The notes under the pieces are model-generated. The model made no database searches. It worked only from the letters and a program-made list of their open reading frames with translations, and was not told where the DNA came from. DNA of 64,000 nt, taken from Nitrososphaeria archaeon (GTDB lineage Archaea; Thermoproteota; Nitrososphaeria; Nitrososphaerales; JAAOZN01). Positions 1 through 64,000 of the stretch are shown here, in pieces; within the stretch, counting starts at the first letter, position 1; the number at the start of each line of letters is the position of its first letter. Location of the stretch: positions 4,901 through 68,900 of the forward strand of contig JARVJZ010000004.1 of assembly GCA_029775855.1 (NCBI GenBank), written 5' to 3'. Made by a program: the position numbers and the translations under genes.

Positions 1-245
1 TTCGTAATATTTGGATTTCGCAGCCTCTTAACGATCTTCTTACCCAAGAATTTCTTATCTGATTTATCCCATTTAGATGTAAAGTGCGACATGTTGAGCA
101 TAGTTATCTTCCAGTAGCCCTCTATAACATCAAGTTCAAAAGCATCGACAATCTGCTTAAAATGTGTGAACCTCTACTGCCGCAAATTTGTCTATTTAGT
201 CGATAATTCTTCACATACTCTATCTTTGCCTAAGCCAACCCAAAT

Positions 246-809
246 ATGCTAAAGGTGAACACCTTGCCCGACATAATAATAATTACATTGGTAGGCATGG
301 TCACAATCGCCTCAATCGTGCTCGCAAGTTCCTACAAGAGGCTGTGGAAGGGCACCCTCAAGAGCGTAAACACAATAGGCTTGATAGAATCAGCTCAACC
401 ATTCACACCACCAACAACTAACGAAGAAACACAGACCAAAGAAACATCAGTATGCAGCGAACCTACAGCAGCACCTATAGTAGAAGAGCAAAACAAGCCA
501 CTAGAACAAATAACAAACATCGAATCACACACCACACCAGTAGTCGAAGCACCACAACCCATCACTACTATTGAATCACGAAATGAAGCACAGCTACAAC
601 CACCAACACCAGCAGAACCCTCTATAGGCTCGCCAACAGAGGCAGCGCCACAACCACCAGCATCAATAGAGCCGCCCAAAGATACAGCAACAAAGACAAC
701 AAGCAGAACATCTAGAAGAAAGAGAAGCACAACAACCACCAGAGCCAAAAGAAGATCTAAGAAAGCAGCGGAAGCAAAACAGAATACTGAGACGCAGCCG
801 ACTAGCTAA
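246..809 (+). CDS. Membrane-anchored low-complexity protein (Pro/Thr/Glu-rich, basic C-terminal tail), unknown function
   Basis: The ORF has an N-terminal hydrophobic helix (IIIITLVGMVTIASIVLASS). It continues with a P/T/E/Q-rich region containing recurring IES motifs and ends in an Arg/Lys-rich tail (SRRKRSTTTTRAKRRSKK). I recognise no family. The DNA is strongly A+C-rich. Confidence 0.4.
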   Translation: MLKVNTLPDIIIITLVGMVTIASIVLASSYKRLWKGTLKSVNTIGLIESAQPFTPPTTNEETQTKETSVCSEPTAAPIVEEQNKPLEQITNIESHTTPVVEAPQPITTIESRNEAQLQPPTPAEPSIGSPTEAAPQPPASIEPPKDTATKTTSRTSRRKRSTTTTRAKRRSKKAAEAKQNTETQPTS

Positions 810-1804
810 CCCAAAGGTCTAACACGAACAACATCTGGGTTAGCTAAATGTAGCGGAAGCCTTCCTGTAAGCACAGCTACCAAGTTCTCGGCTGCGAGCT
901 CAGCCATCCTCTTTCTTGTCTCTATAGTTGCACTACCTATATGAGGGGTTAGCAGAACATTCTCAAATTGAAGAAGTGGGCTGTCTTTAGGTAATGGTTC
1001 AACACTATATACATCCAAGGCAACTCCTTTAATCCACCTCTCCCTAAGAGCCTTGATCAAGGCTGCCTCATCTATTATTGCACCTCTTGATGTATTGACC
1101 AAGTATGCAGTAGGCTTCATCAAACGCAATCGCGCTTCATTTATCAAACCCCTAGTCTGTTCTGTTAAAGGTAGATGAATGGTCACGAAATCAGACTCTG
1201 AGAGAAGCTCATCCAATGCAGAATATCTTGCACCAACATCCTTCTCTCTATCTTCAGCGAGCCTATGCCTCTGATAATATAAGATACGCATGTCAAAGCC
1301 TCTAGCCCTTTTAGCTACAGCATACCCTATCCTACCCATACCTACTATCCCCAGAGTCTTACCATAAACGTCAGAGCCTAAGAAAAAGTTAGGCGACCAC
1401 GCAACCCTCCATAATCCACCTCGAAGAAAACGCTCAGCCTCAGAGACCCTCCTCGCTATGCCGAGCAGAAGAGCCCAAGTCAGATCCGCAGTCGCATCGG
1501 TTAAAACATCAGGAGTATAGGTCACATAAATGCCCCGCCTTGTTGCAGCATCGAGGTCAATGTGATCTAAACCCACACTCATAGAACTTATAACCTTAAG
1601 CCTTTTAGCCTTCTCTAATAGATCTAAGTCAAACTTATCAGATAACATACAGAGCACACCATCAGCATCACCTATATTTACCTCAAGCCACTCACTACCA
1701 GGAGGCTCATCACTATCATACAACCTCACCTTAAACCTACTCGAAAGCAAGTTTAAAGCAGACTCGGCTATACGCCTAGTCACAACAACAGTCTCCTTTA
1801 CCAA
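806..1804 (-). CDS. gyaR: Glyoxylate/hydroxypyruvate reductase (D-isomer-specific 2-hydroxyacid dehydrogenase)
   Basis: Long near-collinear matches to my recollection of archaeal GyaR. Examples are GIYVTYTPDVLTDATADL, the NAD-binding loop GKTLGIVGMGRIGYAVAKRARGFDMRILYY, and LTPHIGSAT. Confidence 0.85.
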   Translation of the reverse strand: MVKETVVVTRRIAESALNLLSSRFKVRLYDSDEPPGSEWLEVNIGDADGVLCMLSDKFDLDLLEKAKRLKVISSMSVGLDHIDLDAATRRGIYVTYTPDVLTDATADLTWALLLGIARRVSEAERFLRGGLWRVAWSPNFFLGSDVYGKTLGIVGMGRIGYAVAKRARGFDMRILYYQRHRLAEDREKDVGARYSALDELLSESDFVTIHLPLTEQTRGLINEARLRLMKPTAYLVNTSRGAIIDEAALIKALRERWIKGVALDVYSVEPLPKDSPLLQFENVLLTPHIGSATIETRKRMAELAAENLVAVLTGRLPLHLANPDVVRVRPLG

Positions 1805-1877
1805 CTACAGCACCACAAACCTAACCAAACACCCATAGGAAAACTTTTAACACCTAACTTTACTAACACCCTTAGAA

Positions 1878-4556
1878 ATGTATTCTGAATCAACCAGAAG
1901 AGCTGGAAGATGGATTACTCTACTCGCCGCACTTCTTATAATTCTAATAGTATTCGCTAGCATAGGTGGACAGATACTATGGTTCTGGCTTAACATAGCA
2001 GAGTTCAACGAACTCTACCTCAAACCAATCTATTACGAGCTCTACGCTGGAATAATATTAGCAGCGATAGCGCTCTTCAGAATAGACTTCAAGAACAGAA
2101 GATCAATCGTATGGTGGCTCATACCTCTAATCCTTAGAATCATAAGGGAAAGGGGCTACCTAGAAGCTGTCCCGAGAAGATATTATGATTTTAAAAACTT
2201 CAAAATGCCCATCGTAAAGTTCCTTATGTGGCAGATCACCAAGGTTCTTTTAGGCATCATCTTCTTCAGAAACCTCTTCTTCGGTATGGCTCTCTCAACT
2301 GTTCAACAAGAAGAGCTAAGCATCAGTATAGGAAAACTACCTAAGCTTATAACACTACCTTTTATAACACCACCCCTTAACGACCTTACCTACGCTACAG
2401 AAATTGTTGTACCACTCATGCCCCTTCTTACATTATTCGTAACTCCTATCTTAAGCGCCTTAGGCACAAGACTCACACTCTTAGTAGGTCTCACACAAAT
2501 CCTTAAGATCACTACACCTACAACCGAAGAAATTTCCATGGGAAGCATCCGCATAGGTTGGCGAATAGCTGTAGTAGAGGGTCTAATAGCATTAGCATTA
2601 TTCTGGACCTTGATTAACACCCTTTTCCCCTCTAATATAGACTACAACACACGCTACTACATAGGTGGATTGGCTGCAGGCACCCTAATCTTCACAGCCT
2701 TAGCACTAATAGATAGAAGAGGAAGAACCATATTCACATCCAGAACACTAGCCCTAAGAATAGTACCCATACTCATACTACTTCTAACCGTAGGCTCACT
2801 TATGGCAATAAACAACAGCATAGCAGACGCTAGAAAGGTAGAATGGCTCGGACCATACACCACACAGCAGATAGCTGTCAACCGATACCTAGCCCAACTA
2901 GACGAAATAAAAGAATACAGATACAACTTTAGCGTACCAAATATCGGACTATCAGACATACCAAACCTAATTGAAAGAAACAGAGAACTACTAAGCAAAG
3001 TCAGACTCTGGGACCCCCAAGCAGCATTCGCCAAGCTCAAACCAGACATCGGACTCATACCTTACGTTGACTTTGCTGACGCCGACATCCTAAGGTTTAA
3101 CGGCACACTCTACTGGAGCGCCTCCATGAAACCCATCCTACCAAAGACCGTCAGAGCAGAAGACAGATGGTTCTCAGAGCACCTATACTACACAAACGTC
3201 CCAAACGGTTTTCTTATGCTCGAAGGACACAGCGGCAGAAGCGTAGACTCAAGCACATTCTTCAAGCAGCGAACCATCTACTATGGAGAATCAGGCCTCT
3301 TCACAGAAACGTGGGCTGCTAAACCAGTAAACGCAGCTATACTGCAGCCAGAAGTTGGCGGCGGCTCTTATAAGGGTAAAGGAGGCGTAGTTATAGACCC
3401 ACCTATAAGCTGGCTCTTCGACGTCAACTTCTTCTGGGCTTACCGAGATACACCTATTCAAGTTCTTAGGTATAGAGATGTTATCTCAAGGGTTGACCTG
3501 CTCTTACCCTACTTCCAATACTATTGGGGTGAAAAGACAGTGGACATATTCCCAGTCACTGATGGTGTAGATACATACTATATGGTGCCTTTGATCGTGG
3601 CTTTAGACACCAGACACGTTCCTTGGAGTGTTAGCAACCCATATGTGAGACTAGTAGGATACGCCTTCATAGACGTATATGACGGCACGCTCCACATCTA
3701 CGTGATAGGTGAAGACTTCTTAAGCAGGATCTTCAAAGATGCGTATCAGGAATACATCATACCCGCGTTACCAGATGTAATCAAGCGCCAACTACGCTAC
3801 CCAGAAGAACTCTTTGAGTGGAGGATAAGTATGTATAACTTCTACCATGTAAAAGATGCTGAAACATTTATAGTGGCAAGAGAATTCTTCGAGGTCCCTC
3901 AAGGATTAGATACATACTTCGTGATAGCGAAGCCACCCACTTTCAACCAAACCGAGTTCGTAGGCTTACTTTCGCTAGAGCTAAAAGGAGCTGGTGGCAG
4001 AAACTTAGCCGGATACATGGTGGTTAGAAACGACCCTCCACATCTAGGTGAAATGATATTCTACGCTGTGCCTATAGATTCGCCTACGAAGCTTCTTGGC
4101 CCTACCGCAGTCCTCGAAGCGCTACAAAAGAACCCAGAATTTGCCCAACTAAGAACACTCTGGGGGAACAAATCAAGGATAGGGGATACAATCTTCTACC
4201 AGATAGACGAACAAGACATCTACATAATACCCGTCTACACAGCTGGAGCGGGCGGGGTTGTCACAGAACTAGGCGTTATAGCAGCAATAGGCGCAGCTTT
4301 CACAGGAGAATACTATGTTGGGCTAGGTAGCAATGTATATGAAGCATACAGAAGCTTCTTAATCAGAGTCGCAAATGTAACAACAGCTCCTCCTCCATCT
4401 GAACTTACACTACAGGAACTTATACAGCAAGCCAATAGGCTCCTACAATCTTATCTAGAAGCTTGGTCCAAAGGTAGATATGAGGAGGCTGGTAGAAACC
4501 TAGAAGCCTTCCTAGATACTTGGAGGATGATCGTTGAGCGTAGTGGCGGAGGTTAG
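1878..4556 (+). CDS. UPF0182-family large membrane protein
   Basis: 892 aa with an N-terminal block of about 7 hydrophobic helices and a large soluble C-terminal part. It contains the LRYPEELFEW..YNFYHV motif that I associate with UPF0182/COG1615. Confidence 0.65.
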   Translation: MYSESTRRAGRWITLLAALLIILIVFASIGGQILWFWLNIAEFNELYLKPIYYELYAGIILAAIALFRIDFKNRRSIVWWLIPLILRIIRERGYLEAVPRRYYDFKNFKMPIVKFLMWQITKVLLGIIFFRNLFFGMALSTVQQEELSISIGKLPKLITLPFITPPLNDLTYATEIVVPLMPLLTLFVTPILSALGTRLTLLVGLTQILKITTPTTEEISMGSIRIGWRIAVVEGLIALALFWTLINTLFPSNIDYNTRYYIGGLAAGTLIFTALALIDRRGRTIFTSRTLALRIVPILILLLTVGSLMAINNSIADARKVEWLGPYTTQQIAVNRYLAQLDEIKEYRYNFSVPNIGLSDIPNLIERNRELLSKVRLWDPQAAFAKLKPDIGLIPYVDFADADILRFNGTLYWSASMKPILPKTVRAEDRWFSEHLYYTNVPNGFLMLEGHSGRSVDSSTFFKQRTIYYGESGLFTETWAAKPVNAAILQPEVGGGSYKGKGGVVIDPPISWLFDVNFFWAYRDTPIQVLRYRDVISRVDLLLPYFQYYWGEKTVDIFPVTDGVDTYYMVPLIVALDTRHVPWSVSNPYVRLVGYAFIDVYDGTLHIYVIGEDFLSRIFKDAYQEYIIPALPDVIKRQLRYPEELFEWRISMYNFYHVKDAETFIVAREFFEVPQGLDTYFVIAKPPTFNQTEFVGLLSLELKGAGGRNLAGYMVVRNDPPHLGEMIFYAVPIDSPTKLLGPTAVLEALQKNPEFAQLRTLWGNKSRIGDTIFYQIDEQDIYIIPVYTAGAGGVVTELGVIAAIGAAFTGEYYVGLGSNVYEAYRSFLIRVANVTTAPPPSELTLQELIQQANRLLQSYLEAWSKGRYEEAGRNLEAFLDTWRMIVERSGGG

Positions 4557-4562
4557 CCGTGT

Positions 4563-5042
4563 ATGAGTGCAAGAAGAAAAGATAGTTATAGAGAGGACGC
4601 GCTAAAGACATCAACAATAGCATTAGCGCTTATAGCTCTAGCACTTGTCCTTTTGGTCACGATTAGGATACAAAGGGGGCTGATAGGGTTTGTGCTCGCA
4701 GGACTAGCTGTTGCGCTTGTGATCTACTGGCTCAGGGAACTTTACAGCGCGGCTAGGAAGGAGATGACCCCCAGCGTTGCGAAGCAGAAGAAGTGGTTCT
4801 ATGACATTATAGACGAGAAGGAAAGTATAACGATAGTAGCTGAGGTGCCGGGACCTGAAGAGTTAGTTAAAGCTGAAGTCATAGGTAGAACGATAAAGAT
4901 CTATGGAGGTCAAGACTTTGCCAAGGAGGTTAAACTTTCCAAAGACTGTGAACTTATTCACACAAGCTACATTAATGGAGTGCTAAATGTAAAGCTAAGG
5001 AAGAAGATCAACGACAAATTAAGCGAAACAAAGAGCAGCTAG
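4563..5042 (+). CDS. Small heat-shock protein (Hsp20/alpha-crystallin domain) with two N-terminal transmembrane helices
   Basis: The C-terminal half matches the ACD pattern (ITIVAEVPG...VKAEVIGRTIKIYG...YINGVLNVKLRKK). The N-terminal half has two hydrophobic helices (TSTIALALIALALVLLVTI and LIGFVLAGLAVALVIYWL). Confidence 0.65.
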   Translation: MSARRKDSYREDALKTSTIALALIALALVLLVTIRIQRGLIGFVLAGLAVALVIYWLRELYSAARKEMTPSVAKQKKWFYDIIDEKESITIVAEVPGPEELVKAEVIGRTIKIYGGQDFAKEVKLSKDCELIHTSYINGVLNVKLRKKINDKLSETKSS

Positions 5043-5049
5043 ACCTATC

Positions 5050-6288
5050 TTGCTTAGCAGAGTAACGAAAATAGAGGTCAAAGACACACTGCTGATAAAG
5101 GGTCCAGCTACCCTTAAACTCCAAGATGGTGAAGTTGAAGCCATAGGTATGCGCCTCACATACGAAGAACCCATGATAGTTAGAAGAAACAAGATTGTAC
5201 CTCTTGAACCTATAACTAAACCCGCATATATCATAGCAACCTTCGGACCTAACGGAGAAATCGTCCGCAAGCAAGGTAAATGCGGCACAAAGATCTGGAT
5301 AAAGGCTGCAGAACTACTATCAGCCAACACCCCACATATTAGGAAGATTTTAGTTATTGGTGCATCAGACTCAGGCAAATCCACCTTCACAACTTACCTA
5401 ACTAATCTTGCTATAACAAAGGGTTACAAAGTCGGAATCGTCGACGCAGATATAGGTCAAAGCGACTTAGCGCCACCAGGATGCGTAAGCGGAGCTATAC
5501 TATGTAAGCAGCTAATCGATCTTCGAGATGTTAAAGGAGATGTTATAAAGTTTGTAGGCTCTACTTCACCGATGGGTCTTGAGGATATCGTTATCGAAGC
5601 TGTTAAAGATGTAACGAAGCAGGTTGAAGCCATACACCCCACTTTAATAATAGTTAACACAGATGGCTACATCGATGGTGAAGGTGTTAGATATAAGCTC
5701 AGGTTGATCGAAGCCCTCTCCCCAGACCAAATAGTATACATAGCGTCTGAGCCTCGAAGCCAACTTAAGGAAAGATTGGTAAATACCCTTAGCGAGGAAA
5801 AAGTTCTAACGCTCGAAGGCGTTGAAGGGATAATAAAGAGTCCTAGTGAAAGAATGGAAAGGAGGATGAGCCAGTTCTACCGCTTCCTAAAAAATGGTAG
5901 AGTTCAGCGCTGCAACTTAAAAGATTGTAAAGTGTTTCTCCTGAATAGACAATATACACTTGGTTCAGCGGCTTTTGGAGATATTGGTCAATTGGAGATA
6001 TCTGACATAGCAGACAACACCATCCTCGTGTCTGAAAGCAAGCTTCTTTTACCTAGACTTGCACTAGAAGGGATGTTTGTCGGTTTAGGAGCCAACGGAG
6101 TCAAGGGCTTCGGATGCATCCTGAGCCATAAAGGAAGCGATTCTTTAAATGTCTGGACACCTCTCCAGACCTTCAACACTCTCTATCTAAGTTTCATAAA
6201 ACTGAACAATAGGATATCGAGGGATGAGCGTTTACCCTTCAGATACCTAAACACATATACACCACACCTAGCTAAAGATGATGCGTGA
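5050..6288 (+). CDS. Clp1/Grc3-like polynucleotide 5'-hydroxyl kinase
   Basis: P-loop VIGASDSGKSTF followed by the VGIVDADIGQSDLAPPG motif typical of Clp1-family kinases. Listed start is TTG. Confidence 0.7.
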   Translation: MLSRVTKIEVKDTLLIKGPATLKLQDGEVEAIGMRLTYEEPMIVRRNKIVPLEPITKPAYIIATFGPNGEIVRKQGKCGTKIWIKAAELLSANTPHIRKILVIGASDSGKSTFTTYLTNLAITKGYKVGIVDADIGQSDLAPPGCVSGAILCKQLIDLRDVKGDVIKFVGSTSPMGLEDIVIEAVKDVTKQVEAIHPTLIIVNTDGYIDGEGVRYKLRLIEALSPDQIVYIASEPRSQLKERLVNTLSEEKVLTLEGVEGIIKSPSERMERRMSQFYRFLKNGRVQRCNLKDCKVFLLNRQYTLGSAAFGDIGQLEISDIADNTILVSESKLLLPRLALEGMFVGLGANGVKGFGCILSHKGSDSLNVWTPLQTFNTLYLSFIKLNNRISRDERLPFRYLNTYTPHLAKDDA

Positions 6289-6620
6289 TAATAGAAGAAG
6301 AATTCAATACTAACTTAAGAACATTCAGAATAAGGCTCTTAAAATATACAAATGGCTGTATACTTTCAGTCTCAGAGGGAAGTGAAGATCGAATAGGGGG
6401 GATCTACCTCATACTAAAGCAGGAGAAAAACATAAGCTCCACAACTATAATACCTGAAAGGTATGGTGGTGTTTTATTAGAAGTCTTAGCGCAAAGCACA
6501 GCCAGATACACAAAAGGTATAATTCTGACAACACTTTATCTGAAGAACACGCTAACATCAGAAGAAGCGTCAACAGTATTAAATAAACTCGAAAACATAT
6601 TATCCAAACTCACTCCTTAA
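6285..6620 (+). CDS. Hypothetical protein, translationally coupled to the Clp1-like gene
   Basis: The start overlaps the upstream stop by 4 nt (ATGA). No recognisable motif. Confidence 0.4.
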   Translation: MIIEEEFNTNLRTFRIRLLKYTNGCILSVSEGSEDRIGGIYLILKQEKNISSTTIIPERYGGVLLEVLAQSTARYTKGIILTTLYLKNTLTSEEASTVLNKLENILSKLTP

Positions 6621-6645
6621 TGCAGAACACTGGTATCGAAAGATG

Positions 6646-7260
6646 TCACATTAGTCCGATCTTCTCTTTTATCGCCCTTATCTCAGCTTCTAGCCTTTCA
6701 AATCTTCTATCTATATAGCTTCTTAAATCGTCTCTTAAAGCCCTAATCTCAAATATGGTCTCATCTTGCTTCTTCAAAACGGTTTTTATGTCTCCTTTCA
6801 TCTCCTTTATGTCTCCTTTCATCTCCTTTATGTCTCCTTTCATCTCCTTTATGTCTCCTTTCATCTCCTTTATGTCTCCTTTCATCTCCTTTATGTCCTC
6901 TCTCATCCCTTTGATGTCGCTCCACATCCCTTTCGCATATTTTATAGCCGCAACCATCCTTTCGCTTAACTCCTCCTCTAACGGACCATATTTCACCTCA
7001 AAATATTGGTACTCGCCTGTTGGTGGTGAAGTCTTTGTCACCTCTATTGATTCTACTTTAAGCAGATCTTCTTTAACATCTATAGCCTTCATAAATTCTT
7101 TAACAACCTCTTCTTCGGCTTCGCAAAGGATCTTGACGCTTCCATCTCTCAGGTTTTCCACATATCCTCTGACTCCAAGCCTTCGAGCCTCGTCTTGAAC
7201 TAAGTCTCTGTAGCCTACTCTCTGCACAGAGCCTCTAACTATGATTTCTGCTCTGATCAC
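6646..7260 (-). CDS. Acylphosphatase-like domain protein with C-terminal heptad-repeat coiled coil
   Basis: The N-terminus IVRGSVQRVGYRDLVQDEARRLGVRGYVENLRDGSVKILCEAEEE matches the acylphosphatase fold signature (V.G.VQGVGFR...G.V.N). The C-terminal half contains DIKGMRE, then 5x DIKEMKG, then DIKTVLK, followed by a charged helical tail. Confidence 0.7.
   Translation of the reverse strand: MIRAEIIVRGSVQRVGYRDLVQDEARRLGVRGYVENLRDGSVKILCEAEEEVVKEFMKAIDVKEDLLKVESIEVTKTSPPTGEYQYFEVKYGPLEEELSERMVAAIKYAKGMWSDIKGMREDIKEMKGDIKEMKGDIKEMKGDIKEMKGDIKEMKGDIKTVLKKQDETIFEIRALRDDLRSYIDRRFERLEAEIRAIKEKIGLM
6785..6918. repeat. 21-bp tandem repeat (5 perfect copies plus degenerate flanking copies) inside the CDS
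   Basis: The unit atgtctcctttcatctccttt occupies 6788-6808, 6809-6829, 6830-6850, 6851-6871 and 6872-6892. Degenerate copies follow up to about 6918. The repeat is in frame and encodes DIKEMKG on the minus strand. Confidence 0.95.
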
Positions 7261-7529
7261 ATTAATGATGTTTAAAGGGGTTAGAGTTAAATGTTTCGAA
7301 GCAATATATTAGGCTATTTACTTGCAAAATCTGGAATACTGGAGGCAGTGGTCTGTTATATGTGTCCTGCTTGATTCTGTATGGTAAGTGGGATTCGTGC
7401 TTAAAAAGAGGAAGAGTTATCTTTTACCGCTTATGTTATCAATCGCCGCCTCTATCGCCCATAATAGAAAGTTTCGCGAAGCGATATGAAGGTAACACAT
7501 TTAAGAAAGCTTGATAAAGACGTGGTACA

Positions 7530-8171
7530 TTGCTTGACCAAATTTTGTTCGGCTTTGCGGCTGTAGTAGCATTCATACTATCTTGCTCTATTTTGGTTGC
7601 CGTTCTCAAAAATTTATGTATTCACAGGGTGTTATGGCTCTTATCGTTTATTCTGCTCTTTGTCCTAACAACATTGATTTCTCTAAGTGGGTTAGATGTG
7701 ATTAGCGCACCGTTTGTCTATCTTCTGGCATCTCTTATACCAAGTTTCCTAGCTTGTGGCTTGATTTATGCTACGCTTGGATCGCGGTGGGGCAAGTATT
7801 ATCTGACCTATACGCTATTGCTCTTCATAGTATTTACTTACGCTTCAATAGTTGGCGGTATACCAAAAACTCCTCTGATACTGCTCCTTCATGTGCCAAG
7901 TGGTTTTATCATAGTCATTTTACCGTTCGTGGCGGTTGTTCTTAGAATAAGTGAGTTAACAGCTTTGTTTGTCAGTATTGGCGGTCTGTTAATAGGTGTT
8001 GGAGGGGTTGCTTTGGCTACTATCCAATTTGGTGCACCTCTCTTACCGCAAGAGTTAGTAAATATGGTATTTGCTCCTCTTTTCTTAATTGTCACTATTA
8101 TGTTTGCAGCTGGGATGCTCTTAACTAAGAACTGGGGTCGACCAAAAGGGCTTAATGATCTAAGGAGATAG
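7530..8171 (+). CDS. Polytopic membrane protein, unknown function
   Basis: 213 aa, almost entirely hydrophobic helices (about 6-7). TTG start. No family recognised. Confidence 0.45.
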   Translation: MLDQILFGFAAVVAFILSCSILVAVLKNLCIHRVLWLLSFILLFVLTTLISLSGLDVISAPFVYLLASLIPSFLACGLIYATLGSRWGKYYLTYTLLLFIVFTYASIVGGIPKTPLILLLHVPSGFIIVILPFVAVVLRISELTALFVSIGGLLIGVGGVALATIQFGAPLLPQELVNMVFAPLFLIVTIMFAAGMLLTKNWGRPKGLNDLRR

Positions 8172-8199
8172 TGGTAATCTTTAATAATTTATTGCTATT

Positions 8200-8895
8200 T
8201 TGGTTATAGGCTTGATTAAGGTAGAGGTGCTCTTCACATCGTCAGCTATAGGTACTCAGATTTTACTCAAAGGTGAGGAAGAAGACATTCTTGTAGATGC
8301 AGGAGATGGTGTGCTGAGGGATCTTGTATCAAGAAACTATGACTTCTCCAGGTTAAGTGGTATTTTAATAACACATGAGCATATAGATCACTACTGCGGT
8401 CTTCTCCCCTTATGCTACTTTATGGCTCAGCTTGAGCACACTAAACCACTTAGAATAGTTGCACCTAGTGGGGGTGGGAAAGTGTCTGGTCTAGTTTCTC
8501 TTTCCACTTTGCTCCCTCTCTTAGAGGTAGAACGAGCTAAACCAAACTGTACAATCGTCATCGGTTCATTTACTATTGAGCCGTTCAAGGTTGACCATAC
8601 TGTAGATGCTGTTGGATACGCTGTATCTGACAAAGGGGGCTACAAAGTGGTTGTTAGCGGGGATACAAGAGTGTGTCCTGAACTGGAAAAGCAGTTATCT
8701 AAAGCTAATGTAGCAGTTCTCGATGCAACATTCCCAGATTGTATGGAGTCTGATGCATACCTACACGGGCACATGACCGAGGGACAAGCGTTAAAGATTG
8801 CCGCTTCTGTGGAAGTAAAGATATTCATTCATAAAATGGATCTTAACTACTATAAGAAGATGAGCTGCAGAAAGCGTTCCCCTCTTGAAATCTAG
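8200..8895 (+). CDS. MBL-fold metallo-hydrolase (RNase Z-like)
   Basis: HxHxDH motif (ILITHEHIDHYCG) with later His/Asp positions (KVDHTVDAVGY, SGDTR, LHGHMT). The exact start is uncertain (TTG or GTG). Confidence 0.7.
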   Translation: MVIGLIKVEVLFTSSAIGTQILLKGEEEDILVDAGDGVLRDLVSRNYDFSRLSGILITHEHIDHYCGLLPLCYFMAQLEHTKPLRIVAPSGGGKVSGLVSLSTLLPLLEVERAKPNCTIVIGSFTIEPFKVDHTVDAVGYAVSDKGGYKVVVSGDTRVCPELEKQLSKANVAVLDATFPDCMESDAYLHGHMTEGQALKIAASVEVKIFIHKMDLNYYKKMSCRKRSPLEI

Positions 8896-9601
8896 TCTTT
8901 TTGTGGGCTAAGATGGTGATAGTGTAGAAATTGTAGTTGCTGAGCTTTTTCCAAAGCGCTTTACTCACAACTTTTGCTGAAAGACCGCTTAGATTTATTG
9001 CTTTAAAGTAAGAGTTTTGTGTGATAGCACCTGAGAGGCATCTTGACCATAAAGCTGAGTCCTTCTTATACTCTCTTGGTAAACGTTTGTCGGTAACTAT
9101 ATCAGAAATGACCACTACTCCGCTTCTTTTTAGGATTCTACTCAATTCGCTAAAGACTTTAGATTTAGATTTCGTTAAGTTAATTACACAATTAGAGATT
9201 GCTGCATCTATACAGGAATCTCTTATCGGTAAGTAGGCTATATCTCCCAGAATAAACTCAATCCCTTGCAATCCTCGTTTCTTGCATATTTCTTGTGCTT
9301 CAACCAACATTTTTTCTGTCATATCTACACCTATAACAAGGCTAGATGAGTCAAGTTTCTCTGCGACTTTAGCTAAGTCGTAGCCAGCACCGCACCCTAA
9401 ATCCAATATTCTAATATTTGATGTCGAAGTCATCCCTAGGTTTAGTGTTGGATCACCACAACCGAATGATAAGTTGCTAGTAGAGCTACAGCACGTCTTT
9501 TTTGAGACTAGCGATTCATAAGCAGTTCTTACTGCTAACCTTATGTCTGAACTGTCTGATTGTTTACAGCATCGAGTCAAAGTCAAGATTCTTCTCACCA
9601 T
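8843..9601 (-). CDS. arsM: Arsenite S-adenosylmethionine methyltransferase-like (ArsM family)
   Basis: SAM motif ILDLGCGAGYD. ArsM-type motifs are present: FGCGDPT, VIGVDMTEKML, AISNCVINL, VVVISDIV and W.RCLSGA. N-terminal Cys pairs (CC, CC). Confidence 0.75.
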   Translation of the reverse strand: MVRRILTLTRCCKQSDSSDIRLAVRTAYESLVSKKTCCSSTSNLSFGCGDPTLNLGMTSTSNIRILDLGCGAGYDLAKVAEKLDSSSLVIGVDMTEKMLVEAQEICKKRGLQGIEFILGDIAYLPIRDSCIDAAISNCVINLTKSKSKVFSELSRILKRSGVVVISDIVTDKRLPREYKKDSALWSRCLSGAITQNSYFKAINLSGLSAKVVSKALWKKLSNYNFYTITILAHKKTRFQEGNAFCSSSSYSS

Positions 9602-10316
9602 ATTTAGCCCTAGACTTCATATATGAGTCAATTATCAACCTATACTTACTCATATCTGGGGTATAGCACGGGTATCTAAATCCAACTTGCATAGATGTTG
9701 AAACAGCGGTTTTAAATACAGATGCTATCACCTGTGTCACCTCAGAGCTTGTAGCACCATTTTTTAAAGCCCGCTCGCTAAAGACTTGGATGCCGTGTTT
9801 CCAGCCTTTAACAGCACTTACGGCTAAGCAGAGTAAGTTTTGCAGCCGTTCTTCCAGCGATGTTTTCTGAAATATGATTTTGATTGTTGTTAAAAAATCT
9901 TGGAACCATTTCGGATCGAAATCGAGGAAAGCGAGCATTTTTGCCGGCAAATTAATCTGGTTCGTGTATCCAAAAGACTTCGCATGATCTTGATATTCGA
10001 AGTTAAGTTGCTGAAGTGTATAATCCAAATCAGCTAAGCCAATGATCAAAGAAGATATTCTGATAGCATCATTTATCTCCGCTTCATTAGCTCCTGCACT
10101 AAGAGCTTGATCTACGTGGATCAAGACCCCTGGTTCCCAGAGGTATGCTACTGCTTTACCTAGCCCGATTAGATGCTTTTCCTTAGCTGTAAGTGTGCAA
10201 GAGTGAGGCCAATTTAGAACAGACATTATGTAGGCGTTTACCCATTCGGAGTCATCTATCAAACCTTTAGCCCAAAGATAAGGGGGCACAGGCATCCCAA
10301 TTTTTCTGCTACGCAA
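9564..10316 (-). CDS. AhpD-like / carboxymuconolactone decarboxylase-family protein (two tandem domains, no CxxC)
   Basis: Two segments have the CMD-domain pattern: KHLIGLGKAVAYLWEPGVLIHVDQALSAGANEAEINDAI and LLCLAVSAVKGWKHGIQVFSERALKNGATSSEVTQVI. The usual catalytic Cys positions are not Cys. Confidence 0.55.
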   Translation of the reverse strand: MRSRKIGMPVPPYLWAKGLIDDSEWVNAYIMSVLNWPHSCTLTAKEKHLIGLGKAVAYLWEPGVLIHVDQALSAGANEAEINDAIRISSLIIGLADLDYTLQQLNFEYQDHAKSFGYTNQINLPAKMLAFLDFDPKWFQDFLTTIKIIFQKTSLEERLQNLLCLAVSAVKGWKHGIQVFSERALKNGATSSEVTQVIASVFKTAVSTSMQVGFRYPCYTPDMSKYRLIIDSYMKSRAKYGEKNLDFDSML

Positions 10317-10337
10317 TGGACTCTACATCATTATCCT

Positions 10338-11744
10338 CTACTGTTTTTTATTTAATGTTTTCCAGAACTTGTCTTCTAACCAAGTATTCTTGAAACCTAG
10401 GGTTGTAAGTAAAACCGTCAGAGCCCATAGAATAAGAGTCCTAATGAAGCCTTTTTTCTCAAAGCGTCTAGCTGACACAATAACAGGCGCTTTCACTGTA
10501 ATAAGCCTACCGACCTTCTTAAGTTTTTGTGAAAGTGCTACTCCTTCTTCCATACAATTTTCGTCGAACCCTCCTAGTTGATAAAATAGATGTCTCCTAA
10601 CACAAAAGGCCGCACCAACTCCATGGAGATTAAATATCTTGCTTATCATAAGTCTAACGCTTTTAACAAAATTGTATCGTGTTCTAGGTGGATCATAAAA
10701 TACATCTAGGCTTCCGGCAACTACTGCCTTATCCTGAAAGGACTTAATGACCTCTTCTACTGCTCTCTTTTGTAGCACCATGTCTGCGTGGAGGAATAGG
10801 AGTATTTTACCTCTCGCACCAAAGGCACCTATGTTTTCTTGCATCTTTCTTGAGGCTTTCCCTAAAACAACAACTTTGTCCACAAGATTGGCGGCGGCTT
10901 GTAGCGTATTATCTTCGCTCCCTCCGTCAACTAATATCACCTCAACCTCGTGGTTATCCTTATCTATAGACTTCAAAGCACTTCTAACCCAAAATTCTTC
11001 GTTTAAAGTCGGTATAATTATAGAAAGAGCGTACTTATTGGTAGAAGGAGGCGTTGGGTAAGACATTAGAAAGCGCTCGGTAGCAGTGTTAAGTTTCTTT
11101 CTTCTAAGAGAAACACGTAACAGATCGTCCACATCATCAATATCCATTTTTACATCCAAAATCTTAAACGGTAAAGCGTGAGTGCGCGCATATTCAATCA
11201 AATTGAAACAAACTCGATAAGAATCGTCTAAATTGCTTATACAATTTAGGTCTGTATACCTATTCAGTCCGATCAAATATGCTCCACCATCATGAGTTGG
11301 GCCGATTACGAGCTGCGGTCTTCTGAGATTGGAAGCTGAGACTAAACAATCAAGTGCCATACTTAATGTGGATGCATCTAAATCATCGTGATCTCCAGGT
11401 ATGAGGATAACGGAATCATATCCTTGGTCTATAACCTGTTGGAATGCGTTGCGCACCCGCTCAGTGATATCTGAGCCTACTTGCTCCATAAAAGTTGAAT
11501 AAAAAGACAGGGAACCCAAGGCTTCTTTAAGATTTTTCTGTTTCTCCTTAGGAGTATAGCATATATAGGTAGAGCTGCCCCTTTTTCTGATCACAGCTTG
11601 TATAACAGATGCAGTATCTCTTAGTAGGTGATTATAGAGTTGGTAAGCGTCAATTGCCGTGAATATACCCCAATACTTGGAGATTCTGGTTTTCACTGCA
11701 CCCACTTCGGGAACTTTGGTGAAGAGTATGATAGCTTCTTTCAC
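10338..11744 (-). CDS. Fusion protein: DUF2064/TIGR04282-like transferase (N-terminal) plus TIGR04283-like family-2 glycosyltransferase (C-terminal)
   Basis: The N-terminal part has ILFTKVPEVGAVKTRI, VILIPGDHDDL and VIGPTHDGGAYLIGL, which are DUF2064 hallmarks. The C-terminal part has LSIIIPTLNEE, ILVDGGSEDNT, LFLHADMVL and RRFEKKGFIRTL, a GT2 pattern of the TIGR04283 type. Confidence 0.75.
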   Translation of the reverse strand: MKEAIILFTKVPEVGAVKTRISKYWGIFTAIDAYQLYNHLLRDTASVIQAVIRKRGSSTYICYTPKEKQKNLKEALGSLSFYSTFMEQVGSDITERVRNAFQQVIDQGYDSVILIPGDHDDLDASTLSMALDCLVSASNLRRPQLVIGPTHDGGAYLIGLNRYTDLNCISNLDDSYRVCFNLIEYARTHALPFKILDVKMDIDDVDDLLRVSLRRKKLNTATERFLMSYPTPPSTNKYALSIIIPTLNEEFWVRSALKSIDKDNHEVEVILVDGGSEDNTLQAAANLVDKVVVLGKASRKMQENIGAFGARGKILLFLHADMVLQKRAVEEVIKSFQDKAVVAGSLDVFYDPPRTRYNFVKSVRLMISKIFNLHGVGAAFCVRRHLFYQLGGFDENCMEEGVALSQKLKKVGRLITVKAPVIVSARRFEKKGFIRTLILWALTVLLTTLGFKNTWLEDKFWKTLNKKQ

Positions 11745-11800
11745 TCTGGCACCATTCAGTTTGCTGACTAAGAATTTATTTAAGTGTTAATTTCGGCGAT

Positions 11801-13120
11801 ATGTTATTGAATATTCAGAAGTATTCGCAAGAGCTGCTAATTCTTAACTGGGGCGTTGTTATCGAGATAGCGCTACTTTTATTTAGATTTTTTACCAGAA
11901 TGGATAGGACTAACCCTTTAACTACGATTTTATTTTATGTGCCGTTTGTACTGTTTTGTTTGGCCTACATTCATCTTACTAAAATGAAAATAATGAGATT
12001 TAAGCTATCATCAGCACTGATACTATTTTTTAGTTTTCTTTTTTCTATTACACACATACTTGATGCGCCGAATTTATCTGATGACCTCTACCGCTACTAC
12101 TGGGATGGTAAAGTCTCCTTTAGTGGTATTAACCCGTATAGTTTTGCTCCTGATTCACCTAATCTCTCCCATTTACGTGATGATTATTGGCTGTTCATAA
12201 ACAATAAGGATTTAACAACACCCTATCCACCTTTCATTATAGCGCTCTGTGCTTTACTCTATTTGCTCTCACCTAGCATCTACAGCTTTAAGGTTCTATC
12301 CGTAGTCAGCTACTTTCTGTCTTCCGTGATTCTTATCTTAATGTTAAGAAGATATAGTCGGAGTCCGTACTACTCCCTTATTTATACATGGAATCCGCTT
12401 ATGGCGATAGAATTTGGGCATAGTGGTCATAATGATTCTGTCGCTGTATTCTTTATGCTTCTTAGCACATTCTTTCTCTCCGCTAAACAGTACAAATATT
12501 CAGCGCTGACGCTTGGAGTTGCTACTTTATCGAAGATCTTCCCAGCTTTATTAACACCATTCTATATAATAAAGTGGAGGCTAAAAGGTATGATCGTCTA
12601 TATATCAGTAGTTATTCTGCCCTATATTCCACTAAGTCTAATAGGCTCCGTACAAACAAGTCTTGTTACTTACTTTGAGAGAATCGCATTTAACGCTGGC
12701 TTCTACTACCTTCTAGAAGCAATAATTTCTTATTTTATTAAAGAAAATGCGGCGCTCTACGCGCGTATCACCATCACTATATTATTTAGTGTATGTCTGG
12801 TCTATATGACCTATAAGTTCAGAGAAAAAGACTTTCTATTTAACGCGTATCTAATAATAGCTGTTTATCTACTTCTCACACCTACCGTGCACCCTTGGTA
12901 TCTTTCTTGGATTCTTCCTTTTGCTGCATTATATGCACCAGAACCTTGGTTGTATTTCTCAGGTGCTATCTTCTTATCCTATTATACATATTCTCTACCA
13001 GAGATATCACCTGGTTTCTGGCCGGAGCAAGTTTGGGTAAGAGCGGTTGAATACATACCGTTTATGCTCTTACTTTTACTTTCATTAAGAAAAGAATTAT
13101 CTGGAGCTAATCGCGGTTAA
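11801..13120 (+). CDS. GT-C-type integral membrane glycosyltransferase (DUF2029/GPI-mannosyltransferase-like)
   Basis: About 11 hydrophobic helices. The first loop carries the Asp-rich motif LSDDLYRYYWDGKVSFSGINPY, typical of GT-C mannosyltransferase-like proteins. Confidence 0.5.
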   Translation: MLLNIQKYSQELLILNWGVVIEIALLLFRFFTRMDRTNPLTTILFYVPFVLFCLAYIHLTKMKIMRFKLSSALILFFSFLFSITHILDAPNLSDDLYRYYWDGKVSFSGINPYSFAPDSPNLSHLRDDYWLFINNKDLTTPYPPFIIALCALLYLLSPSIYSFKVLSVVSYFLSSVILILMLRRYSRSPYYSLIYTWNPLMAIEFGHSGHNDSVAVFFMLLSTFFLSAKQYKYSALTLGVATLSKIFPALLTPFYIIKWRLKGMIVYISVVILPYIPLSLIGSVQTSLVTYFERIAFNAGFYYLLEAIISYFIKENAALYARITITILFSVCLVYMTYKFREKDFLFNAYLIIAVYLLLTPTVHPWYLSWILPFAALYAPEPWLYFSGAIFLSYYTYSLPEISPGFWPEQVWVRAVEYIPFMLLLLLSLRKELSGANRG

Positions 13121-13125
13121 GAATC

Positions 13126-14670
13126 TCATTTTTCCTTTCCGCTTTGGATAAATGTAAATATGTTGACAAATGTATATGCAGTGGTATACCAAGCAAGTAT
13201 AGGTATGATTCCAAAGTTTTCTGTTATGAAAGCTATGTAAGAGCTTGTTATGCCAAGAGCTATATAAGCCCATTCTATTAGAACCCTTTTATCAACGGGC
13301 ACATGGTATTTCTTATCTCTCCATTTATCTCCTTTTGACTTCACCGAGTATTTGGGTGTCCTTTTAAACTCCCACCTTCGTTTTAATATTAGACCTTTTA
13401 AAACCTCAATGGTGTTGCTTATACTGATACCGTATCCTATTAAGCCCAAAAGAAGTAGGTTAGGTATATTCCTCAATAAACTCAGTTTTTGTGCGCGCAA
13501 GGCTTCTACATAATAAACCCAAGTAGCGGCTGTACAAAGAATTATGGTAGATGCTAGTAGCATTATGGCTATCTGCTGGATATTTATGGAGCTCACGGTA
13601 GATACAAACTGCTCTGGGCTAGACAGCCCTATTTCACTTATTTGTCTAATAGTTGGTAGAGATATGCTTGTGACACCAGATATACTCGCTATTGATGCGA
13701 GTAAAAAGGCTAGAAACATAAGGAAATGGACGGTATAGTAGGTTAAATGTATGAATCCTTGTATCTTCTGCTTCAGATCTAACATTGGGTTGGATAAGAG
13801 TTTCGGCAAGAGTTTCCGAGCTGTCTGTATGGAGCCGCACGCCCATCTTGCCTGCTGTCTCTTAAAGCTGGTTAAGGTAGGAGTAACTTCACCGTCGACA
13901 CTAAAATCTCTCAAATATAACACCTTATATCCCTTAAGTTGTATCCTATAGCTAGCATCAAGATCCTCTGCTAATGTGTCGCTGTGCCATCCCCCTGCTT
14001 CCAAAAGAGCAGATCGCCTGATTACCCCTGCACTGCCATTAAAATTTAGCAAGCATCCCGAGGCATATCTTCCGGGTTGCTCTATGTAGAAGTGAGCATC
14101 CATTCCGATGGAAACAGATTTGGTAATTGGATTGTAATGCCTGTTTATATGCCCCCATCTACACTGTACAAGACCTATCTTTTCATTTTGGACCATGTAT
14201 GATATAGTTCTGTTGAGAAAATCTTTTGGAGGTGTGAAATCTGCATCGAATATTGCAATAAACTCTTCATCTGTTTTGGAGAGAGCTTCTTGTAGTGCCC
14301 CTGCTTTATACCCTGTTCTATCCTTTCTTCTCAATACTTCGATATTGAAACCATCTCTGGCATATCTTGCTATAAGTGAGTCAACGATCTCTTTGGTCTC
14401 ATCATCAGAGTCGTCAAGAACCATGATTCTAACCAATTGTTTACCATATTGTTCAGCCATAGCGGTGCAGCAGGTAAGGAGCCTACATATCACATACCTC
14501 TCATTATAAATTGGCAGATGTATTGCCACGCGCGGCCTTGAAGATAAACCACTATTGAACGGCATTGAATATTTTCTTGATGCCTTAAGCAGATAGAAGC
14601 AGTTATAACCATAAAAGAAGAATGAGAATGTTACCATTAGAGATGCAATTAACAAGATTCTATCGAACAT
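13126..14670 (-). CDS. Processive family-2 glycosyltransferase (cellulose/chitin-synthase-like, membrane-embedded)
   Basis: D,D,D,QxxRW signature: VLDDSDD, IFDADF, QCRWGH, AEDLD and KRQQARWACGS. There is an N-terminal TM helix and several C-terminal TM helices. Confidence 0.8.
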   Translation of the reverse strand: MFDRILLIASLMVTFSFFFYGYNCFYLLKASRKYSMPFNSGLSSRPRVAIHLPIYNERYVICRLLTCCTAMAEQYGKQLVRIMVLDDSDDETKEIVDSLIARYARDGFNIEVLRRKDRTGYKAGALQEALSKTDEEFIAIFDADFTPPKDFLNRTISYMVQNEKIGLVQCRWGHINRHYNPITKSVSIGMDAHFYIEQPGRYASGCLLNFNGSAGVIRRSALLEAGGWHSDTLAEDLDASYRIQLKGYKVLYLRDFSVDGEVTPTLTSFKRQQARWACGSIQTARKLLPKLLSNPMLDLKQKIQGFIHLTYYTVHFLMFLAFLLASIASISGVTSISLPTIRQISEIGLSSPEQFVSTVSSINIQQIAIMLLASTIILCTAATWVYYVEALRAQKLSLLRNIPNLLLLGLIGYGISISNTIEVLKGLILKRRWEFKRTPKYSVKSKGDKWRDKKYHVPVDKRVLIEWAYIALGITSSYIAFITENFGIIPILAWYTTAYTFVNIFTFIQSGKEK

Positions 14671-14689
14671 CTAGAATACCTCACAAATA

Positions 14690-16090
14690 TTACCATCTTC
14701 TTGATTGAATTAATTGATAAAACATCATAATCAACCCGGTTAAAAACCCAATCAGCATCAGGAAAATACCAAGCTGGATATACGGCATAGCAAAACTACT
14801 ATGCGGCTCAGGATCCAAGAATATATAGAATACGGTGGCTCCAGTCAAAAGAATATAACCAGCAGTCATGAGTGAACCAACGATCTTAATAGAGTGGCCA
14901 ATATTGTTTATTCTTAATAAGGCTAGTAGAAAGAGAGCAACAGCGGTTAGAGTAGCTAAAGCATGCTCATGTCCCAAGATGAACGGAATCTCATTTTTTA
15001 AACCTACAAATTTGTCCAGATGTAAAGCTACATATATGCCAGGTAATGTAACCGCGATGTTTACCCAAAAGAATGTGAAGAGGAGACCAAAAGAAGCGGG
15101 ATCTTTGAATAGATTCTTTATTGGGTGAGCGTGGCTGTTTTCTAACGCTATATCCGCCATAACAGCGTACATAATGAATAGTGAACCTTGTAGTATTATA
15201 GCGCCGCTTGGTGTTATAACGTTATGTGCAGCGACACCTAAGGGAATAGTGGCGTACGTTGATATAGAGACTGCGGGGATGCTTAAAGCTACCATATAAA
15301 GGCCTATATCACCAAATAACCCTCTTGTGCCTTTAAAAGATTGAATATTGAAATGCTTAGAAGCCAAAAATACTACTGCGGCGGCTACAACAGTTACGAT
15401 AGCGTGCCTATGTGCTGCAACTATAATCCTGAATCTTTCGAGTTCTTCCAAGGCTCCCCATTGACTACTCCCAGTACTTGCGTAAAATCCTATTAGTGAA
15501 GTAGATAATACGAAAAAGATGGCGAGCCAGATTCCTATCTTTATGGCCCTCTCCTTTTTCATCGCGTAGATACTTTCTGCTCTAACATTATATCTACTGA
15601 TTGCTAATAGAAGTGATGCTCCTGCTAAGAAAGATAGTGAAAGACCAAAATAAAGTACAGCGTGTGCGATAGGGTTCCATCTTAACATTATGATAGTCCA
15701 GGCGCCCGCCGACGCAGACACGTAACCAATCGTTGCGTTGATTATAGCGTAATCTGCAGCTCTTCCAGTTAAGTTTAGGATATCAATAGAGACATATACC
15801 AAAACGGCTACGAAAGATACAGCCAAAGCGTGATAGAATAGGCTCTCGTAGGTAATCAGCTGTATCAAAGGTATCCTAAGAAGAGCAGTTTGACTAAAAG
15901 GTGGTGAGAAAGAGATCAGTGCTAGAATCTGCGCGAAGATCCATGTTGATGTGATGAAGGTTAGTGCTGTTAGCAGCCCACGCATAGCCAGAATAAGTTT
16001 GTATTCATTAAAAAAGTTTGTTTTGATGAGGCTATTTTGAGCGTGGCTAGGTTGGTGGTTGGGAGAGTATCCTAAGCTGAGGTTGTCCAC
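14690..16090 (-). CDS. Polytopic (about 14 TM) His-rich membrane protein, unknown function
   Basis: 466 aa, hydrophobic throughout, with conserved-looking intramembrane His (FYHALAV, IAHAVLYF, AAHRHAIV, AAHNVI, GHEHALATL). It lies 20 nt upstream of the GT2 gene on the same strand, so it is probably co-transcribed. Confidence 0.5.
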   Translation of the reverse strand: MDNLSLGYSPNHQPSHAQNSLIKTNFFNEYKLILAMRGLLTALTFITSTWIFAQILALISFSPPFSQTALLRIPLIQLITYESLFYHALAVSFVAVLVYVSIDILNLTGRAADYAIINATIGYVSASAGAWTIIMLRWNPIAHAVLYFGLSLSFLAGASLLLAISRYNVRAESIYAMKKERAIKIGIWLAIFFVLSTSLIGFYASTGSSQWGALEELERFRIIVAAHRHAIVTVVAAAVVFLASKHFNIQSFKGTRGLFGDIGLYMVALSIPAVSISTYATIPLGVAAHNVITPSGAIILQGSLFIMYAVMADIALENSHAHPIKNLFKDPASFGLLFTFFWVNIAVTLPGIYVALHLDKFVGLKNEIPFILGHEHALATLTAVALFLLALLRINNIGHSIKIVGSLMTAGYILLTGATVFYIFLDPEPHSSFAMPYIQLGIFLMLIGFLTGLIMMFYQLIQSRRW

Positions 16091-16155
16091 ATCTTCTGTC
16101 TTATTCGTAAACTATATTTGTGTCTGTGTGCTGTTTTGGTTTGGTGCTGTTTTAG

Positions 16156-17286
16156 GTGGGTTTTGTACGTTCGCTTTTAGCTCTGTTTCTCGCTTTGCTT
16201 GTGAGTGGGGTCTCTACTTCAGCGGTTTTAATTCTTCCTCCTCCTACGCCTCAAGACCCTTTGGCGCCTAAGATTCTTTCTTCTAAGGGGCAGAGTTTAG
16301 ATCCTGTTTTCAGCCCAGACGGTAAGTTCATAGCCTACTCCTCAAATCTTTACGGAGACTTCGACATATGGCTTATGACTGTTGATGGTAGGAATCAAGT
16401 TAGGTTAACTTGCTTAGAAGGAGATGAGAAGAAACCCCAGTTCAGCCCAGATGGAATGAAAATTGCCTTTATACATTCATCTAACTTCGGTGAAGACATT
16501 TGGGTAGTGAATAGAGATGGCTCAAACCCCGTTAAGATAACAAACAATCATACACCAAAAAACAAGTTTGAATGGTCGCCCAATGGGTACCTTATAATCT
16601 ACGACACAATTGTAAACGATAAATGGCAGGTTTGGCTAACTTCTTTGAACAAAGGTATCAATATTTTTGTTGGGGATTCTGAAGAAAGATACGCGCCTTC
16701 TTGGAGCCGCAACGGTAAGTTTGCTATATGTGTAAATAAAGGCGTCAAAGGGTATAGTTTGGAGTTAATAGATGTTTCGACTAATTCGGTTGAAAAAATT
16801 TACACAACATCTGCAGTTATAAAGTATCCAAGTTTCTTTAGTGCTGATGAAAAGATTCTCTTTTTAAGAGGAAACGGTGATTGGAGCGTATATACTTTCA
16901 ACATAGGTAATTCACGCATCACAAATCTATTTGCAGACCCACTAAGGTATTATGCGGGCATACCTTGGACACCCATTTTAGAATCGGAAGTACCTTACGC
17001 TACGAGAACTAAGGCTTCAGAGCTTCTTTTCGTCGGCTACTCTAAACAAGGCGCTGAATTGTTCATATTGTATGATGATATAGAGATAGACTTTAAGGAA
17101 AGAGGTGTAGGTGTTATAAAAGGTTCAATAATTGAGAGATTATTTACAATAGGGCATACAAGAATAAATAGCCTAAGTTGGAGCCAAGATGGTCATAGCA
17201 TCTTACTGTCGTTTACCGAAGGAGGTTATAATATATTATCCTTACTAGTTCTAGAAAAAAAGAAAGTTTCACCTTATGAAAAATAA
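16156..17286 (+). CDS. Secreted TolB-like beta-propeller protein (PD40/WD40-like repeats), paralog 1
   Basis: N-terminal signal or anchor (LLALFLALLVSGVSTSA). Repeated PD40-type motifs: FSPDGKFIAYSS..DIWLM, FSPDGMKIAFI..DIWVV, WSPNGYLIIY and PSWSRNGKFAI. Confidence 0.7.
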   Translation: MGFVRSLLALFLALLVSGVSTSAVLILPPPTPQDPLAPKILSSKGQSLDPVFSPDGKFIAYSSNLYGDFDIWLMTVDGRNQVRLTCLEGDEKKPQFSPDGMKIAFIHSSNFGEDIWVVNRDGSNPVKITNNHTPKNKFEWSPNGYLIIYDTIVNDKWQVWLTSLNKGINIFVGDSEERYAPSWSRNGKFAICVNKGVKGYSLELIDVSTNSVEKIYTTSAVIKYPSFFSADEKILFLRGNGDWSVYTFNIGNSRITNLFADPLRYYAGIPWTPILESEVPYATRTKASELLFVGYSKQGAELFILYDDIEIDFKERGVGVIKGSIIERLFTIGHTRINSLSWSQDGHSILLSFTEGGYNILSLLVLEKKKVSPYEK

Positions 17287-17305
17287 AAAATAGTGGGAAT
17301 AGAGC

Positions 17306-18064
17306 TTACCCATTGTCGTCTCTAGTTAATTCCATAAGTTCCTCTATATTCTTAGGCTTCAGAATCAGCTTATCCTTTAATCTAATTCCCATTGGTATTT
17401 CCTTTATATCATTTAGCGATTTGAAGATTGGTGGGAGAGGCTCTCTCGACCCTAAAAGTAGTAAGGCTTTATCCTCATCGTACGGGATTATCTTCTTCTT
17501 TTCACCCTTTGGTTTGAATACAACTGATGGGTTAGTTAAGCTTGGGTTTGGTAAGTCCTTTAGTTGTTTGACAGAACCATACTTTTTGACTAGATTCTCC
17601 ATTGTATCAAAGTCTAGAGCTCTCATCGGGCAAGCTAAGACGCATACAGGCTTAAGACCTTCTTCAAGTCTATCGATGCACATTGTACATTTATTAGCCT
17701 TAACGTCATTAGCTAACCTATCGCTCTCGTATGTTATGGCTCCATATGGGCAAGCTCGTTGGCAAAGTCTGTAACCTTTGCATTTTTCTTGATCTATCAG
17801 AACCGCGCCGTATTTCTCTTCTTTATATATTGCACCGTTAGGACACGCATCTATACAGACGGGATTACTACAATGGAAGCAGGTTACCCAGCGTATATGA
17901 GTTTTGATATTGGGATAATATCCCTCCTCATATTCGTAGATTCGAAGATATTTTATTGGCCCCGGTTTCAAGTCATACCAATCCTTACAAGCAACTACAC
18001 ACGCCTTGCAGTTAATGCATCTATCTTCGTTAAAGTAGAAGCCATATTGGACCATATCGCTCAC
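17306..18064 (-). CDS. Four-cluster ferredoxin subunit (DmsB/NarH-like) of molybdoenzyme 1
   Basis: Four Cys groups: CINCKACVVAC, CFHCSNPVCIDACP, CKGYRLCQRACP (C-x2-Y-x2-C-x3-CP, a NarH-like 3-Cys group) and CTMCIDRLEEGLKPVCVLACP. It has a C-terminal extension of about 100 aa ending in ELTRDDNG. It overlaps the catalytic gene by 4 nt. Confidence 0.85.
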   Translation of the reverse strand: MSDMVQYGFYFNEDRCINCKACVVACKDWYDLKPGPIKYLRIYEYEEGYYPNIKTHIRWVTCFHCSNPVCIDACPNGAIYKEEKYGAVLIDQEKCKGYRLCQRACPYGAITYESDRLANDVKANKCTMCIDRLEEGLKPVCVLACPMRALDFDTMENLVKKYGSVKQLKDLPNPSLTNPSVVFKPKGEKKKIIPYDEDKALLLLGSREPLPPIFKSLNDIKEIPMGIRLKDKLILKPKNIEELMELTRDDNG

Positions 18065-20736
18065 CTCAACTTTTGTACCTCAACAACACTTGTTACTGGG
18101 AATGAACCAGATGGGCTCATCGAATCATATGTCAACACATTACAAGCACCTCTGCTATCCATGCCAGCTGGGTTTGGTGTAAACCAAGCACCGTGCCAAA
18201 CTGCTACGACGCCAGGCATAATCTTTGCAGTCACATAAGCCGGCAGTATTATTTCACCGCAATCGTTGAATACTCTAACCAAATCACCATCCTTGATACC
18301 TCTAGCTTTTGCGTCAGAGACACTTATCCATACTGAGTGTCGATACGCCTCCTCATCTAGCATAGGGTTGGTATCGTATGCTGTGTGAGATCTGTAGCGG
18401 CTATGCGGTGTTATCATTGTTAATGGATACTTATTTGCCAATGGGCTGAACATCATGTGCTCTGGTGGAATATATTTTGGAATAGGTGGTACATATCCAC
18501 CGTATTTTGTTTTAGTGAGATCAGTTTTAGCCAAATACTCTGAATATATCTCGATCTTTTTAGATGAGGTATTTGCGAAAGGTTTTCCTTCTTTGACTTC
18601 AACGCCATATGAATAAAGTGGTTCTGGAAAATCAAAGTGGTAAACCACTTGCTTCTTGAAGTCTTCCCAGCTAGGTAGGGTTCGCCCAATATTTGCTAGA
18701 CTTTTTGCTCTTGCTTCCCACGCTGCTTTAAGAAGCCTATCTTTAGTTTCTTCCCATTTGGAGTCATCTGTGTAATTGGGGTTGAATTCTTTGAGGAAGC
18801 CCATCTTCTCCGCTAGCTTTGTAAATATCCAATCTGGTTCTTTTGCCTCTCCTTGAGGTTCAACACATTTAGGAGAGTAGACCCACCAGCAACCCGATAT
18901 ATTCCCCCAAGGTGAATCTATAGTTGTAGTTTCAAATGGTGTTTCGACTACTGGTAATATAACATCAGAATACAGTGCAGTAGGTGTCATATGTATTGCG
19001 AAGTTAACGACATAATCAACCTTCTCAAGCGCCTTTACACCCTTTAGAATGTTCATGTTTCTGTTCAGATATTGACCGATTGCGTTAAAGATCATCTTGA
19101 TATTAGGTAAGGGGTTAGTTGCAGGATTACCTATTATGCTATTGTACTGCTCGGCAGTCAACGATTTACCAACCTCGTCTCTAAGAAGTATGGTATCAGC
19201 CCACTTAAACTGCTTAAAAGCTATAATTGTCTTTTGTTTTCCACTTCCACCCCAGCTAGCGCTTGGTGGACTTGGGGCTCTATCGCTCTCAATAGCCCAA
19301 TTAGTGGTGTTAATGTATCCACCCGGTACACCGATGTTTCCAGTTAAAGCTTGAAGCGCTATTGCAGCTCGAGCAACGTTTTCACCGTATTGATTTCTTG
19401 CTGGAGCCCAGCTTTTGAAGAGGCAGACAGGCTTGCTTCTCGCATATAAACGTGCAAAGCTTCGTATGGTTTCAGCTGGCACACCGCAAATCTTTTCAGC
19501 CCACTCTGGAGTTTTTGGTACACCATCCTCAACTCCTGTGACGTAGTCCTTCCACTTCTTAACCCCTTCTGGTTCAACAAACTTTTCGACATATTCTTTA
19601 TCATATAAGTCTTCAGTAAAGAGCACATATGCAACCGCTAAAGCAAAAGCAATATCTGTACCTGGTCGTATTGGGATCCATTGGTCTGCTAGTATGTCTA
19701 TAGTGTTAGTGTATTTGGGATCTATCGCTATTATTGGAGTGCCTTTCTTTTCTTTGATAAGTTTCATAAGATATAAAGTGTTTGTGCCAAATATTGTGTT
19801 TGCAGGGTCGTGCCCCCATAGAACTATTAGATTTGAATTAATCATGTCTGTTGTCTGATGACCTTTACCATAAGTTATACCCAACATATGGTTCTCGCTA
19901 AAGATCTCTGCCTCAAAAGAGCAAACACCCCAGCTATCGACTGTGTCAACAATGTGACTAAAGAATCTTGAGGCTCCTCTCTGCCATATAGAATATGGCC
20001 CATATTTCTCTTTGACTTCCTTAATCATCTTTGCGACTAAATCTAATGCTTCATCCCAGCTAATTCTTACAAATTTTCCCTCTCCTCTCTTTGTGCCCTC
20101 CACTCTTTTCATTGGGTACTTTATCCGATCTGGATTGTATATCCAATATTTCAGTGCACGCCCCCTTACACAAGGACGCTTTTGGACGATCGCGTTTATT
20201 AGCTTGTGATAATCAAGCAACTCATCTTCAATCGCTACGTTTGAATGGAGTAAGTCGTCTCCTTCGATAGCTGTAATAACACCGTTCTTAATTCTTGCTT
20301 TAAGTAGACAACCTCTGCCACCGCAGTTAATTGTGCAACTACCATAGCTTATGGTTTCTTGTTGGTGTTTTGCTGCTAGTTGCTGTTTTATGGCTTCGAC
20401 TCTTTGTTTGATTTCTGGTGATAGGGGTGGTTTTAGGCTTGGTGGTGGGGGTGGTGTTTGAGTTACGGTTGTGGTTGCTGTTTGAGTTACTGTTGCTGTT
20501 TGTGTTACTGGTGTTGTGACTGTCGTTGTCTGTGTTACTGGTGTTGTTACCGTCGCTGTTTGTGTTGTGGTTCTGGTCTGTGTTACTGTTGCTGTGACTG
20601 TCTTTTCAACCTCTCTGATAGGTGTGAGAAGCCTATCAGCACCAACACCAACCGCAACACCAGCTACAGCAGAAGCAGCTAAAGCGCCAGCCCACTTCAA
20701 CATAGAACGGCGAGAAACCTTAACCTCCTCACCCAA
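18061..20736 (-). CDS. TAT-exported molybdopterin oxidoreductase catalytic subunit, DmsA-like, paralog 1
   Basis: Twin-arginine motif SRRSMLKW followed by an h-region. A Thr/Pro-rich insert of about 60 aa comes next. The FS0 motif is CTINCGGRGC...C. DMSO-reductase-family blocks are present (GEGKFVRISWDEALD, IDPKYT, WIPIRPGTD, TGNIGVPGG and the C-terminal GIKDGDLVRVFND). TTG start. Confidence 0.9.
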   Translation of the reverse strand: MGEEVKVSRRSMLKWAGALAASAVAGVAVGVGADRLLTPIREVEKTVTATVTQTRTTTQTATVTTPVTQTTTVTTPVTQTATVTQTATTTVTQTPPPPPSLKPPLSPEIKQRVEAIKQQLAAKHQQETISYGSCTINCGGRGCLLKARIKNGVITAIEGDDLLHSNVAIEDELLDYHKLINAIVQKRPCVRGRALKYWIYNPDRIKYPMKRVEGTKRGEGKFVRISWDEALDLVAKMIKEVKEKYGPYSIWQRGASRFFSHIVDTVDSWGVCSFEAEIFSENHMLGITYGKGHQTTDMINSNLIVLWGHDPANTIFGTNTLYLMKLIKEKKGTPIIAIDPKYTNTIDILADQWIPIRPGTDIAFALAVAYVLFTEDLYDKEYVEKFVEPEGVKKWKDYVTGVEDGVPKTPEWAEKICGVPAETIRSFARLYARSKPVCLFKSWAPARNQYGENVARAAIALQALTGNIGVPGGYINTTNWAIESDRAPSPPSASWGGSGKQKTIIAFKQFKWADTILLRDEVGKSLTAEQYNSIIGNPATNPLPNIKMIFNAIGQYLNRNMNILKGVKALEKVDYVVNFAIHMTPTALYSDVILPVVETPFETTTIDSPWGNISGCWWVYSPKCVEPQGEAKEPDWIFTKLAEKMGFLKEFNPNYTDDSKWEETKDRLLKAAWEARAKSLANIGRTLPSWEDFKKQVVYHFDFPEPLYSYGVEVKEGKPFANTSSKKIEIYSEYLAKTDLTKTKYGGYVPPIPKYIPPEHMMFSPLANKYPLTMITPHSRYRSHTAYDTNPMLDEEAYRHSVWISVSDAKARGIKDGDLVRVFNDCGEIILPAYVTAKIMPGVVAVWHGAWFTPNPAGMDSRGACNVLTYDSMSPSGSFPVTSVVEVQKLR

Positions 20737-20755
20737 ACAACATCAACTCTTGCTC
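20350..20755. repeat. Left arm of a perfect 406-bp inverted repeat (partner at 27719-28124)
   Basis: I compared the reverse complements block by block. The antisense ORFs in the two arms are also identical in the ORF track. Identity ends at 20349/28125 and at 20756/27718. Confidence 0.95.
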
Positions 20756-20771
20756 AGATACACACTATAAG

Positions 20772-20779
20772 TATTTAAA
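20772..20779 (-). promoter_or_regulatory. Candidate TATA box for molybdoenzyme-1 operon
   Basis: The minus strand reads TTTAAATA. It lies 16 nt outside the repeat arm and about 40 nt upstream of the TTG start. This is an archaeal TATA-like sequence read by eye only. Confidence 0.3.
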
Positions 20780-20937
20780 TCTTTCAAATATATGTATAAA
20801 AATTTTAGATAATATTTTTGAACTTAATCTTAAGTAGAAAGGAATATCTAAGTGTATAACGTTCGCTGTAAACTTGCATTACGCGCAATAGCCAAAACAA
20901 TTATCTAAAAGTGTGAGTAAAATATGGTGTATAAAGA

Positions 20938-22347
20938 TTGATAATAGTGTTGGTTAACCCACCTTTTACACTTAGTGAATGTTTCCGAGGTTTTGCAAGA
21001 GTTGGCAGTATACAGCAGCCGCTTGGTCTTGCTTATGTGGCGGCTGTATTGGAGGAGGCTGGGTATAATGTTAAGATTATCGATTCGCCGGTGTTAGGAC
21101 TGAGTTTACAAGAGACTGTCGAGACTGTCATTAGAATGAGACCAGATGTCGTCGGAATTACTGCCACCACTCCAACTTTCAATAGGGCTATTAGCTTAGC
21201 AGAAAGTCTAAAGAAGGTAGCTGATATACCACTAGTTATCGGTGGGCCGCATTCTACTACACTCCCTGATGAAACCCTAGCCCTTTCCTGCTTTGATATA
21301 GCGATCATAGGCGAAGGTGAATACACAATGCTTGAATTACTTAAATGCTTGCAAAAAGGTACATCTTTATACGAAGTTAAAGGGATAGCGTTTAAAGAAA
21401 GGGGACAGATAGTAAAGACTCCTCCTAGAGCATATATAGACGACCTAGATGCGCTTCCTTTTCCAGCGCGCCACCTCCTTCCACCTTTAAAGTATTATCA
21501 CCCTACTCCTTCTGCTTATCGCTCATTACCACAGGCTACAATGATTACAAGTAGAGGTTGCCCCTACCAATGCACCTTCTGCGACCGTTCAGTATTTGGA
21601 AACAAGTATAGAGCAAGAAGTCCCAAGAATGTAGTTGAAGAAGTTGAAGAACTCGTCTACGAATATAGGGCAAAAGAAGTGAGGTTTTGGGACGACACAT
21701 TTAACATCAACAGAAAAAGAGTTCTAGAGATTTGTAGAGAAATGCGGATGCGAAGACTAGACATAAGCTGGACATGCCTATGTAGGGCAAACTTAGTAGA
21801 TGAAGAAATGTTACGTGAAATGGCCAAGGCTGGGTGTTGGCAAGTAGAATATGGCATAGAATCCGGTAACGAGGAACTTCTTAAAAAGATCGGTAAGGGA
21901 ATTACTCTCCAACAAATTAAGGGCGCAGTAGAAAAAACTAAAGCCGCGGGTATGAAGGCCCGAGGTTTCTTTATGCTGGGCTTACCTGGTGAAACTGAGC
22001 AGACTCTCAGACAGACTATAATCTTCGCAAGGTCCTTAAAGCTGGATGCTGCTGTCTTCCACATTACGATCCCCTTTCCAGGAACAGACCTATATCTAAG
22101 CGCTGTCTCCAGTGGCGAACTACGCACTGACTTAAACTACCAATATTATTTGATGTTTGGCTCAGATGAAGTCCCATATATACCAAAAGGGTTAACTAAA
22201 GAAGTACTCTTGAAGTATCGGTCAATAGCATATAAGTCATTTTATCTAAGGCTAAGTTATATGCTAGAACAGTTAGCTTCTGCAAGATCTCTTAAAGATT
22301 TATTTCGATACCTACTTGGTTTTATAACCCTAGCGCGCATCGAGTGA
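20938..22347 (+). CDS. B12-binding-domain radical SAM protein (class B)
   Basis: The N-terminal part is a cobalamin-binding-like domain (LGLAYVAAVLEEAGYNVKIIDSP...VGITATTP). The radical SAM motif is SRGCPYQCTFCD. TTG start. Confidence 0.8.
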   Translation: MIIVLVNPPFTLSECFRGFARVGSIQQPLGLAYVAAVLEEAGYNVKIIDSPVLGLSLQETVETVIRMRPDVVGITATTPTFNRAISLAESLKKVADIPLVIGGPHSTTLPDETLALSCFDIAIIGEGEYTMLELLKCLQKGTSLYEVKGIAFKERGQIVKTPPRAYIDDLDALPFPARHLLPPLKYYHPTPSAYRSLPQATMITSRGCPYQCTFCDRSVFGNKYRARSPKNVVEEVEELVYEYRAKEVRFWDDTFNINRKRVLEICREMRMRRLDISWTCLCRANLVDEEMLREMAKAGCWQVEYGIESGNEELLKKIGKGITLQQIKGAVEKTKAAGMKARGFFMLGLPGETEQTLRQTIIFARSLKLDAAVFHITIPFPGTDLYLSAVSSGELRTDLNYQYYLMFGSDEVPYIPKGLTKEVLLKYRSIAYKSFYLRLSYMLEQLASARSLKDLFRYLLGFITLARIE

Positions 22348-22354
22348 GCCTAGT

Positions 22355-23044
22355 TTATTTGCTCAACTCATCTATTACAAAAGGTATAAATTCTTGTTCT
22401 ATTTTAATAAATCCATTTAACATTTTTGCAATACCTATGTAAAATTTGTTCGAAGACGCCTCTACAATCTTTCGACAAAGCTCTGGCACCCATTTACTTA
22501 GATGATCGCTTAAGAACTCCATTTGTAGTTTCAAGTATCCCTTTGAGTACTCAACGTTATTTGCGTCAAGGCTTCGCTTCGTCAAGTCTACCAGCTTTGC
22601 CATAAACTCTAGTTCCACAGCTAAATGGTCTTCAGGTTCTTTAAAATCAGGGGTTTTCTCAAAGCCTAATATTCTATATGCATCCAAGACCTCAAAATAT
22701 GGTTCTTCATATAACGTATGGTGCTTTCCAAGGTACACCGATTCAACTAAATAGACTGGTTTAGGGCCGACATTCAAGAAAAGTGATGCGTATTCTGAAG
22801 CAAGATCCGTAAGTAAGTTATTCCTTTCTGGAGTTTCTTTAAAGTTTTTAAAGAAATCGGATATGATTATGCAACCTTTCTTTAGTTCCTCATTATCTGC
22901 TGATTCAGACAATTGGATAAAAAGTTCTTCTAGTTCTTCTATAAGTTTGAGAAATGCTTCATCGACTTCCTTTGCAAAACTTCTTGATAAGAAGCTATAG
23001 AGAACGTACCTTGTCTGCATAACATCTTTATAATTATTTAACAA
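22355..23044 (-). CDS. TorD/DmsD-family redox-enzyme maturation chaperone
   Basis: The N-terminal RYVLYSFLSRSFAKEVDEAFL pattern and the acidic helical body (EDHLAVELEFMAKL) are typical of TorD-like chaperones. It is the last gene of the Psr-like operon. Confidence 0.65.
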   Translation of the reverse strand: MLNNYKDVMQTRYVLYSFLSRSFAKEVDEAFLKLIEELEELFIQLSESADNEELKKGCIIISDFFKNFKETPERNNLLTDLASEYASLFLNVGPKPVYLVESVYLGKHHTLYEEPYFEVLDAYRILGFEKTPDFKEPEDHLAVELEFMAKLVDLTKRSLDANNVEYSKGYLKLQMEFLSDHLSKWVPELCRKIVEASSNKFYIGIAKMLNGFIKIEQEFIPFVIDELSK

Positions 23045-23062
23045 CCTGATCTAACTTCCTTC

Positions 23063-24304
23063 TTATTGGTTAATATTCTTTTCCGTCCTCCATATAGGAA
23101 ATATCCAATATGCTATAGTAGTTATAAGAGCAATTATACCAAATAAAGCAGCGCCTATCGTTAATTCTATCCACGTAGGAAAGTACACACCATACACACC
23201 AAATGAAGATAAGCCGACACTGTATTCTCCTTTTGCTATGCCAGGTGGTAATAATATAGGCGGATATATATAGCCTGGGACTACAAGTTCAACTCTGTAG
23301 GATAATACGCCGGTAAGCACAAGTAAGGCTGCCAATCCAAGTATCTTCGGGTTCATTCTAAGTCTTGGATGTAATAGTAAGATGAATGGTAATATGGCCC
23401 CCGGGATCCACTCGTATACGAAGAATGGTAAGAAGGGGCCGGTAAATATTAGCGTTAGAGGTAGTGTCTCTGATGGTGCGGCAGACCATAACCTTATGAC
23501 GAATTCATTTCCTATAAGGAATAGATCTATTGGGATGATGACTGCAAGCAACTTACCGAGTGTATTAATTGTTTTAACCTCTACTCTTATTCGGCTGCGC
23601 CACTGCATGATTAGAACTGTCAATATGACTAATGAGAGCCCTGAGATCATAGCTGAGGCTAAGAAGATAGGGGCAATCAAAGCGCTGTACCACCAGCTTC
23701 TACTTATTTGTGTTCCGAATATCCACGCTGTTACTGTGTGTAGCATTACTGCTGTGGGCAGAGCTATAAACGAGATCACTTTGACTATTCTCTCGTCTTT
23801 AGCAACCGCTTTTGGCGAAACATCATTAAATCCGAAGGTGAGACGGCTGCCTTTCCTAGCTAACTCCGCACGCATCATAAACCAAAGATCAACTATACAC
23901 AAGACCAAATAGACAACTATTACAGTAAAGTCCCATATCAGCGGCGAAAGTGGATTGCCATATAATATAAGGTAGGCTATACGCTCAGGTCTACCCAAAT
24001 CTGGGATAATAGATAGAGCTGCAACAGCAACACAAGCAGCTGCCAGCGTGGTAGCCACTTTAGCTATCGGTTTAAACTCTTCTACTCCAAACACATGTGC
24101 AGAAGATGAGACGATAAGACCACCTGCGCTTATGCCTACGAAGAAGGCAAATAATGTGATGTAGATTCCCCAGCTTACAACATTTCTCATTCCAGTTACT
24201 ATCAACCCGTTTTGTAGCTGGATAATCCACGCACCCAAGCCTCCGCCGATGAGCAGAAGTAAAAATATTAACCAGCCGTAGAATAATGGCGAATGTTTAG
24301 CCAC
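23063..24304 (-). CDS. NrfD/PsrC-type integral membrane quinol-interacting subunit
   Basis: About 10 TM helices. The NrfD-like opening is VVSWGIYITLFAFFVGISAGGLIVSSS. It overlaps the FeS gene by 8 nt. Confidence 0.8.
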   Translation of the reverse strand: MAKHSPLFYGWLIFLLLLIGGGLGAWIIQLQNGLIVTGMRNVVSWGIYITLFAFFVGISAGGLIVSSSAHVFGVEEFKPIAKVATTLAAACVAVAALSIIPDLGRPERIAYLILYGNPLSPLIWDFTVIVVYLVLCIVDLWFMMRAELARKGSRLTFGFNDVSPKAVAKDERIVKVISFIALPTAVMLHTVTAWIFGTQISRSWWYSALIAPIFLASAMISGLSLVILTVLIMQWRSRIRVEVKTINTLGKLLAVIIPIDLFLIGNEFVIRLWSAAPSETLPLTLIFTGPFLPFFVYEWIPGAILPFILLLHPRLRMNPKILGLAALLVLTGVLSYRVELVVPGYIYPPILLPPGIAKGEYSVGLSSFGVYGVYFPTWIELTIGAALFGIIALITTIAYWIFPIWRTEKNINQ

Positions 24305-25106
24305 GCTGCAACACCCTCTTCAAAGTGGCTGAAGCGATAGCCTTTAGAGAAATATCACTTGATGTTGATATGATGGATGTTAATGTAGATTCGACATGCT
24401 TGACAAAAGCTTCATATAAGTTAGTAAACGACTGTTTACCACGTTTAGGTGGAAGATAGTAGGTCTTCGGTTGTGTCCCTAATTCTTCAAGCAATCTTAC
24501 ACCACTCCGCTCTTTAACCAGTTTTGACACTTTGCTATTGGGATCATCCAGATCTCCGAAGAATCTTGCTCTCGCGGGGCACATAGCTACGCAGAAGGGC
24601 TCTTGCCCATCTGTGATACGATGTATACATAGTGTGCATTTTTCTACGACACCCTTAGGTCTCTCCGGAGAATATATTATCCAACCCTCATCCTTTACTA
24701 CACCTTGATAACCTGTTCCATGCTCAGGCAAATGCTTTGGTTCTGCCCAGTTGAAGACGCGAACGCCATAAGGACAAGCGGCCATACAATATCTGCATCC
24801 TACACACCTCTCAATTCTTAGCTGTACAGTTCCATCTTCTTCACGCCTATAGGTGCCTGAAACAGGGCAAGCTTTTACACACGGTGCGTTATCACAATGT
24901 TGACATGTAATTGGAAGATAGAATATAGATGTATTTGGGTAGCTTCCTGAGCTTGTGTCAATCATAGACCCGCCGACGGTAAGCACTCGATTCCACCAAT
25001 TTCCTAAGCTCACATTATTCTCAAGTTTGCAAGCGATTGCGCAGGTTTGGCAGCCAATGCATCGATCCAAATCTATAACAAGCCCATATCTTACCAACCT
25101 AATCAC
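24297..25106 (-). CDS. Four-cluster ferredoxin subunit (PsrB/HybA-like)
   Basis: Cys groups CIGCQTCAIAC, CQHCDNAPCVKACP, CVGCRYCMAACP and CTLCIHRITDGQEPFCVAMCP. Confidence 0.85.
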   Translation of the reverse strand: MIRLVRYGLVIDLDRCIGCQTCAIACKLENNVSLGNWWNRVLTVGGSMIDTSSGSYPNTSIFYLPITCQHCDNAPCVKACPVSGTYRREEDGTVQLRIERCVGCRYCMAACPYGVRVFNWAEPKHLPEHGTGYQGVVKDEGWIIYSPERPKGVVEKCTLCIHRITDGQEPFCVAMCPARARFFGDLDDPNSKVSKLVKERSGVRLLEELGTQPKTYYLPPKRGKQSFTNLYEAFVKHVESTLTSIISTSSDISLKAIASATLKRVLQRG

Positions 25107-25109
25107 ATC

Positions 25110-27626
25110 CTATGCTTTTTGAACCTCAACTAATGTGTCAAAGAAGGAGCAGTTTAGAGTTATTGGATTCTTGTGTGCTGGTGTCAACTCATTATAGCTA
25201 CCTGCTGCGAACTGCCTTTTTTGCCATCCTTTATCCATGTTAATCAAGCCCGGTCTTAAACTTGGATTTAATTTGGCTCTCGCTCTTACCCAGCCTCTAT
25301 CGTTAAACACGTTAACGACATCGCCATTCTTAATTCCTCTGGCTTCAGCGTCCCTCGGGTTCATTTCGACAAATGGTTCTGGATCTAGTTCCCTTAACCA
25401 AGGAACTTCATACCACTGGGAGTGAACACGCCACTTCGAATGCTGCTGTATAAGCGTCAATGGATACTTCTTAGTTAAAGGGTTTTCGACCCAAGCTTCT
25501 TTAGGTGATTCAAAGTATGGAAGCGGATTAACACCCATAGTTACAGATATACCAAGAGCTGGATATGCCCAAGGATAGTTTAAAATCACCCTCTCAGAAT
25601 AAAACTCAAGACGCCCAGTTTGAGTAGGGTATTTACCGTCTTCATAGCCTATATAAGGCTCTTTAGAAAGTCTTACTACTCCCTCTTCTTTGAATCTTTT
25701 GATCTTTTCTTCACCGTATACTTCCTTTAACGCAGCAAGTATTCTTTCCCGATGGTCAGCTTCTGAACCTTGAAAGTATTGACCGAATCCCATCTTTTCA
25801 GCTAACATCTTAAAGATGTCCCAATCACTTTTGCATTCATACAACGGTTTGATCGCTCTTTCTTGGATCATTAGGTATGGGTGTAAACCACCCATTAAAT
25901 CGTCGTTCTCAAACCACGTTGTAGCTGGGAGAACAATATCAGCAAACATAGCTGTATCATTCATCTTCTGCTCTATCACTACGATAAATTCTAAGTTTTC
26001 TTCGGAAAACAGCTTTTCAATCCACTTTTGATTAGGGTAGCTGTTAACAAAGTTAGTACAAGATATTACTGCAGCTTTGATGGTGTATGGTGTTGGGATG
26101 GGGTCTTTGCTTATAGTTCCTTTTAAGGGGTCAGCCGGATCGCTAGGCACATACCTTTCAACATAACCATAAGCTATTGCGTCGTAAGCTAGGAGCGGAT
26201 TCAGGGTGTGAGCTTCTGTCCCAGATGGGGTAACCCACCTCCAAGACTCACTTAAAGCTGCTATTAGAGCTGAACCACCGTATGGTCCTCCAACCATCGC
26301 GCCAGGCCTACCTATGTTTCCAGTTAGTGCTGCTAGTGTAGCTAACGCTCTACCAGTAAGATAGCCATTATCCCATCTATCTACACCGAACCCTGCGAGA
26401 ATGCAGGCTGGTTTTCTTGTTGCATAGAGCCTTGCTACTTCTTGAACTTCGTTTGCAGGAACTTCGGTTAGCGCTTCAGCGTTTTCGGGTTTATATTTTG
26501 AGGCTTCTTCCCAAAGTAGCTGTAGAGCTGTTTTACAAAGTATACCATTAATTACGTATTTTCCAAAAAGAGCTGGAGGCATAGCTTTCTCGAAAACCGT
26601 TGGAGCGTCGGTGGCTTCATCATAGACTACATAATTGTTACTACCGTTTTCTTTGATGTCTTTTTCTCTTAAAAATAGACCATTATCTAATCTAACCAGA
26701 AATGGTGCGACTGTGCGCTCTAGAACAAACTTTCTATCATATAGCTCTTCATTCAATATGGTGTAGATCATTGAGAGGGCTAGCGCCGGATCTGAGCCTG
26801 GTCTTGGTTTTAGCCATATATCTGATTTGGCGGCTACAACACTCATTCTAGGATCGATGGAAACCATTTTTGCCCCGTTTTCCAGAGCATCTGCTACGAA
26901 ATGCCAGTTTTGAATCTGGCTTTCAGTGAAGTTAGACCCCCACATTATGATAAGCCTAGTATTATCTGCTATATCCACTGCTTCGTTAGCGCCAAAGAAA
27001 GCTGAGCTACCTCCTGGGATGTTTGCAATAACTTGGCTAAGTCCAAGTGGGAGGGCTGAGTCGACTCCTCCTTCTACTACCGTACCTTGAAATATATTGG
27101 CAAATAGCTTCATGGCGCCACAGAAGCTACCATTCACTAAACCATAATTCCCAGAGAGTGTAGCGAACATTACAGCACTTGAGCCATACTTCTCTTTGAC
27201 TTTTAAGAGTTTTTGTGCAATAGTGTTAATGGCTTCATCCCAGCTTATCCTTACCCACTTACCCTCACCCCTCTTCCCCACTCTTTTCAAAGGATACTTT
27301 AGTCTATTTGGATCATAAACACGTTGAACATGAGATAAACCTCTAAGGCATATCCGATCATACCTTCTATTGGGCATAGGTGCCATCTCAGTTTTAACAA
27401 GCTTATCCTCAAATACGTGGACATAAAGCCTGCAGCTCTGCCAGCAGTTAGGAGCGCAAGCGCTACGAAATACTTTAGTTGTCTTCTCCATCTTTTCGAT
27501 TGAAGCAGAAGCGCGAGATGGTATAAGCAAATTGCAACCAAGTGAGGATAAAGCTGCAATAGAAGTTGTTAAGGCAAGGCCTTTCAGGAAGGAACGACGC
27601 GATAGAACCATTGTAGGCTTATCCAC
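25110..27626 (-). CDS. TAT-exported molybdopterin oxidoreductase catalytic subunit (Psr/Ttr/Dms-like), substrate unknown
   Basis: Twin-arginine signal SRRSFLKGLALTT. FS0 motif CAPNCWQSC. Family blocks GEGKWVRISWDEAI, IDPRMS, TGNIGRPG and the C-terminal GIKNGDVVNVFND. Confidence 0.9.
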   Translation of the reverse strand: MDKPTMVLSRRSFLKGLALTTSIAALSSLGCNLLIPSRASASIEKMEKTTKVFRSACAPNCWQSCRLYVHVFEDKLVKTEMAPMPNRRYDRICLRGLSHVQRVYDPNRLKYPLKRVGKRGEGKWVRISWDEAINTIAQKLLKVKEKYGSSAVMFATLSGNYGLVNGSFCGAMKLFANIFQGTVVEGGVDSALPLGLSQVIANIPGGSSAFFGANEAVDIADNTRLIIMWGSNFTESQIQNWHFVADALENGAKMVSIDPRMSVVAAKSDIWLKPRPGSDPALALSMIYTILNEELYDRKFVLERTVAPFLVRLDNGLFLREKDIKENGSNNYVVYDEATDAPTVFEKAMPPALFGKYVINGILCKTALQLLWEEASKYKPENAEALTEVPANEVQEVARLYATRKPACILAGFGVDRWDNGYLTGRALATLAALTGNIGRPGAMVGGPYGGSALIAALSESWRWVTPSGTEAHTLNPLLAYDAIAYGYVERYVPSDPADPLKGTISKDPIPTPYTIKAAVISCTNFVNSYPNQKWIEKLFSEENLEFIVVIEQKMNDTAMFADIVLPATTWFENDDLMGGLHPYLMIQERAIKPLYECKSDWDIFKMLAEKMGFGQYFQGSEADHRERILAALKEVYGEEKIKRFKEEGVVRLSKEPYIGYEDGKYPTQTGRLEFYSERVILNYPWAYPALGISVTMGVNPLPYFESPKEAWVENPLTKKYPLTLIQQHSKWRVHSQWYEVPWLRELDPEPFVEMNPRDAEARGIKNGDVVNVFNDRGWVRARAKLNPSLRPGLINMDKGWQKRQFAAGSYNELTPAHKNPITLNCSFFDTLVEVQKA

Positions 27627-27691
27627 TACAAGCCTATCTTTTATATTTTTCCTTGGTTGTCGCTAAATTTTTTGTTTATTTTGTTTAAATA

Positions 27692-27700
27692 TTTATATAT
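27692..27700 (+). promoter_or_regulatory. Candidate TATA box for molybdoenzyme-2 operon
   Basis: TTTATATAT lies about 19-27 nt outside the repeat arm and about 40 nt upstream of the TTG start at 27738. Read by eye only. Confidence 0.3.
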
Positions 27701-27718
27701 TAGCTCTACTTTGATTTA

Positions 27719-28124
27719 GAGCAAGAGTTGATGTTGTTTGGGTGAGGAGGTTAAGGTTTCTCGCCGTTCTATGTTGAAGTGGGCTGGCGCTTTAGCTGCT
27801 TCTGCTGTAGCTGGTGTTGCGGTTGGTGTTGGTGCTGATAGGCTTCTCACACCTATCAGAGAGGTTGAAAAGACAGTCACAGCAACAGTAACACAGACCA
27901 GAACCACAACACAAACAGCGACGGTAACAACACCAGTAACACAGACAACGACAGTCACAACACCAGTAACACAAACAGCAACAGTAACTCAAACAGCAAC
28001 CACAACCGTAACTCAAACACCACCCCCACCACCAAGCCTAAAACCACCCCTATCACCAGAAATCAAACAAAGAGTCGAAGCCATAAAACAGCAACTAGCA
28101 GCAAAACACCAACAAGAAACCATA
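27719..28124. repeat. Right arm of the perfect 406-bp inverted repeat (partner at 20350-20755)
   Basis: Same evidence as the left arm. It covers 19 nt of 5' leader plus codons 1-129 of the gene. Confidence 0.95.
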
Positions 28125-30428
28125 GTGTACAGTGGGGGGTGTGGAATAAATTGTGGTGGTGGCGGAGGTTGGGATAGTGGGTGCTTCTTTAAAATAAGAC
28201 TTAGGGATGGTGTGATAACAGCTATAGAATCTGATGATACTATTAACACCAATCTGCCTAGGGAAGACGAAGTAAAAGATAACATTGATAAAGTGAGACT
28301 TCAACGCCGACCGTGTGTCCGTGGTAGAGCTTGGCGCAAATATATCTACGGACCAGACCGTATTCTATATCCATTGAAGAGAGTAGGTCAAAGAGGTGAG
28401 GGAAAGTTTGTTCGAATTAGTTGGAATGAGGCTCTAGATACTATTGCAGCTAAAATGAAAGAAATGAAAGAGAAATACGGTCCATACTCAATAGGCACTA
28501 TGTATGAGTACCAAGAGTTTCCTAACATTCTTGCATACTTTGGTTGCGGCGCTACAGGTTGGAGCACAGCGTCTTTTGAAGCTACTAACTTTGCTGGGCT
28601 ACAGATGATGGGTGCTTGGGCTTGGATACCTTACGTTGATCACGAAGCACCAGACATTTTTAACACTAAACTCATAATCATGTGGGGGTGGGACCCAACT
28701 ACATCAGAATGGATGATCTTCACAAAATACTATCTTCTACTAGCAAAAGAAAAGGGTATACCAATTATCGTAATCGAACCTAGATATACGTCATCGGCAG
28801 AAGTTTATGCAGACCAGTGGATACCAATTAGACCCGGCACTGATGTAGCAATGATGTTAGCGATGGCAAACGTTATATTCAAGGAAAAGCTTTACGATCA
28901 AGATTATATCTCGAAATATGTGGATACGAATGGTCTTCAAAAATGGATGGACTATGTCTTAGGTAAGTCTGATGGAGTCGATAAGACGCCTGAGTGGGCA
29001 GAGAAGATATGCGGTGTTCCTGCTGAAACTATACGCGACTTAGCTCGACTATACGCTAAGAGCAAACCTTGCCATCTTAATGTAAGCTGGGCGCAAGCCA
29101 GACAGCCTTGGGGTGAGAATGTCGCTAGAGCAGCAATAGCTTTACACGCCATAACGGGAAACATAGGTGTGCCAGGTGGTGCTTCTTGCTTAGGTGGTGG
29201 ATTTGTGGCAAGAGGTGTTTATGATAGCCCAGTTGTCGATTATAGGCAAAAACCTGTTCCCGTAACAGAAATGTGGGGTGGGACATTACCAGTGCTATAT
29301 TGCAACTGGAAGTGGGCTGATGTAGTTCTGCTAAAAGAGAAGGTTGATAAGGGTGAGATGACTAAAGAAGATTACTACAGCATCATCGGTAACGATGCAA
29401 ATAACCCTATGCCCAATCTACATATGTTATGGATAAATAAGAACATATTTAATCAGACAGTTGATCTTAACAAACAAATCAAGGCTATTATGAAGATGGA
29501 CTTTGTAGTTGCTTGCGGGAGGCATATGACGCCATCAAACAAATATGCTGATATAATATTGCCCCTAACAGATGTCATGTTTGAAGAAAGACACTTTTTC
29601 GGCAACATGTATGCACCAAAGATCATTAACCCCCCAGGAGAAGCAAAAGATTTGTTGTGGATTCAAACTCAACTCGCCAAAAGACTGGGTCTTCTCGACT
29701 TGTATATGCCACTCTACACTACAGATGCTGAATGGGATAACTTGCTGGAAAGGCTCCATAAAGAAGCCTATGAAAAATGGGCGGCTCAACGAGGAATAAA
29801 TGTTTCTTGGGAGGAGTTTAAGAAGAAGCCAATAATACGCAGAGATGTCGTAGGAGAATTGAATTATCCCTTTAAAGCGCAGATTCAGAAAGGTGAGAAA
29901 TTTAACACAAGTACTGGCAAGATCGAAATATATTCTGAATATTTGGCTAAGACTGATCTAAAGAAGACAAGATACGGAGGATATATAGATCCTATGCCAG
30001 TCTACAGACCGCTTTGGGAAGGCTTTTACGATCCAAAAGCAAAAAAGTATCCACTTATGGTTATCACACCCCACGGAAGGTACAGAATCCACTCTGTTCA
30101 AGACTCTAATCCTTGGTTATCTGAAGATGCATATAGGAACTCAGTTTGGATAAGTGTGGTCGACGCTAAAGCAAGAGGCATTAAAGACGGTGACTTAGTC
30201 AGAGTTTACAACGACGTGGGAGAAATGGTGATTCCAGCTTATGTGACTTCGAGGATAGTACCTGGTGTAGTCTGTGTGTATGAGGGTAGATGGTATAGTC
30301 CAAACCCCAAAGGAGTCGATCGTAGAGGATGCAGTGATATAATATGTTATAATGAGAGTGCTGTACAACGATATCCCGGCGCTGGAGCTTGGCCGTTTAC
30401 AGCGCTTGTGGAGGTTGAAAAGTTCTAA
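27738..30428 (+). CDS. TAT-exported molybdopterin oxidoreductase catalytic subunit, DmsA-like, paralog 2
   Basis: The first 129 aa are identical to paralog 1. The FS0 motif carries a Gly-rich insertion (CGINCGGGGGWDSGC). Family blocks are present (GEGKFVRISWNEALD, IEPRYT, WIPIRPGTD, TGNIGVPGG, GIKDGDLVRVYND). By eye it is roughly half identical to paralog 1 after residue 129. Confidence 0.9.
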   Translation: MGEEVKVSRRSMLKWAGALAASAVAGVAVGVGADRLLTPIREVEKTVTATVTQTRTTTQTATVTTPVTQTTTVTTPVTQTATVTQTATTTVTQTPPPPPSLKPPLSPEIKQRVEAIKQQLAAKHQQETIVYSGGCGINCGGGGGWDSGCFFKIRLRDGVITAIESDDTINTNLPREDEVKDNIDKVRLQRRPCVRGRAWRKYIYGPDRILYPLKRVGQRGEGKFVRISWNEALDTIAAKMKEMKEKYGPYSIGTMYEYQEFPNILAYFGCGATGWSTASFEATNFAGLQMMGAWAWIPYVDHEAPDIFNTKLIIMWGWDPTTSEWMIFTKYYLLLAKEKGIPIIVIEPRYTSSAEVYADQWIPIRPGTDVAMMLAMANVIFKEKLYDQDYISKYVDTNGLQKWMDYVLGKSDGVDKTPEWAEKICGVPAETIRDLARLYAKSKPCHLNVSWAQARQPWGENVARAAIALHAITGNIGVPGGASCLGGGFVARGVYDSPVVDYRQKPVPVTEMWGGTLPVLYCNWKWADVVLLKEKVDKGEMTKEDYYSIIGNDANNPMPNLHMLWINKNIFNQTVDLNKQIKAIMKMDFVVACGRHMTPSNKYADIILPLTDVMFEERHFFGNMYAPKIINPPGEAKDLLWIQTQLAKRLGLLDLYMPLYTTDAEWDNLLERLHKEAYEKWAAQRGINVSWEEFKKKPIIRRDVVGELNYPFKAQIQKGEKFNTSTGKIEIYSEYLAKTDLKKTRYGGYIDPMPVYRPLWEGFYDPKAKKYPLMVITPHGRYRIHSVQDSNPWLSEDAYRNSVWISVVDAKARGIKDGDLVRVYNDVGEMVIPAYVTSRIVPGVVCVYEGRWYSPNPKGVDRRGCSDIICYNESAVQRYPGAGAWPFTALVEVEKF

Positions 30429-30436
30429 GAGGTGGT

Positions 30437-31183
30437 ATGATGGTTCAATATGGATTTTTCTTTGACCAAAGCAGATGCATAGGTTGCAGAGCTTGCGCTG
30501 TAGCTTGCAAGGACTGGAACGATCTGCCTGAAGGACCGGTTAAGTGGCTTCGGATATATGAATATGAAAAGGGTGCTTTCCCAAATGTGAGGGTTCACTA
30601 CCACTTCATTCCTTGTTTCCATTGCGAAAACCCCATATGTATAGACGCATCTAGTGCTCGCGGTATTTATAAGGAAGAAAAGTATGGTGCTGTGTTAATA
30701 GACCCTGATAAGGCTACTAAACTGAGGGATGCAGCCGCTGCTTGCCTATACGGTTCGATAGTCTTTGAAAGTGATGCCTCTGATGCAAAAGCCTCAAAAT
30801 GCACAATGTGCATAGATCGATTAGAAGAGGGGCTACTACCAGTTTGCGTAGCAGCGTGCCCAACTAGAGCTTTGGATTTTGGACCTCTTGAAACATTGCA
30901 AAGAAAGTATGGTACAAACAGGGATCTAGAGGATCTACCACCGTCTACTCTAACAAAGCCTTCCGCAATCTTTAAGCCACACTCTCCGAAGAAGCAGCTA
31001 GTCAGCTACGATGTAAATAAGGCCCTAAAGCTGCTTGCTGAAAGAGGCGATCTACCAAGTATATATAGTACAGCTGAGGATGTATTAAATATACCAGAAG
31101 GGCTGTTAAAGCGCAATAAGTTAGTTCTTAAGCCAAATAGCGTAAAGGACCTTCAAGAACTAACAAGGGACGATAACGCCTAA
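30437..31183 (+). CDS. DmsB-like ferredoxin subunit of molybdoenzyme 2, with one cluster-binding site lost
   Basis: Group I (CIGCRACAVAC) and group IV (CTMCIDRLEEGLLPVCVAACP) are intact. Group II is CFHCENPICIDASS, so its last Cys is Ser. Group III is ATKLRDAAAACL, so only its last Cys is kept. The C-terminal extension ends in ELTRDDNA. Confidence 0.85.
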   Translation: MMVQYGFFFDQSRCIGCRACAVACKDWNDLPEGPVKWLRIYEYEKGAFPNVRVHYHFIPCFHCENPICIDASSARGIYKEEKYGAVLIDPDKATKLRDAAAACLYGSIVFESDASDAKASKCTMCIDRLEEGLLPVCVAACPTRALDFGPLETLQRKYGTNRDLEDLPPSTLTKPSAIFKPHSPKKQLVSYDVNKALKLLAERGDLPSIYSTAEDVLNIPEGLLKRNKLVLKPNSVKDLQELTRDDNA

Positions 31184-31199
31184 GAATCTCTACAGTTTC

Positions 31200-32318
31200 A
31201 TGACTCTCCTCTCATATTTTTTTAGAATTTTATGGATTTTCCTTTCACTTTCAATTTCTTCAGCAGCAGTATGGTCAGTTTTTTACCTACCAAATCCACA
31301 ATTACCTAGCAACAACAATGTTCTTCAACTTGTTAATAGCGGGGGAATGCCGGCAATAGACTCTCTTGGCGATACTGTCTCCTACATTTCATTAAATGAT
31401 GGATATAGTGAGATATGGTTGATTCGCAGCGATGGAAGAGAAAATAGACTTTTAACACCTATAAAAGGTAATATATCTAAAATTAAGTGGAGTCCAAATG
31501 GATTAGTAATAGCGTTTATTGCTAATCAAGGCTCTGATAAGATCTTCAGGATTTCGAAATATGGTGGAGTTATTACGCCAGTGAGCCGCGCGTTTGATGC
31601 TATCGAACAATTTGTATGGCTAGACGATGAATGGATTTTGCACGACGGCTACGAAAATGGTAAGTGGGGCGTATATCTCTCTAAAACAGACCGCGTGTAC
31701 GTTAGACTTAGCTCTTTCGATATCGACGCAAAGCATCCTAACTTATTAAAAGAAGGATCTCTTGTTGCAATGAGCGCAAAATATAGCGAGGGATACAAAA
31801 TAATCCTTTACAATCTCACATCAGGAAGTTGGACTCCTATAACTTTTGGAAGTGGTGATGATCTTAAACCCGCATTCAGCCCAGACGGCAAGAAGATAGC
31901 ATACCTATCTAATCGAGCAGGCAGGTGGAGCATTTGGCTAAAGAACATTGACACCGATAGTGAAATAGATCTTACGGCACCTTTTTCAGAGAGACGATAC
32001 CCCAGTTGGGCTCCTGATGTAGACCTCAATACAACTTTGATCTGGAAACCAGATTCACAACATCTAATATTCGACGGAAAACGTGGAAATTCCCGCGAGA
32101 TTTATATAATTAACTTAAGTGGTGGAACGGTAACTTTACGTTTCGCCGTTAAAGAATATTTTCCTCTGATACTCAACGTGGTATTTGAAAGCGTTTCGTC
32201 CTACAATCCAGTAATAGATCCAAGAGGTGAAAGTATATACTTTGAGAATAGAGGAGAAGGAGCCAGCAGTGTTTGGCGATTAGATCTTAACGTAAAACGA
32301 GCCTTATCTTATGGTTGA
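31200..32318 (+). CDS. Secreted TolB-like beta-propeller protein, paralog 2
   Basis: N-terminal hydrophobic signal or anchor. PD40-type motifs WSPNGLVIAFI, FSPDGKKIAYLSNRAGRWSIWL, PSWAPD and WKPDSQHLIF. It starts 16 nt after the FeS gene on the same strand. Confidence 0.65.
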   Translation: MTLLSYFFRILWIFLSLSISSAAVWSVFYLPNPQLPSNNNVLQLVNSGGMPAIDSLGDTVSYISLNDGYSEIWLIRSDGRENRLLTPIKGNISKIKWSPNGLVIAFIANQGSDKIFRISKYGGVITPVSRAFDAIEQFVWLDDEWILHDGYENGKWGVYLSKTDRVYVRLSSFDIDAKHPNLLKEGSLVAMSAKYSEGYKIILYNLTSGSWTPITFGSGDDLKPAFSPDGKKIAYLSNRAGRWSIWLKNIDTDSEIDLTAPFSERRYPSWAPDVDLNTTLIWKPDSQHLIFDGKRGNSREIYIINLSGGTVTLRFAVKEYFPLILNVVFESVSSYNPVIDPRGESIYFENRGEGASSVWRLDLNVKRALSYG

Positions 32319-32392
32319 TACCAGTTACACTCCATTTTTCACCTTGACAACTTACATATTAATAGTACTTATGGAATTAAGATGACGGTCTA

Positions 32393-33256
32393 ATGAACGC
32401 TAAACCTATACTCATTATAATTGCTTTAATTATAGTTTCGTTAGCCGGTGTATTTTCTTATAATCTTCACCAACCTTTAGAGGTTGATAGAGTTGTTGAC
32501 GTGAGGTGGCTTGAAACTAATTGCGGTGGAGTCAAGATTGTAGCGGTTGGAAGCGACCAATCGCTTTTTAAAAGAGGATACATTCCTAGATCCTCTTTTA
32601 TATCTTACCAAGATCTAATAGATAAGAATTCGAGTATTCAAGGGCTGGTCTTGAAGGCTGAGGATTTTGAGAGGTTGATGAGCCATCTTGGAGTCTCAGA
32701 GAAGACCAGCATTCTGCTTTATGATAATCAATCTGGCTTATTTGCTGCACGAGCCTACTGGACACTCTACTATTATGGGCATAAGAGTATCCTGTTCCTG
32801 GATGGTGGAGTATCATCGTGGATAAAGGCTGGGTTACCATTAGAATCAACAACCACATCTAGCATATCTTCACAATACAAAATAGGTCAACTAAACTCTC
32901 AATCTCTAGCTACATTAACATACGTTAAAAGCCATTTGTATGATCCCCATGTTGTGATCATAGATGCTAGATCTGAAAGTGAATACTCTGAAGGCCATAT
33001 TCCGAATGCAATCCACATAGAATGGTCAGCTACGCTCACCTCTGAAGGCTTATTCAAAAATAAAACAGTATTAAAAGAATTATTTGCAAAACAAGGCATC
33101 ACACCTGAGAAGACTATAGTCACATATTGTAGAACTGGTGTGAGAGGGGCGCACATGTGGTTTGTGCTAAGTCAGATACTTAAATACCCTAATGTTATGC
33201 TTTATGACGGCTCTTGGGAAGAGTGGCTGGCAACAAGTCAGCCCATAGAAAGATAG
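32393..33256 (+). CDS. Exported or membrane-anchored tandem-rhodanese sulfurtransferase
   Basis: N-terminal anchor PILIIIALIIVSLAGVF. Two rhodanese domains. The active-site loop YCRTGVRGAH is in the second domain. Confidence 0.8.
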   Translation: MNAKPILIIIALIIVSLAGVFSYNLHQPLEVDRVVDVRWLETNCGGVKIVAVGSDQSLFKRGYIPRSSFISYQDLIDKNSSIQGLVLKAEDFERLMSHLGVSEKTSILLYDNQSGLFAARAYWTLYYYGHKSILFLDGGVSSWIKAGLPLESTTTSSISSQYKIGQLNSQSLATLTYVKSHLYDPHVVIIDARSESEYSEGHIPNAIHIEWSATLTSEGLFKNKTVLKELFAKQGITPEKTIVTYCRTGVRGAHMWFVLSQILKYPNVMLYDGSWEEWLATSQPIER

Positions 33257-33260
33257 ACGA

Positions 33261-34586
33261 CTATCGACGATAAAGGTTATTGTAAACACAGAAAGGAATA
33301 AGTTTATCATCCAGAACCACATGTACGCAGCACTTCATACATCTTTTCAAATCGAAGTTCCAAGCATCCTGAAAAGAATGAACTTGTATACTCATAACAT
33401 TATCTATCAAGTTCGTACTTGCGGAGCAGCAACATCTTATGCTATCTAACACATGCTCTGAACCAGGTGTAGCAGACATACTCCAAAGTTTATCAAGCGC
33501 CGCTGCCACCATCGGATCTTGATGCTTAGGTCTCTCACCATACGCACCAAGATATTCTGAAACGTCGCAATAGCGTGTCAAGGGGATGAGGTGCTCACCA
33601 GTATTGAACGTATATGTTAACGCACTGCAATGGCTGTCTGGACACGGAACAGGTATGAAGTCCGAAGCATGAATCTCTCTGTTTGTATGCTCCACTATCG
33701 TTCTGATAATGTCAGGTGCAGTTATGCGATGTAGAGGATTCAAAAATTCTTTTCTCAATCTACCAACAAAGGCTATCGGTGTAAAGATCAAACCATCAAT
33801 CCGCATCTTCTTAGCAAAATCTAAGATATGCCCTATCTGTAGATCGTTAACCCCTTTTACTACCGTGACACTTAGACTGATTTTTAAGCCGGCACACTTG
33901 GCCGCATCTATTGCTTTTTTCTTCAAAGAGAGAAGGTTTGAGCCGCGCATAAACTGGTATACATCGTCGTTAAGCGAGTCAAAGGAAAGGCTAAGTTCTT
34001 TTAGCCCTGCCTTTGAAAGTTCGTAGGCTAAACCAGGATTTCTAGCCAAGTTCACTCCATTTGAGTTTAAAGTTATGTTTGCGTAGCCGAGCTTATGTGC
34101 TTCAGCAACAAGATCTACAAGATCGGATCTTAATGTAGGTTCTCCACCAGTTATGACAAGACTTGGATTTTCACATTCACAGCTAGAAAGAAACCTTAAC
34201 CTATTTACCAGATCCTCTAATGTAGGTTCCTCACCAGCCATATTTGAAGATGCATAGCAAATTGGGCAGTTTTGGTCACATCTCCCTGAAACCTCCAATA
34301 GTCCAACACAAGTATGCTGTTGATGCTCAGCACAAAGACCACAGTCCCAAGGGCAACCTAAATTTTTAGAAGTAGCGTAGCGTTTTATAAGATACTTCTT
34401 TCCTGTCTGATTATATTTCTCAGCATTACGGTAGAAGTCAGCATCACTACATATAAGAGATTTTAACATCCCATGCTCTGGACATTCTTTGGCCATATAT
34501 ATTTGAGAATCTTCTTGATATATTCTAGCTTTTATTAAAGTGTTGCAAAAAGGGCATAGGCTATAGGTATCGCCTTTTGATTCCAA
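33261..34586 (-). CDS. Radical SAM protein with N-terminal Cys4/His zinc-ribbon (MJ0619/tetraether-lipid-synthase-like family resemblance)
   Basis: CDQNCPICY (CxxxCxxC) and the GGEPTLR glycine-rich SAM motif. The N-terminus is CPFCN...ECPEHG. There are extra Cys clusters (CPWDCGLCAEH, and C-terminal CCC/CMKCC). Confidence 0.75.
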   Translation of the reverse strand: MESKGDTYSLCPFCNTLIKARIYQEDSQIYMAKECPEHGMLKSLICSDADFYRNAEKYNQTGKKYLIKRYATSKNLGCPWDCGLCAEHQQHTCVGLLEVSGRCDQNCPICYASSNMAGEEPTLEDLVNRLRFLSSCECENPSLVITGGEPTLRSDLVDLVAEAHKLGYANITLNSNGVNLARNPGLAYELSKAGLKELSLSFDSLNDDVYQFMRGSNLLSLKKKAIDAAKCAGLKISLSVTVVKGVNDLQIGHILDFAKKMRIDGLIFTPIAFVGRLRKEFLNPLHRITAPDIIRTIVEHTNREIHASDFIPVPCPDSHCSALTYTFNTGEHLIPLTRYCDVSEYLGAYGERPKHQDPMVAAALDKLWSMSATPGSEHVLDSIRCCCSASTNLIDNVMSIQVHSFQDAWNFDLKRCMKCCVHVVLDDKLIPFCVYNNLYRR

Positions 34587-34699
34587 CTCTAAACACTAAC
34601 TGACTAACTAGACTTAAATGTTACTCTACGAGTTGCATCCCGTCAATCTTCTTCAACCATTATCAGTTAAAGATATTAATTTTCCTCTAGCATTCTATT

Positions 34700-35287
34700 T
34701 TGATGGATAAGATTAGGGTAGATGAGCGTACCGCACTTATAGTGGTTGATGTGCAGAATGACTTCTGCCCAGGAGGCGCTTTACCAGTTCCTGAAGGCGA
34801 CAGAGTTGTGCCTATAATCAACTGTTATATCGACATCTTTAGAGAGGCTGGTGCACCCATCTTCTTCACACGTGATTGGCACCCTAAAGACCACATATCC
34901 TTCAAGGGCTATGGTGGCATATGGCCTCCTCATTGTGTGCAAAATACTTGGGGTGCTGCTTTCCACCCGGCTCTTAAAGTGGGTGAAGAGGATGTGGTTG
35001 TTTCAAAGGGTTTTGAGCGGCTGAAGGAAGCGTACTCTGGCTTTGAGGGTACAGACCTTGATGAGCGTTTGAGAAGACTGTGTGTGGAGAGGCTGCTGGT
35101 CGGCGGGCTAGCTACTGATTACTGTGTTAAGAATACTGTGTTGGACGGTTTGAAAAGAGGGTACCGAGTATTTTTGCTTGAAGATGCTGTGCGTGGTGTA
35201 GATGTTAAGGTAGGGGATAGCATTAGAGCGGTGGAAGAGATGGTTAAGTCGGGAGCGGTGAAGATAACACTTAAAGACCTTTTGTAA
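34700..35287 (+). CDS. pncA: Nicotinamidase/pyrazinamidase (isochorismatase family)
   Basis: ALIVVDVQNDFCPGGALPV, TRDWHP..HISF, the catalytic-Cys context GLATDYCV. The probable ATG start is at 34703. Confidence 0.8.
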   Translation: MMDKIRVDERTALIVVDVQNDFCPGGALPVPEGDRVVPIINCYIDIFREAGAPIFFTRDWHPKDHISFKGYGGIWPPHCVQNTWGAAFHPALKVGEEDVVVSKGFERLKEAYSGFEGTDLDERLRRLCVERLLVGGLATDYCVKNTVLDGLKRGYRVFLLEDAVRGVDVKVGDSIRAVEEMVKSGAVKITLKDLL

Positions 35288-35331
35288 GGCAGCACTCTAG
35301 ATGCATCATCACATTTAGAGGAGTATCTTTC

Positions 35332-35652
35332 TTACCGCATTATTGGGCTATTCTCGCTGATCTGCTCGAGAATGTTTAGGTATGCGCGTAAAATGTTGAA
35401 GCCTTTTTGTGTCAACTCGTATCTCCTTCTATTACCAAATTCGAATTCAGCTAAGAAGCCGTTTTCAACAAGGCTCCTAAGGTGTGTCTGGAGAATCGCC
35501 CAAGATATGTTTGCTTTATACATTATTTGTGTTGGTTTCTCTATACCCTCTTTTACGATGCGAAGAATGTCCATCTTAATCTCAAGATGAGAGCGGCGAA
35601 TAAGCTTTTGAGACTTACCAACAACATTCTGTTCGAGTTTCTCCACGTTCAC
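35332..35652 (-). CDS. Winged-helix DNA-binding protein (COG3432-like small archaeal regulator)
   Basis: The pattern ILRIVKEGIEKPTQIMYKANISWAILQTHLRSLVENGFL...YELTQKGFNIL is typical of small archaeal wHTH proteins. Confidence 0.55.
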   Translation of the reverse strand: MNVEKLEQNVVGKSQKLIRRSHLEIKMDILRIVKEGIEKPTQIMYKANISWAILQTHLRSLVENGFLAEFEFGNRRRYELTQKGFNILRAYLNILEQISENSPIMR

Positions 35653-35728
35653 ACCTCTTTTTAGAAGTTAAGAAGGAGGAGATATATATGGTTTAGTGTG
35701 TTCAAATCTGTACCGCAAATCTATTAAA

Positions 35729-37456
35729 TTATAGTGGAAATGGCATAAATGCTCTAAGTAAACATACCGCTGTGACGGTCATTACTACGAGAATTAGAGA
35801 ATGTTTGAACCCTTGAGCTACGCTACTTTCACCCATCTTGCCTGCTACAAGCCCTATTATCCAGCTTTGAAATACCGCTGCGGTAAGCAACATGTCTGTC
35901 GTAGACTTTAAGCTGGCTTGTGTGGTAAGTGGGTTGGCGATGTGTGTAGATGCAAGTGGCTGCATTATGAAGAATATAGTGAGGAATAGGCTGACTACCA
36001 TCAATATCGCTGAGAAGTATGTAATAAATACATATGGTTTAAGTGAAGAGCGTTTTGACCGCTCTAACTCATCTACTTTATACGTGAATGTGGCCATCTC
36101 AACAAAGCTTTTTAGCGTTCCGCCTCCAACATCTATCACCTCCATAACAATGCTTCCTATTACCTTAGTGAGCCAGCTGTTGACTTCCGTGTTGAATGTT
36201 GAAATTACTTTTCGTAGCGGAAGCCCCCAGCTAAGTTGATAGCTCATCTTCTTGATGTGCTTCGTCAAATTACCATAATTCCTATCAGCTAGTGACTCTA
36301 TACACTTTTCAGGAGAAAGCCCCATCTTTCTACCCTCAGCAATGCCTTTAAGAAAGAGTGGAAGCATCTTCTCTAAGGCATACCTATTCTTTGCTTCACG
36401 GTATGCTTGAACTCCTGGTAAAGCTACGCAAACCATAAGCGCTACGGCTGTGATCATATAATGTGGTATAAGGTGTGCGGCACTGTATCTGAGCATAAAG
36501 TAGATGAGTCCACCAACTATTGATGAGATAAAAAAGAGCTTGTATGATCTCCAGTCCATAAACGGCTGCTTAAACTGAATCTGATCTAAAATCCAGATGT
36601 AAATAAAGGATATGAGAGGCACACCTAAAAATGAGAATAGAAGTATGCTCTCTAGACCCGTATTCAGGTTTGATAACATAGTCTGCATCTGATATACCGC
36701 AAAAAGGCTAATCCCCAGCACAGCGGTTAGGATGATGTACGATTCAGCTAGCATACTTATTGTGTCTGAGGCTCTTTTGATCCTAGCACTTCTTTCTTCA
36801 TATATTTCGCTTAGTTTTACGTTAAGGTAGTTTACATGGTCCCCGCCCATCTTTAGAGTTGTGGTGTAGCCGTTAAGAAAGTCTGAAAATGTTCTGTTAG
36901 GGTTGTATTTGGCAGCTTTCTCTAACGCTGAGAGTGGGTCTAAGCCGAACACATCTATATCAACCAATATTCTCTTGGCTTCTTTTGAGGACGCAGGGAA
37001 GATGCTGCTCAACTCCGCTATCCTCCTTAAGGCGATTATAGGCGACAAACCGCCACCCGCCATAGCCGCCATAAAGCCTATCAGAAAAGGGATCTCAGTA
37101 TCAAGAGCAGCTGCACGAGAAGACTGACTAAATTTAGGTGCGTTCCACACAAGTAAAAATGCTAGGGGTGGTACTAAAATTAGAAGAGCGGTTGGGGTTA
37201 CGCCTGCGATTATGCCTAAGATACATCCAAGTGTCGCTACAATAACTGATAATGTGGTAACAAGAAGTGCTACGGAAACCAAGCCTTGAGGAGACACATG
37301 TAGATCTGATTTGAGGAGTTCTTCTTTTAATTCTGGCGTTGCTCTTGAAATCGATTCTGCGTAACGTTGGAATATTCTGTACGCAAATCCTGTGAACTTG
37401 TCGAAAAAGCTGAGGTTCATGTCTAAACGTTCTGAATTGAATCTCCTTACATTCAT
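35729..37456 (-). CDS. FlaJ/TadC-type polytopic membrane platform protein of an archaeal type IV pilus system
   Basis: 575 aa with two T2SS-F-like cytoplasmic domains alternating with TM blocks. It lies immediately downstream of the ATPase gene (1-nt gap). Confidence 0.8.
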   Translation of the reverse strand: MNVRRFNSERLDMNLSFFDKFTGFAYRIFQRYAESISRATPELKEELLKSDLHVSPQGLVSVALLVTTLSVIVATLGCILGIIAGVTPTALLILVPPLAFLLVWNAPKFSQSSRAAALDTEIPFLIGFMAAMAGGGLSPIIALRRIAELSSIFPASSKEAKRILVDIDVFGLDPLSALEKAAKYNPNRTFSDFLNGYTTTLKMGGDHVNYLNVKLSEIYEERSARIKRASDTISMLAESYIILTAVLGISLFAVYQMQTMLSNLNTGLESILLFSFLGVPLISFIYIWILDQIQFKQPFMDWRSYKLFFISSIVGGLIYFMLRYSAAHLIPHYMITAVALMVCVALPGVQAYREAKNRYALEKMLPLFLKGIAEGRKMGLSPEKCIESLADRNYGNLTKHIKKMSYQLSWGLPLRKVISTFNTEVNSWLTKVIGSIVMEVIDVGGGTLKSFVEMATFTYKVDELERSKRSSLKPYVFITYFSAILMVVSLFLTIFFIMQPLASTHIANPLTTQASLKSTTDMLLTAAVFQSWIIGLVAGKMGESSVAQGFKHSLILVVMTVTAVCLLRAFMPFPL

Positions 37457-37457
37457 T

Positions 37458-39050
37458 CTAAAACACTTCCGCCTCGATCTCTACATCCATCTTCGGCAGT
37501 TCGGCTGATATCTTAGAAAACATGCTGTTGGGGGATGAGGCGTAATCTTCTAAAATCAGAGAGAGTTCTTTGTAGTTTCTGATGTTCTTTTGCTGAACCC
37601 ATTTCAACACAAGACTTCTCCTTCTTATCTCATCTTCCAATTCTTCTATCGAGAGGCCAAGGTCTCTTGATAACCTTGCGAGCTTTATGCTCTTCTTAAA
37701 GGGTTGAGCGGTAAATGTGTCTGAAATTGGATCCCACTCGAACATCTTGAGGTAGTTTCCAACGTTTATCACTTCTTCGACCGATACTATTCTTCTAATG
37801 ATCTTTGAACTCGATTGAGAGGGCAACGTGATTCTTTTGATCACAAATACGAGGTCGAGAAATGGTATGAAAGAGGGTGCTACATCCATAGGTTTTGATG
37901 TTAGACGCTGTATAGCTGAAGCTGCATCGTCAGCATGTAGGGTACAAAGCCCTCCATGCCCAGTTCCTATTGCTTGAAATAGCACGTAAGCTTCTTCTCC
38001 CCGCACTTCACCTACTACAAGAATGTCTGGTCTCATCCTCATTGCAACCTTTACAAGATCAAACAGACCAACTTCAGTCGATCTTTCACCACCTGTGTAG
38101 TAGATCGGTCTGGAAGTGAGGGCAACCCAGTTTGAATGTGCTATATTTATCTCTCTGACCTCTTCTATTGTGATGAGTTTTGAATTCATGCGGGTTAGTG
38201 TTAGAAGTGCGTTTAGCAGCGTGGTTTTGCCAGAGCCTGTAGTTCCGACTACTACGGCCGTAGCTCTATTCTCCATCAGCAGCCAAGCATATGCTGCTAA
38301 GGTGTGGTTTAGCACGTTTAGGTTGAGCATATCCACTATGGTGATAGGGTCCTCTCTGAACTTTCGTATTGTGAAGGTGCCGCCGTTGGGCGAAATTTCA
38401 CGCTTATATGTCGCTGATAACCTATGCCCCCCTGGTAGGGTGCCTTGGATTATTGGGTAGGCTGTTGATATATGCTTTCCAGACATGTGACATAATCGTG
38501 TTATTAAGTTGTCTACAGATTCTTCTTCCTTTAGTTTGATGTTGGTTGCGAGGCTCTCGTATCTGCGGTGGAATACAAAGACTGGTCTTCCAACACCGTC
38601 TAAAGATATGTCCTCTATGTTTGGATCTCTCATAAGTCCGTCCAGTATGCCGAATCCTACCAAGTCTCTTTCTGCATAGTAGAGTATCTTGTTCCAAGAG
38701 GTTAAGGAGACTTTTCTCTTATATTTTATCAGCACCCTCTTACCCTGCTGCATAAAGTATTCCCTTGGGTTGATCTTATCTCTCGGCACTGTAAGCTCGT
38801 TTTCTAGAATGTTGAGAAGGTGTGTGTATACGCTTGCCTCTATAGGGTTTAGAGGCACCTCGTCCAAGAAGTAGATCTTTGTTGATGAAGAAGGTTCCTG
38901 GGCTATTGTTGCGTAAGCGAATGGTGCGTTTAAAGGGTAGCGCTCCAAGATCTTGTAGGATGCTGGTATAGCTTCGCCAAGCGTGGGGAATCTTAACTGC
39001 TCTTCTTGCTCTCTTGTATTTCTTTTGAGCATCTTAAAGATCTGTACCAA
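37458..39050 (-). CDS. FlaI/PilB/VirB11-family secretion ATPase (archaeal type IV pilus assembly ATPase)
   Basis: Walker A VVGTTGSGKTTLLNALL. Asp/His boxes (RPDILVVGEVRGEEA and GTGHGGLCTLHA). Confidence 0.9.
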   Translation of the reverse strand: MVQIFKMLKRNTREQEEQLRFPTLGEAIPASYKILERYPLNAPFAYATIAQEPSSSTKIYFLDEVPLNPIEASVYTHLLNILENELTVPRDKINPREYFMQQGKRVLIKYKRKVSLTSWNKILYYAERDLVGFGILDGLMRDPNIEDISLDGVGRPVFVFHRRYESLATNIKLKEEESVDNLITRLCHMSGKHISTAYPIIQGTLPGGHRLSATYKREISPNGGTFTIRKFREDPITIVDMLNLNVLNHTLAAYAWLLMENRATAVVVGTTGSGKTTLLNALLTLTRMNSKLITIEEVREINIAHSNWVALTSRPIYYTGGERSTEVGLFDLVKVAMRMRPDILVVGEVRGEEAYVLFQAIGTGHGGLCTLHADDAASAIQRLTSKPMDVAPSFIPFLDLVFVIKRITLPSQSSSKIIRRIVSVEEVINVGNYLKMFEWDPISDTFTAQPFKKSIKLARLSRDLGLSIEELEDEIRRRSLVLKWVQQKNIRNYKELSLILEDYASSPNSMFSKISAELPKMDVEIEAEVF

Positions 39051-39056
39051 AGCTTT

Positions 39057-40061
39057 TCACCCACTGTATAGTGTGGTGACATAAGGTGAATTTTGACCAT
39101 AGTTTGCAGGCGTGCTCCATATTTGACTGTAGTCTACGCCGATCCAGCCGTGAGAGAGTATTAGCACACCAGCTAAGGTGCCAGAAGGTGGAACTTCATC
39201 GCCCGAAAGTGTAACCGGCTGAAATGTGTAAGGTGTTCTTGACGCAAAGACAAGTACTTTTGGCTTATCGTATTCTAGTTCGATGGGTGTGTAGGTGTTT
39301 AATATTGTGTTTGACTGGTTTGAGACTATGTACCAAGTAGCTCTTCTCATGCTTGAACCTACTCCCCAAAACTGAAATATTCTGGTATATCCATCTAGGA
39401 TTATATTCTTCTGGGCTGCGTTAAGATTTGTTACAACAACTGAAAAGGCTGACGAGTATGTGCTGATAAAACTTCTTGGTATTGTGAAGGCTTGACCTTG
39501 ATAATATAATGTTTGGTAGGAGACGCGGTAATACCCATAAGAGTCAAAGTCGAGGTAAAGATCTCCTATAGCTCCACTAGATAGGGCTCTGGCTGCTAAC
39601 TCGTTATTTACAGGAGGGTATGTCGCTGAATATATGTTTCCTCTTTCAGTTAAGAGCTTAACTTGATATTGGGTGGCGCTGCTGTATACTACGTCAGTAT
39701 TTATGGTTTCTGAAGCAAGTGGATTCAAGAAGATAGGTAGCTTTGGAGCTATGGATGTGCTGCTCGTATTATAATATGCAAGTATCTGCCCTTCTTTATT
39801 TCGCACAGTGAGCGCAACTACAGCCGAAGAGATCACACCTTTATTAGTGACCACTACTCTCATTTGATCATTTACAAAGTCCACCATAAGTTCTAACTTT
39901 TCTTTTAATATATCCTGCGCTTGTGCGCTGTTTTCGACATGTGCTCGAACGTAAAGCTTGTTAATCTGATTTACGGCGATTAAGTAAGTAGTTCCTACAG
40001 TAAAGAGCATCGTAAAGAGCATCGCAGCAGCAACAATGCCAGAGACACCCCGCTTTAACAT
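39057..40061 (-). CDS. Pilin-like protein with class III signal peptide (large minor pilin or accessory protein)
   Basis: The N-terminus MLKRGVSGIVAAAMLFTMLFTV has a basic residue, then Gly, then a hydrophobic helix, which is the prepilin peptidase substrate pattern. The remainder is beta-rich and Ser/Thr/Tyr-rich. Confidence 0.5.
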   Translation of the reverse strand: MLKRGVSGIVAAAMLFTMLFTVGTTYLIAVNQINKLYVRAHVENSAQAQDILKEKLELMVDFVNDQMRVVVTNKGVISSAVVALTVRNKEGQILAYYNTSSTSIAPKLPIFLNPLASETINTDVVYSSATQYQVKLLTERGNIYSATYPPVNNELAARALSSGAIGDLYLDFDSYGYYRVSYQTLYYQGQAFTIPRSFISTYSSAFSVVVTNLNAAQKNIILDGYTRIFQFWGVGSSMRRATWYIVSNQSNTILNTYTPIELEYDKPKVLVFASRTPYTFQPVTLSGDEVPPSGTLAGVLILSHGWIGVDYSQIWSTPANYGQNSPYVTTLYSG

Positions 40062-40064
40062 TCT

Positions 40065-40625
40065 TTACCACCTTTGGTAGTATATGAATATGTTTCCGTG
40101 CTTACCTAGTAAATTCACATAGTATGTTCGTCCGTTTACAAAGCCTTGCCATCCTTGAGGTATCAATAATGTGATTGTAGAGGCTTTCCCAGAAGAGAGT
40201 TTGAAGCTGGACAGCCTAGGCACTTCAAGTAAAGGGTTATTGTCTACTAGCACGTAGGTGGTGGGTTCGTTTAGATTTACGACATGAGATGCGTTATATA
40301 AGTAGTATAGCGATCTAGAGTGGTTGTAGACCAAGATTTGGTTGAACTCTAAATCTACTCCTCCACTATTATAGAGCCAGATAGTGACTGAGTTTATAGT
40401 GTAGTTTAAGTCGAGGATAGTAGCTTTCTCGTTAAGAAAGTTAACAACATCTTCCACACTCTTACCGTATAGGTTAACGCTTTCTGTGCTTCGAGCGTTT
40501 ATGTAGTAGAAGATTGCTGAGCCTGAGATGATTGTTATAGTGACTGTGAGAAGAGTAGCCATAAGCTCAGATATTCCAGCTCTCCTACGCATAATACGTG
40601 CAGCACGCATATCTACACGCTTCAC
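40065..40625 (-). CDS. Pilin-like protein with class III signal peptide
   Basis: RRRAGISELMATLLTVTITIISG motif. The listed start is GTG at 40625. An ATG at 40610 (MRAARIM...) lies about 30 nt downstream of a TATA-like box, so the true start may be there. Confidence 0.55.
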   Translation of the reverse strand: MKRVDMRAARIMRRRAGISELMATLLTVTITIISGSAIFYYINARSTESVNLYGKSVEDVVNFLNEKATILDLNYTINSVTIWLYNSGGVDLEFNQILVYNHSRSLYYLYNASHVVNLNEPTTYVLVDNNPLLEVPRLSSFKLSSGKASTITLLIPQGWQGFVNGRTYYVNLLGKHGNIFIYYQRW

Positions 40626-40635
40626 AACAACCAGA

Positions 40636-40643
40636 TTTTATAT
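40636..40643 (-). promoter_or_regulatory. Candidate TATA box for the pilus assembly operon
   Basis: The minus strand reads ATATAAAA, centred about 30 nt upstream of the ATG at 40610. Read by eye only. Confidence 0.3.
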
Positions 40644-40684
40644 CATTTATGTAGCAATGATATGGATTACTAATATATTTCGAA

Positions 40685-40723
40685 ATAAAAAAATATTCTA
40701 GAAGCGCCACCAGCACCGGCGCT
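40685..40723 (-). terminator. Hairpin plus oligo-T downstream of the major pilin gene
   Basis: A GC-rich stem (agcgcc/ggcgct, 40703-40708 and 40718-40723) with a 9-nt loop starts 23 nt after the pilin stop. On the transcribed strand it is followed by a T7 run (40687-40693). Confidence 0.4.
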
Positions 40724-40745
40724 TGACTACGTAGCCCTAACCAGC

Positions 40746-41213
40746 CTATACGAAGGTTCCAACGAAAGGTACTTGGGCACCGTTCGATAGTACAACTGCG
40801 CCTGTGAACTGCTGACCTGAGGTAGGTAGACTACTAAGACCAGTTATATAAATGGTTTGAGTACCGCCAGCTGAGATTGTACCACTACTAGCACTGGCAA
40901 AGTATGTTGAGCCACCATATGTTAGTGAAAGGCCGCTTATGCCTATGCTGCTTGTTCCAGAGTTAACTAATATTATGGTTCCGACATAATTTTGTGGTTC
41001 TTGACCAACTTGGATCACGAATGTTCCTGCTTGTTGCGGAACCGCTATTTGGGCATATGTTACCGAGACTTGTGCTGTTGAGGTTTGTGAGCTGAAGACG
41101 CCGAATATGAATCCGCCTACGGCTACTGCTGCGACGAGTGTGACCGCTACGAGTGTCAGTGTGGCTATGATGGGTGATATCGCTTTCCTCTTGTTTCTAC
41201 ATCTTCCTTGCAT
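40746..41213 (-). CDS. Major archaeal type IV pilin (class III signal peptide, DUF1628-like N-terminus)
   Basis: NKRKAISPIIATLTLVAVTLVAAVAV matches the archaeal prepilin motif. The body is a Gly/Ser/Thr-rich beta domain. The ORF track starts at TTG 41231. I prefer ATG 41213 because a TATA-like box is centred 26 nt upstream of it. Confidence 0.75.
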   Translation of the reverse strand: MQGRCRNKRKAISPIIATLTLVAVTLVAAVAVGGFIFGVFSSQTSTAQVSVTYAQIAVPQQAGTFVIQVGQEPQNYVGTIILVNSGTSSIGISGLSLTYGGSTYFASASSGTISAGGTQTIYITGLSSLPTSGQQFTGAVVLSNGAQVPFVGTFV

Positions 41214-41234
41214 AGGCGGATGAAGGTTCAACTT

Positions 41235-41243
41235 AATTTAAAA
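41235..41243 (-). promoter_or_regulatory. Candidate TATA box of the pilin gene (leaderless transcript)
   Basis: The minus strand reads TTTTAAATT, starting 30 nt upstream of ATG 41213. Confidence 0.4.
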
Positions 41244-41331
41244 TTCTTGTGGATTCTCGCTTTATCTTCTAAATATGGAATCAGAATACATAAGATTTAA
41301 AATGTGTTACTAGCATCTTTATACCCTTGAT

Positions 41332-41832
41332 ATGGAGCCAGTAACGAAATCGATTATGGACGCATCTATGTTGCGTATAGTGAGGGAGACGCAGAGCACA
41401 CTTGCACAGCTCATAGAGATGCACGATTTACAGACAAACTATACTCTAAGACTCTTGGGTTCATTAAGGTCTCTTCAAGCATTTATCAAAGATACTATTC
41501 CAGTAGACCCGAATAAGCTTGGATGCCCCTATCACAACATCAAAGAAGCATATCTACTACCAGAAGCCCAGATACTAATGATTAGAGAAGATGGCAAAAT
41601 AGCATCCGAATCGCTAACCAGTTTGGAGCCCGCTAAAGTATTAGCAGTACTAGAGGAGTGCCTACCAGCCATCAACCAAATCATAGCAGCGAAGAAGCAG
41701 ATGGTTGAGGAGCGAGTCGAACTGCTTGAGCAGCTGGTAAAGGAGTTCAAGAAGATCAATGAAACACTGAACCCTGTAGATGAAAGTAATTTAGCCGAAG
41801 ATGTTGTTCAAAAGGCGCTTAGTGAAGCATAA
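41332..41832 (+). CDS. Hypothetical protein
   Basis: ORF only. Predicted helical and acidic. No motif recognised. Confidence 0.4.
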   Translation: MEPVTKSIMDASMLRIVRETQSTLAQLIEMHDLQTNYTLRLLGSLRSLQAFIKDTIPVDPNKLGCPYHNIKEAYLLPEAQILMIREDGKIASESLTSLEPAKVLAVLEECLPAINQIIAAKKQMVEERVELLEQLVKEFKKINETLNPVDESNLAEDVVQKALSEA

Positions 41833-41844
41833 AGAGGAAGACTT

Positions 41845-42327
41845 TTGAACATAAAGCAGGAGAAAGCCCAAGTAATAGATGGGTTGAAGACCTTCTACGA
41901 ATTTGAGGAGCTAAAAGCTTTCGGCAGTGACCTATTAAGATACTATGAAGCGAGAGTGGAGCAATACAGCCAAAGACTAGACACAATGCTTAGGCAACAA
42001 AGTAATGGAAAGGGCGTGGTCAACAAGCCTCAATCTCATATTTCTAGTGGGTGGATTAGAGTCGGAACTTTAGTTGTCAACATGAGTAACCCCGTTCAAG
42101 CGACGACCGAACTCCTCTTTAAGCTGCTTGAAGATGCCAAAGCTAAACTAGATGCGACGAAATCCTTTCTTGAATCGTTAGAGAGTGTCTTAAACATAGG
42201 CGCGAATAAAGAAGTAAACTATCTTCTATGCGTAAGGAATGGTGTCCCAGAGAAAATAATCCTTGAGGAGCGTAAGAGGGGTAAGGAATTTAACTATAAT
42301 GTGAAGCTTCAAGTAGTATCTGATTAG
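41845..42327 (+). CDS. Hypothetical protein (helical/coiled-coil-like)
   Basis: ORF only. It starts 12 nt after the previous gene. Its 3' end overlaps the convergent VWA gene by 4 nt. Confidence 0.4.
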   Translation: MNIKQEKAQVIDGLKTFYEFEELKAFGSDLLRYYEARVEQYSQRLDTMLRQQSNGKGVVNKPQSHISSGWIRVGTLVVNMSNPVQATTELLFKLLEDAKAKLDATKSFLESLESVLNIGANKEVNYLLCVRNGVPEKIILEERKRGKEFNYNVKLQVVSD

Positions 42328-43985
42328 AAGAGACTAGAAAGTTCAAAGTATGCTCTTACAAAAAACTTCATCATCTGATAGGGCTCCATCAAATCGCAGT
42401 TTACGGTAAAGAACCCACGTATAGATGGATTAGTTATACCTATACCAAGCAGAAGCACGCCAGACCTAGACGTTTTACGTATCTTAAAAACAAGTTCGCG
42501 CTCTATACCTGTATACCCAACAGGATACCCATCGGATATAACCATCAAGATCCTGGGTTCAACAGGAAGGGAGGTTAGGGCTTTGGAGCAAACTGAAATC
42601 GCATCTGGCAGAAAGGTAGAGCCACCTTGTAGTAAACCACCGATACGTGCCTTAACATCCATAGAGTACGGTTCGTTGAAGTCCTTAAGAACAAGAAAGT
42701 TGTTATTAAACGCAAATAGACCCCAGAGGTTGCGCTCAGAGAATAGATCTTTTGCCACCTCAGCCAAACATACTGCCAACTTCCTAACTTCGGGTGCTGT
42801 GGAACCAATGCTTTTACTTGCGTCGAGCAGAATAGCCCAGGCTTCACGTTTAAGCACTTTCTCATCTCTTGTGAAGACATCATTTCTTAAACTCCTTGAA
42901 GCTACAACCTGTATCGCGGTCTGCGTATCCAACTGCCCACTTTCGTCACCGCTTACTTCATCTTCAGCCGTCTTTAGCAACCTAAGTTGATTCCTGATAT
43001 TTGCTATAACCCCTGCCAGATTAGCCCTTATACGAAGAAACATCGCATAGTCACCACGTGGGACCACTAAATCCTCAAGTCTCGTGGCGGCGATGATTTT
43101 TTCAAACCGCTCCTTTAGCTTATTTATTTTAACCTCCGCTGCTTCGAATTCTTGCAAGTTTTCTAGTTTCTCATCTCTCAATTCTTCTGCCTTCAAACCT
43201 AAACTACTGAAGCTTCTACGTAAAAGTTCTTGGGATTCATCTATCGAACTCCCTTTGAAAACATTTGTTCTACCATGTGACTCGGTGTAGGGAAAAGAAG
43301 GAATCTCTGTCAACGACCCTCTTCTATATAGAGCGGAATACATAAGTTGTGCGCCTTCTATAAGTTTGTTCTGTTCACCGCTTTCAACTGCCTCGAGCAC
43401 AAGCTCCCTGAGCTTCTTGGTAGTTTTTATCGCTTCTACATCCAGCGGTGTTAAAGAACGCATACTATTCTCTAACCCCCATGCCGCCAACAAGAGAACT
43501 GTAGCGTATCTAAGAGGCTCATCGTAGAGAAGCATATGCTGATTTAGTCGCAGTGCAGAGAGGTAATTAGAGTATGCTATATCATAAAGGATACCAGGGT
43601 GGTTCTTAGCAGCTCTGTATGTTGCGTGTAGGTCTTCAAGAAGTGTCACACAAAATATTGCAGCCTTTGTATCCTTGCCCTTAGCCCAAGACTTGTAAAC
43701 CTCAAAGTTTGAGTACGCTATGTGAATTGCTGCGTGATACAGTGAAGCCTTGAATGTTCTCCATAAATTTGACCAGCCCTCTACATTAGTTTCATAATAC
43801 TCGCCGTGGAGGGTATAAAGGTCGCTTCTTAAGCGCTTTGGAAGAGGTATTTTGACGACATACCCTGCCTCATCAAATGATAATATCGGGTAAGTTAAAT
43901 GTTCATCTAAGATCAACCTTACTTTATCGAAGTCTTTCTGCGCTATGTCTATAAAGGTGTTCCAAGCAAAGTTAAGTATGTTCAT
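42324..43985 (-). CDS. NorD/CbbO/CobT-like protein with C-terminal von Willebrand factor A domain
   Basis: The C-terminal VWA domain has the MIDAS motif AILLDASKSIGS and a later ISDGYP. The long helical N-terminal region and the position downstream of a NorQ-like AAA+ gene fit this family. Confidence 0.7.
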   Translation of the reverse strand: MNILNFAWNTFIDIAQKDFDKVRLILDEHLTYPILSFDEAGYVVKIPLPKRLRSDLYTLHGEYYETNVEGWSNLWRTFKASLYHAAIHIAYSNFEVYKSWAKGKDTKAAIFCVTLLEDLHATYRAAKNHPGILYDIAYSNYLSALRLNQHMLLYDEPLRYATVLLLAAWGLENSMRSLTPLDVEAIKTTKKLRELVLEAVESGEQNKLIEGAQLMYSALYRRGSLTEIPSFPYTESHGRTNVFKGSSIDESQELLRRSFSSLGLKAEELRDEKLENLQEFEAAEVKINKLKERFEKIIAATRLEDLVVPRGDYAMFLRIRANLAGVIANIRNQLRLLKTAEDEVSGDESGQLDTQTAIQVVASRSLRNDVFTRDEKVLKREAWAILLDASKSIGSTAPEVRKLAVCLAEVAKDLFSERNLWGLFAFNNNFLVLKDFNEPYSMDVKARIGGLLQGGSTFLPDAISVCSKALTSLPVEPRILMVISDGYPVGYTGIERELVFKIRKTSRSGVLLLGIGITNPSIRGFFTVNCDLMEPYQMMKFFVRAYFELSSLF

Positions 43986-44001
43986 AGACAGGGTTGCAAC
44001 T

Positions 44002-44985
44002 CTATTTTTTCTTGCTGAAGATCAGCTGCAGCGTTGTTCTAATGCTGTTCTGCACCTCTGCGTCATCTGATGCCACACCTACAATGGTCTCTTCAGCAGC
44101 CACAAGAGGTGGTAACCCATCTGCTATGAGCGTTGCCCAGTTGATTAGGTCTCCCACAGAAGGTGCGTAGGGTAAGTCTCCACTCTTATATCGTCTTCTT
44201 AATTCAGCAGCAGCCCTTACTATACTCTCGGATAATTCTCTTGAAACCTTTGTTCTTTCGCATACAAGATCTATTTCACGCTCTGAAATGTTTGAACCAA
44301 CGCTTAAATAGTCGAAGTTTATCCATACGCTTAGCCTCCTCCTAAAGGCTACGTTAAGAGGCTTTGTCCCGGCAAATTCGACTGAATATGGGTTCATGCT
44401 AATAATTACGTAACCGTATTTATGTCTGGGTATTACCTCGTTGTCTTTTTCTGCCAAGACAAGATGCCCTCTAGTATCTAGGAGTGGGTTAAGGCGTGTT
44501 GCTACATCTTGCTTCATCATATTAGCCTCATCAAGATAGAGAATCCCACCGTGCCTACACCAAGAAACAATCAAGCCGTCTACCCAGTTCTCCTTACCAA
44601 GACCGACAAACCTCCCGAACAAATCATATACAGATGTCTGAAGACTGCAGTTAATCTCCCAAAGAGGTAAACCCGCAATCTTCGCGACCAAGTAAACTAC
44701 ATGTGTCTTGCCAGTTCCACTCGGTCCTATGAGCGCACACTGCTTAAAGTGATAGAGGGCACGCATAAGTCTTTGAACATACCGCTCAGTGTCTACAAAT
44801 TCAGGGACATCTCTTGGCACAAGGTTCTTTAGTGATTCCGGTAGTACGTAGCCGGCGCTAAGATCATATTGTGACACCTCATATTTTGTCTTAAGCCTCC
44901 CTTCACCAACCTTCTGTGTGATGTCAAGCTTTAGGCGAAGCTTAACATTAGCACCCTCGGCCCTAACTACCTTTTCAACACTCAA
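44002..44985 (-). CDS. AAA+ ATPase of the MoxR class, CbbQ/NorQ-like (AAA_5)
   Basis: Walker A ALIGPSGTGKTHV, Walker B GILYLDEANM, sensor/Arg region NVAFRRRL. Confidence 0.8.
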   Translation of the reverse strand: MSVEKVVRAEGANVKLRLKLDITQKVGEGRLKTKYEVSQYDLSAGYVLPESLKNLVPRDVPEFVDTERYVQRLMRALYHFKQCALIGPSGTGKTHVVYLVAKIAGLPLWEINCSLQTSVYDLFGRFVGLGKENWVDGLIVSWCRHGGILYLDEANMMKQDVATRLNPLLDTRGHLVLAEKDNEVIPRHKYGYVIISMNPYSVEFAGTKPLNVAFRRRLSVWINFDYLSVGSNISEREIDLVCERTKVSRELSESIVRAAAELRRRYKSGDLPYAPSVGDLINWATLIADGLPPLVAAEETIVGVASDDAEVQNSIRTTLQLIFSKKK

Positions 44986-45090
44986 CTTCTTTCTAGTATT
45001 TGAAAACGCTTTAACAGATTAAACATTTATGAATTTAAGATATGTAGCTGAAATCCGTCTAACTTTTAACTCAAGGCTTTGTAGAAGTGG

Positions 45091-45501
45091 ATGATGGAAA
45101 TCATCGTCCTTTTGACAAGCATCCAAGCTACCAGATTATCAGAGGAGACTGATGAAGACGCTGATGTGGTATTCGAAGTAGATGCATCACTCTCTGAAAC
45201 GCGACGTTCATCGGACAAGATGAACATAAGGTTTAAGATAGACCTAGAGACTCAACCACAGATAGCCAAGGTCTCGCTTTCGGGTCTAACAACGATACAG
45301 GGAGAAGCAGATGAGGTGGAAAGGCTGATACACGTACAAGAAAGAAAACCTCCAAAAATATTCATGAAAATCTACCATAGACTTTACCCAACACTCTATC
45401 TACTATGCTGCGCATTAAAGATACCTTGCCCAGGACCAAAGCTTCTAGTAAACACAAACATAGTAGAAGCACAGGAGGTCCCCCAAAACGTTGAATCTTA
45501 G
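45091..45501 (+). CDS. Hypothetical protein
   Basis: ORF only. Confidence 0.35.
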   Translation: MMEIIVLLTSIQATRLSEETDEDADVVFEVDASLSETRRSSDKMNIRFKIDLETQPQIAKVSLSGLTTIQGEADEVERLIHVQERKPPKIFMKIYHRLYPTLYLLCCALKIPCPGPKLLVNTNIVEAQEVPQNVES

Positions 45502-45641
45502 AAAAGATTTGAGCAAAGTTCTTACCTTTAAAGCTAGATTATTACTCAATATTGCTCAAAAAGACTCAAAATTTAGAAGCCAGTTATTAATCTTTAACAC
45601 ACAACTATTATATAATATTCCGTACAAGAATTAGAGGTAGA

Positions 45642-45857
45642 GTGATGATGGACCCGGTTTATGAATGTAGGATTTGCTTGAAGGAGTTTCAAGGTAAAAA
45701 TAATTTAGTTGAGCATTTGAGGACAGAGCATGAAGTTCTTGAGATCGTTTCCTATGCCGCTACGACTATGATAAGTGAGCAAGAACGAGACAAGATCGCT
45801 ATGGAGTATTATAGGCAGCTCGAGCATATCAAGAAGGAGTTAAGAGGACAGGCCTAG
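45642..45857 (+). CDS. Small C2H2 zinc-finger protein
   Basis: YECRICLKEFQGKNNLVEHLRTEH fits C-x2-C-x12-H-x4-H. The probable ATG start is at 45645 or 45648. Confidence 0.6.
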   Translation: MMMDPVYECRICLKEFQGKNNLVEHLRTEHEVLEIVSYAATTMISEQERDKIAMEYYRQLEHIKKELRGQA

Positions 45858-45920
45858 GCCCCAATTATATATTTCGTATTCATAAATCTTATAGTTAACT
45901 CAAACTAGATTCTGATAGAC

Positions 45921-48911
45921 TTGAGAAACTCTTTCAGAAGAAGCATGCTCATTTTATCTCTACTATTACTGCAGGGCACCTTACTTATCACAATGCTGGA
46001 TATGAACGTGACCGCTCAAAACGAAGTGCTCACAACAGCAAGTCGATATAGGCTTGAGCTCACACTACCTATGCCTTATGTGCCAGCAGACGGCAAAACC
46101 TATCCCCTTATCCTACAGGTAGTAAATAATGACGGGCAACCTAGATTTCTCTCAAAAGATATCGTCGTTCAATTATCGTCTTCAAACATCACAGTTGGCT
46201 ACACTGAGCCAACGGCTGTACTGAAAGCTGGGGAATCATCGAGGGTAGTAGCCTTTAAGTCTACCTTCAACATAGGCTACACAAACATCACAGCTTCAGC
46301 GGGTGGTCTATTAAGCAGCACCACAACAGTAAGAACAGTCGGCATAAGCGGTGCTCCTGCAAAGCTCTCGGCGCAAGTTCTACCTAGTAGACCGTTAGCG
46401 AAAGCTGGAACAAAAGCAATAATAGTTGTAGAGATCTTAGATGGAAACGGTCTACCAGCACGCGCCGCTGAAGATCTTAACATATCACTTTTCTCTAGCA
46501 AAACTAGCATAGGGATAACCGATTCAACGCTTACTATACGTAGGAACAGCACATTTGGCACAGCGTATTTCTACCCAACAAACCAACCGGGCGTAACTGA
46601 AGTTAAGGCAGTTGCTTCAGGACTAAAATCCACTTCAATTGAAGTTACAACAGTTGCATATAATCCGAATAGGCTTGCTGTGTATCTGCTTCCGCCAATA
46701 TTACCTAAACAGAGTAAAGGTATTCTAATAGTCCAGATTCAAGACTCGTATGGCAGACCTCAAGTCGCAACCAAAGATGTTAAGGTTATTCTTACCTCTA
46801 ATGACACCAATACCGCGCTACTCGATGCAAACTTTCTAATTATACCTCAAGGGATGAGTTATGGAAGCGCTGAGATTACTACGGGCAATATCAGCGGTGC
46901 AGCCACGATATACGCATCAGCTCAAGGATATCGAAGCTCTAGTTCTACACTTTTGGTTAGAGAGATCCACGAAGCTAGAAATGGGCGGCTTCTACTCTCT
47001 TCTGTACCTAAGCTTATCGCAGATGGACAGGTTCATACCACAGTATCAGTAATCATGATGGACGATAACTTAACAAACCCTGTTAGACCTTCTTACCCTA
47101 CACAAATCTATCTAACTTCAAGCAACACGAAGATAGGTGTAGTTAGTGAAATCGTGTTGAACAAAAACGGATATGTTTACGCTAATTTTACGTGCAACAC
47201 ATCTGGTAACACAACCATCACCGCGACTGCGGACAACTTCGATGGTGATGGAGGTGTGGTATCGGTCGTGGAGAGAGTGAACTTCAAATTAAATATACAA
47301 GTCTGCCCATCCCTTATACCTATAGATTCACCTTACAAACCAATAGTTTTAGTGGAGATGCAGAATGCTCACGGCGAACCCACAGAAGCACCAACAGATG
47401 TTGAAATAAAGCTGTATTCATCAAATACCAAAGTCGGCTACGTTGAAGAATCTCTAACGATCAAGAAGTCTGAAAGCATAGGCATATCCTTCCTAAATTT
47501 ATCTTCAGAGCTCGGCAACACTACATTAACAGCCGCGGCACCTAACTTCATCGCTGCATCAACCAGCATATCAACATTTAGAGCCGGCCCTTCTACAACA
47601 TCTCTAAATATAGAGCCCTCAATCACAATAGCCGACGGCTCAACCATCCAAAATGTGTTCATTATGCTGCAAGATATGTTCGGATACCCTGCTAAAGCGC
47701 TGAACGACATCGAAATTAAGATTTCAACATCCAACGAGGTGATAGGCACCCTGCCAACCTCTTTGACTATACATAAAGACAATACTTGGATCACAACTTG
47801 GTTCACAAAGAGCAACATACAGGGCTCAACACAGATAACGGTACACGCTGAAGGTCTCCAATCCTCCACCAAGACTTTATCCACTATACTGCTTGACTTG
47901 AATCAGACTCTCTTTGCGCAAACGACTAAAATCTATGCAAACGACAAACTCGCCATCTACAGTAGCATACAATTTGAAGGATACCCTGTTAGCGGCGCCG
48001 ATGTTGAATGGTCAACTACAGGAAATCTGTTAGATGTGGTGTCAAAAAGCGATGCTGAAGGCGTTGCAAAGGCGATATTTACTTCACCTATAGAAGGTGA
48101 ATACACAGTGAAGGCCATCGTATCTAAAGCTGGTTTCAAGGTAACCGAAAGCAGTATTAAAGTATTAGTCAAACCGCGTTCACTTTATGTTGAAGTGAAA
48201 GCGCCAACAGAAGTACGCACATTTGAGGAGTCTGAAATCTCTATTAAAGTTTTGGAAGACGGTAGACCTATAGAAGGTACTGCTGTGAACTTTAAGCCTT
48301 CACAAGGCCTTCTAAGGATATTGAATAACATTACAGATGCGCAAGGGCTCGCGAAAGCCATCTTCAGCTGCAGCGAGCCTTTAAATGCAATAATACATTA
48401 TACAGTCAAAAAGACTGGCTACGTGGTTTACAATGGAAGCTTGATCATCAACGTTAAACCTCAACCTCTAACCATAGCATTGAATACCAACGCGTCGGTA
48501 ATTGATGTTAACAACGCACTCGAAGTCACAGCATCTGTAACAAGCAAGGCCGGGGCTGTGGAAGGCGTAAAACTCAATTGGAACGTAATTGGTGGAACCA
48601 TAGTTACCAAGAGTGATGTGACAGATGCACAAGGTAGAGGGAGGCTTATTCTTAGAGGTGAAGATGCAGGTAAAGTGTCGATAGATGTTACTGCAGCGAA
48701 AAAAGGCTACAGTTCAACTATGGCATCTATAAACGTTGAAATTCTTCCTCTACCGCTTTACCAATCTATTGCTACATTCTCATTCTGGCAGAAGAACCCT
48801 TTAGCTGCTTCGATGGTTGCAGTCCTTGCTATAGTCTGCGTCTTTTTAGTTAGAATGTTAAAAAAGAGGGCGGATGCTACAAAGCAGGATGAGTTAGAGC
48901 TTATAGGGTAA
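45921..48911 (+). CDS. Large surface protein with tandem Ig-like repeats, N-terminal signal and C-terminal TM anchor
   Basis: Signal LILSLLLLQGTLLITML. About six repeats of about 110 aa share L.SSN..(V/I)G....L.I......G......(N)....G.T.ITA.A.G. These are followed by Big_1/invasin-like repeats (SDAEGVAKAIFTS, TDAQGLAKAIFSC, TDAQGRGRLILRG). The C-terminal helix is AASMVAVLAIVCVFLV followed by RMLKKR. Many N-x-S/T sequons. Confidence 0.75.
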   Translation: MRNSFRRSMLILSLLLLQGTLLITMLDMNVTAQNEVLTTASRYRLELTLPMPYVPADGKTYPLILQVVNNDGQPRFLSKDIVVQLSSSNITVGYTEPTAVLKAGESSRVVAFKSTFNIGYTNITASAGGLLSSTTTVRTVGISGAPAKLSAQVLPSRPLAKAGTKAIIVVEILDGNGLPARAAEDLNISLFSSKTSIGITDSTLTIRRNSTFGTAYFYPTNQPGVTEVKAVASGLKSTSIEVTTVAYNPNRLAVYLLPPILPKQSKGILIVQIQDSYGRPQVATKDVKVILTSNDTNTALLDANFLIIPQGMSYGSAEITTGNISGAATIYASAQGYRSSSSTLLVREIHEARNGRLLLSSVPKLIADGQVHTTVSVIMMDDNLTNPVRPSYPTQIYLTSSNTKIGVVSEIVLNKNGYVYANFTCNTSGNTTITATADNFDGDGGVVSVVERVNFKLNIQVCPSLIPIDSPYKPIVLVEMQNAHGEPTEAPTDVEIKLYSSNTKVGYVEESLTIKKSESIGISFLNLSSELGNTTLTAAAPNFIAASTSISTFRAGPSTTSLNIEPSITIADGSTIQNVFIMLQDMFGYPAKALNDIEIKISTSNEVIGTLPTSLTIHKDNTWITTWFTKSNIQGSTQITVHAEGLQSSTKTLSTILLDLNQTLFAQTTKIYANDKLAIYSSIQFEGYPVSGADVEWSTTGNLLDVVSKSDAEGVAKAIFTSPIEGEYTVKAIVSKAGFKVTESSIKVLVKPRSLYVEVKAPTEVRTFEESEISIKVLEDGRPIEGTAVNFKPSQGLLRILNNITDAQGLAKAIFSCSEPLNAIIHYTVKKTGYVVYNGSLIINVKPQPLTIALNTNASVIDVNNALEVTASVTSKAGAVEGVKLNWNVIGGTIVTKSDVTDAQGRGRLILRGEDAGKVSIDVTAAKKGYSSTMASINVEILPLPLYQSIATFSFWQKNPLAASMVAVLAIVCVFLVRMLKKRADATKQDELELIG

Positions 48912-48954
48912 TATAATTTATTTTCTACTATCTGCGAGTGGGCAAAAGTTATAT

Positions 48955-49314
48955 GTGACCCCTAGCTGTCTAAAGGGTAAATTGGCTGTCTCTAAAAAAA
49001 GTCATATCCGGTTAATATTGGGTTCAGTTGCAATATTTATCGTCGCTTTTCTGTTATTCATTTTGCTCTGGTATTTTATTCTGCTAATGGCGCCAACAAT
49101 CCTTTCAATGTTCACAGGGGTTACAGAAGTCGGTAGACCTACAGGTGGGACTATTGAGATTCTTAAGCTACAGGAGCAGCTAAGTGTGGTTGTTTTACGG
49201 TGGGGACTTATCCCTATATTCATAGGTGGCTTAGGAGATCTAACACCCTACTATGTTGGATATGGTATTATAGTGGCGCTTCTTCTTGTTTGGCGTGCAA
49301 AGAAGAGGTGGTGA
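48955..49314 (+). CDS. Small membrane protein, unknown function
   Basis: Three hydrophobic helices. GTG start. Confidence 0.4.
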   Translation: MTPSCLKGKLAVSKKSHIRLILGSVAIFIVAFLLFILLWYFILLMAPTILSMFTGVTEVGRPTGGTIEILKLQEQLSVVVLRWGLIPIFIGGLGDLTPYYVGYGIIVALLLVWRAKKRW

Positions 49315-49538
49315 ACCTGTTGAATGTATCGACGATTCGGAACATATGGGCTGTTTTTGGCGCTATATGGTTCGTAATATTCTTTACATTAACCTTTGTC
49401 AAGGAGCTTATGGAGCCTATGGCGATTATAGCTGCAATCAGCCTCTACGCTGGAATGATTCTAGCAGCCTTCACAGTAGTTTACTTAGCATATACCTTGA
49501 TTAGAAGGTTGTTAAAGGGAAGCAGAAAAGGAGGCTAA
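49308..49538 (+). CDS. Small two-TM membrane protein, unknown function
   Basis: Within ORF 49200-49538, the part downstream of the GTG at 49308/49311 (VVNLLNVSTIRNIWAVFGAIWFVIFF...) does not overlap the previous gene. That start overlaps the upstream stop (GTGGTGA). Confidence 0.35.
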   Translation: MVNLLNVSTIRNIWAVFGAIWFVIFFTLTFVKELMEPMAIIAAISLYAGMILAAFTVVYLAYTLIRRLLKGSRKGG

Positions 49539-50020
49539 GTTATCACAACTACAGCTGGCGCCTGTGAACCAGACTCTATTGCTTCATTGTAGTTGGGTAT
49601 GTAGTAAGCCACTAAACCTTGAGAAGGCTTATTCCCTTTGATAAGCAGAATCTGAAAGTCTTCGCCTACTTCAAACGAAGAGATCGTGCTTGTCACAACT
49701 CTTGCGTCAATAAGTAGGCTATTTTGGTTTAGAAACTTGTAGCCGCCCGTAAATATAAACGACACCTCATATTCTTGCCACACCCCGCGGATAAGGTATG
49801 ATGCTTTGTGGAAACCACTCCCCTTTGCAACTCCGTCATGTATTAATCCCGAGCCTTGCCAAGTGTTAAAGGCAACTCCTCCGCCTGGTATGCCAAATGT
49901 ATGTCGAGCTGAAAATAGGAAGCTATGCTGGTTTTGCTGCGCAACAACCTGAGCTAAGGGCAGCATCAAAAATAAGAGTGAAATAGTTACCGTGGTAAAC
50001 AAGAAGTATCGACTCATCAA
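49535..50020 (-). CDS. Secreted hypothetical protein
   Basis: N-terminal signal peptide (FLFTTVTISLLFLMLPLAQVVAQ). No family recognised. Confidence 0.45.
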   Translation of the reverse strand: MMSRYFLFTTVTISLLFLMLPLAQVVAQQNQHSFLFSARHTFGIPGGGVAFNTWQGSGLIHDGVAKGSGFHKASYLIRGVWQEYEVSFIFTGGYKFLNQNSLLIDARVVTSTISSFEVGEDFQILLIKGNKPSQGLVAYYIPNYNEAIESGSQAPAVVVIT

Positions 50021-50104
50021 TAATATTATCCTCTCTCTTTCATTTAAGCTTTGAAGAGTGGCTACTTATCTTACTATTCTTATTAGTAATAAGAGAGCGA
50101 ATAA

Positions 50105-50136
50105 GTATACATCTTGTTCATTTGCAAGATGTATAC
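50105..50136. repeat. Perfect 12-bp inverted repeat with 8-nt spacer
   Basis: gtatacatcttg (50105-50116), ttcatttg, caagatgtatac (50125-50136). It lies 85-116 nt upstream of the minus-strand gene that starts at 50020. Confidence 0.9.
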
Positions 50137-50607
50137 AAAAAGTTTGAGCCTTGACTTTTATGATTAAGCACCTTAAAGGGTTTGGGAATAAACCTAGATC
50201 TACAAAGGTTTTTAACCCCTTTTTATATTCGACGATGTACTTTGTCTTTCTGGTAAGTTTAGCTACTGCTTATTTAGCTTCAGATGCACATAAATCTAGG
50301 TCCATTATGTTTAGGCTATTGATGGTGATAGTTTATTATAGCTGTTTGCTTGATGGTAATCTTTGGTTGTGGCACCAACCTCTTTTGCGCCTAATGGTAG
50401 TAGGTGATATTAATCTATACATTAGGAGGGAGGGGTTAGTCCTCAGAGGTGTTTATGCTAATTTATCACTGGATGACAACTCTGCTTACCCTTCTTAGTT
50501 AAGTAATTTTGAGGCTTGTAGGAGCATGGTCTAGCTAAAGAAATACCTAACTACTAATTGACGATACTTTTAATAAGTTTAGTATGGTATTAGGGGAAGG
50601 AGGGTAG

Positions 50608-51864
50608 GTGATGACTTCTTCTTTTGAAAATATCTCCCCTTCGTCTGATTCTTCTCTGCTTACGATTGAGGACCTTGACTTAAGTGGTAAGACGGTTGTT
50701 CTAAGGGTAGATATAAACACGCCTATAGACCCAAAGACGCTGAAGCTACTTGAGCTAAATAGAATAATGGAAGCAGCGGTTACGATAAAAGATCTTTCAA
50801 ATTCTAAGGTAGTAGTTATGTCTCATCAAGGGCGAGTTGGTCGATATGATTACATACCCTTAGAGCAGCACGCAGAGGCTCTATCTAAAGTGCTTGGCAA
50901 AGAGGTTAAATTCGTAGACGATGTATTTGGTCCAGCTGCGCGTGAGGCAATATCATCTCTCCAAGATAACCAAGTGCTGCTGCTTGATAATCTAAGGTTT
51001 ACCGCTGAGGAGAATGTGGAGTATACACCTGAGGCCGCGGCAAATACTTATCTTGTTAGAAAGTTAGCGCCTTTGTTTGATGCATGTGTGCTGGATGCTT
51101 TTCCAACAGCCCACAGATCAAGCCCTTCAATAGTAGGTTTTGCTGAAGTTTTACCTACTTGCGGGGGTAGGCTTATTGTGAAAGAGCTTAAGACGCTTAA
51201 TAGAATTCTTAAAGTCGCAAAGGGCCCATATGTCGCTGTTCTAGGGGGGGCTAAAGTATCTGACCGAATCGAAGCTGTAGAGACGTTAATCAGCAATAAA
51301 AGAGCGGATAAGGTTCTTTTATGCGGATTATTAGCGAACGTCTTTTTACGTGCAGTAGGCAAGCTCCGTATGCCGCTGGGGATAGATAAGGAGGAGCAGT
51401 ATGTAAAGAAGGCCCATACTCTCCTCGACGAATACCCTGATGTATTTGAGTTCCCCTCTGATGTTGCTGTTGAGAGGAGCGGTGAAAGAGTTGAAGTTCG
51501 ACTAGAAGATCTTAGGGAAGATGAAGCTGTTTACGATATAGGGCATAAAACTGTTGAAAACTACTCTAAGATTATACGCGGTGCAGGAACAGTATTCATG
51601 AGCGGGCCCCCAGGCTTTTTCGAGAAAGAAGGGTTCGGCTACGGTACCGAGTCGCTCCTTAGGTCTATGGCTTCATCCTTTGCTACGACTATTGTGAGCG
51701 GTGGTCATCTGAGCGCAGCGCTGCAAAAGTTTGGTATTAAGGAGTGGATTGACCACGTCAGTACGGCTGGTGGTGCGCTGGTGCTTTATTTGGCTGGTAA
51801 AAGGTTGCCCTTGATAGAAGCCTTATATAAGGCTGCGAGGCGTTGGCAGGCTAGTAGTAGGTAG
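50608..51864 (+). CDS. pgk: Phosphoglycerate kinase
   Basis: Archaeal PGK blocks: VLRVDINTPID, MSHQGR, LDNLRF, AFPTAHR, VLGGAKVSD and the C-terminal SGGH...STAGGA. Confidence 0.9.
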   Translation: MMTSSFENISPSSDSSLLTIEDLDLSGKTVVLRVDINTPIDPKTLKLLELNRIMEAAVTIKDLSNSKVVVMSHQGRVGRYDYIPLEQHAEALSKVLGKEVKFVDDVFGPAAREAISSLQDNQVLLLDNLRFTAEENVEYTPEAAANTYLVRKLAPLFDACVLDAFPTAHRSSPSIVGFAEVLPTCGGRLIVKELKTLNRILKVAKGPYVAVLGGAKVSDRIEAVETLISNKRADKVLLCGLLANVFLRAVGKLRMPLGIDKEEQYVKKAHTLLDEYPDVFEFPSDVAVERSGERVEVRLEDLREDEAVYDIGHKTVENYSKIIRGAGTVFMSGPPGFFEKEGFGYGTESLLRSMASSFATTIVSGGHLSAALQKFGIKEWIDHVSTAGGALVLYLAGKRLPLIEALYKAARRWQASSR

Positions 51865-51875
51865 AAGGGTTGGGT

Positions 51876-52901
51876 ATGAAGGTTAAGGTTGCTATTAACG
51901 GGTATGGTGTGATAGGGCGTAGAGTTGCAGACGCGGTAGCAAAGCAGGATGATATGGAGCTTGTAGGTGTATGTAAGGTAAGTCCAGACTATAAGGCGCT
52001 CTTCGCTTTGAATAAAGGCTATAAGGTCTTTGCCGCGGATGAGAAGGGTATAGAGAAGTTCCGCAAGATGGGTATAAGTGTTGCTGGTACAGTATCAGAT
52101 ATGGTAAGAGAAGCAGATATTATAGTAGATGCTACACCCGGAGATGTAGGACCGCAGAATAAGGAGATGTACGCTAAATCTTCTAAGAAAGCTATCTTTC
52201 AAGGCGGTGAAGAGCATGAGTTAACAGGCTTCTCATTTGTTGCGCAGTGCAACTATAATCAAGCTTTGGGTAGGCAGTTTGTCAGAGTTGTCTCGTGCAA
52301 CACAACGGGGTTATGTAGGGCCTTAAACGCTCTTGACAATGGTTTTGGTGTTGAGAAGGCTAGGGTTGTTATAGCTAGGAGAGCTGCTGATCCTGATGAG
52401 ATTGGGCGTGGACCTATAGATGCGGTTGTGCTTGACCCTGTGACTCTACCTTCCCACCACGGCCCAGATGTGAAGACTGTTCTTCCACACATAAACATAA
52501 CCACAATGGCATTGAAGGTGCCTACTACTCACATGCATCTGCACAGCCTTATTGTGCAGCTAAAGGATAAGAGCGTTTCTGTTGATAAGGTTAAAGAAGT
52601 CTTCCGGCGTACACCTAGAATTCTGCTTGTTAGCAGTAAGTTGGGAATAAAGTCTACGGCACACGCATATGATGTTGGGCGAGAGATTGGGCGTGAGAGA
52701 AGTGACCTATTTGAAAACATAATCTGGGAGGATTCAATTACTGTAGAGGATTCTGACCTCTACTTATTTATGGGTGTGCATCAAGAAGCTATCGTTGTGC
52801 CAGAAAATATAGATGCTATAAGGGCTATGTTCAACCTTGAATCAGCTGAAAAATCTATAGAGAAGACTAACAAGACTTTGGGAGTGAAGTCATCCATCTA
52901 A
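51876..52901 (+). CDS. gap: Glyceraldehyde-3-phosphate dehydrogenase, archaeal type II
   Basis: KVAINGYGVIGRRVADAV, the catalytic VVSCNTTGL, and LPSHHGPDV. The ORF track starts at TTG 51870. An ATG at 51876 gives the canonical MKVKVAING start. Confidence 0.9.
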   Translation: MKVKVAINGYGVIGRRVADAVAKQDDMELVGVCKVSPDYKALFALNKGYKVFAADEKGIEKFRKMGISVAGTVSDMVREADIIVDATPGDVGPQNKEMYAKSSKKAIFQGGEEHELTGFSFVAQCNYNQALGRQFVRVVSCNTTGLCRALNALDNGFGVEKARVVIARRAADPDEIGRGPIDAVVLDPVTLPSHHGPDVKTVLPHINITTMALKVPTTHMHLHSLIVQLKDKSVSVDKVKEVFRRTPRILLVSSKLGIKSTAHAYDVGREIGRERSDLFENIIWEDSITVEDSDLYLFMGVHQEAIVVPENIDAIRAMFNLESAEKSIEKTNKTLGVKSSI

Positions 52902-53001
52902 TAGCGCTAACCTTCAAACCGCATAGTTAATTCACAGCTCCAAATAGGCTAGAGCGGGAAAGTTTTATAAGAGAAAACGGTGGAGGCTGCTCAATAGAGC
53001 A

Positions 53002-53853
53002 ATGAGTAGAGAAGTGTTTGAAGTATACAAAGGTTCAAGCGACTATGTAGCCTCTGAGTCTCTCAAAAACGCTGTAAACGCTGCAATAACCTTAGGACGA
53101 CCCTTACTTGTGCGCGGAGAGCCTGGTACTGGCAAAACATTGCTAGCACACAGCATAGCAAGAGCGCTCGGTAAGCGACTAATAGTCTTTAACGTTAAGT
53201 CTACAACCAAAGCACAAGAGGCGCTATATGTCTATGATACTGTCAGAAGGTTAAATGATGCTAGGTTTGGCGATAGGGATGTGTCTGACATTAAGCAGTA
53301 TATCAAGTTAGGTAAGTTAGGTGAGGCGTTTGCTTCACCCGAGCAAGTTGTGCTCTTAATAGATGAAATAGATAAAGCTGACCCAGAGTTCCCTAACGAT
53401 CTCCTTAACGAATTGGACGAAATGTCTTTTTACATACCCGAAACTGGTGAAACTATTAGGGCTAAGCATCGCCCTATAGTTATTATAACTAGTAACGCTG
53501 AAAAAGAGCTTCCAGATGCTTTCTTGAGGCGATGCATATTCCACTACATAGAGTTTCCAGACCCAGAAACTATGGAGAAGATCGTCAAGGTTCATTATCC
53601 AAATCTTCGTGAAGACTTGCTTAAAGAAGCAATCAAAACCTTCTATAAGATTAGGAGTATTGATGATTTGAAGAAGAAGCCGTCTACAAGCGAGCTGCTT
53701 GACTGGATTTACGTTCTTTTACGGGCTGATGTAAGTCCTGATAAGATATCGAAAGAAGTCCCGTTTATCAATGTGTTATTGAAGAAAGAGACAGACTTCC
53801 ACTACTTTGTGAATAACTATTTGGGTAAAGGTAGCGGGTTGCTAAGGCGTTAA
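53002..53853 (+). CDS. MoxR-like AAA+ ATPase
   Basis: Walker A VRGEPGTGKTLLA, Walker B VLLIDEIDKA, and PDAFLRRC. Confidence 0.85.
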   Translation: MSREVFEVYKGSSDYVASESLKNAVNAAITLGRPLLVRGEPGTGKTLLAHSIARALGKRLIVFNVKSTTKAQEALYVYDTVRRLNDARFGDRDVSDIKQYIKLGKLGEAFASPEQVVLLIDEIDKADPEFPNDLLNELDEMSFYIPETGETIRAKHRPIVIITSNAEKELPDAFLRRCIFHYIEFPDPETMEKIVKVHYPNLREDLLKEAIKTFYKIRSIDDLKKKPSTSELLDWIYVLLRADVSPDKISKEVPFINVLLKKETDFHYFVNNYLGKGSGLLRR

Positions 53854-53855
53854 GT

Positions 53856-55028
53856 TTGTTCACAGGCTTCTTTTACACACTTAGGAAGCATAAGGTTCCG
53901 GTCAGTCTAACGGAATGGATGACTTTGATGGATGCGTTATCTAAAGGTCTTGCTCAATCTAGTCTGGAAAATTTCTACTACTTGGCTAGAGCGATATTAG
54001 TTAAGAGTGAGGCCTTATACGATGCATACGACCAAGCTTTTCAAGAATACTTTAAAGGGCTTGAAGGTACCGCTGAGATTAGAGACGAGATCTGGGAGTG
54101 GCTACAGAATCCTCTTGTAAAAGAACTATTCACCCCAGAAGAAATCGATGCTATGAGCAATATGAGTCTAGGGGAATTAATGCGTGAGTTTGAGAAGAGG
54201 CTTAGAGAGCAGAGGTCAAGACACGACGGAGGCTCATACTGGATAGGGACAGGAGGAACCAGCCCATTTGGACACTCAGGCTATCATCCAGCAGGCATCA
54301 GAGTAGGCGGTGAGTCTAGAAGTCTAAGAGCGGTAAAAGTAGCTGGAGAAAGGCGCTTCAAAAACTTGAGGAGAGACGTTATCTTAGATGTAAGACAGAT
54401 GGAGATAGCCCTCAAATCTCTAAGAATTCTAAGTAGAGTAGGCCCAGAAGACGAGCTTGACCTAGAAGGCACGATAGATGCTACAGCGAAGAATGCTGGT
54501 GAGCTTGAGTTAAGGTGGAGGCGTAGTAGACGCAACACCGTAAAACTCCTCTTACTTATGGATGTAGGTGGTTCAATGGATCCCTACGCTGGGCTCTGTA
54601 GTAGGCTGTTTACCGCAGCTAACGCGGCGACGCATTTTAAAGACTTCAAATACTTTTACTTCCATAACTGCATATATGATAAACTCTATACCGACATGGA
54701 GCGTCAAGAGTGGGTTAACACAAAATGGGTTCTACAATCATTGGATTCTGAATACAAGGTGATAATTGTTGGGGACGCTATGATGGCTACAACTGAACTT
54801 GTATCACCCTATGGCGCTATAAATTACAGCGACTTTAACGAGACACCTGGAATAGTTTGGTTAAGGGAGGTTGCTGAACACTTTCCATACTCTATTTGGC
54901 TTAACCCGGTTGAGCCCTATTACTGGGACCATACCACTATAAGTATGATAAGAAGGATATTCCCAATGTATCATCTTACTTTAGACGGGTTGACTGAAGG
55001 GATTAAAAGGTTAGTAGCGCGGCGATAA
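53856..55028 (+). CDS. VWA-domain protein, CoxE-like (partner of the MoxR ATPase)
   Basis: MIDAS-type LLLMDVGGSMDPY and later IIVGDA. It starts 2 nt after the MoxR gene. TTG start. Confidence 0.7.
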   Translation: MFTGFFYTLRKHKVPVSLTEWMTLMDALSKGLAQSSLENFYYLARAILVKSEALYDAYDQAFQEYFKGLEGTAEIRDEIWEWLQNPLVKELFTPEEIDAMSNMSLGELMREFEKRLREQRSRHDGGSYWIGTGGTSPFGHSGYHPAGIRVGGESRSLRAVKVAGERRFKNLRRDVILDVRQMEIALKSLRILSRVGPEDELDLEGTIDATAKNAGELELRWRRSRRNTVKLLLLMDVGGSMDPYAGLCSRLFTAANAATHFKDFKYFYFHNCIYDKLYTDMERQEWVNTKWVLQSLDSEYKVIIVGDAMMATTELVSPYGAINYSDFNETPGIVWLREVAEHFPYSIWLNPVEPYYWDHTTISMIRRIFPMYHLTLDGLTEGIKRLVARR

Positions 55029-55099
55029 ATTAAAGCACTTTTAATATTAGAGGCAAACAATATATCGAACTTAAATTTATCAAAAAAGATGTGGAGTAG

Positions 55100-55579
55100 T
55101 TGGTTATAGTGAAAGATGAGTTAAGTAAGAAGATAGAAGAGCTGATACTAATGGAGGAGATGCAGTCTCAGCAGCTTTCTGTAGGTGTCAAAACCCTTGG
55201 ATCCGTTATGGTCAAAGAGATCCTAAATGGTGTAGCGCTAGACTCTAAAGAGCATGCAGGCTTCTATAGAGCCATTAAAACTCTGCTTACAGAGGAAAGC
55301 TCGCCTCTAATAGAGGATGAGTATATGAAAATGGAGAACATAATTAGAACACATATTCAAGTTGAGGATAGAATGAAGCGAGCCGCTGCAGAACTCCTCG
55401 CAAAAGTAGAGGATTCGAGAGTGAAGCATCTCTTAAAGGAGATCCTTCAAGATGAGATAAGGCATCACAAGCTGATGCAGAACCTCTTAGAAAGTATAGT
55501 TAAGAGGACCATTATGGAGGAGGATGTTTGGGATATGATTTGGAAAGATGTTCCTGGGCATGGTGCTCCAATAGGATAA
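55100..55579 (+). CDS. Ferritin-like (diiron four-helix-bundle-like) protein
   Basis: Two ExxH-type motifs (DSKEHAGFY and QDEIRHHKLM) in a helical protein of about 160 aa. Confidence 0.45.
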   Translation: MVIVKDELSKKIEELILMEEMQSQQLSVGVKTLGSVMVKEILNGVALDSKEHAGFYRAIKTLLTEESSPLIEDEYMKMENIIRTHIQVEDRMKRAAAELLAKVEDSRVKHLLKEILQDEIRHHKLMQNLLESIVKRTIMEEDVWDMIWKDVPGHGAPIG

Positions 55580-55581
55580 GC

Positions 55582-56028
55582 CTAATCTTGCTGAGATTCA
55601 CTTTCGTAGTCAAGTATATGCTTTTCTTCTTCGGATAGTTTCTTGCCTATATGGCTATAGACGCCAATTTTCAACGCCTTATAGGGTAGAAGGGCGCATT
55701 TAATTCTGACGGGGTTGAGCCCGAGCGTCTCTATCCCTAATGCTTCAAGTAGATCTTTTTTAGAGAAGGATAGTAGATCATCAAGTTTCTTACCTTTTAG
55801 GAGCTCTGTCATCAAGGAGGCTGATGCAACACTTATCGCGCAACCTCTGCCTTTGAACTTTATATCTTTAACATTCTTCTCTTCATCGAACTTTATATAG
55901 AGTTCGATGTCGTCACCGCAAAGCGGGTTAGATTCCTGAACCTTTATTTCAGCATCTTCTATGCTACCATAGTTTCTTGGATGCCGGTAGTAGTCTAGTA
56001 TCATGTCTCGATAGATTTCTGAGCTCAT
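55582..56028 (-). CDS. sufU: SufU/IscU-type Fe-S cluster assembly scaffold
   Basis: NPLCGDDIELYIK, GRGCAISVASAS, and the C-terminal RIKCALLPYKAL. Confidence 0.85.
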   Translation of the reverse strand: MSSEIYRDMILDYYRHPRNYGSIEDAEIKVQESNPLCGDDIELYIKFDEEKNVKDIKFKGRGCAISVASASLMTELLKGKKLDDLLSFSKKDLLEALGIETLGLNPVRIKCALLPYKALKIGVYSHIGKKLSEEEKHILDYESESQQD

Positions 56029-57260
56029 AGCTTAAATATGCGCCTCGCTTTATTTAGCCCTTCCACCAACGCGTCTACGTCGCTTTCAGCATTGTAGAGG
56101 TAGAAGCTTGCTCTTGCTGTTGCTGCTACACCGAGCTTATTCATTAGTGGCATAGCGCAGTGATGACCAGCTCTTAGGGCGATGCCCTCTTCGTCGAGTA
56201 TTGTTGCCAAGTCATGGGGGTGTATGTTTGCCAGATTAAATGATATGACAGCACCACGCTGCTCTAAATTATTGGTTCCATAGATCTTTAAGTCTGATAT
56301 TTCACTTAATGTTTCAAGAGCATATTTTGTGAGTTTAATCTCATGCTTCCTAATTCTACTAATCCCTATTGAATTAAGATAATCTACTGCAGCGCCTAAA
56401 CCTATAACATCGGCTATGGATGATGTGCCAGCCTCAAACTTCCAAGGTAGTTCATTCCATTCTGAGTTCTCTAACCAAACTCTGCTTATCATGTCTCCGC
56501 CACCTAAGAAGGGATTCATATCTTCAAGCAGATCTCTTTTGCCGTAAAGCACCCCAACACCTAAAGGGCCAAGGGCTTTATGACCAGAAAAGGCTAGGAA
56601 GTCACAGCCGATTTCTTGAACATCTACCTGCATATGAGGGACAGATTGGGCAGCATCAACTACAGTGATCGCACCAATTTTATGCGCATGCTCTACTATT
56701 TTCTTAACGTTGTTTATTGTTCCAAGCACATTTGAAACATGCGTTATGCTAACGATCTTAGGTCTTTTTTCCATAAGCCTATCTACTTCATCATCCACAA
56801 GCAGCCCCTCTTTATCTATAGAAATGTAGTCGATCTTGGCTTTAGTATACTTTGATATAAGCTGCCAAGGCACGATGTTGCTGTGATGCTCCATTTCCGT
56901 TAGTAGTATGTGATCTCCTTCTCTTAAGTTATTTAGTCCCCAGCTGTATGCTACCAAGTTTAGGGCTTCGGTTGCGTTCTTTGTGAAGATTATTTCAGAT
57001 TCTTTTGCGTTGATAAACTTAGCAACTTTCTTTCTGGCGTTTTCGAAGGCTTCTGTCGCCTCTACACTTAGTCTATAGACACCTCTATGGATGTTCGCGT
57101 TGTAATCTTGATAAAATTCACGCATCGCTTCTATGACTTGGCGCGGCTTCTGAGTTGTGGCTGCATTGTCCAGATATATCAGCCGTTTACCGTAGACTCT
57201 TCTTTTAAAGATCGGAAAATCTTGCTTTATTATTTCTGGGTCTAGCAGGTCTGGGCACAT
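56025..57260 (-). CDS. sufS: Cysteine desulfurase, SufS type (class V aminotransferase)
   Basis: YLDNAATTQKP, the PLP-Lys context FSGHKALGP, and the catalytic-Cys context RAGHHCAMPL. It overlaps sufU by 4 nt. Confidence 0.9.
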   Translation of the reverse strand: MCPDLLDPEIIKQDFPIFKRRVYGKRLIYLDNAATTQKPRQVIEAMREFYQDYNANIHRGVYRLSVEATEAFENARKKVAKFINAKESEIIFTKNATEALNLVAYSWGLNNLREGDHILLTEMEHHSNIVPWQLISKYTKAKIDYISIDKEGLLVDDEVDRLMEKRPKIVSITHVSNVLGTINNVKKIVEHAHKIGAITVVDAAQSVPHMQVDVQEIGCDFLAFSGHKALGPLGVGVLYGKRDLLEDMNPFLGGGDMISRVWLENSEWNELPWKFEAGTSSIADVIGLGAAVDYLNSIGISRIRKHEIKLTKYALETLSEISDLKIYGTNNLEQRGAVISFNLANIHPHDLATILDEEGIALRAGHHCAMPLMNKLGVAATARASFYLYNAESDVDALVEGLNKARRIFKL

Positions 57261-57389
57261 TTCGCTACACTCCGTTGGGTAACGTAGGTTTTATCTGTTT
57301 ATGTAAAGTTGTTATTGGTGTGCTTCTTCGCTTCATGTCTTCTTCTAATATGTTTTTCATAACAATGTTATATAAGCTTTCATAACTAC

Positions 57390-58061
57390 TTAGCGAGCAA
57401 GCCTGCTTGCATCTCGAAAGACATTTATCCACATACTCCAAGTAAGCCTACCTGTCTGAGTGTTCTGGCGGCTAGGATGATAAGAGTCAACTAGAATACG
57501 GCTGTGCCCATCAAATCTGATTATTTGACCGTGCTTGAATGGTCTGCTTACCAATCCTGACACCCTGAGGTAGGTGTTGTGCGCCAACCTACCAAGAGCC
57601 AAAACAACCTTAACGTCTCTGAGAATATCAAGCTCAGCCTTAAGATATCTTGAGCAGTTTTCAACTTCGCTTGTTAAAGGTTTGTTCGCAGGCGGCACGC
57701 ACCTAACTACTGCAGACACATATACACCATTTAAGACCAACCCGTCACTGCGTGAGACGCTCATAGGCATATTTGCACAGCCAATCTCGTAAAGAGCTTT
57801 AACAAGCCATGCTCCTGAACTGTCTCCTGTAAACATGCGTCCGGTTCGGTTTCCACCGTGAGCTGCTGGTGCGAGTCCTAAAATGAGTAGCTTTGCGTAT
57901 GGATCTCCGAATCCCGGCAGTGGTTTAGCCCAGTATTCTTCGTCTCTGTATCTTTTTGGTGGGTTAAGAGCTACTTTCACTCTATGTTGAACGAGTCTAG
58001 GGCAGAGGTTGCAGCCTATAATTTGTGCAGAGAGAGCGTTAAGAGCTTCGATTCGGTTCAA
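57390..58061 (-). CDS. Uracil-DNA glycosylase, family 5 (UdgB-like, Fe-S containing)
   Basis: The motif GLAPAAHGGNRTGRMFTGDSSG is the family-5 variant, where family 4 has GEAPG. Cys residues for a 4Fe-4S cluster (CNLCPRL, CVPP, C..YL). HPSRQN near the C-terminus. Confidence 0.8.
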   Translation of the reverse strand: MNRIEALNALSAQIIGCNLCPRLVQHRVKVALNPPKRYRDEEYWAKPLPGFGDPYAKLLILGLAPAAHGGNRTGRMFTGDSSGAWLVKALYEIGCANMPMSVSRSDGLVLNGVYVSAVVRCVPPANKPLTSEVENCSRYLKAELDILRDVKVVLALGRLAHNTYLRVSGLVSRPFKHGQIIRFDGHSRILVDSYHPSRQNTQTGRLTWSMWINVFRDASRLAR

Positions 58062-59290
58062 TTCTCAATTTCGCCTTGCACCATCTTTTGTAGCTGAGTT
58101 AGAGGCACTTCTGTTTCCTCCGAGATCTTTTCTAGATCTTTAAATTCTGGTTTCACTCTAATCAGCTTTCCTTCCGGTGTCTCTGAGACCTTAACTCTAA
58201 CCTTATACTTTTTACCCTTTATATTCAGAATCTTAGTTTCCATCCGTCTTCTTGCTAAATATCTTGGTATTGTAAGAGTTCTTACACCAAGCGTGCCTGT
58301 CTCAAGCATGAGAATGTTGCTGAGCTTAAACGCTTCTTCCTGCCTACAAAGAACTTTGATAACCCATCCTGGTCTTCCCTTCTTCAAGTATGCTGGTGTC
58401 GTAGCTACATCGAGCGCCCCTTGTTTCATTAATATTTCAGATGTTCTGCTTATTACTTCACCAGTCACATCATCGACATTAGTTTCTAGTTGAACTATTG
58501 TGTCTTGGGTGTCTTCTGCAGTTTTACTCCCTAAGATTATGCGTAGTATGTTTGGTAGAGCATCTATTTCTTTTAAGCCGCCGCCGAAGCCTATCTTTAT
58601 TGGGGTGATCTGTGGGTAGAATCTTGTGGGCTTAGGATTTAGGGCTGCTAATAGCGATGCACCAGTAGGTGTTGTGAGCTCCATCTCAACAGGTCCTCCG
58701 TGGAAGGGTATTTCGCTTATGGTGAGTATGCTTAGGGCTGCTGGAGATGGAGATGGTGTTATCCCGTGTGAGAATTTTATAAGGCCGCCTCCTACCGCTA
58801 CTGGAGTCGCATATATTTGTGCGTCAAGCAGATCTAGTTGCTCTAAGGCAACTGCAGCACCAATAGCTTCTGCTAATGTATCTGCTCCAGCTGTCTCGTG
58901 TAAGTGTAGGTTATCTATAGTTTTATTGTGAAGATGTGCTTCGGTGTCGATTAACATCTTTACAGCTCTATAGGCGTATTCAGCTGCCTTCTTTGTGTGT
59001 GTAGTAATTTTTGCGGCTGTCTTTACAGCTTCTAGTATCTCGGTTGGTGTATAGCTTGTTTCTCTCTGTTTATATTTGGCTTTTATTAGTTTGCATCTGA
59101 ATCCCCCTCTCTTTGCTTCCTCCACATCTATCTCTGCCTCCCCTTGCTCCAATACTTTTACGGCTTCAACCATAGCCTCTAACACATATCTCTGAGGTGC
59201 ACCTAGATCTACTAAGGAGGCGACTAACATATCACCTGAGATTCCAGCAGAGCTCGCATCTATAACTAAGATCTTATCCTTCATCCTCAC
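58058..59290 (-). CDS. larC: LarC-family nickel insertion protein (nickel-pincer cofactor biosynthesis, DUF111)
   Basis: The N-terminal VIDASSAGISGDMLVASLVDLG motif and a size of about 410 aa. Confidence 0.85.
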   Translation of the reverse strand: MRMKDKILVIDASSAGISGDMLVASLVDLGAPQRYVLEAMVEAVKVLEQGEAEIDVEEAKRGGFRCKLIKAKYKQRETSYTPTEILEAVKTAAKITTHTKKAAEYAYRAVKMLIDTEAHLHNKTIDNLHLHETAGADTLAEAIGAAVALEQLDLLDAQIYATPVAVGGGLIKFSHGITPSPSPAALSILTISEIPFHGGPVEMELTTPTGASLLAALNPKPTRFYPQITPIKIGFGGGLKEIDALPNILRIILGSKTAEDTQDTIVQLETNVDDVTGEVISRTSEILMKQGALDVATTPAYLKKGRPGWVIKVLCRQEEAFKLSNILMLETGTLGVRTLTIPRYLARRRMETKILNIKGKKYKVRVKVSETPEGKLIRVKPEFKDLEKISEETEVPLTQLQKMVQGEIEN

Positions 59291-59372
59291 TTATTGTCGA
59301 GTATTCCCTTTTTATTCGCTTTGTTAGAGGATTTAAACTGTTTTAAAGTAGGTTTCAAAAACAGTAAGGGGG

Positions 59373-60161
59373 ATGAACCCTACATATAGGCGCATCTTAA
59401 AAGATGTGGCTAACGGTAAAGTTTCGATTGAAGAGGCTGAGAAACTAATTGACCAAACCCTTTTGGCTGAAGTTAACGAGCTAGCGAAGCTAGATGTTGG
59501 TAGAGAAGCCAGAAAAGGTATACCTGAAGTAGTCTACGGTGAAGACAAATCTGTTGGAGAGATTCATAGAATCATCTCTAAGAGCCTCGAAGCTTGCGAT
59601 AAGGTTATAGTAAGTCGGCTCACCAAAGATAAGATCAAGAAGCTTAAACAGCTCCTAAACGATAAACCTCTGAGACTCAGCGAAAAGGCAGGCGTCTTAG
59701 TGGTCAAAAGCAGTGAAGGCAAGGTTGTAAAGACTGGGGGAAGGGTTGGAATATTGACCGCCGGCACAAGTGATCTGAAGGTTGCCGAGGAAGCAAAGGT
59801 GATGGCTGAAGAAATGGGGTGCGAAGTATATCTTGAGGCTGATGTTGGTGTTGCTGGTGTGCATAGATTAATTCCAGCGCTTAAACACATGCTCGATAGA
59901 CAAGTTGATGTTATCGTTGTGGTTGCTGGGCGGGAAGGAGCGCTGCCTTCAGTTGTAGCGGGGCTGGTTTCCATCCCTGTTATAGGTGTGCCTACCTCAT
60001 CAAGCTACGGCTTCGGTGAAAAGGGGTTGGCTGCTTTGATGGCTATGCTGCAATCCTGCTCACTCGGAATTGGTGTAGTGAACATAGACAATGGTATAGG
60101 AGGAGGAGCTTTGGCAGCACTTATAGCAAATAATGTAGCTGCAGCACGCTCTTCAAAATAA
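59373..60161 (+). CDS. larB: LarB (pyridinium-3,5-biscarboxylic acid mononucleotide synthase; PurE-like)
   Basis: GIPEVVYGEDKS, RVGILTAGTSDLKVAEEA, AGREGALPSVVAGL and VIGVPTS. Confidence 0.85.
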   Translation: MNPTYRRILKDVANGKVSIEEAEKLIDQTLLAEVNELAKLDVGREARKGIPEVVYGEDKSVGEIHRIISKSLEACDKVIVSRLTKDKIKKLKQLLNDKPLRLSEKAGVLVVKSSEGKVVKTGGRVGILTAGTSDLKVAEEAKVMAEEMGCEVYLEADVGVAGVHRLIPALKHMLDRQVDVIVVVAGREGALPSVVAGLVSIPVIGVPTSSSYGFGEKGLAALMAMLQSCSLGIGVVNIDNGIGGGALAALIANNVAAARSSK

Positions 60162-60297
60162 GGCGCATACATCTTTGACACATAAAGCACCCTAATCTCT
60201 GAAAGATGTTACCCTATATCCAAAGTTGTCGATAACAGATGCTCATAAAGGGCTTATCTTTATATCTAATTGTTCTGCTAGGGTTGTGTTTACGCAC

Positions 60298-61107
60298 ATG
60301 CTGATTAAAAACTTACTAACGGTTTATGTAAGAAAGAATGTGTTAAGCTTTGTTGTGGGTGTAGTAATAGGAGTAGTCGCAGGCTTAATAGGAGTAGGCG
60401 GGGGCGAATTTAGAATACCAGCCTTAACCTACCTCACAAGCAGCTCTATGACCGTTGTTGCGTCATCCAATCTACTAATAGGCTTCTTTACCGTCTTTGT
60501 ATCATTTCTTCTACGCTTACTAAAAGGGTTAGCTAGTAGTAGCAGCATTCTTTTTGGCGCTTATCTTTCCGTTGGCTCAATAGTTGGAGCCTACTTAGGA
60601 GCTCTAATGAGTGGAAAGTTTTCAAATAGAGCGCTTAGGATACTAGTGATTGCATATCTTCTAATCGTGGGGCTGAGGTTTACTTTTGAGCCATTAATAG
60701 GAGAAGTCTCGGAAACCCTTCTATTCCAAGAAAATGTAATTCCCATTTACCTAATTTGCTTTGGCTTCCTTGTCAGCGTGCTCTCTGCTATGTTTGGCGT
60801 CGCGGGCGGGGAAATGCGCATCCCTATTCTTATAATGGCTTTTGGTTTAGGTGCAAAGCTTGCAGGTACTGCAAGCCTTTTTGCATCTATAGCTACAGTA
60901 GGGATAGGCTTCCTGCAGCATTACCGCATGGGTCATTTTGAAGTTAGATTTACTTGGATTGCTCTTTTCATGACTATTGGTTCCATCCTAGGAACCATAC
61001 TAGGAACTTTTTTGGTAGTCACTTTAGATGACCGGTATTTGAAACTAATACTTGGAGTAGTCTTAATAGCGGCGACTTTACGCTTTACGGCTGGATTAAA
61101 CAAATGA
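60298..61107 (+). CDS. TauE/SafE-family anion (sulfite/sulfonate) exporter
   Basis: Duplicated motifs GLIGVGGGEFRIPAL and MFGVAGGEMRIPIL in a protein of about 8 TM helices. The track starts at TTG 60226. The in-frame ATG at 60298 is more plausible. Confidence 0.75.
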   Translation: MLIKNLLTVYVRKNVLSFVVGVVIGVVAGLIGVGGGEFRIPALTYLTSSSMTVVASSNLLIGFFTVFVSFLLRLLKGLASSSSILFGAYLSVGSIVGAYLGALMSGKFSNRALRILVIAYLLIVGLRFTFEPLIGEVSETLLFQENVIPIYLICFGFLVSVLSAMFGVAGGEMRIPILIMAFGLGAKLAGTASLFASIATVGIGFLQHYRMGHFEVRFTWIALFMTIGSILGTILGTFLVVTLDDRYLKLILGVVLIAATLRFTAGLNK

Positions 61108-61208
61108 ATCTAACTTTAAGCCTCAGTTTGCGCAGCTAAGAGGTAAACAGAGATAAAGAGGGGTCATTTGATGCTCCTCAAGCTGCCTACACTTTATATA
61201 GGAGTAAG

Positions 61209-61451
61209 ATGTATACAGAATCTGTGGTATACTACAAAGCGCATGTAGGATGCTCAAACCCAGCAATCATAGACAAGAACGGTAGAAAAGTGGGGCGATT
61301 CCACGCTGTCTACATACGCGAATCTAAACCCAACGGTGCGCGGTGGCGTAAGGTGGGTTGGTTGTGCATCGACTGTAATGGGTTTATAGCGTTAGATACG
61401 CCTGAGGCGAGAATACTTGAGGCTGGGAATCGAAGTAGAAGAGTAAGCTGA
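61209..61451 (+). CDS. Hypothetical small protein
   Basis: ORF only. Basic, with a single CIDC pair. Confidence 0.3.
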   Translation: MYTESVVYYKAHVGCSNPAIIDKNGRKVGRFHAVYIRESKPNGARWRKVGWLCIDCNGFIALDTPEARILEAGNRSRRVS

Positions 61452-61460
61452 TTTCATCTG

Positions 61461-61691
61461 CTACTCTATAACAGTCATCGTTAGGGTGGAACGAACCTCA
61501 GGCAAACCCCTAATCTTAACGGTTATCGTCTCCTTTAAGGCTTCAATACTATCCGCCTCAAGAATCACTACCAGATCATATACTCCAAAGACAAAGTAAG
61601 CCTCCTTAACATTTGGTGTGCTCCTCAGCTTCTGCAGAAGGTAGGTTTCTGTTCCTACATCTGCATTTATCAACACTATAGCCTTAGGCAA
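61461..61691 (-). CDS. Stand-alone Lrp/AsnC ligand-binding (RAM) domain protein
   Basis: 76 aa. The pattern AIVLINADVG...V.EAYFVFGVYDLVVILEADSIEAL...I..LPEV..T.T fits the AsnC-type RAM domain. There is no HTH. Confidence 0.65.
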   Translation of the reverse strand: MPKAIVLINADVGTETYLLQKLRSTPNVKEAYFVFGVYDLVVILEADSIEALKETITVKIRGLPEVRSTLTMTVIE

Positions 61692-61811
61692 TTAACATCC
61701 TACACATCCACAACACAGAGGGATATAAAAGTTCTTTTAATATCCAGATTCTAACTTTTCGATATAAATATTTATACACGAGTCGCATAGTTTAGAAGTG
61801 GTGCAAAATTA

Positions 61812-62252
61812 GTGTTTAGAAAGATCTTAGTTGCTGTGGACGGTTCAACGTTCGCTGAACACGCTGTGGAGTACGCTGCTATGCTAGCCAAAAAGTTTGG
61901 TTCAGAACTTGTCCTCATACACGCTATACTTAACCCCATGTATACATATGAAGGCATTGTGCTTAGCCCACCTCTAGAGCAGCTTGAGAAGGCTGGTCAA
62001 GAAGTTCTAAATCGAAACGTAGCGTTAGCGGAGAAAATAGGTGTGCAAGCTAAGACTCGGCTTGTAGTCGGGCACCCTGCTGATGAGATATCCAAGGTGG
62101 CTAACGAAGAAGACTTTGATCTGCTTGTTGTTGGAAGCAGAGGGTTGAGCTCTGTTAAAGCTTTCCTTCTTGGCAGCGTCTCTGAGAAGTTAAGTAGGCT
62201 CGCAAAGTGCCCAGTTTTAATCGTTAAACCTGGATGGAAGGTTAGTGAGTAG
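61812..62252 (+). CDS. Universal stress protein (UspA family)
   Basis: KILVAVDGS....A...A, DLLVVGSRGLSSVKAFLLGSVSEKL and CPVLIVK. GTG start. Confidence 0.85.
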   Translation: MFRKILVAVDGSTFAEHAVEYAAMLAKKFGSELVLIHAILNPMYTYEGIVLSPPLEQLEKAGQEVLNRNVALAEKIGVQAKTRLVVGHPADEISKVANEEDFDLLVVGSRGLSSVKAFLLGSVSEKLSRLAKCPVLIVKPGWKVSE

Positions 62253-62388
62253 CTTTACATTTGTGCCTATCCTTATGTATGAAGCAGTATGTTGCACCAC
62301 ACTTCGAGCATCTATAGTGGTAGGATGTAGAGAGGTTTCTACCACACCATCCACAAGTCAGCTGACGTCTCTCTGCTAACTGAATCAA
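62242..62388 (-). CDS. Unannotated 48-aa zinc-finger ORF (AN1-like Cys/His pattern)
   Basis: My own translation is (TTG)M-IQLAERRQLTCGWCGRNLSTSYHYRCSKCGATYCFIHKDRHKCKATH*. The pattern is C-x2-C-x11-C-x2-C-x4-C-x2-H-x3-H-x-C. A TATA-like box (TTTATAATTT on the minus strand, 62418-62427) starts 39 nt upstream. It is below the 60-aa cutoff of the ORF track. Confidence 0.45.
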   Translation of the reverse strand: MIQLAERRQLTCGWCGRNLSTSYHYRCSKCGATYCFIHKDRHKCKATH

Positions 62389-62474
62389 ACTCTTCTGTAT
62401 TTGTAGAGGTCATAGGTAAATTATAAATTTTGCTTAGAACATAGAGCATCAAAATTTAAAATCATCTGATTCTA

Positions 62475-62963
62475 ATGGTATATCGCATGGAGAGCATCGT
62501 AAGGCTGTTTAACGATGTGCAAGGACATACATATGACACCATTCTAGATTTAGTCTTCACAACTAAAAGGCTTATAGTCCTCCGGATACTCAGCCCCCAA
62601 GATGGAAGAGACCTAAGGGCTGCGCCGAACCTACTGAGCTTGTTTATAGGCTCCTCTGGGCTACGTAGAGCAGAAGCTGTAAAGAGGTATAAGATTGCGT
62701 CGGAAAGGCGTCAGAAGCTTATGTATCTTACACCTGAACAGATTGCAAATGAAGATGAATGCATACTTGAAATACAGTATAATCTACTTTCAAAGGCTAA
62801 GTTTACTCAAAGCATCTTTGGCAGAGTGGTAGAGTTCAGTTTTGAGAGGGATGGTGTTAAACATTCTTTATCGGTTAGACTCACACGCGAGCAGTATGAA
62901 GATATGTGGAGGCTTCTTGGTGAAGTAGCACCTCAAATCCGTGAGAAGAAGGTGAGGAGCTAA
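62475..62963 (+). CDS. Hypothetical protein
   Basis: ORF only. Confidence 0.4.
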   Translation: MVYRMESIVRLFNDVQGHTYDTILDLVFTTKRLIVLRILSPQDGRDLRAAPNLLSLFIGSSGLRRAEAVKRYKIASERRQKLMYLTPEQIANEDECILEIQYNLLSKAKFTQSIFGRVVEFSFERDGVKHSLSVRLTREQYEDMWRLLGEVAPQIREKKVRS

Positions 62964-63871
62964 GGCATCTGCTCTAAAGAGGCGTTAAGCATTTTAATTT
63001 GATCGATTGTTATGCTAAGAGGGTATCCGAAGACAACTTCAGTTATGCCTAACTCTCTGAGTGTGTGTATGTAGTTAGGTAAAGCGCCTACATGCATAGT
63101 TATAGTTAGAGCCCTAACCAAGTTTTCTGATACTATCTTAGCTTCCTCACCTTCTTGGATGTCCTTAAGGCGCTTTAATGTTCGTTCATATTCTACCTCA
63201 AGATTTAAATCCCTTGCAAGCCTCTTTGACATGCCTAGAAGTATCTTAAGCGCCGCTTTCTTAGCGCGATTGAGCATATCTTCTTCGATAATTTTGTAGA
63301 TGTATGCTGGTGCTGATATCCCGACTGAAATATGTTGTTTTAATGCACCTATCTTATCTAAAGCCCATCTTAAGTAGTCTAAATTTGAATGATTCAAGAG
63401 CACGTAATCAAAACAAGTTGATAGACTGAGTGTCGTAGAGCCTTGTGCGGCTAGCCAAAGTTTTATGCCTAATCTAGACAGTTCTTCTTCGAGCATTCTG
63501 CATGTTGATTTTAATATATTCAAGAAGTCTGTATGAGTTATTTTTACACCTAATTCTTTGAGCAGAGTTTTATCTCCAAGCCCTATGCATAGATCAAAGC
63601 GTTTTCCATAAAGATCTGTTAATTCCGTCAATCTTTTGATGATCTCTCTGACGCTGTAGATATAAGGGCTCAACGCACCAATACCTATCTTTAGACCCTC
63701 TACGCTTTCAGCTACCGCGGAAGCCATCTCAAAGGGGTCTCTGCCCTTTGATGAAAAGGAGACCCAGATTTTTTTGATTTTACTCCGCGCAATTAATATA
63801 GAGATCTCCTTTGCTTCATCCAAACCTTCACCCACGTTGAGGGCAAGGCCGAAGATCAAAAGCAGAGACAC
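62960..63871 (-). CDS. Luciferase-like (LLM/Mer-like, possibly F420-dependent) oxidoreductase
   Basis: TIM-barrel LLM pattern: LKIGIGALSPYIYSVREIIKRLTELTDLYGKRFDLCIGLGD, and the C-terminal GITEVVFGYP. The assignment is by pattern resemblance only. Confidence 0.5.
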   Translation of the reverse strand: MSLLLIFGLALNVGEGLDEAKEISILIARSKIKKIWVSFSSKGRDPFEMASAVAESVEGLKIGIGALSPYIYSVREIIKRLTELTDLYGKRFDLCIGLGDKTLLKELGVKITHTDFLNILKSTCRMLEEELSRLGIKLWLAAQGSTTLSLSTCFDYVLLNHSNLDYLRWALDKIGALKQHISVGISAPAYIYKIIEEDMLNRAKKAALKILLGMSKRLARDLNLEVEYERTLKRLKDIQEGEEAKIVSENLVRALTITMHVGALPNYIHTLRELGITEVVFGYPLSITIDQIKMLNASLEQMP

Positions 63872-64000
63872 CTATAAGAGATATATCAGCTTGAGAGTAG
63901 ATTAAGAGATTGTGTAAATTAATAAAGGTTTACCCTCTTGATACTGGTCTCTTGCTTAATGTGTCGATAAGCCAGCTTATTCCTTGGGTAGTTATCCTAT

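Follow-up and report, generated by a model that had tools for sequence, protein, structure and literature searches.

The bacterial arsenosugar gene set comprises ArsS (TIGR04167), AsSugarArsM (NF038099), TIGR04282, TIGR04283 and TIGR04169, and in Bacteroidota loci such as L054, L057, L058 and L066 it stands in a canonical order of DUF2064, a small CMD protein, ArsS, ArsM and a GT2 glycosyltransferase. The functions ascribed to TIGR04282 and TIGR04283 are based on genome context, no experimental paper having been found in the literature. Fused DUF2064-GT2 proteins of 425–460 aa also occur in bacteria. NCBI calls them 'TIGR04283 family arsenosugar biosynthesis glycosyltransferase' and JGI 'rSAM/selenodomain-associated transferase 2/1', and ArsS is adjacent in only three of ten such loci. 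A CMD/AhpD-fold module is paired with an organoarsenical enzyme in NF041537, an ArsM/AhpD-domain fusion selenoprotein (Haft & Tolstoy 2025, as relayed in PMC13188914), and in fusions of ArsS with tandem CMD domains (P0255 and P0257). An uncharacterised cluster of Chloroflexi combines an MBL-fold gene, PhsA/DmsA-like molybdoenzymes, a TrsS-like radical SAM (rSAM) protein and a standalone DUF2064 protein. Lastly, the hopanoid side-chain pathway (HpnH, HpnG, HpnI, HpnK and HpnJ; PMC13459092) is a mechanistic analogue, which combines an adenosylating rSAM enzyme and a GT2 with a B12-dependent rSAM enzyme that acts on the sugar; its substrates are hopanoids, and it has no arsenic or DUF2064 component.

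Here we establish the gene order, family relationships, conserved residues and recurrence of an archaeal gene set centred on three genes (the trio) in a 64-kb window, by which we mean the whole stretch of DNA analysed. Four of the five component types of the bacterial arsenosugar set have homologs here, with those families as their best matches. The resemblance claimed in an earlier note on this DNA is upheld in part: the top NCBIfam match of each trio protein is an arsenosugar or arsenite family, but every score lies below its cutoff. We tentatively regard the trio as one transcription unit, around which a conserved archaeal module is built that is related to the bacterial set as a divergent sister.

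Layout of the three-gene group

A check of open reading frames across the window resolved 8843–11744 into three consecutive minus-strand genes (Table 1), in exact agreement with the earlier note, including the 21 nt between the fused gene and CMD2 (10317–10337) and the 38-nt overlap of CMD2 with the methyltransferase gene (9564–9601). Translation of CMD2 may instead begin at an ATG, and that of the methyltransferase at a TTG, at codon 8 in each case, which leaves the close packing unchanged. A TATA-like box was found upstream of the trio and, together with the short gap and the overlap, is consistent with one operon. The motifs reported previously (ILFTKVPEVGAVKTRI, GPTHDGGAYLIGL, FGCGDPT, SNCVINL and WSRCLSGA) were all found in the trio proteins.

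Table 1. Coordinates of the trio and of neighbouring genes in the window.
Feature	Position	Strand	Remarks
MBL-fold hydrolase (RNase Z/PhnP-like)	8200–8895	+	Pfam/NCBIfam; convergent with methyltransferase; recurrent module member
Short ArsM-type SAM methyltransferase	8843–9601	-	252 aa, ATG start
Tandem CMD/AhpD-fold protein (CMD2)	9564–10316	-	250 aa, TTG start
Two-GT-A-domain protein (DUF2064-GT2)	10338–11744	-	468 aa, GTG start
GT87/MptA_B-like GT-C membrane glycosyltransferase	11801–13120	+	Pfam GT87, MptA_B_family; divergent from fused gene
Large membrane GT2 (Glyco_transf_21/cellulose-synthase-like)	13126–14670	-	514 aa
DmsA/YnfE-like molybdopterin oxidoreductase	18061–20736	-	One of three in window; associated neighbour
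B12-binding radical SAM protein (HpnJ/BchE-like)	20938–22347	+	Pfam; 9 kb off; probable module member
Tes/TrsS-like radical SAM protein	33261–34586	-	21 kb off; probable module member

Family relationships of the three proteins

The fused protein consists, as had been proposed, of an N-terminal DUF2064 half (Pfam PF09837, 65.8 bits) and a C-terminal GT2 half (PF00535, 59.7 bits). TIGR04282 and TIGR04283 are the top NCBIfam matches of the respective halves, but both scores fall short of the curated trusted cutoffs (112.5 against 134 bits and 156.8 against 182 bits), so that by the earlier note's own standard its assignment to these families fails. An AF2 model (pLDDT 91.7) contains two GT-A domains, with Foldseek matches to 3cgx, K4CP/LARGE1, PcManGT and GpgS; PDB 3cgx is the match to the DUF2064 half. 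Nor is the joining of the two transferases in a single polypeptide unusual, since 117 of the 120 best homologs have the same fusion in the same order, approximately 80 of the homologs being bacterial and many of these already bearing the database names given above. The bacterial proteins share the domain order and approximately 30% identity over 93–100% of the query, although the archaeal clade is distinct from them in both halves and has other genomic partners. In neighbour-joining trees (40–50 bootstraps on small samples) each half forms its own archaeal clade with 100% support, separate from the bacterial arsenosugar set, and the DUF2064 half clusters with Chloroflexi proteins encoded beside molybdoenzymes and a TrsS/Tes-like rSAM (100% bootstrap), apart from proteins of ArsS context. 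The fused protein is a member of an archaeal subfamily.

CMD2 is matched by Pfam CMD (PF02627) in two stretches, and alignments place WxxG where CxxC would stand in both halves. The earlier description of a duplicated, CxxC-free protein is therefore correct, but it is not devoid of cysteine: C40, C163 and C217 are invariant across a family of only eight representative clusters (E<=1e-30 among 1.84e9). Its fold matches 2q0t and AhpD, and its top NCBIfam match is TIGR04169 (34.4 bits, cutoff 120). The CMD protein of the bacterial set, unlike CMD2, has a single domain with CPYC, and the CMD2 profile picks up this small CPYC-bearing reading frame, which in bacterial clusters is flanked by DUF2064 and ArsS. 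Outside its family, CMD2 is most closely related to tandem CMD domains that lack CxxC and are fused to proteins of the ArsS family (TIGR04167 373 bits in P0255, cutoff 300), with an invariant W-E in common. CMD2 differs from these and from NF041537 in being a separate gene and in having WEPG rather than CxxU or WEYC, and the ArsS-CMD fusion locus differs in having three clustered ArsS paralogs and neither DUF2064, GT2 nor ArsM in the vicinity.

The third trio protein belongs to the class-I SAM methyltransferases and is of short form, without the C-terminal domain. ArsM is its best match (NF008823, 176.8 bits, cutoff 263), well ahead of AsSugarArsM (NF038099, 78.5 bits, cutoff 400), so that it is nearer to generic ArsM than to the arsenosugar enzyme of bacteria; the best PDB matches are the ArsM structures 5evj and 4fr0. 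In alignment, it retains each of the four cysteine positions conserved in ArsM (the CC pair, GCG, SNCV and WxxC[LI]SGA), and so do ArsM-like genes from distant archaeal clusters, whose best match is also ArsM (182 and 227 bits). Its ArsM-type identity, as put forward in the earlier note, is accordingly favoured by residues and best match but not by the cutoffs. NF041537 is the second-best family of these methyltransferases, and this match and the ArsS fusions among CMD2 relatives constitute two Rosetta-stone links to organoarsenical enzymes.

Partners of the fused gene across archaeal lineages

Recurrence was counted over 12 non-redundant archaeal lineages carrying the fused gene. Its recurring partners are CMD2, an ArsM-like gene, an MBL gene, a GT87-like GT-C, a large GT2, a B12-rSAM and a Tes/TrsS-like rSAM, and the full list is present in this window. 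CMD2 accompanies the fused gene in six lineages and B12-rSAM orthologs are contiguous with it in six; in five each, Tes/TrsS-like rSAM orthologs are contiguous with the module, the large GT2 recurs, and an MBL gene adjoins the fused gene or module. The GT-C lies 1–40 nt from the fused gene in four counted lineages, and additionally in L129 and L130. Both window rSAMs, the MBL, the GT-C and the large GT2 thus recur with the fused gene in distant lineages and are probably members of one module with it, a grouping that the earlier note had missed.

Four of the 12 lineages have an ArsM-like gene no more than 5 kb from the fused gene, and the other eight have none nearby. ArsM alone is enough for arsenic methylation in many organisms, and the trio might then be no functional unit at all, with a stand-alone arsenic-detoxifying ArsM, perhaps with CMD2, placed by chance behind an unrelated glycosyltransferase gene. 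We consider this very improbable: same-strand genes that overlap or lie so close imply co-transcription, the ArsM-like genes occur in three different, independent arrangements, which argues against chance, and in L011, L078 and L017, which have no ArsM-like gene there, the fused gene is still followed by CMD2.

Six-frame tblastn of the entire window (-8.8 to +52 kb) with an archaeal ArsS query gave zero matches at E<=1e-3, and HMM comparison placed the two rSAM proteins elsewhere; the earlier note was right on both counts. One is HpnJ-like (244 bits, cutoff 578); the other resembles TrsS (348.7 bits, cutoff 490) and Tes (330.5 bits, cutoff 450), has an HMPTM Zn-ribbon at its N-terminus and contains the CxxxCxxC motif twice. 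The large GT2 weakly matches HpnI, and the scores for the hopanoid-pathway families are far below cutoff. ArsS is missing from the flanks of the fused gene in 11 of the 12 lineages; in the other (L014) the fused gene has a bona fide ArsS 3 kb away (352 bits, cutoff 300), and on a 2-Mb contig (L127) ArsS falls within the same extended syntenic region, beside ModABC and MoaACDE-MoeA. Near relatives, whose fused proteins are 82–83% identical, have an ArsM/CMD2/rSAM block at the same place. The archaeal set is usually partnered by two other rSAM enzymes rather than ArsS. The note had considered a non-adjacent ArsS unusual, but ArsS was nearby in no more than 16 of 60 bacterial DUF2064 loci, which makes this arrangement common in bacteria too.

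Further glycosyltransferases and three DMSO-reductase-family enzymes are present next door, as noted earlier. By HMM none of the window molybdoenzymes is ArrA or Aio, the DmsA/YnfE-like enzyme scoring 507 bits for TIGR02166 (cutoff 778) and only 96 for ArrA (cutoff 1600), and no ars resistance gene (arsR, acr3 or arsC) was found in the window. Genes of the DMSO-reductase family, catalytic subunits included, are found no more than 10 kb from the fused gene in approximately 8 of 12 archaeal lineages; the family is also represented in 9/9 Chloroflexi loci, where the standalone DUF2064 gene comes directly after the molybdoenzyme and TrsS-like rSAM. In five loci (L007, L009, L014, L129 and L130) the fused gene has MobA-like, MobB, TatA, FdhD and NarJ-like genes in its flanks. 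With the joining of archaeal and Chloroflexi DUF2064 proteins in the tree and the molybdenum genes adjoining ArsS in L127, this raises an accessory or maturation system for such molybdoenzymes, in which the DUF2064 clade (MobA/CofC-like GT-A fold) and the TrsS/Tes-like, MoaA-related rSAM would alter a cofactor or substrate. The Chloroflexi cluster also shares MBL, rSAM and molybdoenzyme partners with the archaeal module, but is without the GT2 domain, GT-C, CMD2 and ArsM-like gene. We think such a system improbable: Moco maturation leaves no role for the GT2 domain, GT-C, large GT2 or ArsM-type enzyme, we know of no Moco step involving these families, and the molybdoenzymes vary by lineage (DmsA/YnfE-like or Psr/Phs-like), a pattern more suggestive of shared islands than of a single dedicated partner.

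The most recurrent partners (CMD2 and B12-rSAM, followed by the large GT2 and Tes-family rSAM, then the GT-C) also suit an arsenic-independent module for membrane glycolipids or cell-envelope glycans. Here the rSAMs, like Tes, Gmm and HpnJ/Cds, would alter isoprenoid lipids or head groups, the fused protein, GT-C and large GT2 would build glycosyl head groups, and the ArsM-like enzyme would methylate a thiol, lipid or sugar rather than As(III). Lipid modification in archaea is established for Tes-family and B12 rSAM enzymes (PMC8941075, PMC11214058), HpnJ, the best match of the window B12-rSAM, makes the hopanoid cyclitol ether (PMC13459092), the GT2 half resembles the polyprenyl-phosphate mannosyltransferase PcManGT, and eight lineages have no nearby ArsM-like gene. 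However, the Tes/TrsS-like rSAM of the window misses the Tes cutoff (330 against 450) and is not Gms, a SPASM/COG4001 protein (PMC11214058). The methyltransferase, moreover, keeps the full As(III)-binding cysteine set that generic methyltransferases lack, CMD2 relatives are fused to ArsS, one lineage has ArsS syntenic with the fused gene, and the fused protein's best HMM matches are arsenosugar-associated families. We therefore judge a glycolipid module unlikely, though a serious alternative.

Proposed working of the archaeal module

The best reading is a divergent organoarsenical glycoconjugate module, for which we infer arsenic as the substrate and the following chemical steps. The short ArsM-type enzyme would hold As(III) by its conserved cysteines and methylate it with SAM. 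The next As-C bond would be made by a radical SAM enzyme: either an ArsS encoded at another site of the genome, or the Tes/TrsS-like and B12-dependent enzymes of the module itself. The DUF2064 half, with its nucleotide-diphospho-sugar-transferase fold, may process or activate the sugar moiety, which the GT2 half would transfer, probably onto a membrane (polyprenyl-phosphate-type) or small acceptor. AhpD-type CxxC redox chemistry being impossible for the tandem CMD protein, its part would be accessory, with the three invariant cysteines possibly serving to bind substrate or As(III), and the adjacent GT87-like GT-C and large GT2 would carry the product further.

The three-gene cluster and its products

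Three consecutive minus-strand genes encode a fused DUF2064-GT2 protein, a tandem CMD protein (CMD2) and a short ArsM-type methyltransferase (see table). Their reading frames were reproduced exactly as first described from the sequence, as were the 21-nt gap and the 38-nt overlap that separate them and all the motifs quoted from them. A TATA-like, AT-rich element can be seen by eye ~34 nt upstream of the fused gene, and the tight spacing of the genes fits a single transcript. The window is syntenic with three NCBI assemblies; GCA_038880655.1, GCA_038871015.1 and GCA_038883255.1 are MAGs in which this locus occurs, and a protein from a metagenome-assembled genome (MAG) labelled 'Nitrososphaerales archaeon' (P0001) is 99% identical to its counterpart in the window. 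Scanning the window for Rfam families and tRNAs gave no matches.

Features of the window (and ArsS, absent from it, for comparison), with domain evidence and the number of archaeal lineages (12 non-redundant lineages with usable flanks) in which each gene type occurs with the fused gene
Feature	Position (strand)	Evidence	Lineages
Acylphosphatase	6646-7260 (-)	C-terminal KEMKGDI heptad array; 21-bp repeat, 6.4 copies, 6785-6918	
Membrane protein, 213 aa	7530-8171 (+)	No Pfam/NCBIfam match	
MBL	8200-8895		5/12
ArsM-type methyltransferase, 252 aa	8843-9601 (-)	Class-I methyltransferase domains (Pfam)	4/12, three arrangements
CMD2, 250 aa	9564-10316 (-)	CMD domain, two stretches, PF02627 45.1	6/12
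Fused DUF2064-GT2 protein, 468 aa	10338-11744 (-)	DUF2064, residues 48-168, PF09837 65.8 vs 25.8; Glycos_transf_2, residues 241-358, PF00535 59.7	
GT87-like GT-C	11801-13120		4/12
Large GT2	13126-14670		5/12
Protein, 466 aa	14690-16090 (-)	No Pfam/NCBIfam match	
Molybdoenzyme region	16156-32318	Also FeS subunits, NrfD, NarJ-like chaperone	
PD40/TolB-like beta-propeller paralogs	16156-17286; 31200-32318	Each adjoins a DmsA/YnfE-like enzyme	
DMSO-reductase (DMSOR)-family catalytic subunits	18061-20736; 25110-27626; 27738-30428		About 8/12
B12-rSAM	20938-22347		6/12
Double rhodanese	32393-33256 (+)	Tail-to-tail with Tes/TrsS-like rSAM; ExtH match 83 bits, below cutoff 200	
Tes/TrsS-like rSAM	33261-34586		5/12
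Type IV pilus-like locus, archaeal	35729-41231 (-)	T2SSF-like membrane protein, T2SSE/PilB-like ATPase, pilin with archaeal class III signal region, unannotated ORFs	
LarC-like nickel-insertion and LarB-like AIR-carboxylase-family proteins	58058-60161	Divergent genes	
ArsS			1/12

The earlier note had taken the two halves of the fused protein for TIGR04282- and TIGR04283-type transferases. These are indeed their best NCBIfam matches, and the DUF2064 and GT2 domains are present, but both scores lie under the curated NCBIfam cutoffs, at 112.5 bits for the DUF2064 half against TIGR04282 (residues 5-208, model 1-189/189; cutoff 134) and 156.8 bits for the GT2 half against TIGR04283 (residues 240-456, model 1-217/221; cutoff 182), a result that the note itself had named as a refutation. 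The DUF2064 half has the GT-A nucleotide-diphospho-sugar-transferase fold (PDB 3cgx, E 3e-16; Foldseek target-normalised TM-score for 3cgx 0.83). The other half belongs to GT2 by its GT-A fold with conserved acidic motifs, and the archaeal alignment shows no variation at D273, D278, H319, D321, E399 and E400. Two GT-A domains make up the AlphaFold model of the whole protein (pLDDT 91.7); the modelled N-terminal half matches 3cgx, an uncharacterised DUF2064 structure, the C-terminal half is similar to PcManGT, GpgS and WrtF by Foldseek, and the full-length model aligns with K4CP and LARGE1, enzymes with two GT-A domains.

The fusion had been thought unusual, but DUF2064 is followed by GT2 in a single chain in 117 of the 120 best homologs (~80 bacterial), which rules it out as the new feature here; many fused proteins among these 120 already bear the name 'TIGR04283 family' or 'rSAM/selenodomain-associated transferase 2/1'. 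An extended version, with an N-terminal NTP_transf_3/CofC-like domain preceding DUF2064 and GT2, is found in bacterial proteins of about 650-720 aa (P0042, P0047, P0055, P0063 and others). Judged by sequence, the archaeal fused proteins are a distinct subfamily. In neighbour-joining trees with bootstraps, one for each half, their GT2 halves come out as a distinct clade (100% support) and do not group with ArsS-context or bacterial TIGR04283 members, and their DUF2064 halves cluster, again with 100% support, with standalone DUF2064 proteins of Chloroflexi, apart from both the bacterial fusions and the TIGR04282 proteins of ArsS context.

CMD2 had been described as duplicated and Cys-less; it is a tandem protein without CxxC, but it does contain cysteine, C40, C163 and C217 being invariant. 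The AhpD CxxC site reads LWEPG and GWKHG (WxxG in both halves), against CPYC in bacterial ArsS-cluster proteins, so that AhpD-type redox chemistry is excluded for CMD2. Its match to TIGR04169 covers the second half only (34.4 bits; cutoff 120), and its model has the CMD/AhpD fold, with Foldseek matches to tandem-CMD and AhpD folds (2q0t, E 2e-6; AhpD, 1gu9). Very few proteins belong to this family: in a profile search against 1.84 billion representatives only 8 reached E<=1e-30, and scores fell sharply beyond them. Next among the full-length matches come tandem CMD domains, also CxxC-less, at the C-terminus of ArsS-family fusion proteins; one such fusion (P0255) scores 373 bits against TIGR04167 (cutoff 300) and lies among three tandem ArsS paralogs, with no DUF2064, GT2 or ArsM gene near. 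In that locus, L128 (GCA_016214845.1, 1802-9797), the three same-strand ArsS-family paralogs, the first two adjoining, occupy about 8 kb; they score 383, 394 and 373 bits, each over the TIGR04167 cutoff, and it is the third that carries the fused tandem CxxC-less CMD.

The methyltransferase is a short form without the ArsM C-terminal domain, scoring 176.8 bits against the ArsM model NF008823 (model 30-239/272; subfamily cutoff 263) and 78.5 bits against the AsSugarArsM model NF038099 (cutoff 400). Its designation as ArsM-type holds, since the solved structures closest to it are those of ArsM (5evj and 4fr0) and all four conserved ArsM cysteine positions (CC pair, GCG, SNCV and WxxC[LI]SGA) are kept: C48, C138 and C188 line up with the cysteines in GCG, SNCV and C[LI]GGA of the ArsM structures, and the C37/C38 pair with the CC that bacterial cluster ArsMs conserve. 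These positions correspond to C44, C72, C174 and C224 of CmArsM. The ArsM-like genes of two other archaeal loci (L091 and L015) match ArsM best and the ArsM/AhpD fusion family second; TrsS and ArsM/AhpD fusions reportedly have their primary description in Haft & Tolstoy 2025 and Haft & Gwadz 2023. By the families' own cutoffs, the window proteins are not members of the named arsenosugar families. The resemblance to bacterial arsenosugar clusters claimed from the sequence holds in part: the best NCBIfam matches are arsenosugar-associated families, although every score is below its curated cutoff.

Conservation of the gene set in archaea

We fetched 130 comparison loci and scored their ORFs against the window proteins and one archaeal ArsS. 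In four archaeal loci (L086, L091, L098 and L130), whose fused protein is 34-35% identical to that of the window, the gene set lies uninterrupted within some 8 kb and runs fused gene, GT87, B12-rSAM, CMD2, MBL, ArsM-like and Tes-like rSAM, and all of these gene types are found in the window too. Bacterial loci (Bacteroidota and Gammaproteobacteria) have the canonical order DUF2064, small CMD, ArsS, ArsM, GT2. Because genes of their types are contiguous with the fused gene in those four loci, the two radical SAM (rSAM) genes of the window, which had been set apart as other families, probably belong to the module. A non-functional adjacency of the genes seems to us very improbable.

The Tes/TrsS-like enzyme scores 330.5 against Tes (model 2-312/486 only; cutoff 450) and 348.7 against TrsS over its full length (cutoff 490). 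We also considered the Tes-like and B12 rSAM pair as Gms/Gmm; Gms is a SPASM/COG4001 protein (PMC11214058), and the Tes-like protein, an HMPTM-Zn-ribbon member of the Tes family, is ruled out as Gms. The double rhodanese beside this gene has a sub-cutoff match to ExtH, the rhodanese of a selenite/tellurite reduction operon. The 466-aa and 213-aa proteins beside the cluster are conserved in close relatives only (59-99% identity).

ArsS and the molybdoenzyme context

That no ArsS is in view was borne out: tblastn and phmmer found no ArsS (rSAM + DUF3641) in the window, from -8.8 to +52 kb around the cluster. Among the archaeal loci surveyed by the same means only L014 was positive, with a bona fide archaeal ArsS (352 bits) 3 kb from its fused gene. 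L014 is collinear with L091 and L130 but lacks the 7 kb that run from GT87 through the Tes-like rSAM, and the fused proteins of those two loci are 82-83% identical to its own; on L127, a contig of 2 Mb, ArsS is found some 9 kb beyond the same Sulf_transp gene, beside molybdate-transport and Moco-biosynthesis genes. Hence, this synteny indicates that ArsS and the module are compatible, rather than mutually exclusive, in the L014/L127 lineage. Moreover, ArsS is near only 16 of 60 bacterial DUF2064 loci, so non-adjacency alone says little. Among the 120 best homologs of an archaeal ArsS none is labelled Nitrososphaerales, most entries carrying no name. In the Bathyarchaeia-like lineage of L127 and L014, ArsS and a BioB-like rSAM stand beside molybdate ABC transport, MoaA/D/E/C and MoeA genes (L127, 2182-12187) or MobB, TatA and FdhD (L014, 4426-14361), an odd context for an arsenosugar enzyme.

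The three molybdoenzymes reported next to the cluster are present as DMSO-reductase-family catalytic subunits. They are DmsA/YnfE-like and type-II DMSOR-like; arsenate reductase and arsenite oxidase were rejected, as none scores as ArrA (84-131 vs 1600) or Aio. The archaeal/Chloroflexi DUF2064 clade is strongly linked to molybdoenzymes and Moco genes, and the Chloroflexi standalone DUF2064 genes follow a PhsA/DmsA-like molybdoenzyme and a TrsS-like rSAM. With this linkage on one side and the ArsM-type methyltransferase on the other, we judge it improbable that the module is an accessory system of the molybdoenzymes. Nine Chloroflexi loci (L026, L027, L039, L040, L064, L065, L071, L072 and L104) have one conserved cluster in common, comprising a PhnP-like MBL, a PhsA/DmsA-like molybdoenzyme, an FeS subunit, an HdrD-like protein, a TrsS-like rSAM, a second molybdoenzyme and the standalone DUF2064; it is an uncharacterised second DUF2064 context, and its DUF2064 proteins are those most closely related to the archaeal DUF2064 half.

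Elsewhere in the window, the acylphosphatase is 183, 197 or 204 aa long across near-identical MAGs, so the copy number of its repeat is polymorphic, and the LarC-like/LarB-like pair suggests biosynthesis of a nickel-pincer cofactor of the lactate racemase type.

Possible products of the gene set

The established part of arsenosugar biosynthesis comprises the first committed steps only, methylation by ArsM and then adenosylation of DMAs(III) to DDMAA by ArsS (PMC13598754), and the roles of the DUF2064, GT2 and CMD partners in arsenosugar sets rest on gene context; the searchable literature yielded no experimental study of TIGR04282, TIGR04283 or TIGR04169, nor any report of archaeal arsenosugar clusters or of such a pathway in archaea. 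TrsS and the ArsM/AhpD fusion are listed in a review (PMC13188914). The module is homologous to the arsenosugar sets and probably functions along related lines. The reading we regard as best supported, and hold tentatively, is that it is a divergent relative of arsenosugar clusters, a module for organoarsenical glycoconjugates with a putative chemistry and substrate. The rSAM enzyme that forms the As-C bond would then be either an ArsS encoded elsewhere or one of the module's own. The several glycosyltransferases would also suit a lipid or envelope glycosylation module with no link to arsenic, to be set against the conserved cysteines of the methyltransferase, and this we think rather unlikely.

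A narrower proposal, which we consider distinctly unlikely, is an ArsS-independent organoarsenical route, in which the Tes/TrsS-like rSAM and the B12-rSAM would replace ArsS and link methylated As(III) to a carbon of a sugar or of an isoprenoid lipid, after which DUF2064-GT2, GT-C and the large GT2 would build a membrane arseno-glycoconjugate. The product would be an archaeal arsenolipid or arsenosugar of undescribed type, and DUF2064 would be a general rSAM partner, TIGR04282 acting with ArsS and the archaeal clade with TrsS-like enzymes.

The locus provides a compact, conserved and experimentally tractable archaeal gene set, with a short ArsM, a CxxC-less tandem CMD, a two-domain transferase, a GT-C, a large GT2, an MBL hydrolase and two non-ArsS rSAM enzymes, and it shows the DUF2064 family in a second context, that of TrsS-like rSAM enzymes and molybdoenzymes. 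If the module makes no organoarsenicals, automated 'arsenosugar' names for DUF2064 and GT2 proteins over-reach, which is a warning; if it does, complex arsenic biochemistry would extend to anaerobic Nitrososphaerota and Bathyarchaeia-type archaea, and a second As-C bond-forming enzyme could emerge.

Follow-up and report, generated by a model that had tools for sequence, protein, structure and literature searches.

PD40 beta-propellers linked to exported DMSO reductase-like enzymes in a Nitrososphaeria archaeon: a possible adaptor to a 12-TM membrane protein

The window, i.e. the whole 64,000-nucleotide stretch of DNA from a hot-spring archaeon that was analysed, carries two DmsA/DmsB-like molybdoenzyme pairs, each adjoining a gene for a PD40 propeller of about 375 aa. 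We tentatively propose that this propeller is a membrane-anchored adaptor between the exported, tethered alpha-beta heads and memb466, a previously undescribed 12-TM membrane protein, a reading to which we give somewhat less than an even chance. If it is true, "anchor-less" DMSO-reductase-like enzymes may be served by a membrane partner of a new type.

Results

A sequence-only reading of the window had placed each molybdoenzyme pair beside a propeller gene, and all six genes were confirmed at the following positions, listed with the neighbouring features.

14690..16090, minus strand: memb466, orphan 12-TM protein, divergent from prop1
16156..17286, plus strand: prop1, 376 aa, Pfam PD40; TM helix, LPxP motif, propeller domain, C-terminal P-Y tail
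17306..18064, minus strand: beta1, DmsB-like FeS subunit; tail ELTRDDNG
18061..20736, minus strand: alpha1, DmsA/YnfE-like molybdopterin subunit; Tat signal, stalk, catalytic domain
20350..20755: inverted repeat arm A, 406 nt; anchor/stalk module of alpha1 with the preceding 19 nt
20938..22347, plus strand: B12-binding radical SAM gene; recurs near the clusters of L014, L171 and L172
22355..23044, minus strand: TorD/NarJ-type chaperone; homologues close to the L171 and L172 clusters and, in L007, between propeller and beta
27719..28124: inverted repeat arm B, 406 nt; anchor/stalk module of alpha2 with the preceding 19 nt
27738..30428, plus strand: alpha2, paralogue of alpha1
30437..31183, plus strand: beta2, DmsB-like subunit, 12 Cys
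31200..32318, plus strand: prop2, 372 aa, Pfam PD40; in operon with alpha2-beta2
32393..33256, plus strand: two-domain rhodanese with N-terminal hydrophobic signal, directly downstream of prop2; position kept in L001

Pfam PD40 was matched by both propellers (E 1e-12 and 5e-13), Molybdopterin, Molydop_binding and TAT_signal by alpha1 and alpha2, and Fer4_11 by beta1 and beta2. The prop1 and beta1 genes of locus 1 are convergent with a 19-nt gap, and in locus 2 prop2 starts 16 nt after beta2. A TorD/DmsD-type chaperone gene is located near the alpha-beta pairs, and a separate Psr-like alpha3-beta3-NrfD-TorD operon (23063-27626) lies between the two loci. A glycosyltransferase cluster adjoins prop1; its synteny extends to L005 and, in part, to L014. 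A tblastn search of the window gave no third propeller paralogue. The two propellers are collinear across 308 aa with 25% identity (E 4e-21), compared to 57% for the betas and 55% for the alphas, or about 48% without an identical N-terminus of 129 aa, and a single co-duplication of all three genes, as had been suggested from the sequence, is therefore not borne out. The 5′ regions of alpha1 and alpha2 form a 406-nt inverted repeat that is perfect between its arms.

The closest propeller homologues with readable flanks adjoined beta-alpha genes in 5 of 5 cases (L001, L004, L005, L006 and L007), a count that, like the others for positive loci, comes from few related lineages and does not represent independent events. 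L001 has the order alpha-beta-prop-rhodanese-rSAM, the propeller is convergent on beta-alpha in L004, L005 and L006, and it is convergent on chaperone-beta-alpha in L007. Two more distant alpha-beta-prop operons with the propeller last, L014 and L050, belong to another Nitrososphaerales MAG, and L171 and L172 have a propeller near an alpha. Loci of generic PD40 proteins showed no alpha or beta homologue nearby (0 of 80, 628 kb), and 2 of 80 alpha-centred genome loci had a propeller, both from one Nitrososphaerales MAG. The association persists through changed gene order and orientation and through different catalytic subfamilies (DmsA-like, BisC/TorA-like, type II-like), and it spans G+C contents from 41% to 53%. 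The functional link proposed in the sequence-only reading is thus supported by a neighbourhood conserved in L001, L004-L007, L014, L050, L171 and L172. Its remark that no TolB-like partner of a DMSO-reductase-family enzyme is known agrees with the searchable literature, in which we found no described system with a propeller partner of such enzymes. Propellers located elsewhere, which it had regarded as counter-evidence, do occur in part: the link is kept in close homologues, but family members in L008/L009 and L175 have no molybdoenzyme in view.

In the AF2 model of prop1 (pLDDT 89), residues 2-25 form an N-terminal helix that precedes a seven-bladed propeller, for which Foldseek matched TolB and S9-peptidase propellers. 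The propeller is a mosaic, whose N-terminal part goes by lineage (residues 1-75, 93-96% within a lineage, r=0.12 against alpha) and whose C-terminal 155 residues go by alpha type across two lineages (residues 221-376, r=0.74, Mantel p=0.0005). Congruence with alpha, suggested earlier as a check, was only moderate for the whole protein (r=0.53), and only this C-terminal stretch tracks alpha type. The alternative cassettes of L004 and L007 keep prop1 residues 1-73 almost unchanged. L007 matched the window at 98.9% along memb466 and prop1 up to codon 73, and at 97% in the alpha anchor module, and the propeller domain, chaperone, beta and alpha between these matching ends differ from those of the window; L004 showed the same pattern. 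No redox-cofactor Cys or His motif is conserved in the propeller family alignment, where conservation is found mostly in generic PD40 motifs, the LPxP motif and a C-terminal Tyr.

In alpha1, a Thr/Pro-rich stalk of about 100 aa connects the Tat signal to the catalytic domain, which has a DmsA-like FS0 motif (C-x3-C-x4-C...C) and a Ser aligned with the Mo-ligand Ser147 of DorA. The anchor/stalk module was found at 97-99% identity on L004 and L007, attached to other catalytic domains. An SRRS[MVL]LKW motif with a T/P/S-rich linker of 51-121 aa is present in 12 alphas, all from propeller lineages, which cover DmsA-like, BisC/TorA-like and type II-like catalytic domains. The RR motif is absent from about 75 alpha relatives, which look cytoplasmic; many of these have a polytopic membrane ORF 3′ of alpha-beta, and 8 of 9 checked were GntP or MFS transporters. 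Among the alphas compared, the Tat signal with the Thr/Pro-rich stalk occurs only in those of propeller lineages, and the export signal correlates with the propeller.

Both pairs had been described as lacking a membrane subunit. This holds insofar as neither has a DmsC/NrfD-type gene of its own, but the orphan 12-TM memb466 adjoining prop1 had been overlooked. memb466 probably starts at an internal Met at 15985, giving about 431 aa, and it has no sequence match in Pfam, including COX1, NCBIfam or PDB. Six His are invariant in the family alignment (H52, H192xH194, H254 and H339xH341). Its AF2 model (pLDDT 85) has 12 TM helices, and each of the top 34 Foldseek matches in PDB was a heme-copper oxidase subunit I or a NorB, at TM-scores of 0.5-0.66, so that memb466 is predicted to resemble a respiratory oxidase core; sequence comparison does not confirm this, as 1 of 20 block-shuffled controls matched the profile-profile score of 27.0 obtained with nine oxidase sequences. 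memb466 is the gene most tightly linked to the propeller, which it adjoins in nine loci (the window, L004, L005, L006, L007, L010, L171, L172 and L175). In two proteins, P0272 and P0274, memb466 and the PD40 propeller are fused, with the TM helix and LPPP motif of the propeller retained.

beta1 has 15 cluster cysteines; with three Cys in group III, its FS4 is probably of the 3Fe-4S type. FS4 is the distal cluster, which normally faces the membrane subunit, and in beta2 precisely its ligands are gone, leaving 12 Cys. Across the propeller lineages it is lost in ten clade betas and in the two short betas of L007 and L014, and the FS4-less betas of L004, L006 and L007 adjoin memb466. This loss in most propeller-associated betas argues against a canonical beta-to-membrane electron path. 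A role of the ELTRDDN tail in binding the propeller, raised earlier as a check, is not supported: the tail marks the entire beta clade, also at some 60 loci of bacteria and archaea that have no propeller, and it is missing from the short propeller-associated betas of L007 and L014.

Discussion

In the adaptor model, the PD40 protein would be a subunit with no catalytic role that faces outward and is anchored in the membrane through its N-terminal helix. The alpha-beta heads would fold in the cytoplasm with the assistance of a TorD-type chaperone, leave folded via the Tat pathway, and be kept at the cell surface by the alpha N-terminus, with an uncleaved Tat signal as anchor and the Thr/Pro-rich stalk, which is probably glycosylated. 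The constant N-terminal part of the propeller (helix and first blades) would bind the six-histidine memb466, and its variable C-terminal blades would contact and fit one particular alpha-beta head. Propeller and memb466 would together stand in for the missing DmsC/NrfD-type anchor; memb466 may bind cofactors, and electrons may be transferred through it. Cassettes consisting of the propeller C-terminal half, beta and the alpha catalytic domain would be swapped through recombination between the conserved 5′ ends of the two outer genes, which encode the anchors. The co-variation of the propeller C-terminal half with alpha-beta could also be a by-product of adjacency, because the genes are physically adjacent and crossovers are confined to homologous stretches.

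An alternative that we regard as unlikely, at about one chance in four, is a self-contained membrane machine made of memb466 and the propeller that does not touch the molybdoenzymes, the genes being neighbours through a shared respiratory/stress island and co-regulation; one possibility would be a very divergent heme-copper-oxidase-like enzyme with the anchored propeller acting as subunit II. The fusion partner of the propeller is memb466 rather than alpha or beta, 0 of 240 listed PD40 homologues had a Molybdopterin or Fer4_11 domain, and the missing FS4 in most associated betas is evidence against electrons passing to a membrane partner. L175 has two memb466 genes and five propellers in the midst of arsenic-resistance genes; the 10 kb upstream and about 2 kb downstream (to the contig end) of its fusion gene contain no molybdoenzyme, and the memb466 of L176 has no alpha or beta in 5 kb. 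Against this, four alpha-beta-prop operons, those with prop2-type propellers (window locus 2, L001, L014 and L050), have no memb466 within reach, the C-terminal blades track alpha type in two lineages, and the propellers occur only alongside alphas with the Tat signal and stalk module.

The same four operons are co-directional and tightly coupled, and this coupling would also fit a propeller that serves alpha-beta alone, independent of memb466, as a lid above the catalytic funnel that captures substrate or acts as a gate, or as an extracytoplasmic assembly or retention factor for the Tat-exported heads. S9 peptidases have a propeller that gates the catalytic funnel, and these gating propellers are among the closest folds to prop1 (TM-score 0.60-0.67). 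The propeller also evolves faster than alpha and beta between orthologous loci (42-47% against 80-90%; for window locus 2 and the L001 operon, alpha 90%, beta 86% and propeller only 47%), as expected of a surface or ligand-facing part, and the gene 3′ of prop2 encodes an exported rhodanese, a known sulfur-carrier type. However, no conserved pocket residues were identified, and the memb466 adjacency and fusions are left unexplained, and we consider this reading improbable, at roughly one chance in five.

That the propeller is an ordinary envelope protein in inherited synteny within a narrow archaeal group, with no functional link, is already disfavoured and very improbable: positives all come from few related Nitrososphaerales/Nitrososphaerota lineages or unassigned metagenome contigs, the glycosyltransferase cluster is likewise syntenic and PD40 proteins are very common, but the association outlasts changes of gene order, orientation, catalytic subfamily and G+C content, includes co-directional operons with gaps of 14-16 nt, and is not seen in the 80 generic PD40 loci.

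Comparison with known systems

Of the known systems, E. coli DmsABC/YnfEFGH (type III) shares with the window pairs the alpha Molybdopterin and Molydop_binding domains, DmsA-like FS0, Ser ligand and Tat signal, a DmsB-like beta and a nearby TorD/DmsD-type chaperone gene. Unlike it, the window operons have no DmsC/NrfD gene, the alphas carry the stalk of about 100 aa after the signal, the betas are extended by about 90 aa up to a final ..TRDDN, with beta2 lacking FS4, and a PD40 propeller gene is attached. Scores fall short of the Dms NCBIfam cut-offs for both alpha (507 against 777.7 bits) and beta (154 against 214).

TolB of Tol-Pal has PD40-type repeats, and the C-terminal propellers of TolB were the best PDB fold matches (E 1e-13). 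However, the TolB propeller has six blades compared to seven in the prop1 model, TolB chains align along only about 220 columns, and the window propellers have an N-terminal TM helix and no TolB N-terminal domain (PF04052 absent), in an archaeal host with no Tol-Pal context. The score against TIGR02800 (TolB) was 92 bits, the cut-off being 343.

Heme-copper oxidase subunit I and NorB resemble memb466 in the 12 predicted TM helices, the top 34 fold matches and the invariant His, including one in TM2 and HxH in TM10, and the propeller, with one TM helix and an outward beta-rich domain, recalls oxidase subunit II. Unlike these, memb466 has no sequence match to subunit I (Pfam COX1, NCBIfam, PDB) and no profile-profile score above shuffled controls, its third metal site would consist of the HxH of TM6 and one further H rather than H plus HH, and the propeller has no CuA or heme c motif.

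The Pelobacter pyrogallol-phloroglucinol transhydroxylase is likewise a two-subunit alpha-beta enzyme with no membrane partner gene and with a beta C-terminal extension, and it was among the PDB matches (4v4c; alpha E 3e-50, beta E 2e-15). Its beta has three clusters, and beta2 would have the same number. It differs in being cytoplasmic and having no propeller, and the window alphas are nearer to DmsA and DorA (E 8e-78). In Shewanella DmsEFAB, the DmsAB head lies outside the cytoplasmic membrane, and a decaheme cytochrome and an outer-membrane barrel take the place of DmsC. Neither has a homologue here, but both systems have an exported DmsAB-type head with non-canonical partners.

Organization and identity of the two loci

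ORF calling and Pfam searches confirmed the six genes that the sequence-only reading had described as two sets of three, each with a DmsA-like alpha, a DmsB-like beta and a PD40 propeller gene.

Genes of locus 1 and locus 2 in the window (ORF calling and Pfam)
16156-17286, plus strand: prop1, propeller of locus 1
17306-18064, minus strand: beta1, DmsB-like subunit of locus 1
18061-20736, minus strand: alpha1, DmsA-like subunit of locus 1
27738-30428, plus strand: alpha2, DmsA-like subunit of locus 2
30437-31183, plus strand: beta2, DmsB-like subunit of locus 2
31200-32318, plus strand: prop2, propeller of locus 2

The convergent genes prop1 and beta1 are 19 nt apart, and a gap of 16 nt separates beta2 from prop2. 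Both alphas matched PF00384 (E 1e-40 for alpha1 and 1e-41 for alpha2) and PF01568, and Ser273 of alpha1 (GVCSFEAE) was aligned with the molybdenum ligand Ser147 of R. sphaeroides DorA (1eu1), this serine being retained in alpha2 and in the alpha of the homologous locus L004 (ASFEA, ASNES). The DmsA-type cysteine motif of cluster FS0 reads C-x3-C-x4-C...RPC in alpha1 and C-x3-C-x9-C...RPC in alpha2, despite which neither protein matched Pfam Molybdop_Fe4S4. Among solved structures, R. sphaeroides DMSO reductase comes closest to them (E 8e-78), and the alphas are nearest to DmsA/DorA, not to acetylene hydratase; the catechol dehydroxylase family was also considered, with Eggerthellaceae relatives appearing in the genome scan. 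Scoring 507 and 481 bits against TIGR02166, below its cut-off of 777.7, alpha1 and alpha2 are by sequence DmsA-like relatives outside that curated subfamily. The betas are DmsB-like, with TIGR02951 scores of 154 and 145 bits (cut-off 214).

No gene for a DmsC-, NrfD- or NarI-type quinol-binding membrane protein was found in either alpha-beta operon, and the sole NrfD gene of the window belongs to a separate alpha3-beta3 operon. That operon, Psr-like and complete (alpha3, beta3, NrfD and a TorD-like chaperone; 22355-27626, minus strand), lies between the two anchor-less pairs, and a similar one was seen in another contig, L172, near the gene for memb466, an orphan 12-TM protein. Two radical SAM genes flank the loci, one B12-binding (20938-22347) and one Tes/TrsS-like (33261-34586), both scoring below the NCBIfam cut-offs; homologues were present near the clusters in L001 (Tes/TrsS-like), L014 (both), and L171 and L172 (B12-type). 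The gene after prop2 (32393-33256) encodes a rhodanese of two domains with a hydrophobic signal at its N-terminus, as does the gene in the same position in L001 (4433-5317), an arrangement that hints that alpha2-beta2 may act on a sulfur or selenium compound.

The duplication of all three genes together that had been supposed did not stand up as a simple recent event, because the propellers have diverged (25% identity between the loci, versus about 48% for the alphas outside their first 129 residues and 57% for the betas) and the alphas carry a 406-nt inverted repeat. This repeat is 100% identical between its arms (20350-20755 and 27719-28124) and spans the first 129 codons of alpha1 and alpha2 plus 19 nt upstream. 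Judged from these identities, the alpha N-terminal module is homogenised, and the propellers are diverged far beyond their neighbours. The arms bracket a 7-kb segment (B12-type radical SAM, TorD, NrfD, beta3 and alpha3), and recombination between them would invert it and exchange the promoters of alpha1 and alpha2. In L007, the right flank runs on into the alpha2-side intergenic region, which fits an inverted arrangement or another locus layout.

Recurrence of the triad in other genomes

Close homologues of prop1 and prop2 are few, and beta-alpha genes adjoin every one with readable flanks. The adjacency of propeller and alpha-beta genes thus recurs in other archaeal genomes, as the sequence-only reading had proposed to check (L001, L004-L007, L014 and L050; L numbers denote homologous loci in other archaeal or metagenome contigs). 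L001, orthologous to locus 2, has the order alpha, beta, propeller, rhodanese, radical SAM; the propeller is convergent on beta-alpha in L004, L005 and L006, and a TorD-like gene lies between propeller and beta in L007. A scan with the alpha alignment, taking one genome per species, yielded 80 loci, mainly from Chloroflexota, Desulfobacterota and Eggerthellaceae, and a propeller HMM run over them detected the propeller in two only, L014 and L050, both of which are alpha-beta-propeller operons of the same Nitrososphaerales MAG. Scanning metagenomes with a narrower propeller alignment returned only generic soil and water PD40 proteins and did not enlarge the family; as a control, none of 80 loci surrounding generic PD40 proteins (628 kb in all) held an alpha or beta homologue. 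The association spans catalytic subfamilies, the alphas of L007 and L014 being BisC/TorA-like and that of L172 type II/Psr-like. That the triad is real and recurrent is well supported.

A strict link between propeller and molybdoenzyme is weakened by L008 and L009, where a propeller occurs with no alpha-beta or memb466 gene within 5 kb, and by L175, where two memb466 genes, five propellers and arsenic-resistance genes were found with no molybdoenzyme in view. A full-text literature search did not turn up any enzyme of the DMSO reductase family with a PD40- or TolB-like partner, in agreement with what the sequence-only reading had stated, or any oxidase-like protein paired with a propeller. The apparent source paper of the hot-spring MAGs handles molybdopterin oxidoreductases phylogenetically only.

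Anchored propellers and exported alpha subunits

Both propellers match PD40 (PF07676). The AF2 model of prop1 (pLDDT 89) consists of a single N-terminal helix and a seven-bladed propeller, with the TM helix alone preceding the propeller, and the nearest folds by Foldseek were TolB and S9 peptidase propellers. No additional propeller paralogue was present within the window. There is good support for the propeller being an anchored, outward-facing, non-catalytic protein. An LPxP/LPPP motif directly follows the TM helix in all propellers of the family. Propellers of the A3 set end in a short C-terminal tail with an invariant Tyr (..SPYEK, ..LSYG, ..NPYG, ..PSYG; residues 370-376 in prop1), and a Tyr near the C-terminus is also seen in most L175 propellers and in both fusions to memb466; this tail, modeled by AF2 with low confidence, looks like a short interaction motif.

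Among all collected alpha relatives, 12 proteins carry the motif SRRS[MVL]LKW together with a Thr/Pro/Ser-rich linker of 51-121 aa, and 12 of 12 such Tat-and-stalk alphas come from propeller lineages (two in the window, one each in L005, L007, L071, L171 and L172, two in L014 and three in L050). About 75 bacterial or other archaeal relatives have no RR motif and have their FS0 motif approximately 25-40 residues from the start, and for this reason they are probably cytoplasmic. It is well supported that the propeller occurs exactly where alpha-beta heads sit outside on a stalk. Many of the 75 relatives have a polytopic membrane ORF after alpha-beta, and these ORFs were ruled out as hidden memb466 homologues or anchors: eight of nine checked are transporters, mostly GntP/MFS but also branched-chain amino-acid permeases, the ninth had no Pfam match, and the memb466 HMM matched none.

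A glycosylation-type cluster (methyltransferase, CMD-family, DUF2064-GT2, GT87/MptA-like GT-C and membrane GT2 genes) lies just upstream of memb466 (8843-14670), in syntenic position in L005 (1710-7491) and partly so in L014 (19151-21536), and might glycosylate the Thr-rich alpha stalks. In L050, three alpha-beta pairs stand in tandem, and convergent on the middle one is a gene for a different surface propeller (13889-15136, minus strand), which has a signal peptide, repeats of YVTN/NHL type, a stalk rich in Ser/Thr and a TM anchor at its C-terminus.

Loss of the FS4 cluster in the beta subunit

Of 77 betas in the clade, 44 have 16 cluster cysteines, 22 have 15 (including beta1) and ten have 12, the last having lost precisely the four ligands of the distal cluster FS4. 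These ten (beta2 and the betas of L001/L002, L004, L006, L014a, L050a-c and L071) all belong to propeller lineages, so that loss of FS4 ligands among the 77 is confined to propeller-bearing archaeal lineages. In beta2 and its nine relatives, group III has become A..A..C and the final Cys of group II is replaced by Ser or Ala; FS4 ligands are likewise missing from the short L007 and L014 betas. In beta1, a Tyr replaces the second Cys of group III, leaving three ligands (C-x5-C-x3-C), a pattern that suggests a 3Fe-4S site. In canonical DmsABC, NarGHI and PsrABC, it is FS4 that faces the membrane subunit. Loss of this cluster supports the absence of a canonical anchor; it also speaks against electron flow from beta to the membrane by the standard path, including at loci beside memb466 (L004, L006 and L007). 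The alphas of L004 (2373-4856, minus strand), which retains one Cys, and of L007 (3358-5970, minus strand), which is BisC/TorA-like, have no FS0 Cys motif, and each pairs with an FS4-less beta.

The C-terminal tail of beta, of which the ELTRDDN form had been suggested as a propeller contact, was rejected as a binding element, as TRNDEG-like tails are common to the whole beta clade and are missing from propeller-linked short betas.

memb466 as a fourth component

The memb466 gene (14690-16090, minus strand) is divergent from prop1, and its product had no Pfam, NCBIfam or PDB sequence match. The family is small, with 17 clusters by word-indexed search and 178 representatives by exhaustive profile search, and its members have about 12 TM helices and invariant H52, H192xH194, H254 and H339xH341. 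A memb466 homologue and a PD40 propeller are neighbours in L004, L005, L006, L007 and L010, and likewise in L171 and L172 (43% identity), which both also carry a Tat-and-stalk molybdoenzyme and a TorD-like gene, with a beta in L171. In two proteins, P0272 (777 aa) and P0274 (858 aa), memb466 is fused to a C-terminal PD40 propeller that keeps its own TM helix and LPPP motif. As judged from these sequences, the fusions indicate that the propeller helix is not a cleaved signal but a genuine anchor and that memb466 and the propeller work together; a functional tie between the two is well supported. Membership of memb466 in the adjacent glycosyltransferase cluster was ruled out, the memb466-propeller pair being found without nearby glycosyltransferases in L171, L172 and L175. 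Besides a fusion, the L175 contig encodes another memb466 and a further four PD40 propellers, along with ArsR, an ArsC of the LMW-phosphatase type and a MIP channel, and in the family member P0286 an FGE-sulfatase domain is fused in place of the propeller.

The AF2 model of memb466 (pLDDT 85, pTM 0.89) has 12 long helices, and its top 34 Foldseek hits in the PDB were all heme-copper oxidase subunit I or NorB (TM-score 0.5-0.66). The six invariant histidines fall in TM2 (H52), TM6 (HxH), H254 and TM10 (HxH); subunit I canonically has H in helix II, H in VI, HH in VII and HxH in X, whereas memb466 has H-N in place of HH. Proof from sequence that memb466 is an oxidase failed. With hhalign, nothing was found against CyoB alone, and an alignment to nine subunit I sequences was suggestive, being collinear and placing four histidines on CyoB H284, H333, H419 and H421, but its profile-profile score of 27.0 was equalled by one of 20 block-shuffled controls and is not significant. 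Pfam COX1 matched none of 16 family members at E up to 10. Because a shuffled control matched the profile score, memb466 is described as oxidase-like from its predicted structure and histidine pattern only.

Cassette structure and mosaic propellers

L007 is 98.9% identical to the window from the 5′ part of memb466 through the intergenic region to codon 73 of prop1, and 97% identical in the alpha anchor module. Its interior, with propeller domain, chaperone, beta and the catalytic domain of alpha, is different. The same holds for L004, where the break comes after about codon 141 of the propeller. From these matching ends and differing interiors, what is exchanged is read as the C-terminal part of the propeller together with beta and the catalytic domain of alpha, a unit that lies between the conserved 5′ ends of the outer, convergent pair of genes. 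Propellers of the prop1, prop2 and L004 types all occur in a single MAG (locus tags QW158).

The propeller alignment of nine triads was cut into three segments. Residues 1-75 track lineage (93-96% identity within a lineage; r = 0.12 versus alpha identity, p = 0.29), residues 76-220 are intermediate, and residues 221-376 track alpha type (r = 0.74, Mantel p = 0.0005), with matched pairs at 38, 54, 52 and 29% versus 13-33% for the remaining pairs. Congruence of propeller and alpha, which the sequence-only reading had put forward as a check, was only moderate for the whole protein (r = 0.53) and closer for this last segment; alpha and beta agreed at r = 0.90. The mosaic fits an adaptor with one constant and one cassette-specific face, although it could also be a by-product of crossovers requiring homology.

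Interpretation and comparison with known systems

Our preferred reading, which we hold tentatively, is that the propeller would serve as an adaptor or dock linking the tethered alpha-beta heads to memb466. That memb466 and the propeller form an independent machine, with no more than the island in common with the enzymes, is rather unlikely; this reading would suit loci such as L175, and less so the restriction of the family to lineages with stalked heads. That the propeller serves alpha-beta alone, as a lid, substrate handler or retention factor, is unlikely, as such a role would not account for the memb466 fusions. Mere synteny, set against recurrence across catalytic subfamilies, is very improbable.

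The adaptor reading can be extended to a larger proposal, doubtful when taken as a whole, in which an undescribed membrane module of thermophilic Nitrososphaeria-related archaea would couple Tat-exported, stalk-tethered DMSO-reductase-family heads to the membrane. One part would be an extremely divergent heme-copper-oxidase-like fold with 12 TM helices and six invariant histidines, and the other the single-helix-anchored PD40 propeller, acting as an outward 'subunit II' and docking platform; heads with the matching propeller half would form exchangeable cassettes, swapped by recombination between the conserved anchor-coding gene ends. If true, this would give a first functional context to the orphan 12-TM family (about 178 representative clusters) and to the archaeal 'TolB-like' subfamily now annotated as hypothetical. 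The cassette structure suggests how, within populations, archaea of hot springs may diversify the range of substrates accepted by their surface respiratory enzymes. Our data also show a mostly cytoplasmic alpha-beta clade moved outside the cell via one transferable anchor/stalk module, which makes the retention and supply of exported redox enzymes in archaea without a periplasm a directly testable question.

TolB of the Tol-Pal system has the PD40 propeller in common with prop1 and prop2, but its N-terminal alpha/beta domain and gene context are missing here: neither propeller matched PF04052, the TIGR02800 scores were 92 and 89 bits (cut-off 343), and no tolQRA/pal context was found in the window region or related loci. 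Complex iron-sulfur molybdoenzymes are modular: catalytic and FeS subunits combine with a membrane anchor drawn from a small known set. We class the present finding among them, as a member of this group with new accessory parts, whose propeller subunit, possibly with an oxidase-like membrane partner, would if true represent a new way of membrane attachment.

Follow-up and report, generated by a model that had tools for sequence, protein, structure and literature searches.

The window (the whole 64,000-nt stretch of archaeal DNA analysed here) contains two divergently oriented genes for related molybdopterin catalytic subunits. Gene A (18061-20736, minus strand) encodes a DmsA/YnfE-like subunit of 891 aa and its paralog, gene B (27738-30428, plus strand), a DmsA/YnfE-like subunit of 896 aa. 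Both contain the molybdopterin oxidoreductase and dinucleotide-binding domains (PF00384 and PF01568), and so does a third paralog, C, found in related strains. The best-matching family is TIGR02166 (dmsA_ynfE), yet the scores of 507 (gene A), 481 and 420 bits all lie below the cutoff of 777.7, so that the family match does not assign a substrate. The top PDB match of A is a DMSO reductase (1eu1). An ortholog of A (P0001) is 85% identical, and gene B also has an ortholog (P0002). Among the GTDB species representatives searched there is no close relative of protein A; the best match is 39% identical.

Each of the two genes is part of a cassette. Domain matches place a DmsB-like 4Fe-4S subunit 3' of A (17306-18064, minus strand) and another 3' of B (30437-31183, plus strand). 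The A cassette is adjoined by a PD40/Tricorn-like beta-propeller gene (16156-17286, plus strand), the B cassette by a PD40-like beta-propeller gene (31200-32318, plus strand; assigned by domain match and comparison). Between A and B, domain matches identify a B12-binding radical SAM (rSAM) gene divergent from A (20938-22347, plus strand), a TorD/NarJ-family (Tat-proofreading) chaperone (22355-23044, minus strand), an NrfD/PsrC-type membrane anchor (23063-24304, minus strand) and the 4Fe-4S subunit of a Psr-like operon (24297-25106, minus strand). The window's third molybdopterin catalytic subunit (25110-27626, minus strand; Psr/type II-like) is divergent from B, has an N-terminus of its own and is about 27% identical to A. 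The window ORFs scanned include neither a second TorD/NarJ-family chaperone nor a second NrfD-type anchor. In the window as a whole, neither Rfam nor tRNA models gave a match.

The heads of A and B form a long inverted repeat. A repeat search and direct string comparison show that the left arm (20350-20755, minus strand) and the right arm (27719-28124, plus strand) are exact reverse complements over 406 nt, separated by 6,963 nt (100% complementary, with the proviso that short-read assemblers pop small bubbles, so that a rare SNP could be concealed). The right arm, which opens 19 nt 5' of the TTG start codon at 27738, runs to the end of codon 129; its mirror image, the left arm, belongs to A. 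Each arm therefore consists of a 19-nt leader and codons 1-129. An exact 406-bp inverted repeat with precisely this span in both divergent genes had been claimed in the original prediction, and both the identity and the coordinates agree. Neither blastn nor tblastn finds a further full or partial copy of the arm elsewhere in the 64-kb window. At 406 bp of coding sequence the arms do not resemble the short inverted repeats, tens of bp long, of recombinase sites.

The head encodes a predicted export and tethering module: a putative Tat signal, which may be cleaved or stay on as an anchor, is followed by a hydrophobic helix, then by a linker rich in Thr and Pro, and lastly by a first helix (KPPLSPEIKQRVEAIK). 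The Tat motif SRRSMLKW is present, and the corresponding profile (PF10518) scores 20.8-20.9 bits, below its cutoff of 22.7. The Thr-rich linker contains imperfect repeats of 18, 24 and 30 nt and a PPPPP run. On the outside, the identical tract ends where the catalytic body begins, shortly before the first Cys motif.

Beyond this boundary the two genes are old. The proteins are 100% identical up to alignment column 120, and thereafter identity ranges from 35 to 87% of amino acids per 30-codon window. Taken as a whole, the bodies agree at about 55% of protein and 58% of DNA positions, with a dN of 0.42 and a saturated dS. In the heads, dN and dS are both 0 (122 codons), and the 19-nt leader shows no difference either. 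Even a peptide conserved between the bodies, KTPEWAEKICGVPAETIR, is encoded by different codons at 10 of its 18 positions. The earlier claims of a fall to about half identity past codon 129, of different synonymous codons in conserved body peptides, and of old bodies carrying identical heads are all borne out by these values.

Identity is lost abruptly at both ends of the tract. At codon 129/130 it falls from 100% to about 58% of DNA positions, and at position -19 to about 68%. This lower level of homology passes the inner arm edge and extends another 55 nt or so into both promoters; 20350-20808 aligned to 28124-27663 is 95.5% identical across 462 nt. Just within the spacer, the upstream region of A (20756-20808, minus strand) contains a TATA-like element, TTTAAATA, at 20772-20779, and that of B (27663-27718, plus strand) contains TTTATATA at 27692-27699. 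The predicted TATA boxes are thus present immediately outside the perfect arms, the second being read as one nucleotide shorter than originally given (27692-27700). The two upstream regions are diverged copies of each other with their TATA-like boxes aligned, and the promoter elements at the spacer ends are recognized solely by these motifs.

Comparison with related genomes shows how the heads evolve. In a sister lineage, A (L002), B (L004 and L091) and C (L089) have an exact run of 392 nt in common, and their heads are 99.7-100% identical across the 339-nt head coding region. The head sequence itself is a different one: window and sister-lineage heads are 81% identical and differ by a 30-nt indel. 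The bodies pair by ortholog (A-A 76%, B-B 79% and C-C 67% identity, compared to 53-61% between paralogs), whereas the heads group by genome. The comparison goes beyond the initial observation, in that head sharing recurs with a different head sequence.

The outer tract boundary lies at the same place, within a few nt, in both lineages. The inner boundary differs: it is at -19 in the window and at -55 in the sister lineage, where the repeat extends 55 nt upstream of the start and both arms include the TATA-like box.

Head sharing has a limited distribution. We found no example beyond the window lineage and its sister lineages when inspecting the contexts of P0004 and P0035. P0004 is a single gene. 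The reading of P0035 as a single gene, from a 12.6-kb contig, is overturned by a longer contig of this more distant lineage (L094), which shows it to be one of three clustered cassettes. The heads of these cassettes are not homogenized (at best 73% identity over 201 nt). Hence, function alone does not force head identity.

Heads that follow lineage on bodies that follow orthology indicate that repeated gene conversion drives a segmental concerted evolution. The marks of interlocus conversion are found here: head paralogs within a genome are closer than orthologs between genomes, identity reaches synonymous and non-coding sites, and the tract is discrete, with a sharp loss of identity at its ends. 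The original proposal of recent gene conversion or ongoing recombination is strongly backed by this pattern. As far as comparative sequence analysis allows, we consider it very probable that repeated gene conversion keeps the head identical. The kind of concerted evolution is clear but familiar; the host is an uncultured hot-spring-type archaeon.

We propose the following mechanism. Repeated non-reciprocal homologous recombination between the two inverted copies would homogenize the head, and in related strains paralog C would join in. Conversion tracts would end where homology collapses, on the outside at the start of the catalytic body and on the inside at the already diverged promoter. The agent is probably the general (RadA-type) recombination machinery and not a dedicated invertase. 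An identical head may be tolerated or even favoured, as both enzymes would be exported and tethered by one shared route, perhaps with a common Tat-proofreading chaperone. When the same intermediates are resolved by crossover, the 6,963-bp spacer may occasionally flip. Such a flip would exchange two similar upstream regions as a side effect and would not amount to a programmed switch.

The locus is an unusually clean natural case of concerted evolution confined to one protein module, a putative export signal plus tether, that sits on anciently diverged enzymes of an archaeal lineage not yet in culture. It suggests that in this lineage a respiratory molybdoenzyme consists of a common head joined to an exchangeable catalytic cassette, with strains differing in which cassette occupies a given slot.

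One cited parallel is the tufA/tufB pair of Salmonella, which evolves in concert by homologous recombination, with up to half of the events inverting the intervening region (PMC6735719). There too, inverted paralogs are homogenized by general homologous recombination, and a crossover inverts the intervening stretch, leaving hybrid operons in which promoter context is swapped and the proteins are unchanged (PMC6735719, PMC5485169). Unlike here, the tuf genes are homogenized over their whole length and lie 761 kb apart; in the window only the first 406 nt are affected, at a distance of 7 kb. Moreover, the bodies in the window are anciently diverged with different presumed substrates, and the host is archaeal.

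A second parallel is the sap locus of Campylobacter fetus. Dworkin and Blaser reportedly described in 1996-1997 oppositely oriented paralogs whose 5' regions are identical over several hundred bp, a module said to encode a common N-terminal anchoring part on variable 3' bodies. An invertible segment of about 6 kb reportedly carries an operon and a promoter, and its inversion is said to be RecA-dependent, with no dedicated invertase. As in sap, the window has oppositely oriented paralogs with identical 5' regions that flank a segment with candidate promoter elements. Unlike in sap, where inversion of a single promoter reportedly picks the expressed paralog (antigenic variation), a TATA-like element lies at each end of the spacer, so that both A and B should be expressed in either orientation.

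Other systems resemble the locus in part. Plastid inverted repeats of 10-25 kb are homogenized by conversion, and the segment between them occurs in both orientations as equimolar flip-flop isomers. In hsdS-type shufflons, inversions re-assort 5' and 3' gene modules; these systems have partial silent copies and, as a rule, a recombinase of their own. Identical inverted repeats homogenized by conversion are common ground with the window locus; equimolar isomers, silent copies and a dedicated recombinase are features of those other systems. Long-lasting concerted evolution within genomes, seen as a conflict between paralog and ortholog trees, is likewise described for archaeal and other prokaryotic paralogs, such as the mtrA duplicates of methanogens (PMC4632066), and in a survey (PMC6053082). 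A term search of the survey turns up neither inverted repeats or inversion nor N-terminal regions or signal peptides. In the literature searched there is no description of a head-only conversion tract on respiratory molybdoenzymes.

Alternatively, the repeat could serve inversion itself. The original prediction reasoned that arm-to-arm recombination would flip the spacer (20756-27718, 6,963 bp) and exchange the two upstream regions without changing either protein, which is correct as logic. A programmed or at least frequent inversion would re-pair the A and B bodies with upstream regions and divergent partners (the rSAM gene or the Psr operon), so that the cell changes the control of each catalytic body. 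The geometry fits, with identical inverted arms and both TATA-like boxes just inside the window spacer; gene conversion demonstrates that the arms do recombine, and the tuf genes provide a precedent for inversions that accompany conversion. Yet the spacer has the same orientation in the window, in an independent MAG (GCA_038874695.1) and in the sister lineage (L004), and the linkage of B, head and Psr operon is the same in L003/L088 and L091. Orientation is thus constant in two lineages between which the synonymous sites of orthologs have reached saturation. No recombinase or invertase is found among the genes from 14690 to 35287 and nine other large ORFs of the window, a scan that covers about 29 of the 55 ORFs of at least 150 aa. 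The two promoters, furthermore, are paralogous and similar. The sister-lineage repeat includes the TATA-like box; hence, a flip there would leave the core promoters unexchanged.

The one contig with a different linkage is L089. It joins the A-position cassette via the head to the Psr side, opposite to the window and L004, and its flank (98%) and spacer (99.3-99.7%) are nearly identical to those of contigs with the usual arrangement. It is also the only head-bearing contig found from its sample. Against this, L089 may be a chimera formed at the repeat of about 400 nt; it ends in IS copies, and the locus is full of other rearrangements. The linkage is compatible with a real flip but may be a repeat-induced chimera. 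Taken together, the genomes do not support a promoter-swap switch and weaken it; we regard it as unlikely. If flipping occurs and alters expression, it would be a recombination-based regulatory swap between archaeal respiratory enzyme paralogs. We know of no earlier report of such a swap in Archaea.

Cassettes are also swapped between strains. In L005, C sits where the window has A; its head is 98.6% identical to the window head, and its flank is 92% identical to the window as far as position 16580, within the PD40 gene. A like replacement distinguishes L089 from L087, with a flank that is 98% identical. These contigs show a swap of A and C cassettes among strains, with the head as one limit and the 5' portion of the PD40 gene (to about 16580) as the other. 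A gene at 14690-16090 is inverted between lineages, and a search around it for inverted repeats found nothing convincing.

Combining the two kinds of exchange, the identical heads may form a functional recombination device that acts on two levels. Within cells, crossovers in the head may re-pair the A and B bodies with control regions, the rSAM gene and the Psr operon. Between cells, the head together with the conserved 5' portion of the PD40 gene may serve as homology arms for exchanging whole A and C cassettes at a single chromosomal slot. L089, with C at the A position and a join to the Psr side, may then be the natural product of both processes. We think it improbable that the heads form such a device.

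Instead of ongoing conversion, a single recent duplication or conversion event, or purifying selection alone, would have to explain the identity. A single event would likewise yield 0 differences over 406 nt. Yet the second lineage has head identity independently, with a different head sequence and including a third paralog. Hence, homogenization postdates the split of the two lineages and took place in each of them. Selection at the protein level cannot account for identical synonymous sites and an identical leader. We reject both readings on this synonymous-site and cross-lineage evidence and consider them very unlikely.

It is hardly conceivable that the repeat is an assembly artefact, with heads that really differ or one head duplicated or collapsed into both contexts: the window stems from a metagenome-type assembly, and in relatives contig breaks often fall exactly on the arms (L002, L087, L090, L005 and L004 begin in or at the head), yet the perfect 406-nt repeat recurs with matching spacing and orientation in the independent MAG (4 SNPs in 22,676 nt compared to the window), the sister lineage shows the phenomenon in contigs from five different samples, assemblers kept single arm mismatches in L004, and A and B are both full-length ORFs whose proteins require a Tat signal. 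We also reject the idea that the arms derive from a mobile element, since the window locus lacks a transposase and the arms are coding sequence.

The breaks carry a practical warning. A shared head of about 400 bp breaks short-read assemblies at these genes or can mis-join them. Including the N-terminus would also mislead phylogenies of the DMSO-reductase family.

Between the window and sister lineages, head dS is 0.51, below the saturated dS of the bodies. This low value could reflect head exchange across lineages or codon constraint in the Thr-rich tract.

Two divergently transcribed paralogs for DmsA-like catalytic subunits, A (18061-20736, minus strand, 891 aa) and B (27738-30428, plus strand, 896 aa), begin with the same sequence. 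A repeat search and direct string comparison identify a perfect inverted repeat of 406 nt (20350-20755 and 27719-28124), whose arms lie 6,963 nt apart and, as originally predicted, align perfectly over their full length. Each arm consists of a 19-nt leader and codons 1-129 of one of the two genes (the head). No additional full or partial arm copy was found within the 64-kb window by blastn or tblastn. Beyond codon 129 identity drops abruptly: across 30-codon windows of A and B it ranges from 24-87% for amino acids and from 40-76% for DNA. For the entire bodies (the genes after codon 129) DNA identity is 58%, dN is 0.42 and dS is saturated, whereas in the head dN and dS are both 0. The proposed contrast between old bodies and identical heads is hence confirmed. 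The same is true for differing synonymous codons in conserved body peptides: KTPEWAEKICGVPAETIR is shared by A and B, yet 10 of its 18 codons differ between the genes. The facts stated in the original prediction (arms, gene coverage, identity drop and codon usage) all hold.

Both proteins contain molybdopterin oxidoreductase and dinucleotide-binding domains. Their nearest subfamily is DmsA/YnfE, yet they score below its curated cutoff; the closest solved structures are DMSO and TMAO reductases. The head comprises a twin-arginine motif (VSRRSMLKW), a hydrophobic stretch of 19 residues rich in Ala, Gly and Val, a low-complexity Thr-rich linker made of imperfect 18/24/30-nt repeats, and a PPPPP run followed by a KPPLSPEIKQRVEAIK... 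segment. It may act as an export signal and a surface tether or stalk. Because more distant homologs (P0004, P0035, P0083 and P0122) share this architecture with a different sequence, the head is an ordinary component of this enzyme subfamily.

On the 3' side of both A and B lie a DmsB-like FeS subunit gene and then a PD40/Tricorn-like beta-propeller gene; no membrane-anchor gene follows either. In the spacer between the arms (20756-27718), a B12-radical SAM (rSAM) gene is divergent from A and an entire Psr-like operon is divergent from B. The operon's products are a catalytic subunit that has an N-terminus of its own, an FeS subunit, an NrfD anchor and a TorD/NarJ-family chaperone. The window ORFs scanned yielded neither a second NrfD anchor nor a second TorD-type chaperone. 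A PD40 gene stands beside, or a few genes from, nearly every DmsA-like and FeS pair (16156-17286 and 31200-32318 in the window; also in contigs L005, L089, L094 and L097 of related lineages), and the pairs with a PD40 gene in these lineages are without a membrane-anchor gene. Its direction is convergent beside A and beside C, a third paralog found in related strains, and co-directional beside B. The DmsA-like, FeS and PD40 genes form a conserved three-gene cassette. We know of no role for PD40-type propellers in molybdoenzymes.

A sister lineage, sampled by contigs from five different samples, carries A orthologs (L002, L087), B orthologs with the spacer (L003/L088, L004, L091) and C (L089). 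Orthologous bodies of this lineage and the window are 76-79% identical in DNA, with saturated synonymous sites. Within the sister lineage, 392 consecutive nt are exactly the same in A, B and C, and over the head the three are 99.7-100% identical. Against the window head, this sister-lineage head reaches only 81% identity, with a 30-nt indel in the Thr-rich tract as a further difference. Hence, heads group by genome and bodies group by ortholog. Head homogenisation post-dates the lineage split, occurred independently in each lineage and involved three paralogs, a pattern that is the signature of repeated gene conversion. The recent gene conversion or ongoing recombination proposed originally is thus borne out by lineage-specific heads on ortholog-specific bodies.

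Selection acting just on the protein does not account for heads that cluster with their genome while bodies cluster with their ortholog. A single recent event fails as well, given separate homogenisation after the split in two lineages and three paralogs. Furthermore, three clustered Mo-FeS-PD40 cassettes of an even more distant lineage (L094) have un-homogenised heads; therefore function alone does not impose head identity. These Mo-FeS cassettes occupy about 20 kb (L094:4300-22688, Logan SRR31012007), with PD40 adjoining two of them and ApbE and NosR-like genes nearby; the architecture of their un-homogenised heads is as elsewhere.

The outer (body-side) tract boundary falls at the same place within a few nucleotides in both lineages, at the point of homology collapse just ahead of the catalytic domain's first Cys motif. 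The inner (promoter-side) boundary lies at -19 in the window and at -55 in the sister lineage. Between lineages (window versus L002/L004), head dS is 0.51, far below the saturated dS of orthologous bodies, and head dN (0.13) exceeds body dN (0.06-0.09). The low head dS may reflect constrained codon choice in the Thr-rich tract or an exchange of heads between lineages.

A further role of the head lies in the replacement of cassettes. L005 (MAG GCA_038883255.1, which NCBI labels Nitrososphaerales archaeon) begins within a head of the window type (98.6% identity over 144 nt). A C-type body (47% protein identity to A), an FeS gene and PD40 come next, and beyond a site in PD40 matching window position 16580 the contig is 92% identical to the A flank of the window. 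In the sister lineage, C occupies in L089 the site of A in L087 and L090, with a flank 98% identical until a breakpoint inside PD40, and in L097 and L096 C likewise adjoins A-side flank genes. Since C replaces A in these contigs, the catalytic cassette (body, FeS gene and 3' part of PD40) is polymorphic at one chromosomal slot, bounded by the head at one end and the conserved 5' part of PD40 at the other.

The logic that a crossover between the arms inverts the spacer and exchanges the upstream regions is sound. For inverted copies of tufA and tufB in Salmonella, up to half of the recombination events yield an inversion (PMC6735719). We consider it possible, if not quite probable, that both spacer orientations are present here at detectable low frequency as a neutral by-product. 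Synteny shows the same orientation in the window, in GCA_038874695.1 and in L004; the linkage of B, head and Psr operon is also found in L003/L088 and L091. There, an IS6-like remnant beside the rSAM-side intergenic region replaces the A head, and strains with this remnant seem to lack an A head at this position. The remnant is degenerate, was identified by eye from a stop-containing translation (L003:1-348, L003:15017-15270, L091:7785-8050) and lies 33 nt from the point where the A head begins in L004; L003 has a second, inverted copy at the opposite contig end.

Unlike the other contigs, L089 connects the A-position gene via the head to the Psr end of the spacer; its gene order reads IS, A-flank genes, FeS, C, head, Psr operon, chaperone, rSAM, IS. 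One head-to-head crossover and two insertions of IS elements would be the simplest derivation. This sample yielded a single head-bearing contig. L089 may, however, be a chimeric join at the roughly 400-nt repeat. Its ends carry a perfect 750-nt inverted repeat (L089:1-750 and L089:13669-14418) encoding a 183-aa ORF that weakly matches a DUF772 (IS5-type) transposase; the inverted IS copies therefore bracket the whole C-head-Psr-rSAM segment in that strain.

IS insertions in several strains and an inversion in L096 show clearly that this locus rearranges readily. In L096, the C ortholog carries a clean reciprocal inversion of 2,022 bp between the head's PPPPP|SLKPP junction and mid-body (L096:3814-5836 versus L089:4467-6488), with no obvious repeats at either breakpoint and the FeS gene split into two ORFs. 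This cassette is probably decaying. L096 has no Psr/B region, and the second radical SAM gene follows the head fragment.

A programmed or regulatory spacer flip that swaps the promoters of A and B, as originally suggested, is improbable. The geometry does resemble the sap locus of Campylobacter fetus, where opposed paralogs with identical 5' regions flank an invertible, promoter-bearing segment of about 6 kb in a RecA-dependent system. Instead of the single promoter that defines sap, the window locus has a TATA-like box at each end of the spacer, and the nearby invertase and short repeats that define invertons were not found: no recombinase, integrase or transposase was found at the locus or among the other large window ORFs scanned, and the repeat is long and coding, unlike a short recombinase site. 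Spacer orientation is kept across deep divergence. A swap would also exchange two similar upstream regions. Past the inner arm edge homology runs for about 55 nt more at about 68% identity (20350-20808 versus 28124-27663, 95.5% identical over 462 nt), and the TATA-like boxes of A (TTTAAATA, 20772-20779) and B (TTTATATA, 27692-27699) align. Because homology continues past the perfect arm edge, the two promoters are diverged copies of one another. In the sister lineage the core promoter, with its TATA-like box TTTATTTA, is itself within the repeat.

That the repeat is an assembly artefact is very unlikely, because the independent NCBI MAG GCA_038874695.1 (contig JAVZBW010000013.1, 38.7 kb), which differs from the window by 4 SNPs over a collinear stretch of 22,676 nt, carries the perfect 406-nt repeat too, in identical spacing and orientation. 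Contigs from related metagenomes also often start or stop within the head, which is what a real repeat should cause. The assembler could have smoothed away a rare SNP between the arms.

The locus is best filed as segmental concerted evolution of inverted paralogs through gene conversion, a known kind that works like that of tufA/tufB. The part affected here is the putative export/tether module of archaeal DMSO-reductase-family enzymes, and a population-level cassette polymorphism comes on top. The mechanism is familiar; the clean pattern matters in practice when these genes are assembled or their phylogenies built.

A gene for 466 aa (14690-16090), without Pfam or NCBIfam match, is reversed in the sister lineages (L087, L089 and L090) while its neighbours keep their order, a single-gene inversion with no convincing flanking inverted repeats. 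Elsewhere in the window, blastn self-comparison finds a 71-nt direct repeat (6785-6918, offset 63 nt, 91.5% identical) that looks like a short tandem array in or near ORF 6646-7260. T2SSF/T2SSE-type (pilus or archaellum-like) platform and ATPase genes, together with a gene for a 996-aa Big_1/invasin-like Ig-repeat protein, lie at 35729-39050 and 45921-48911.
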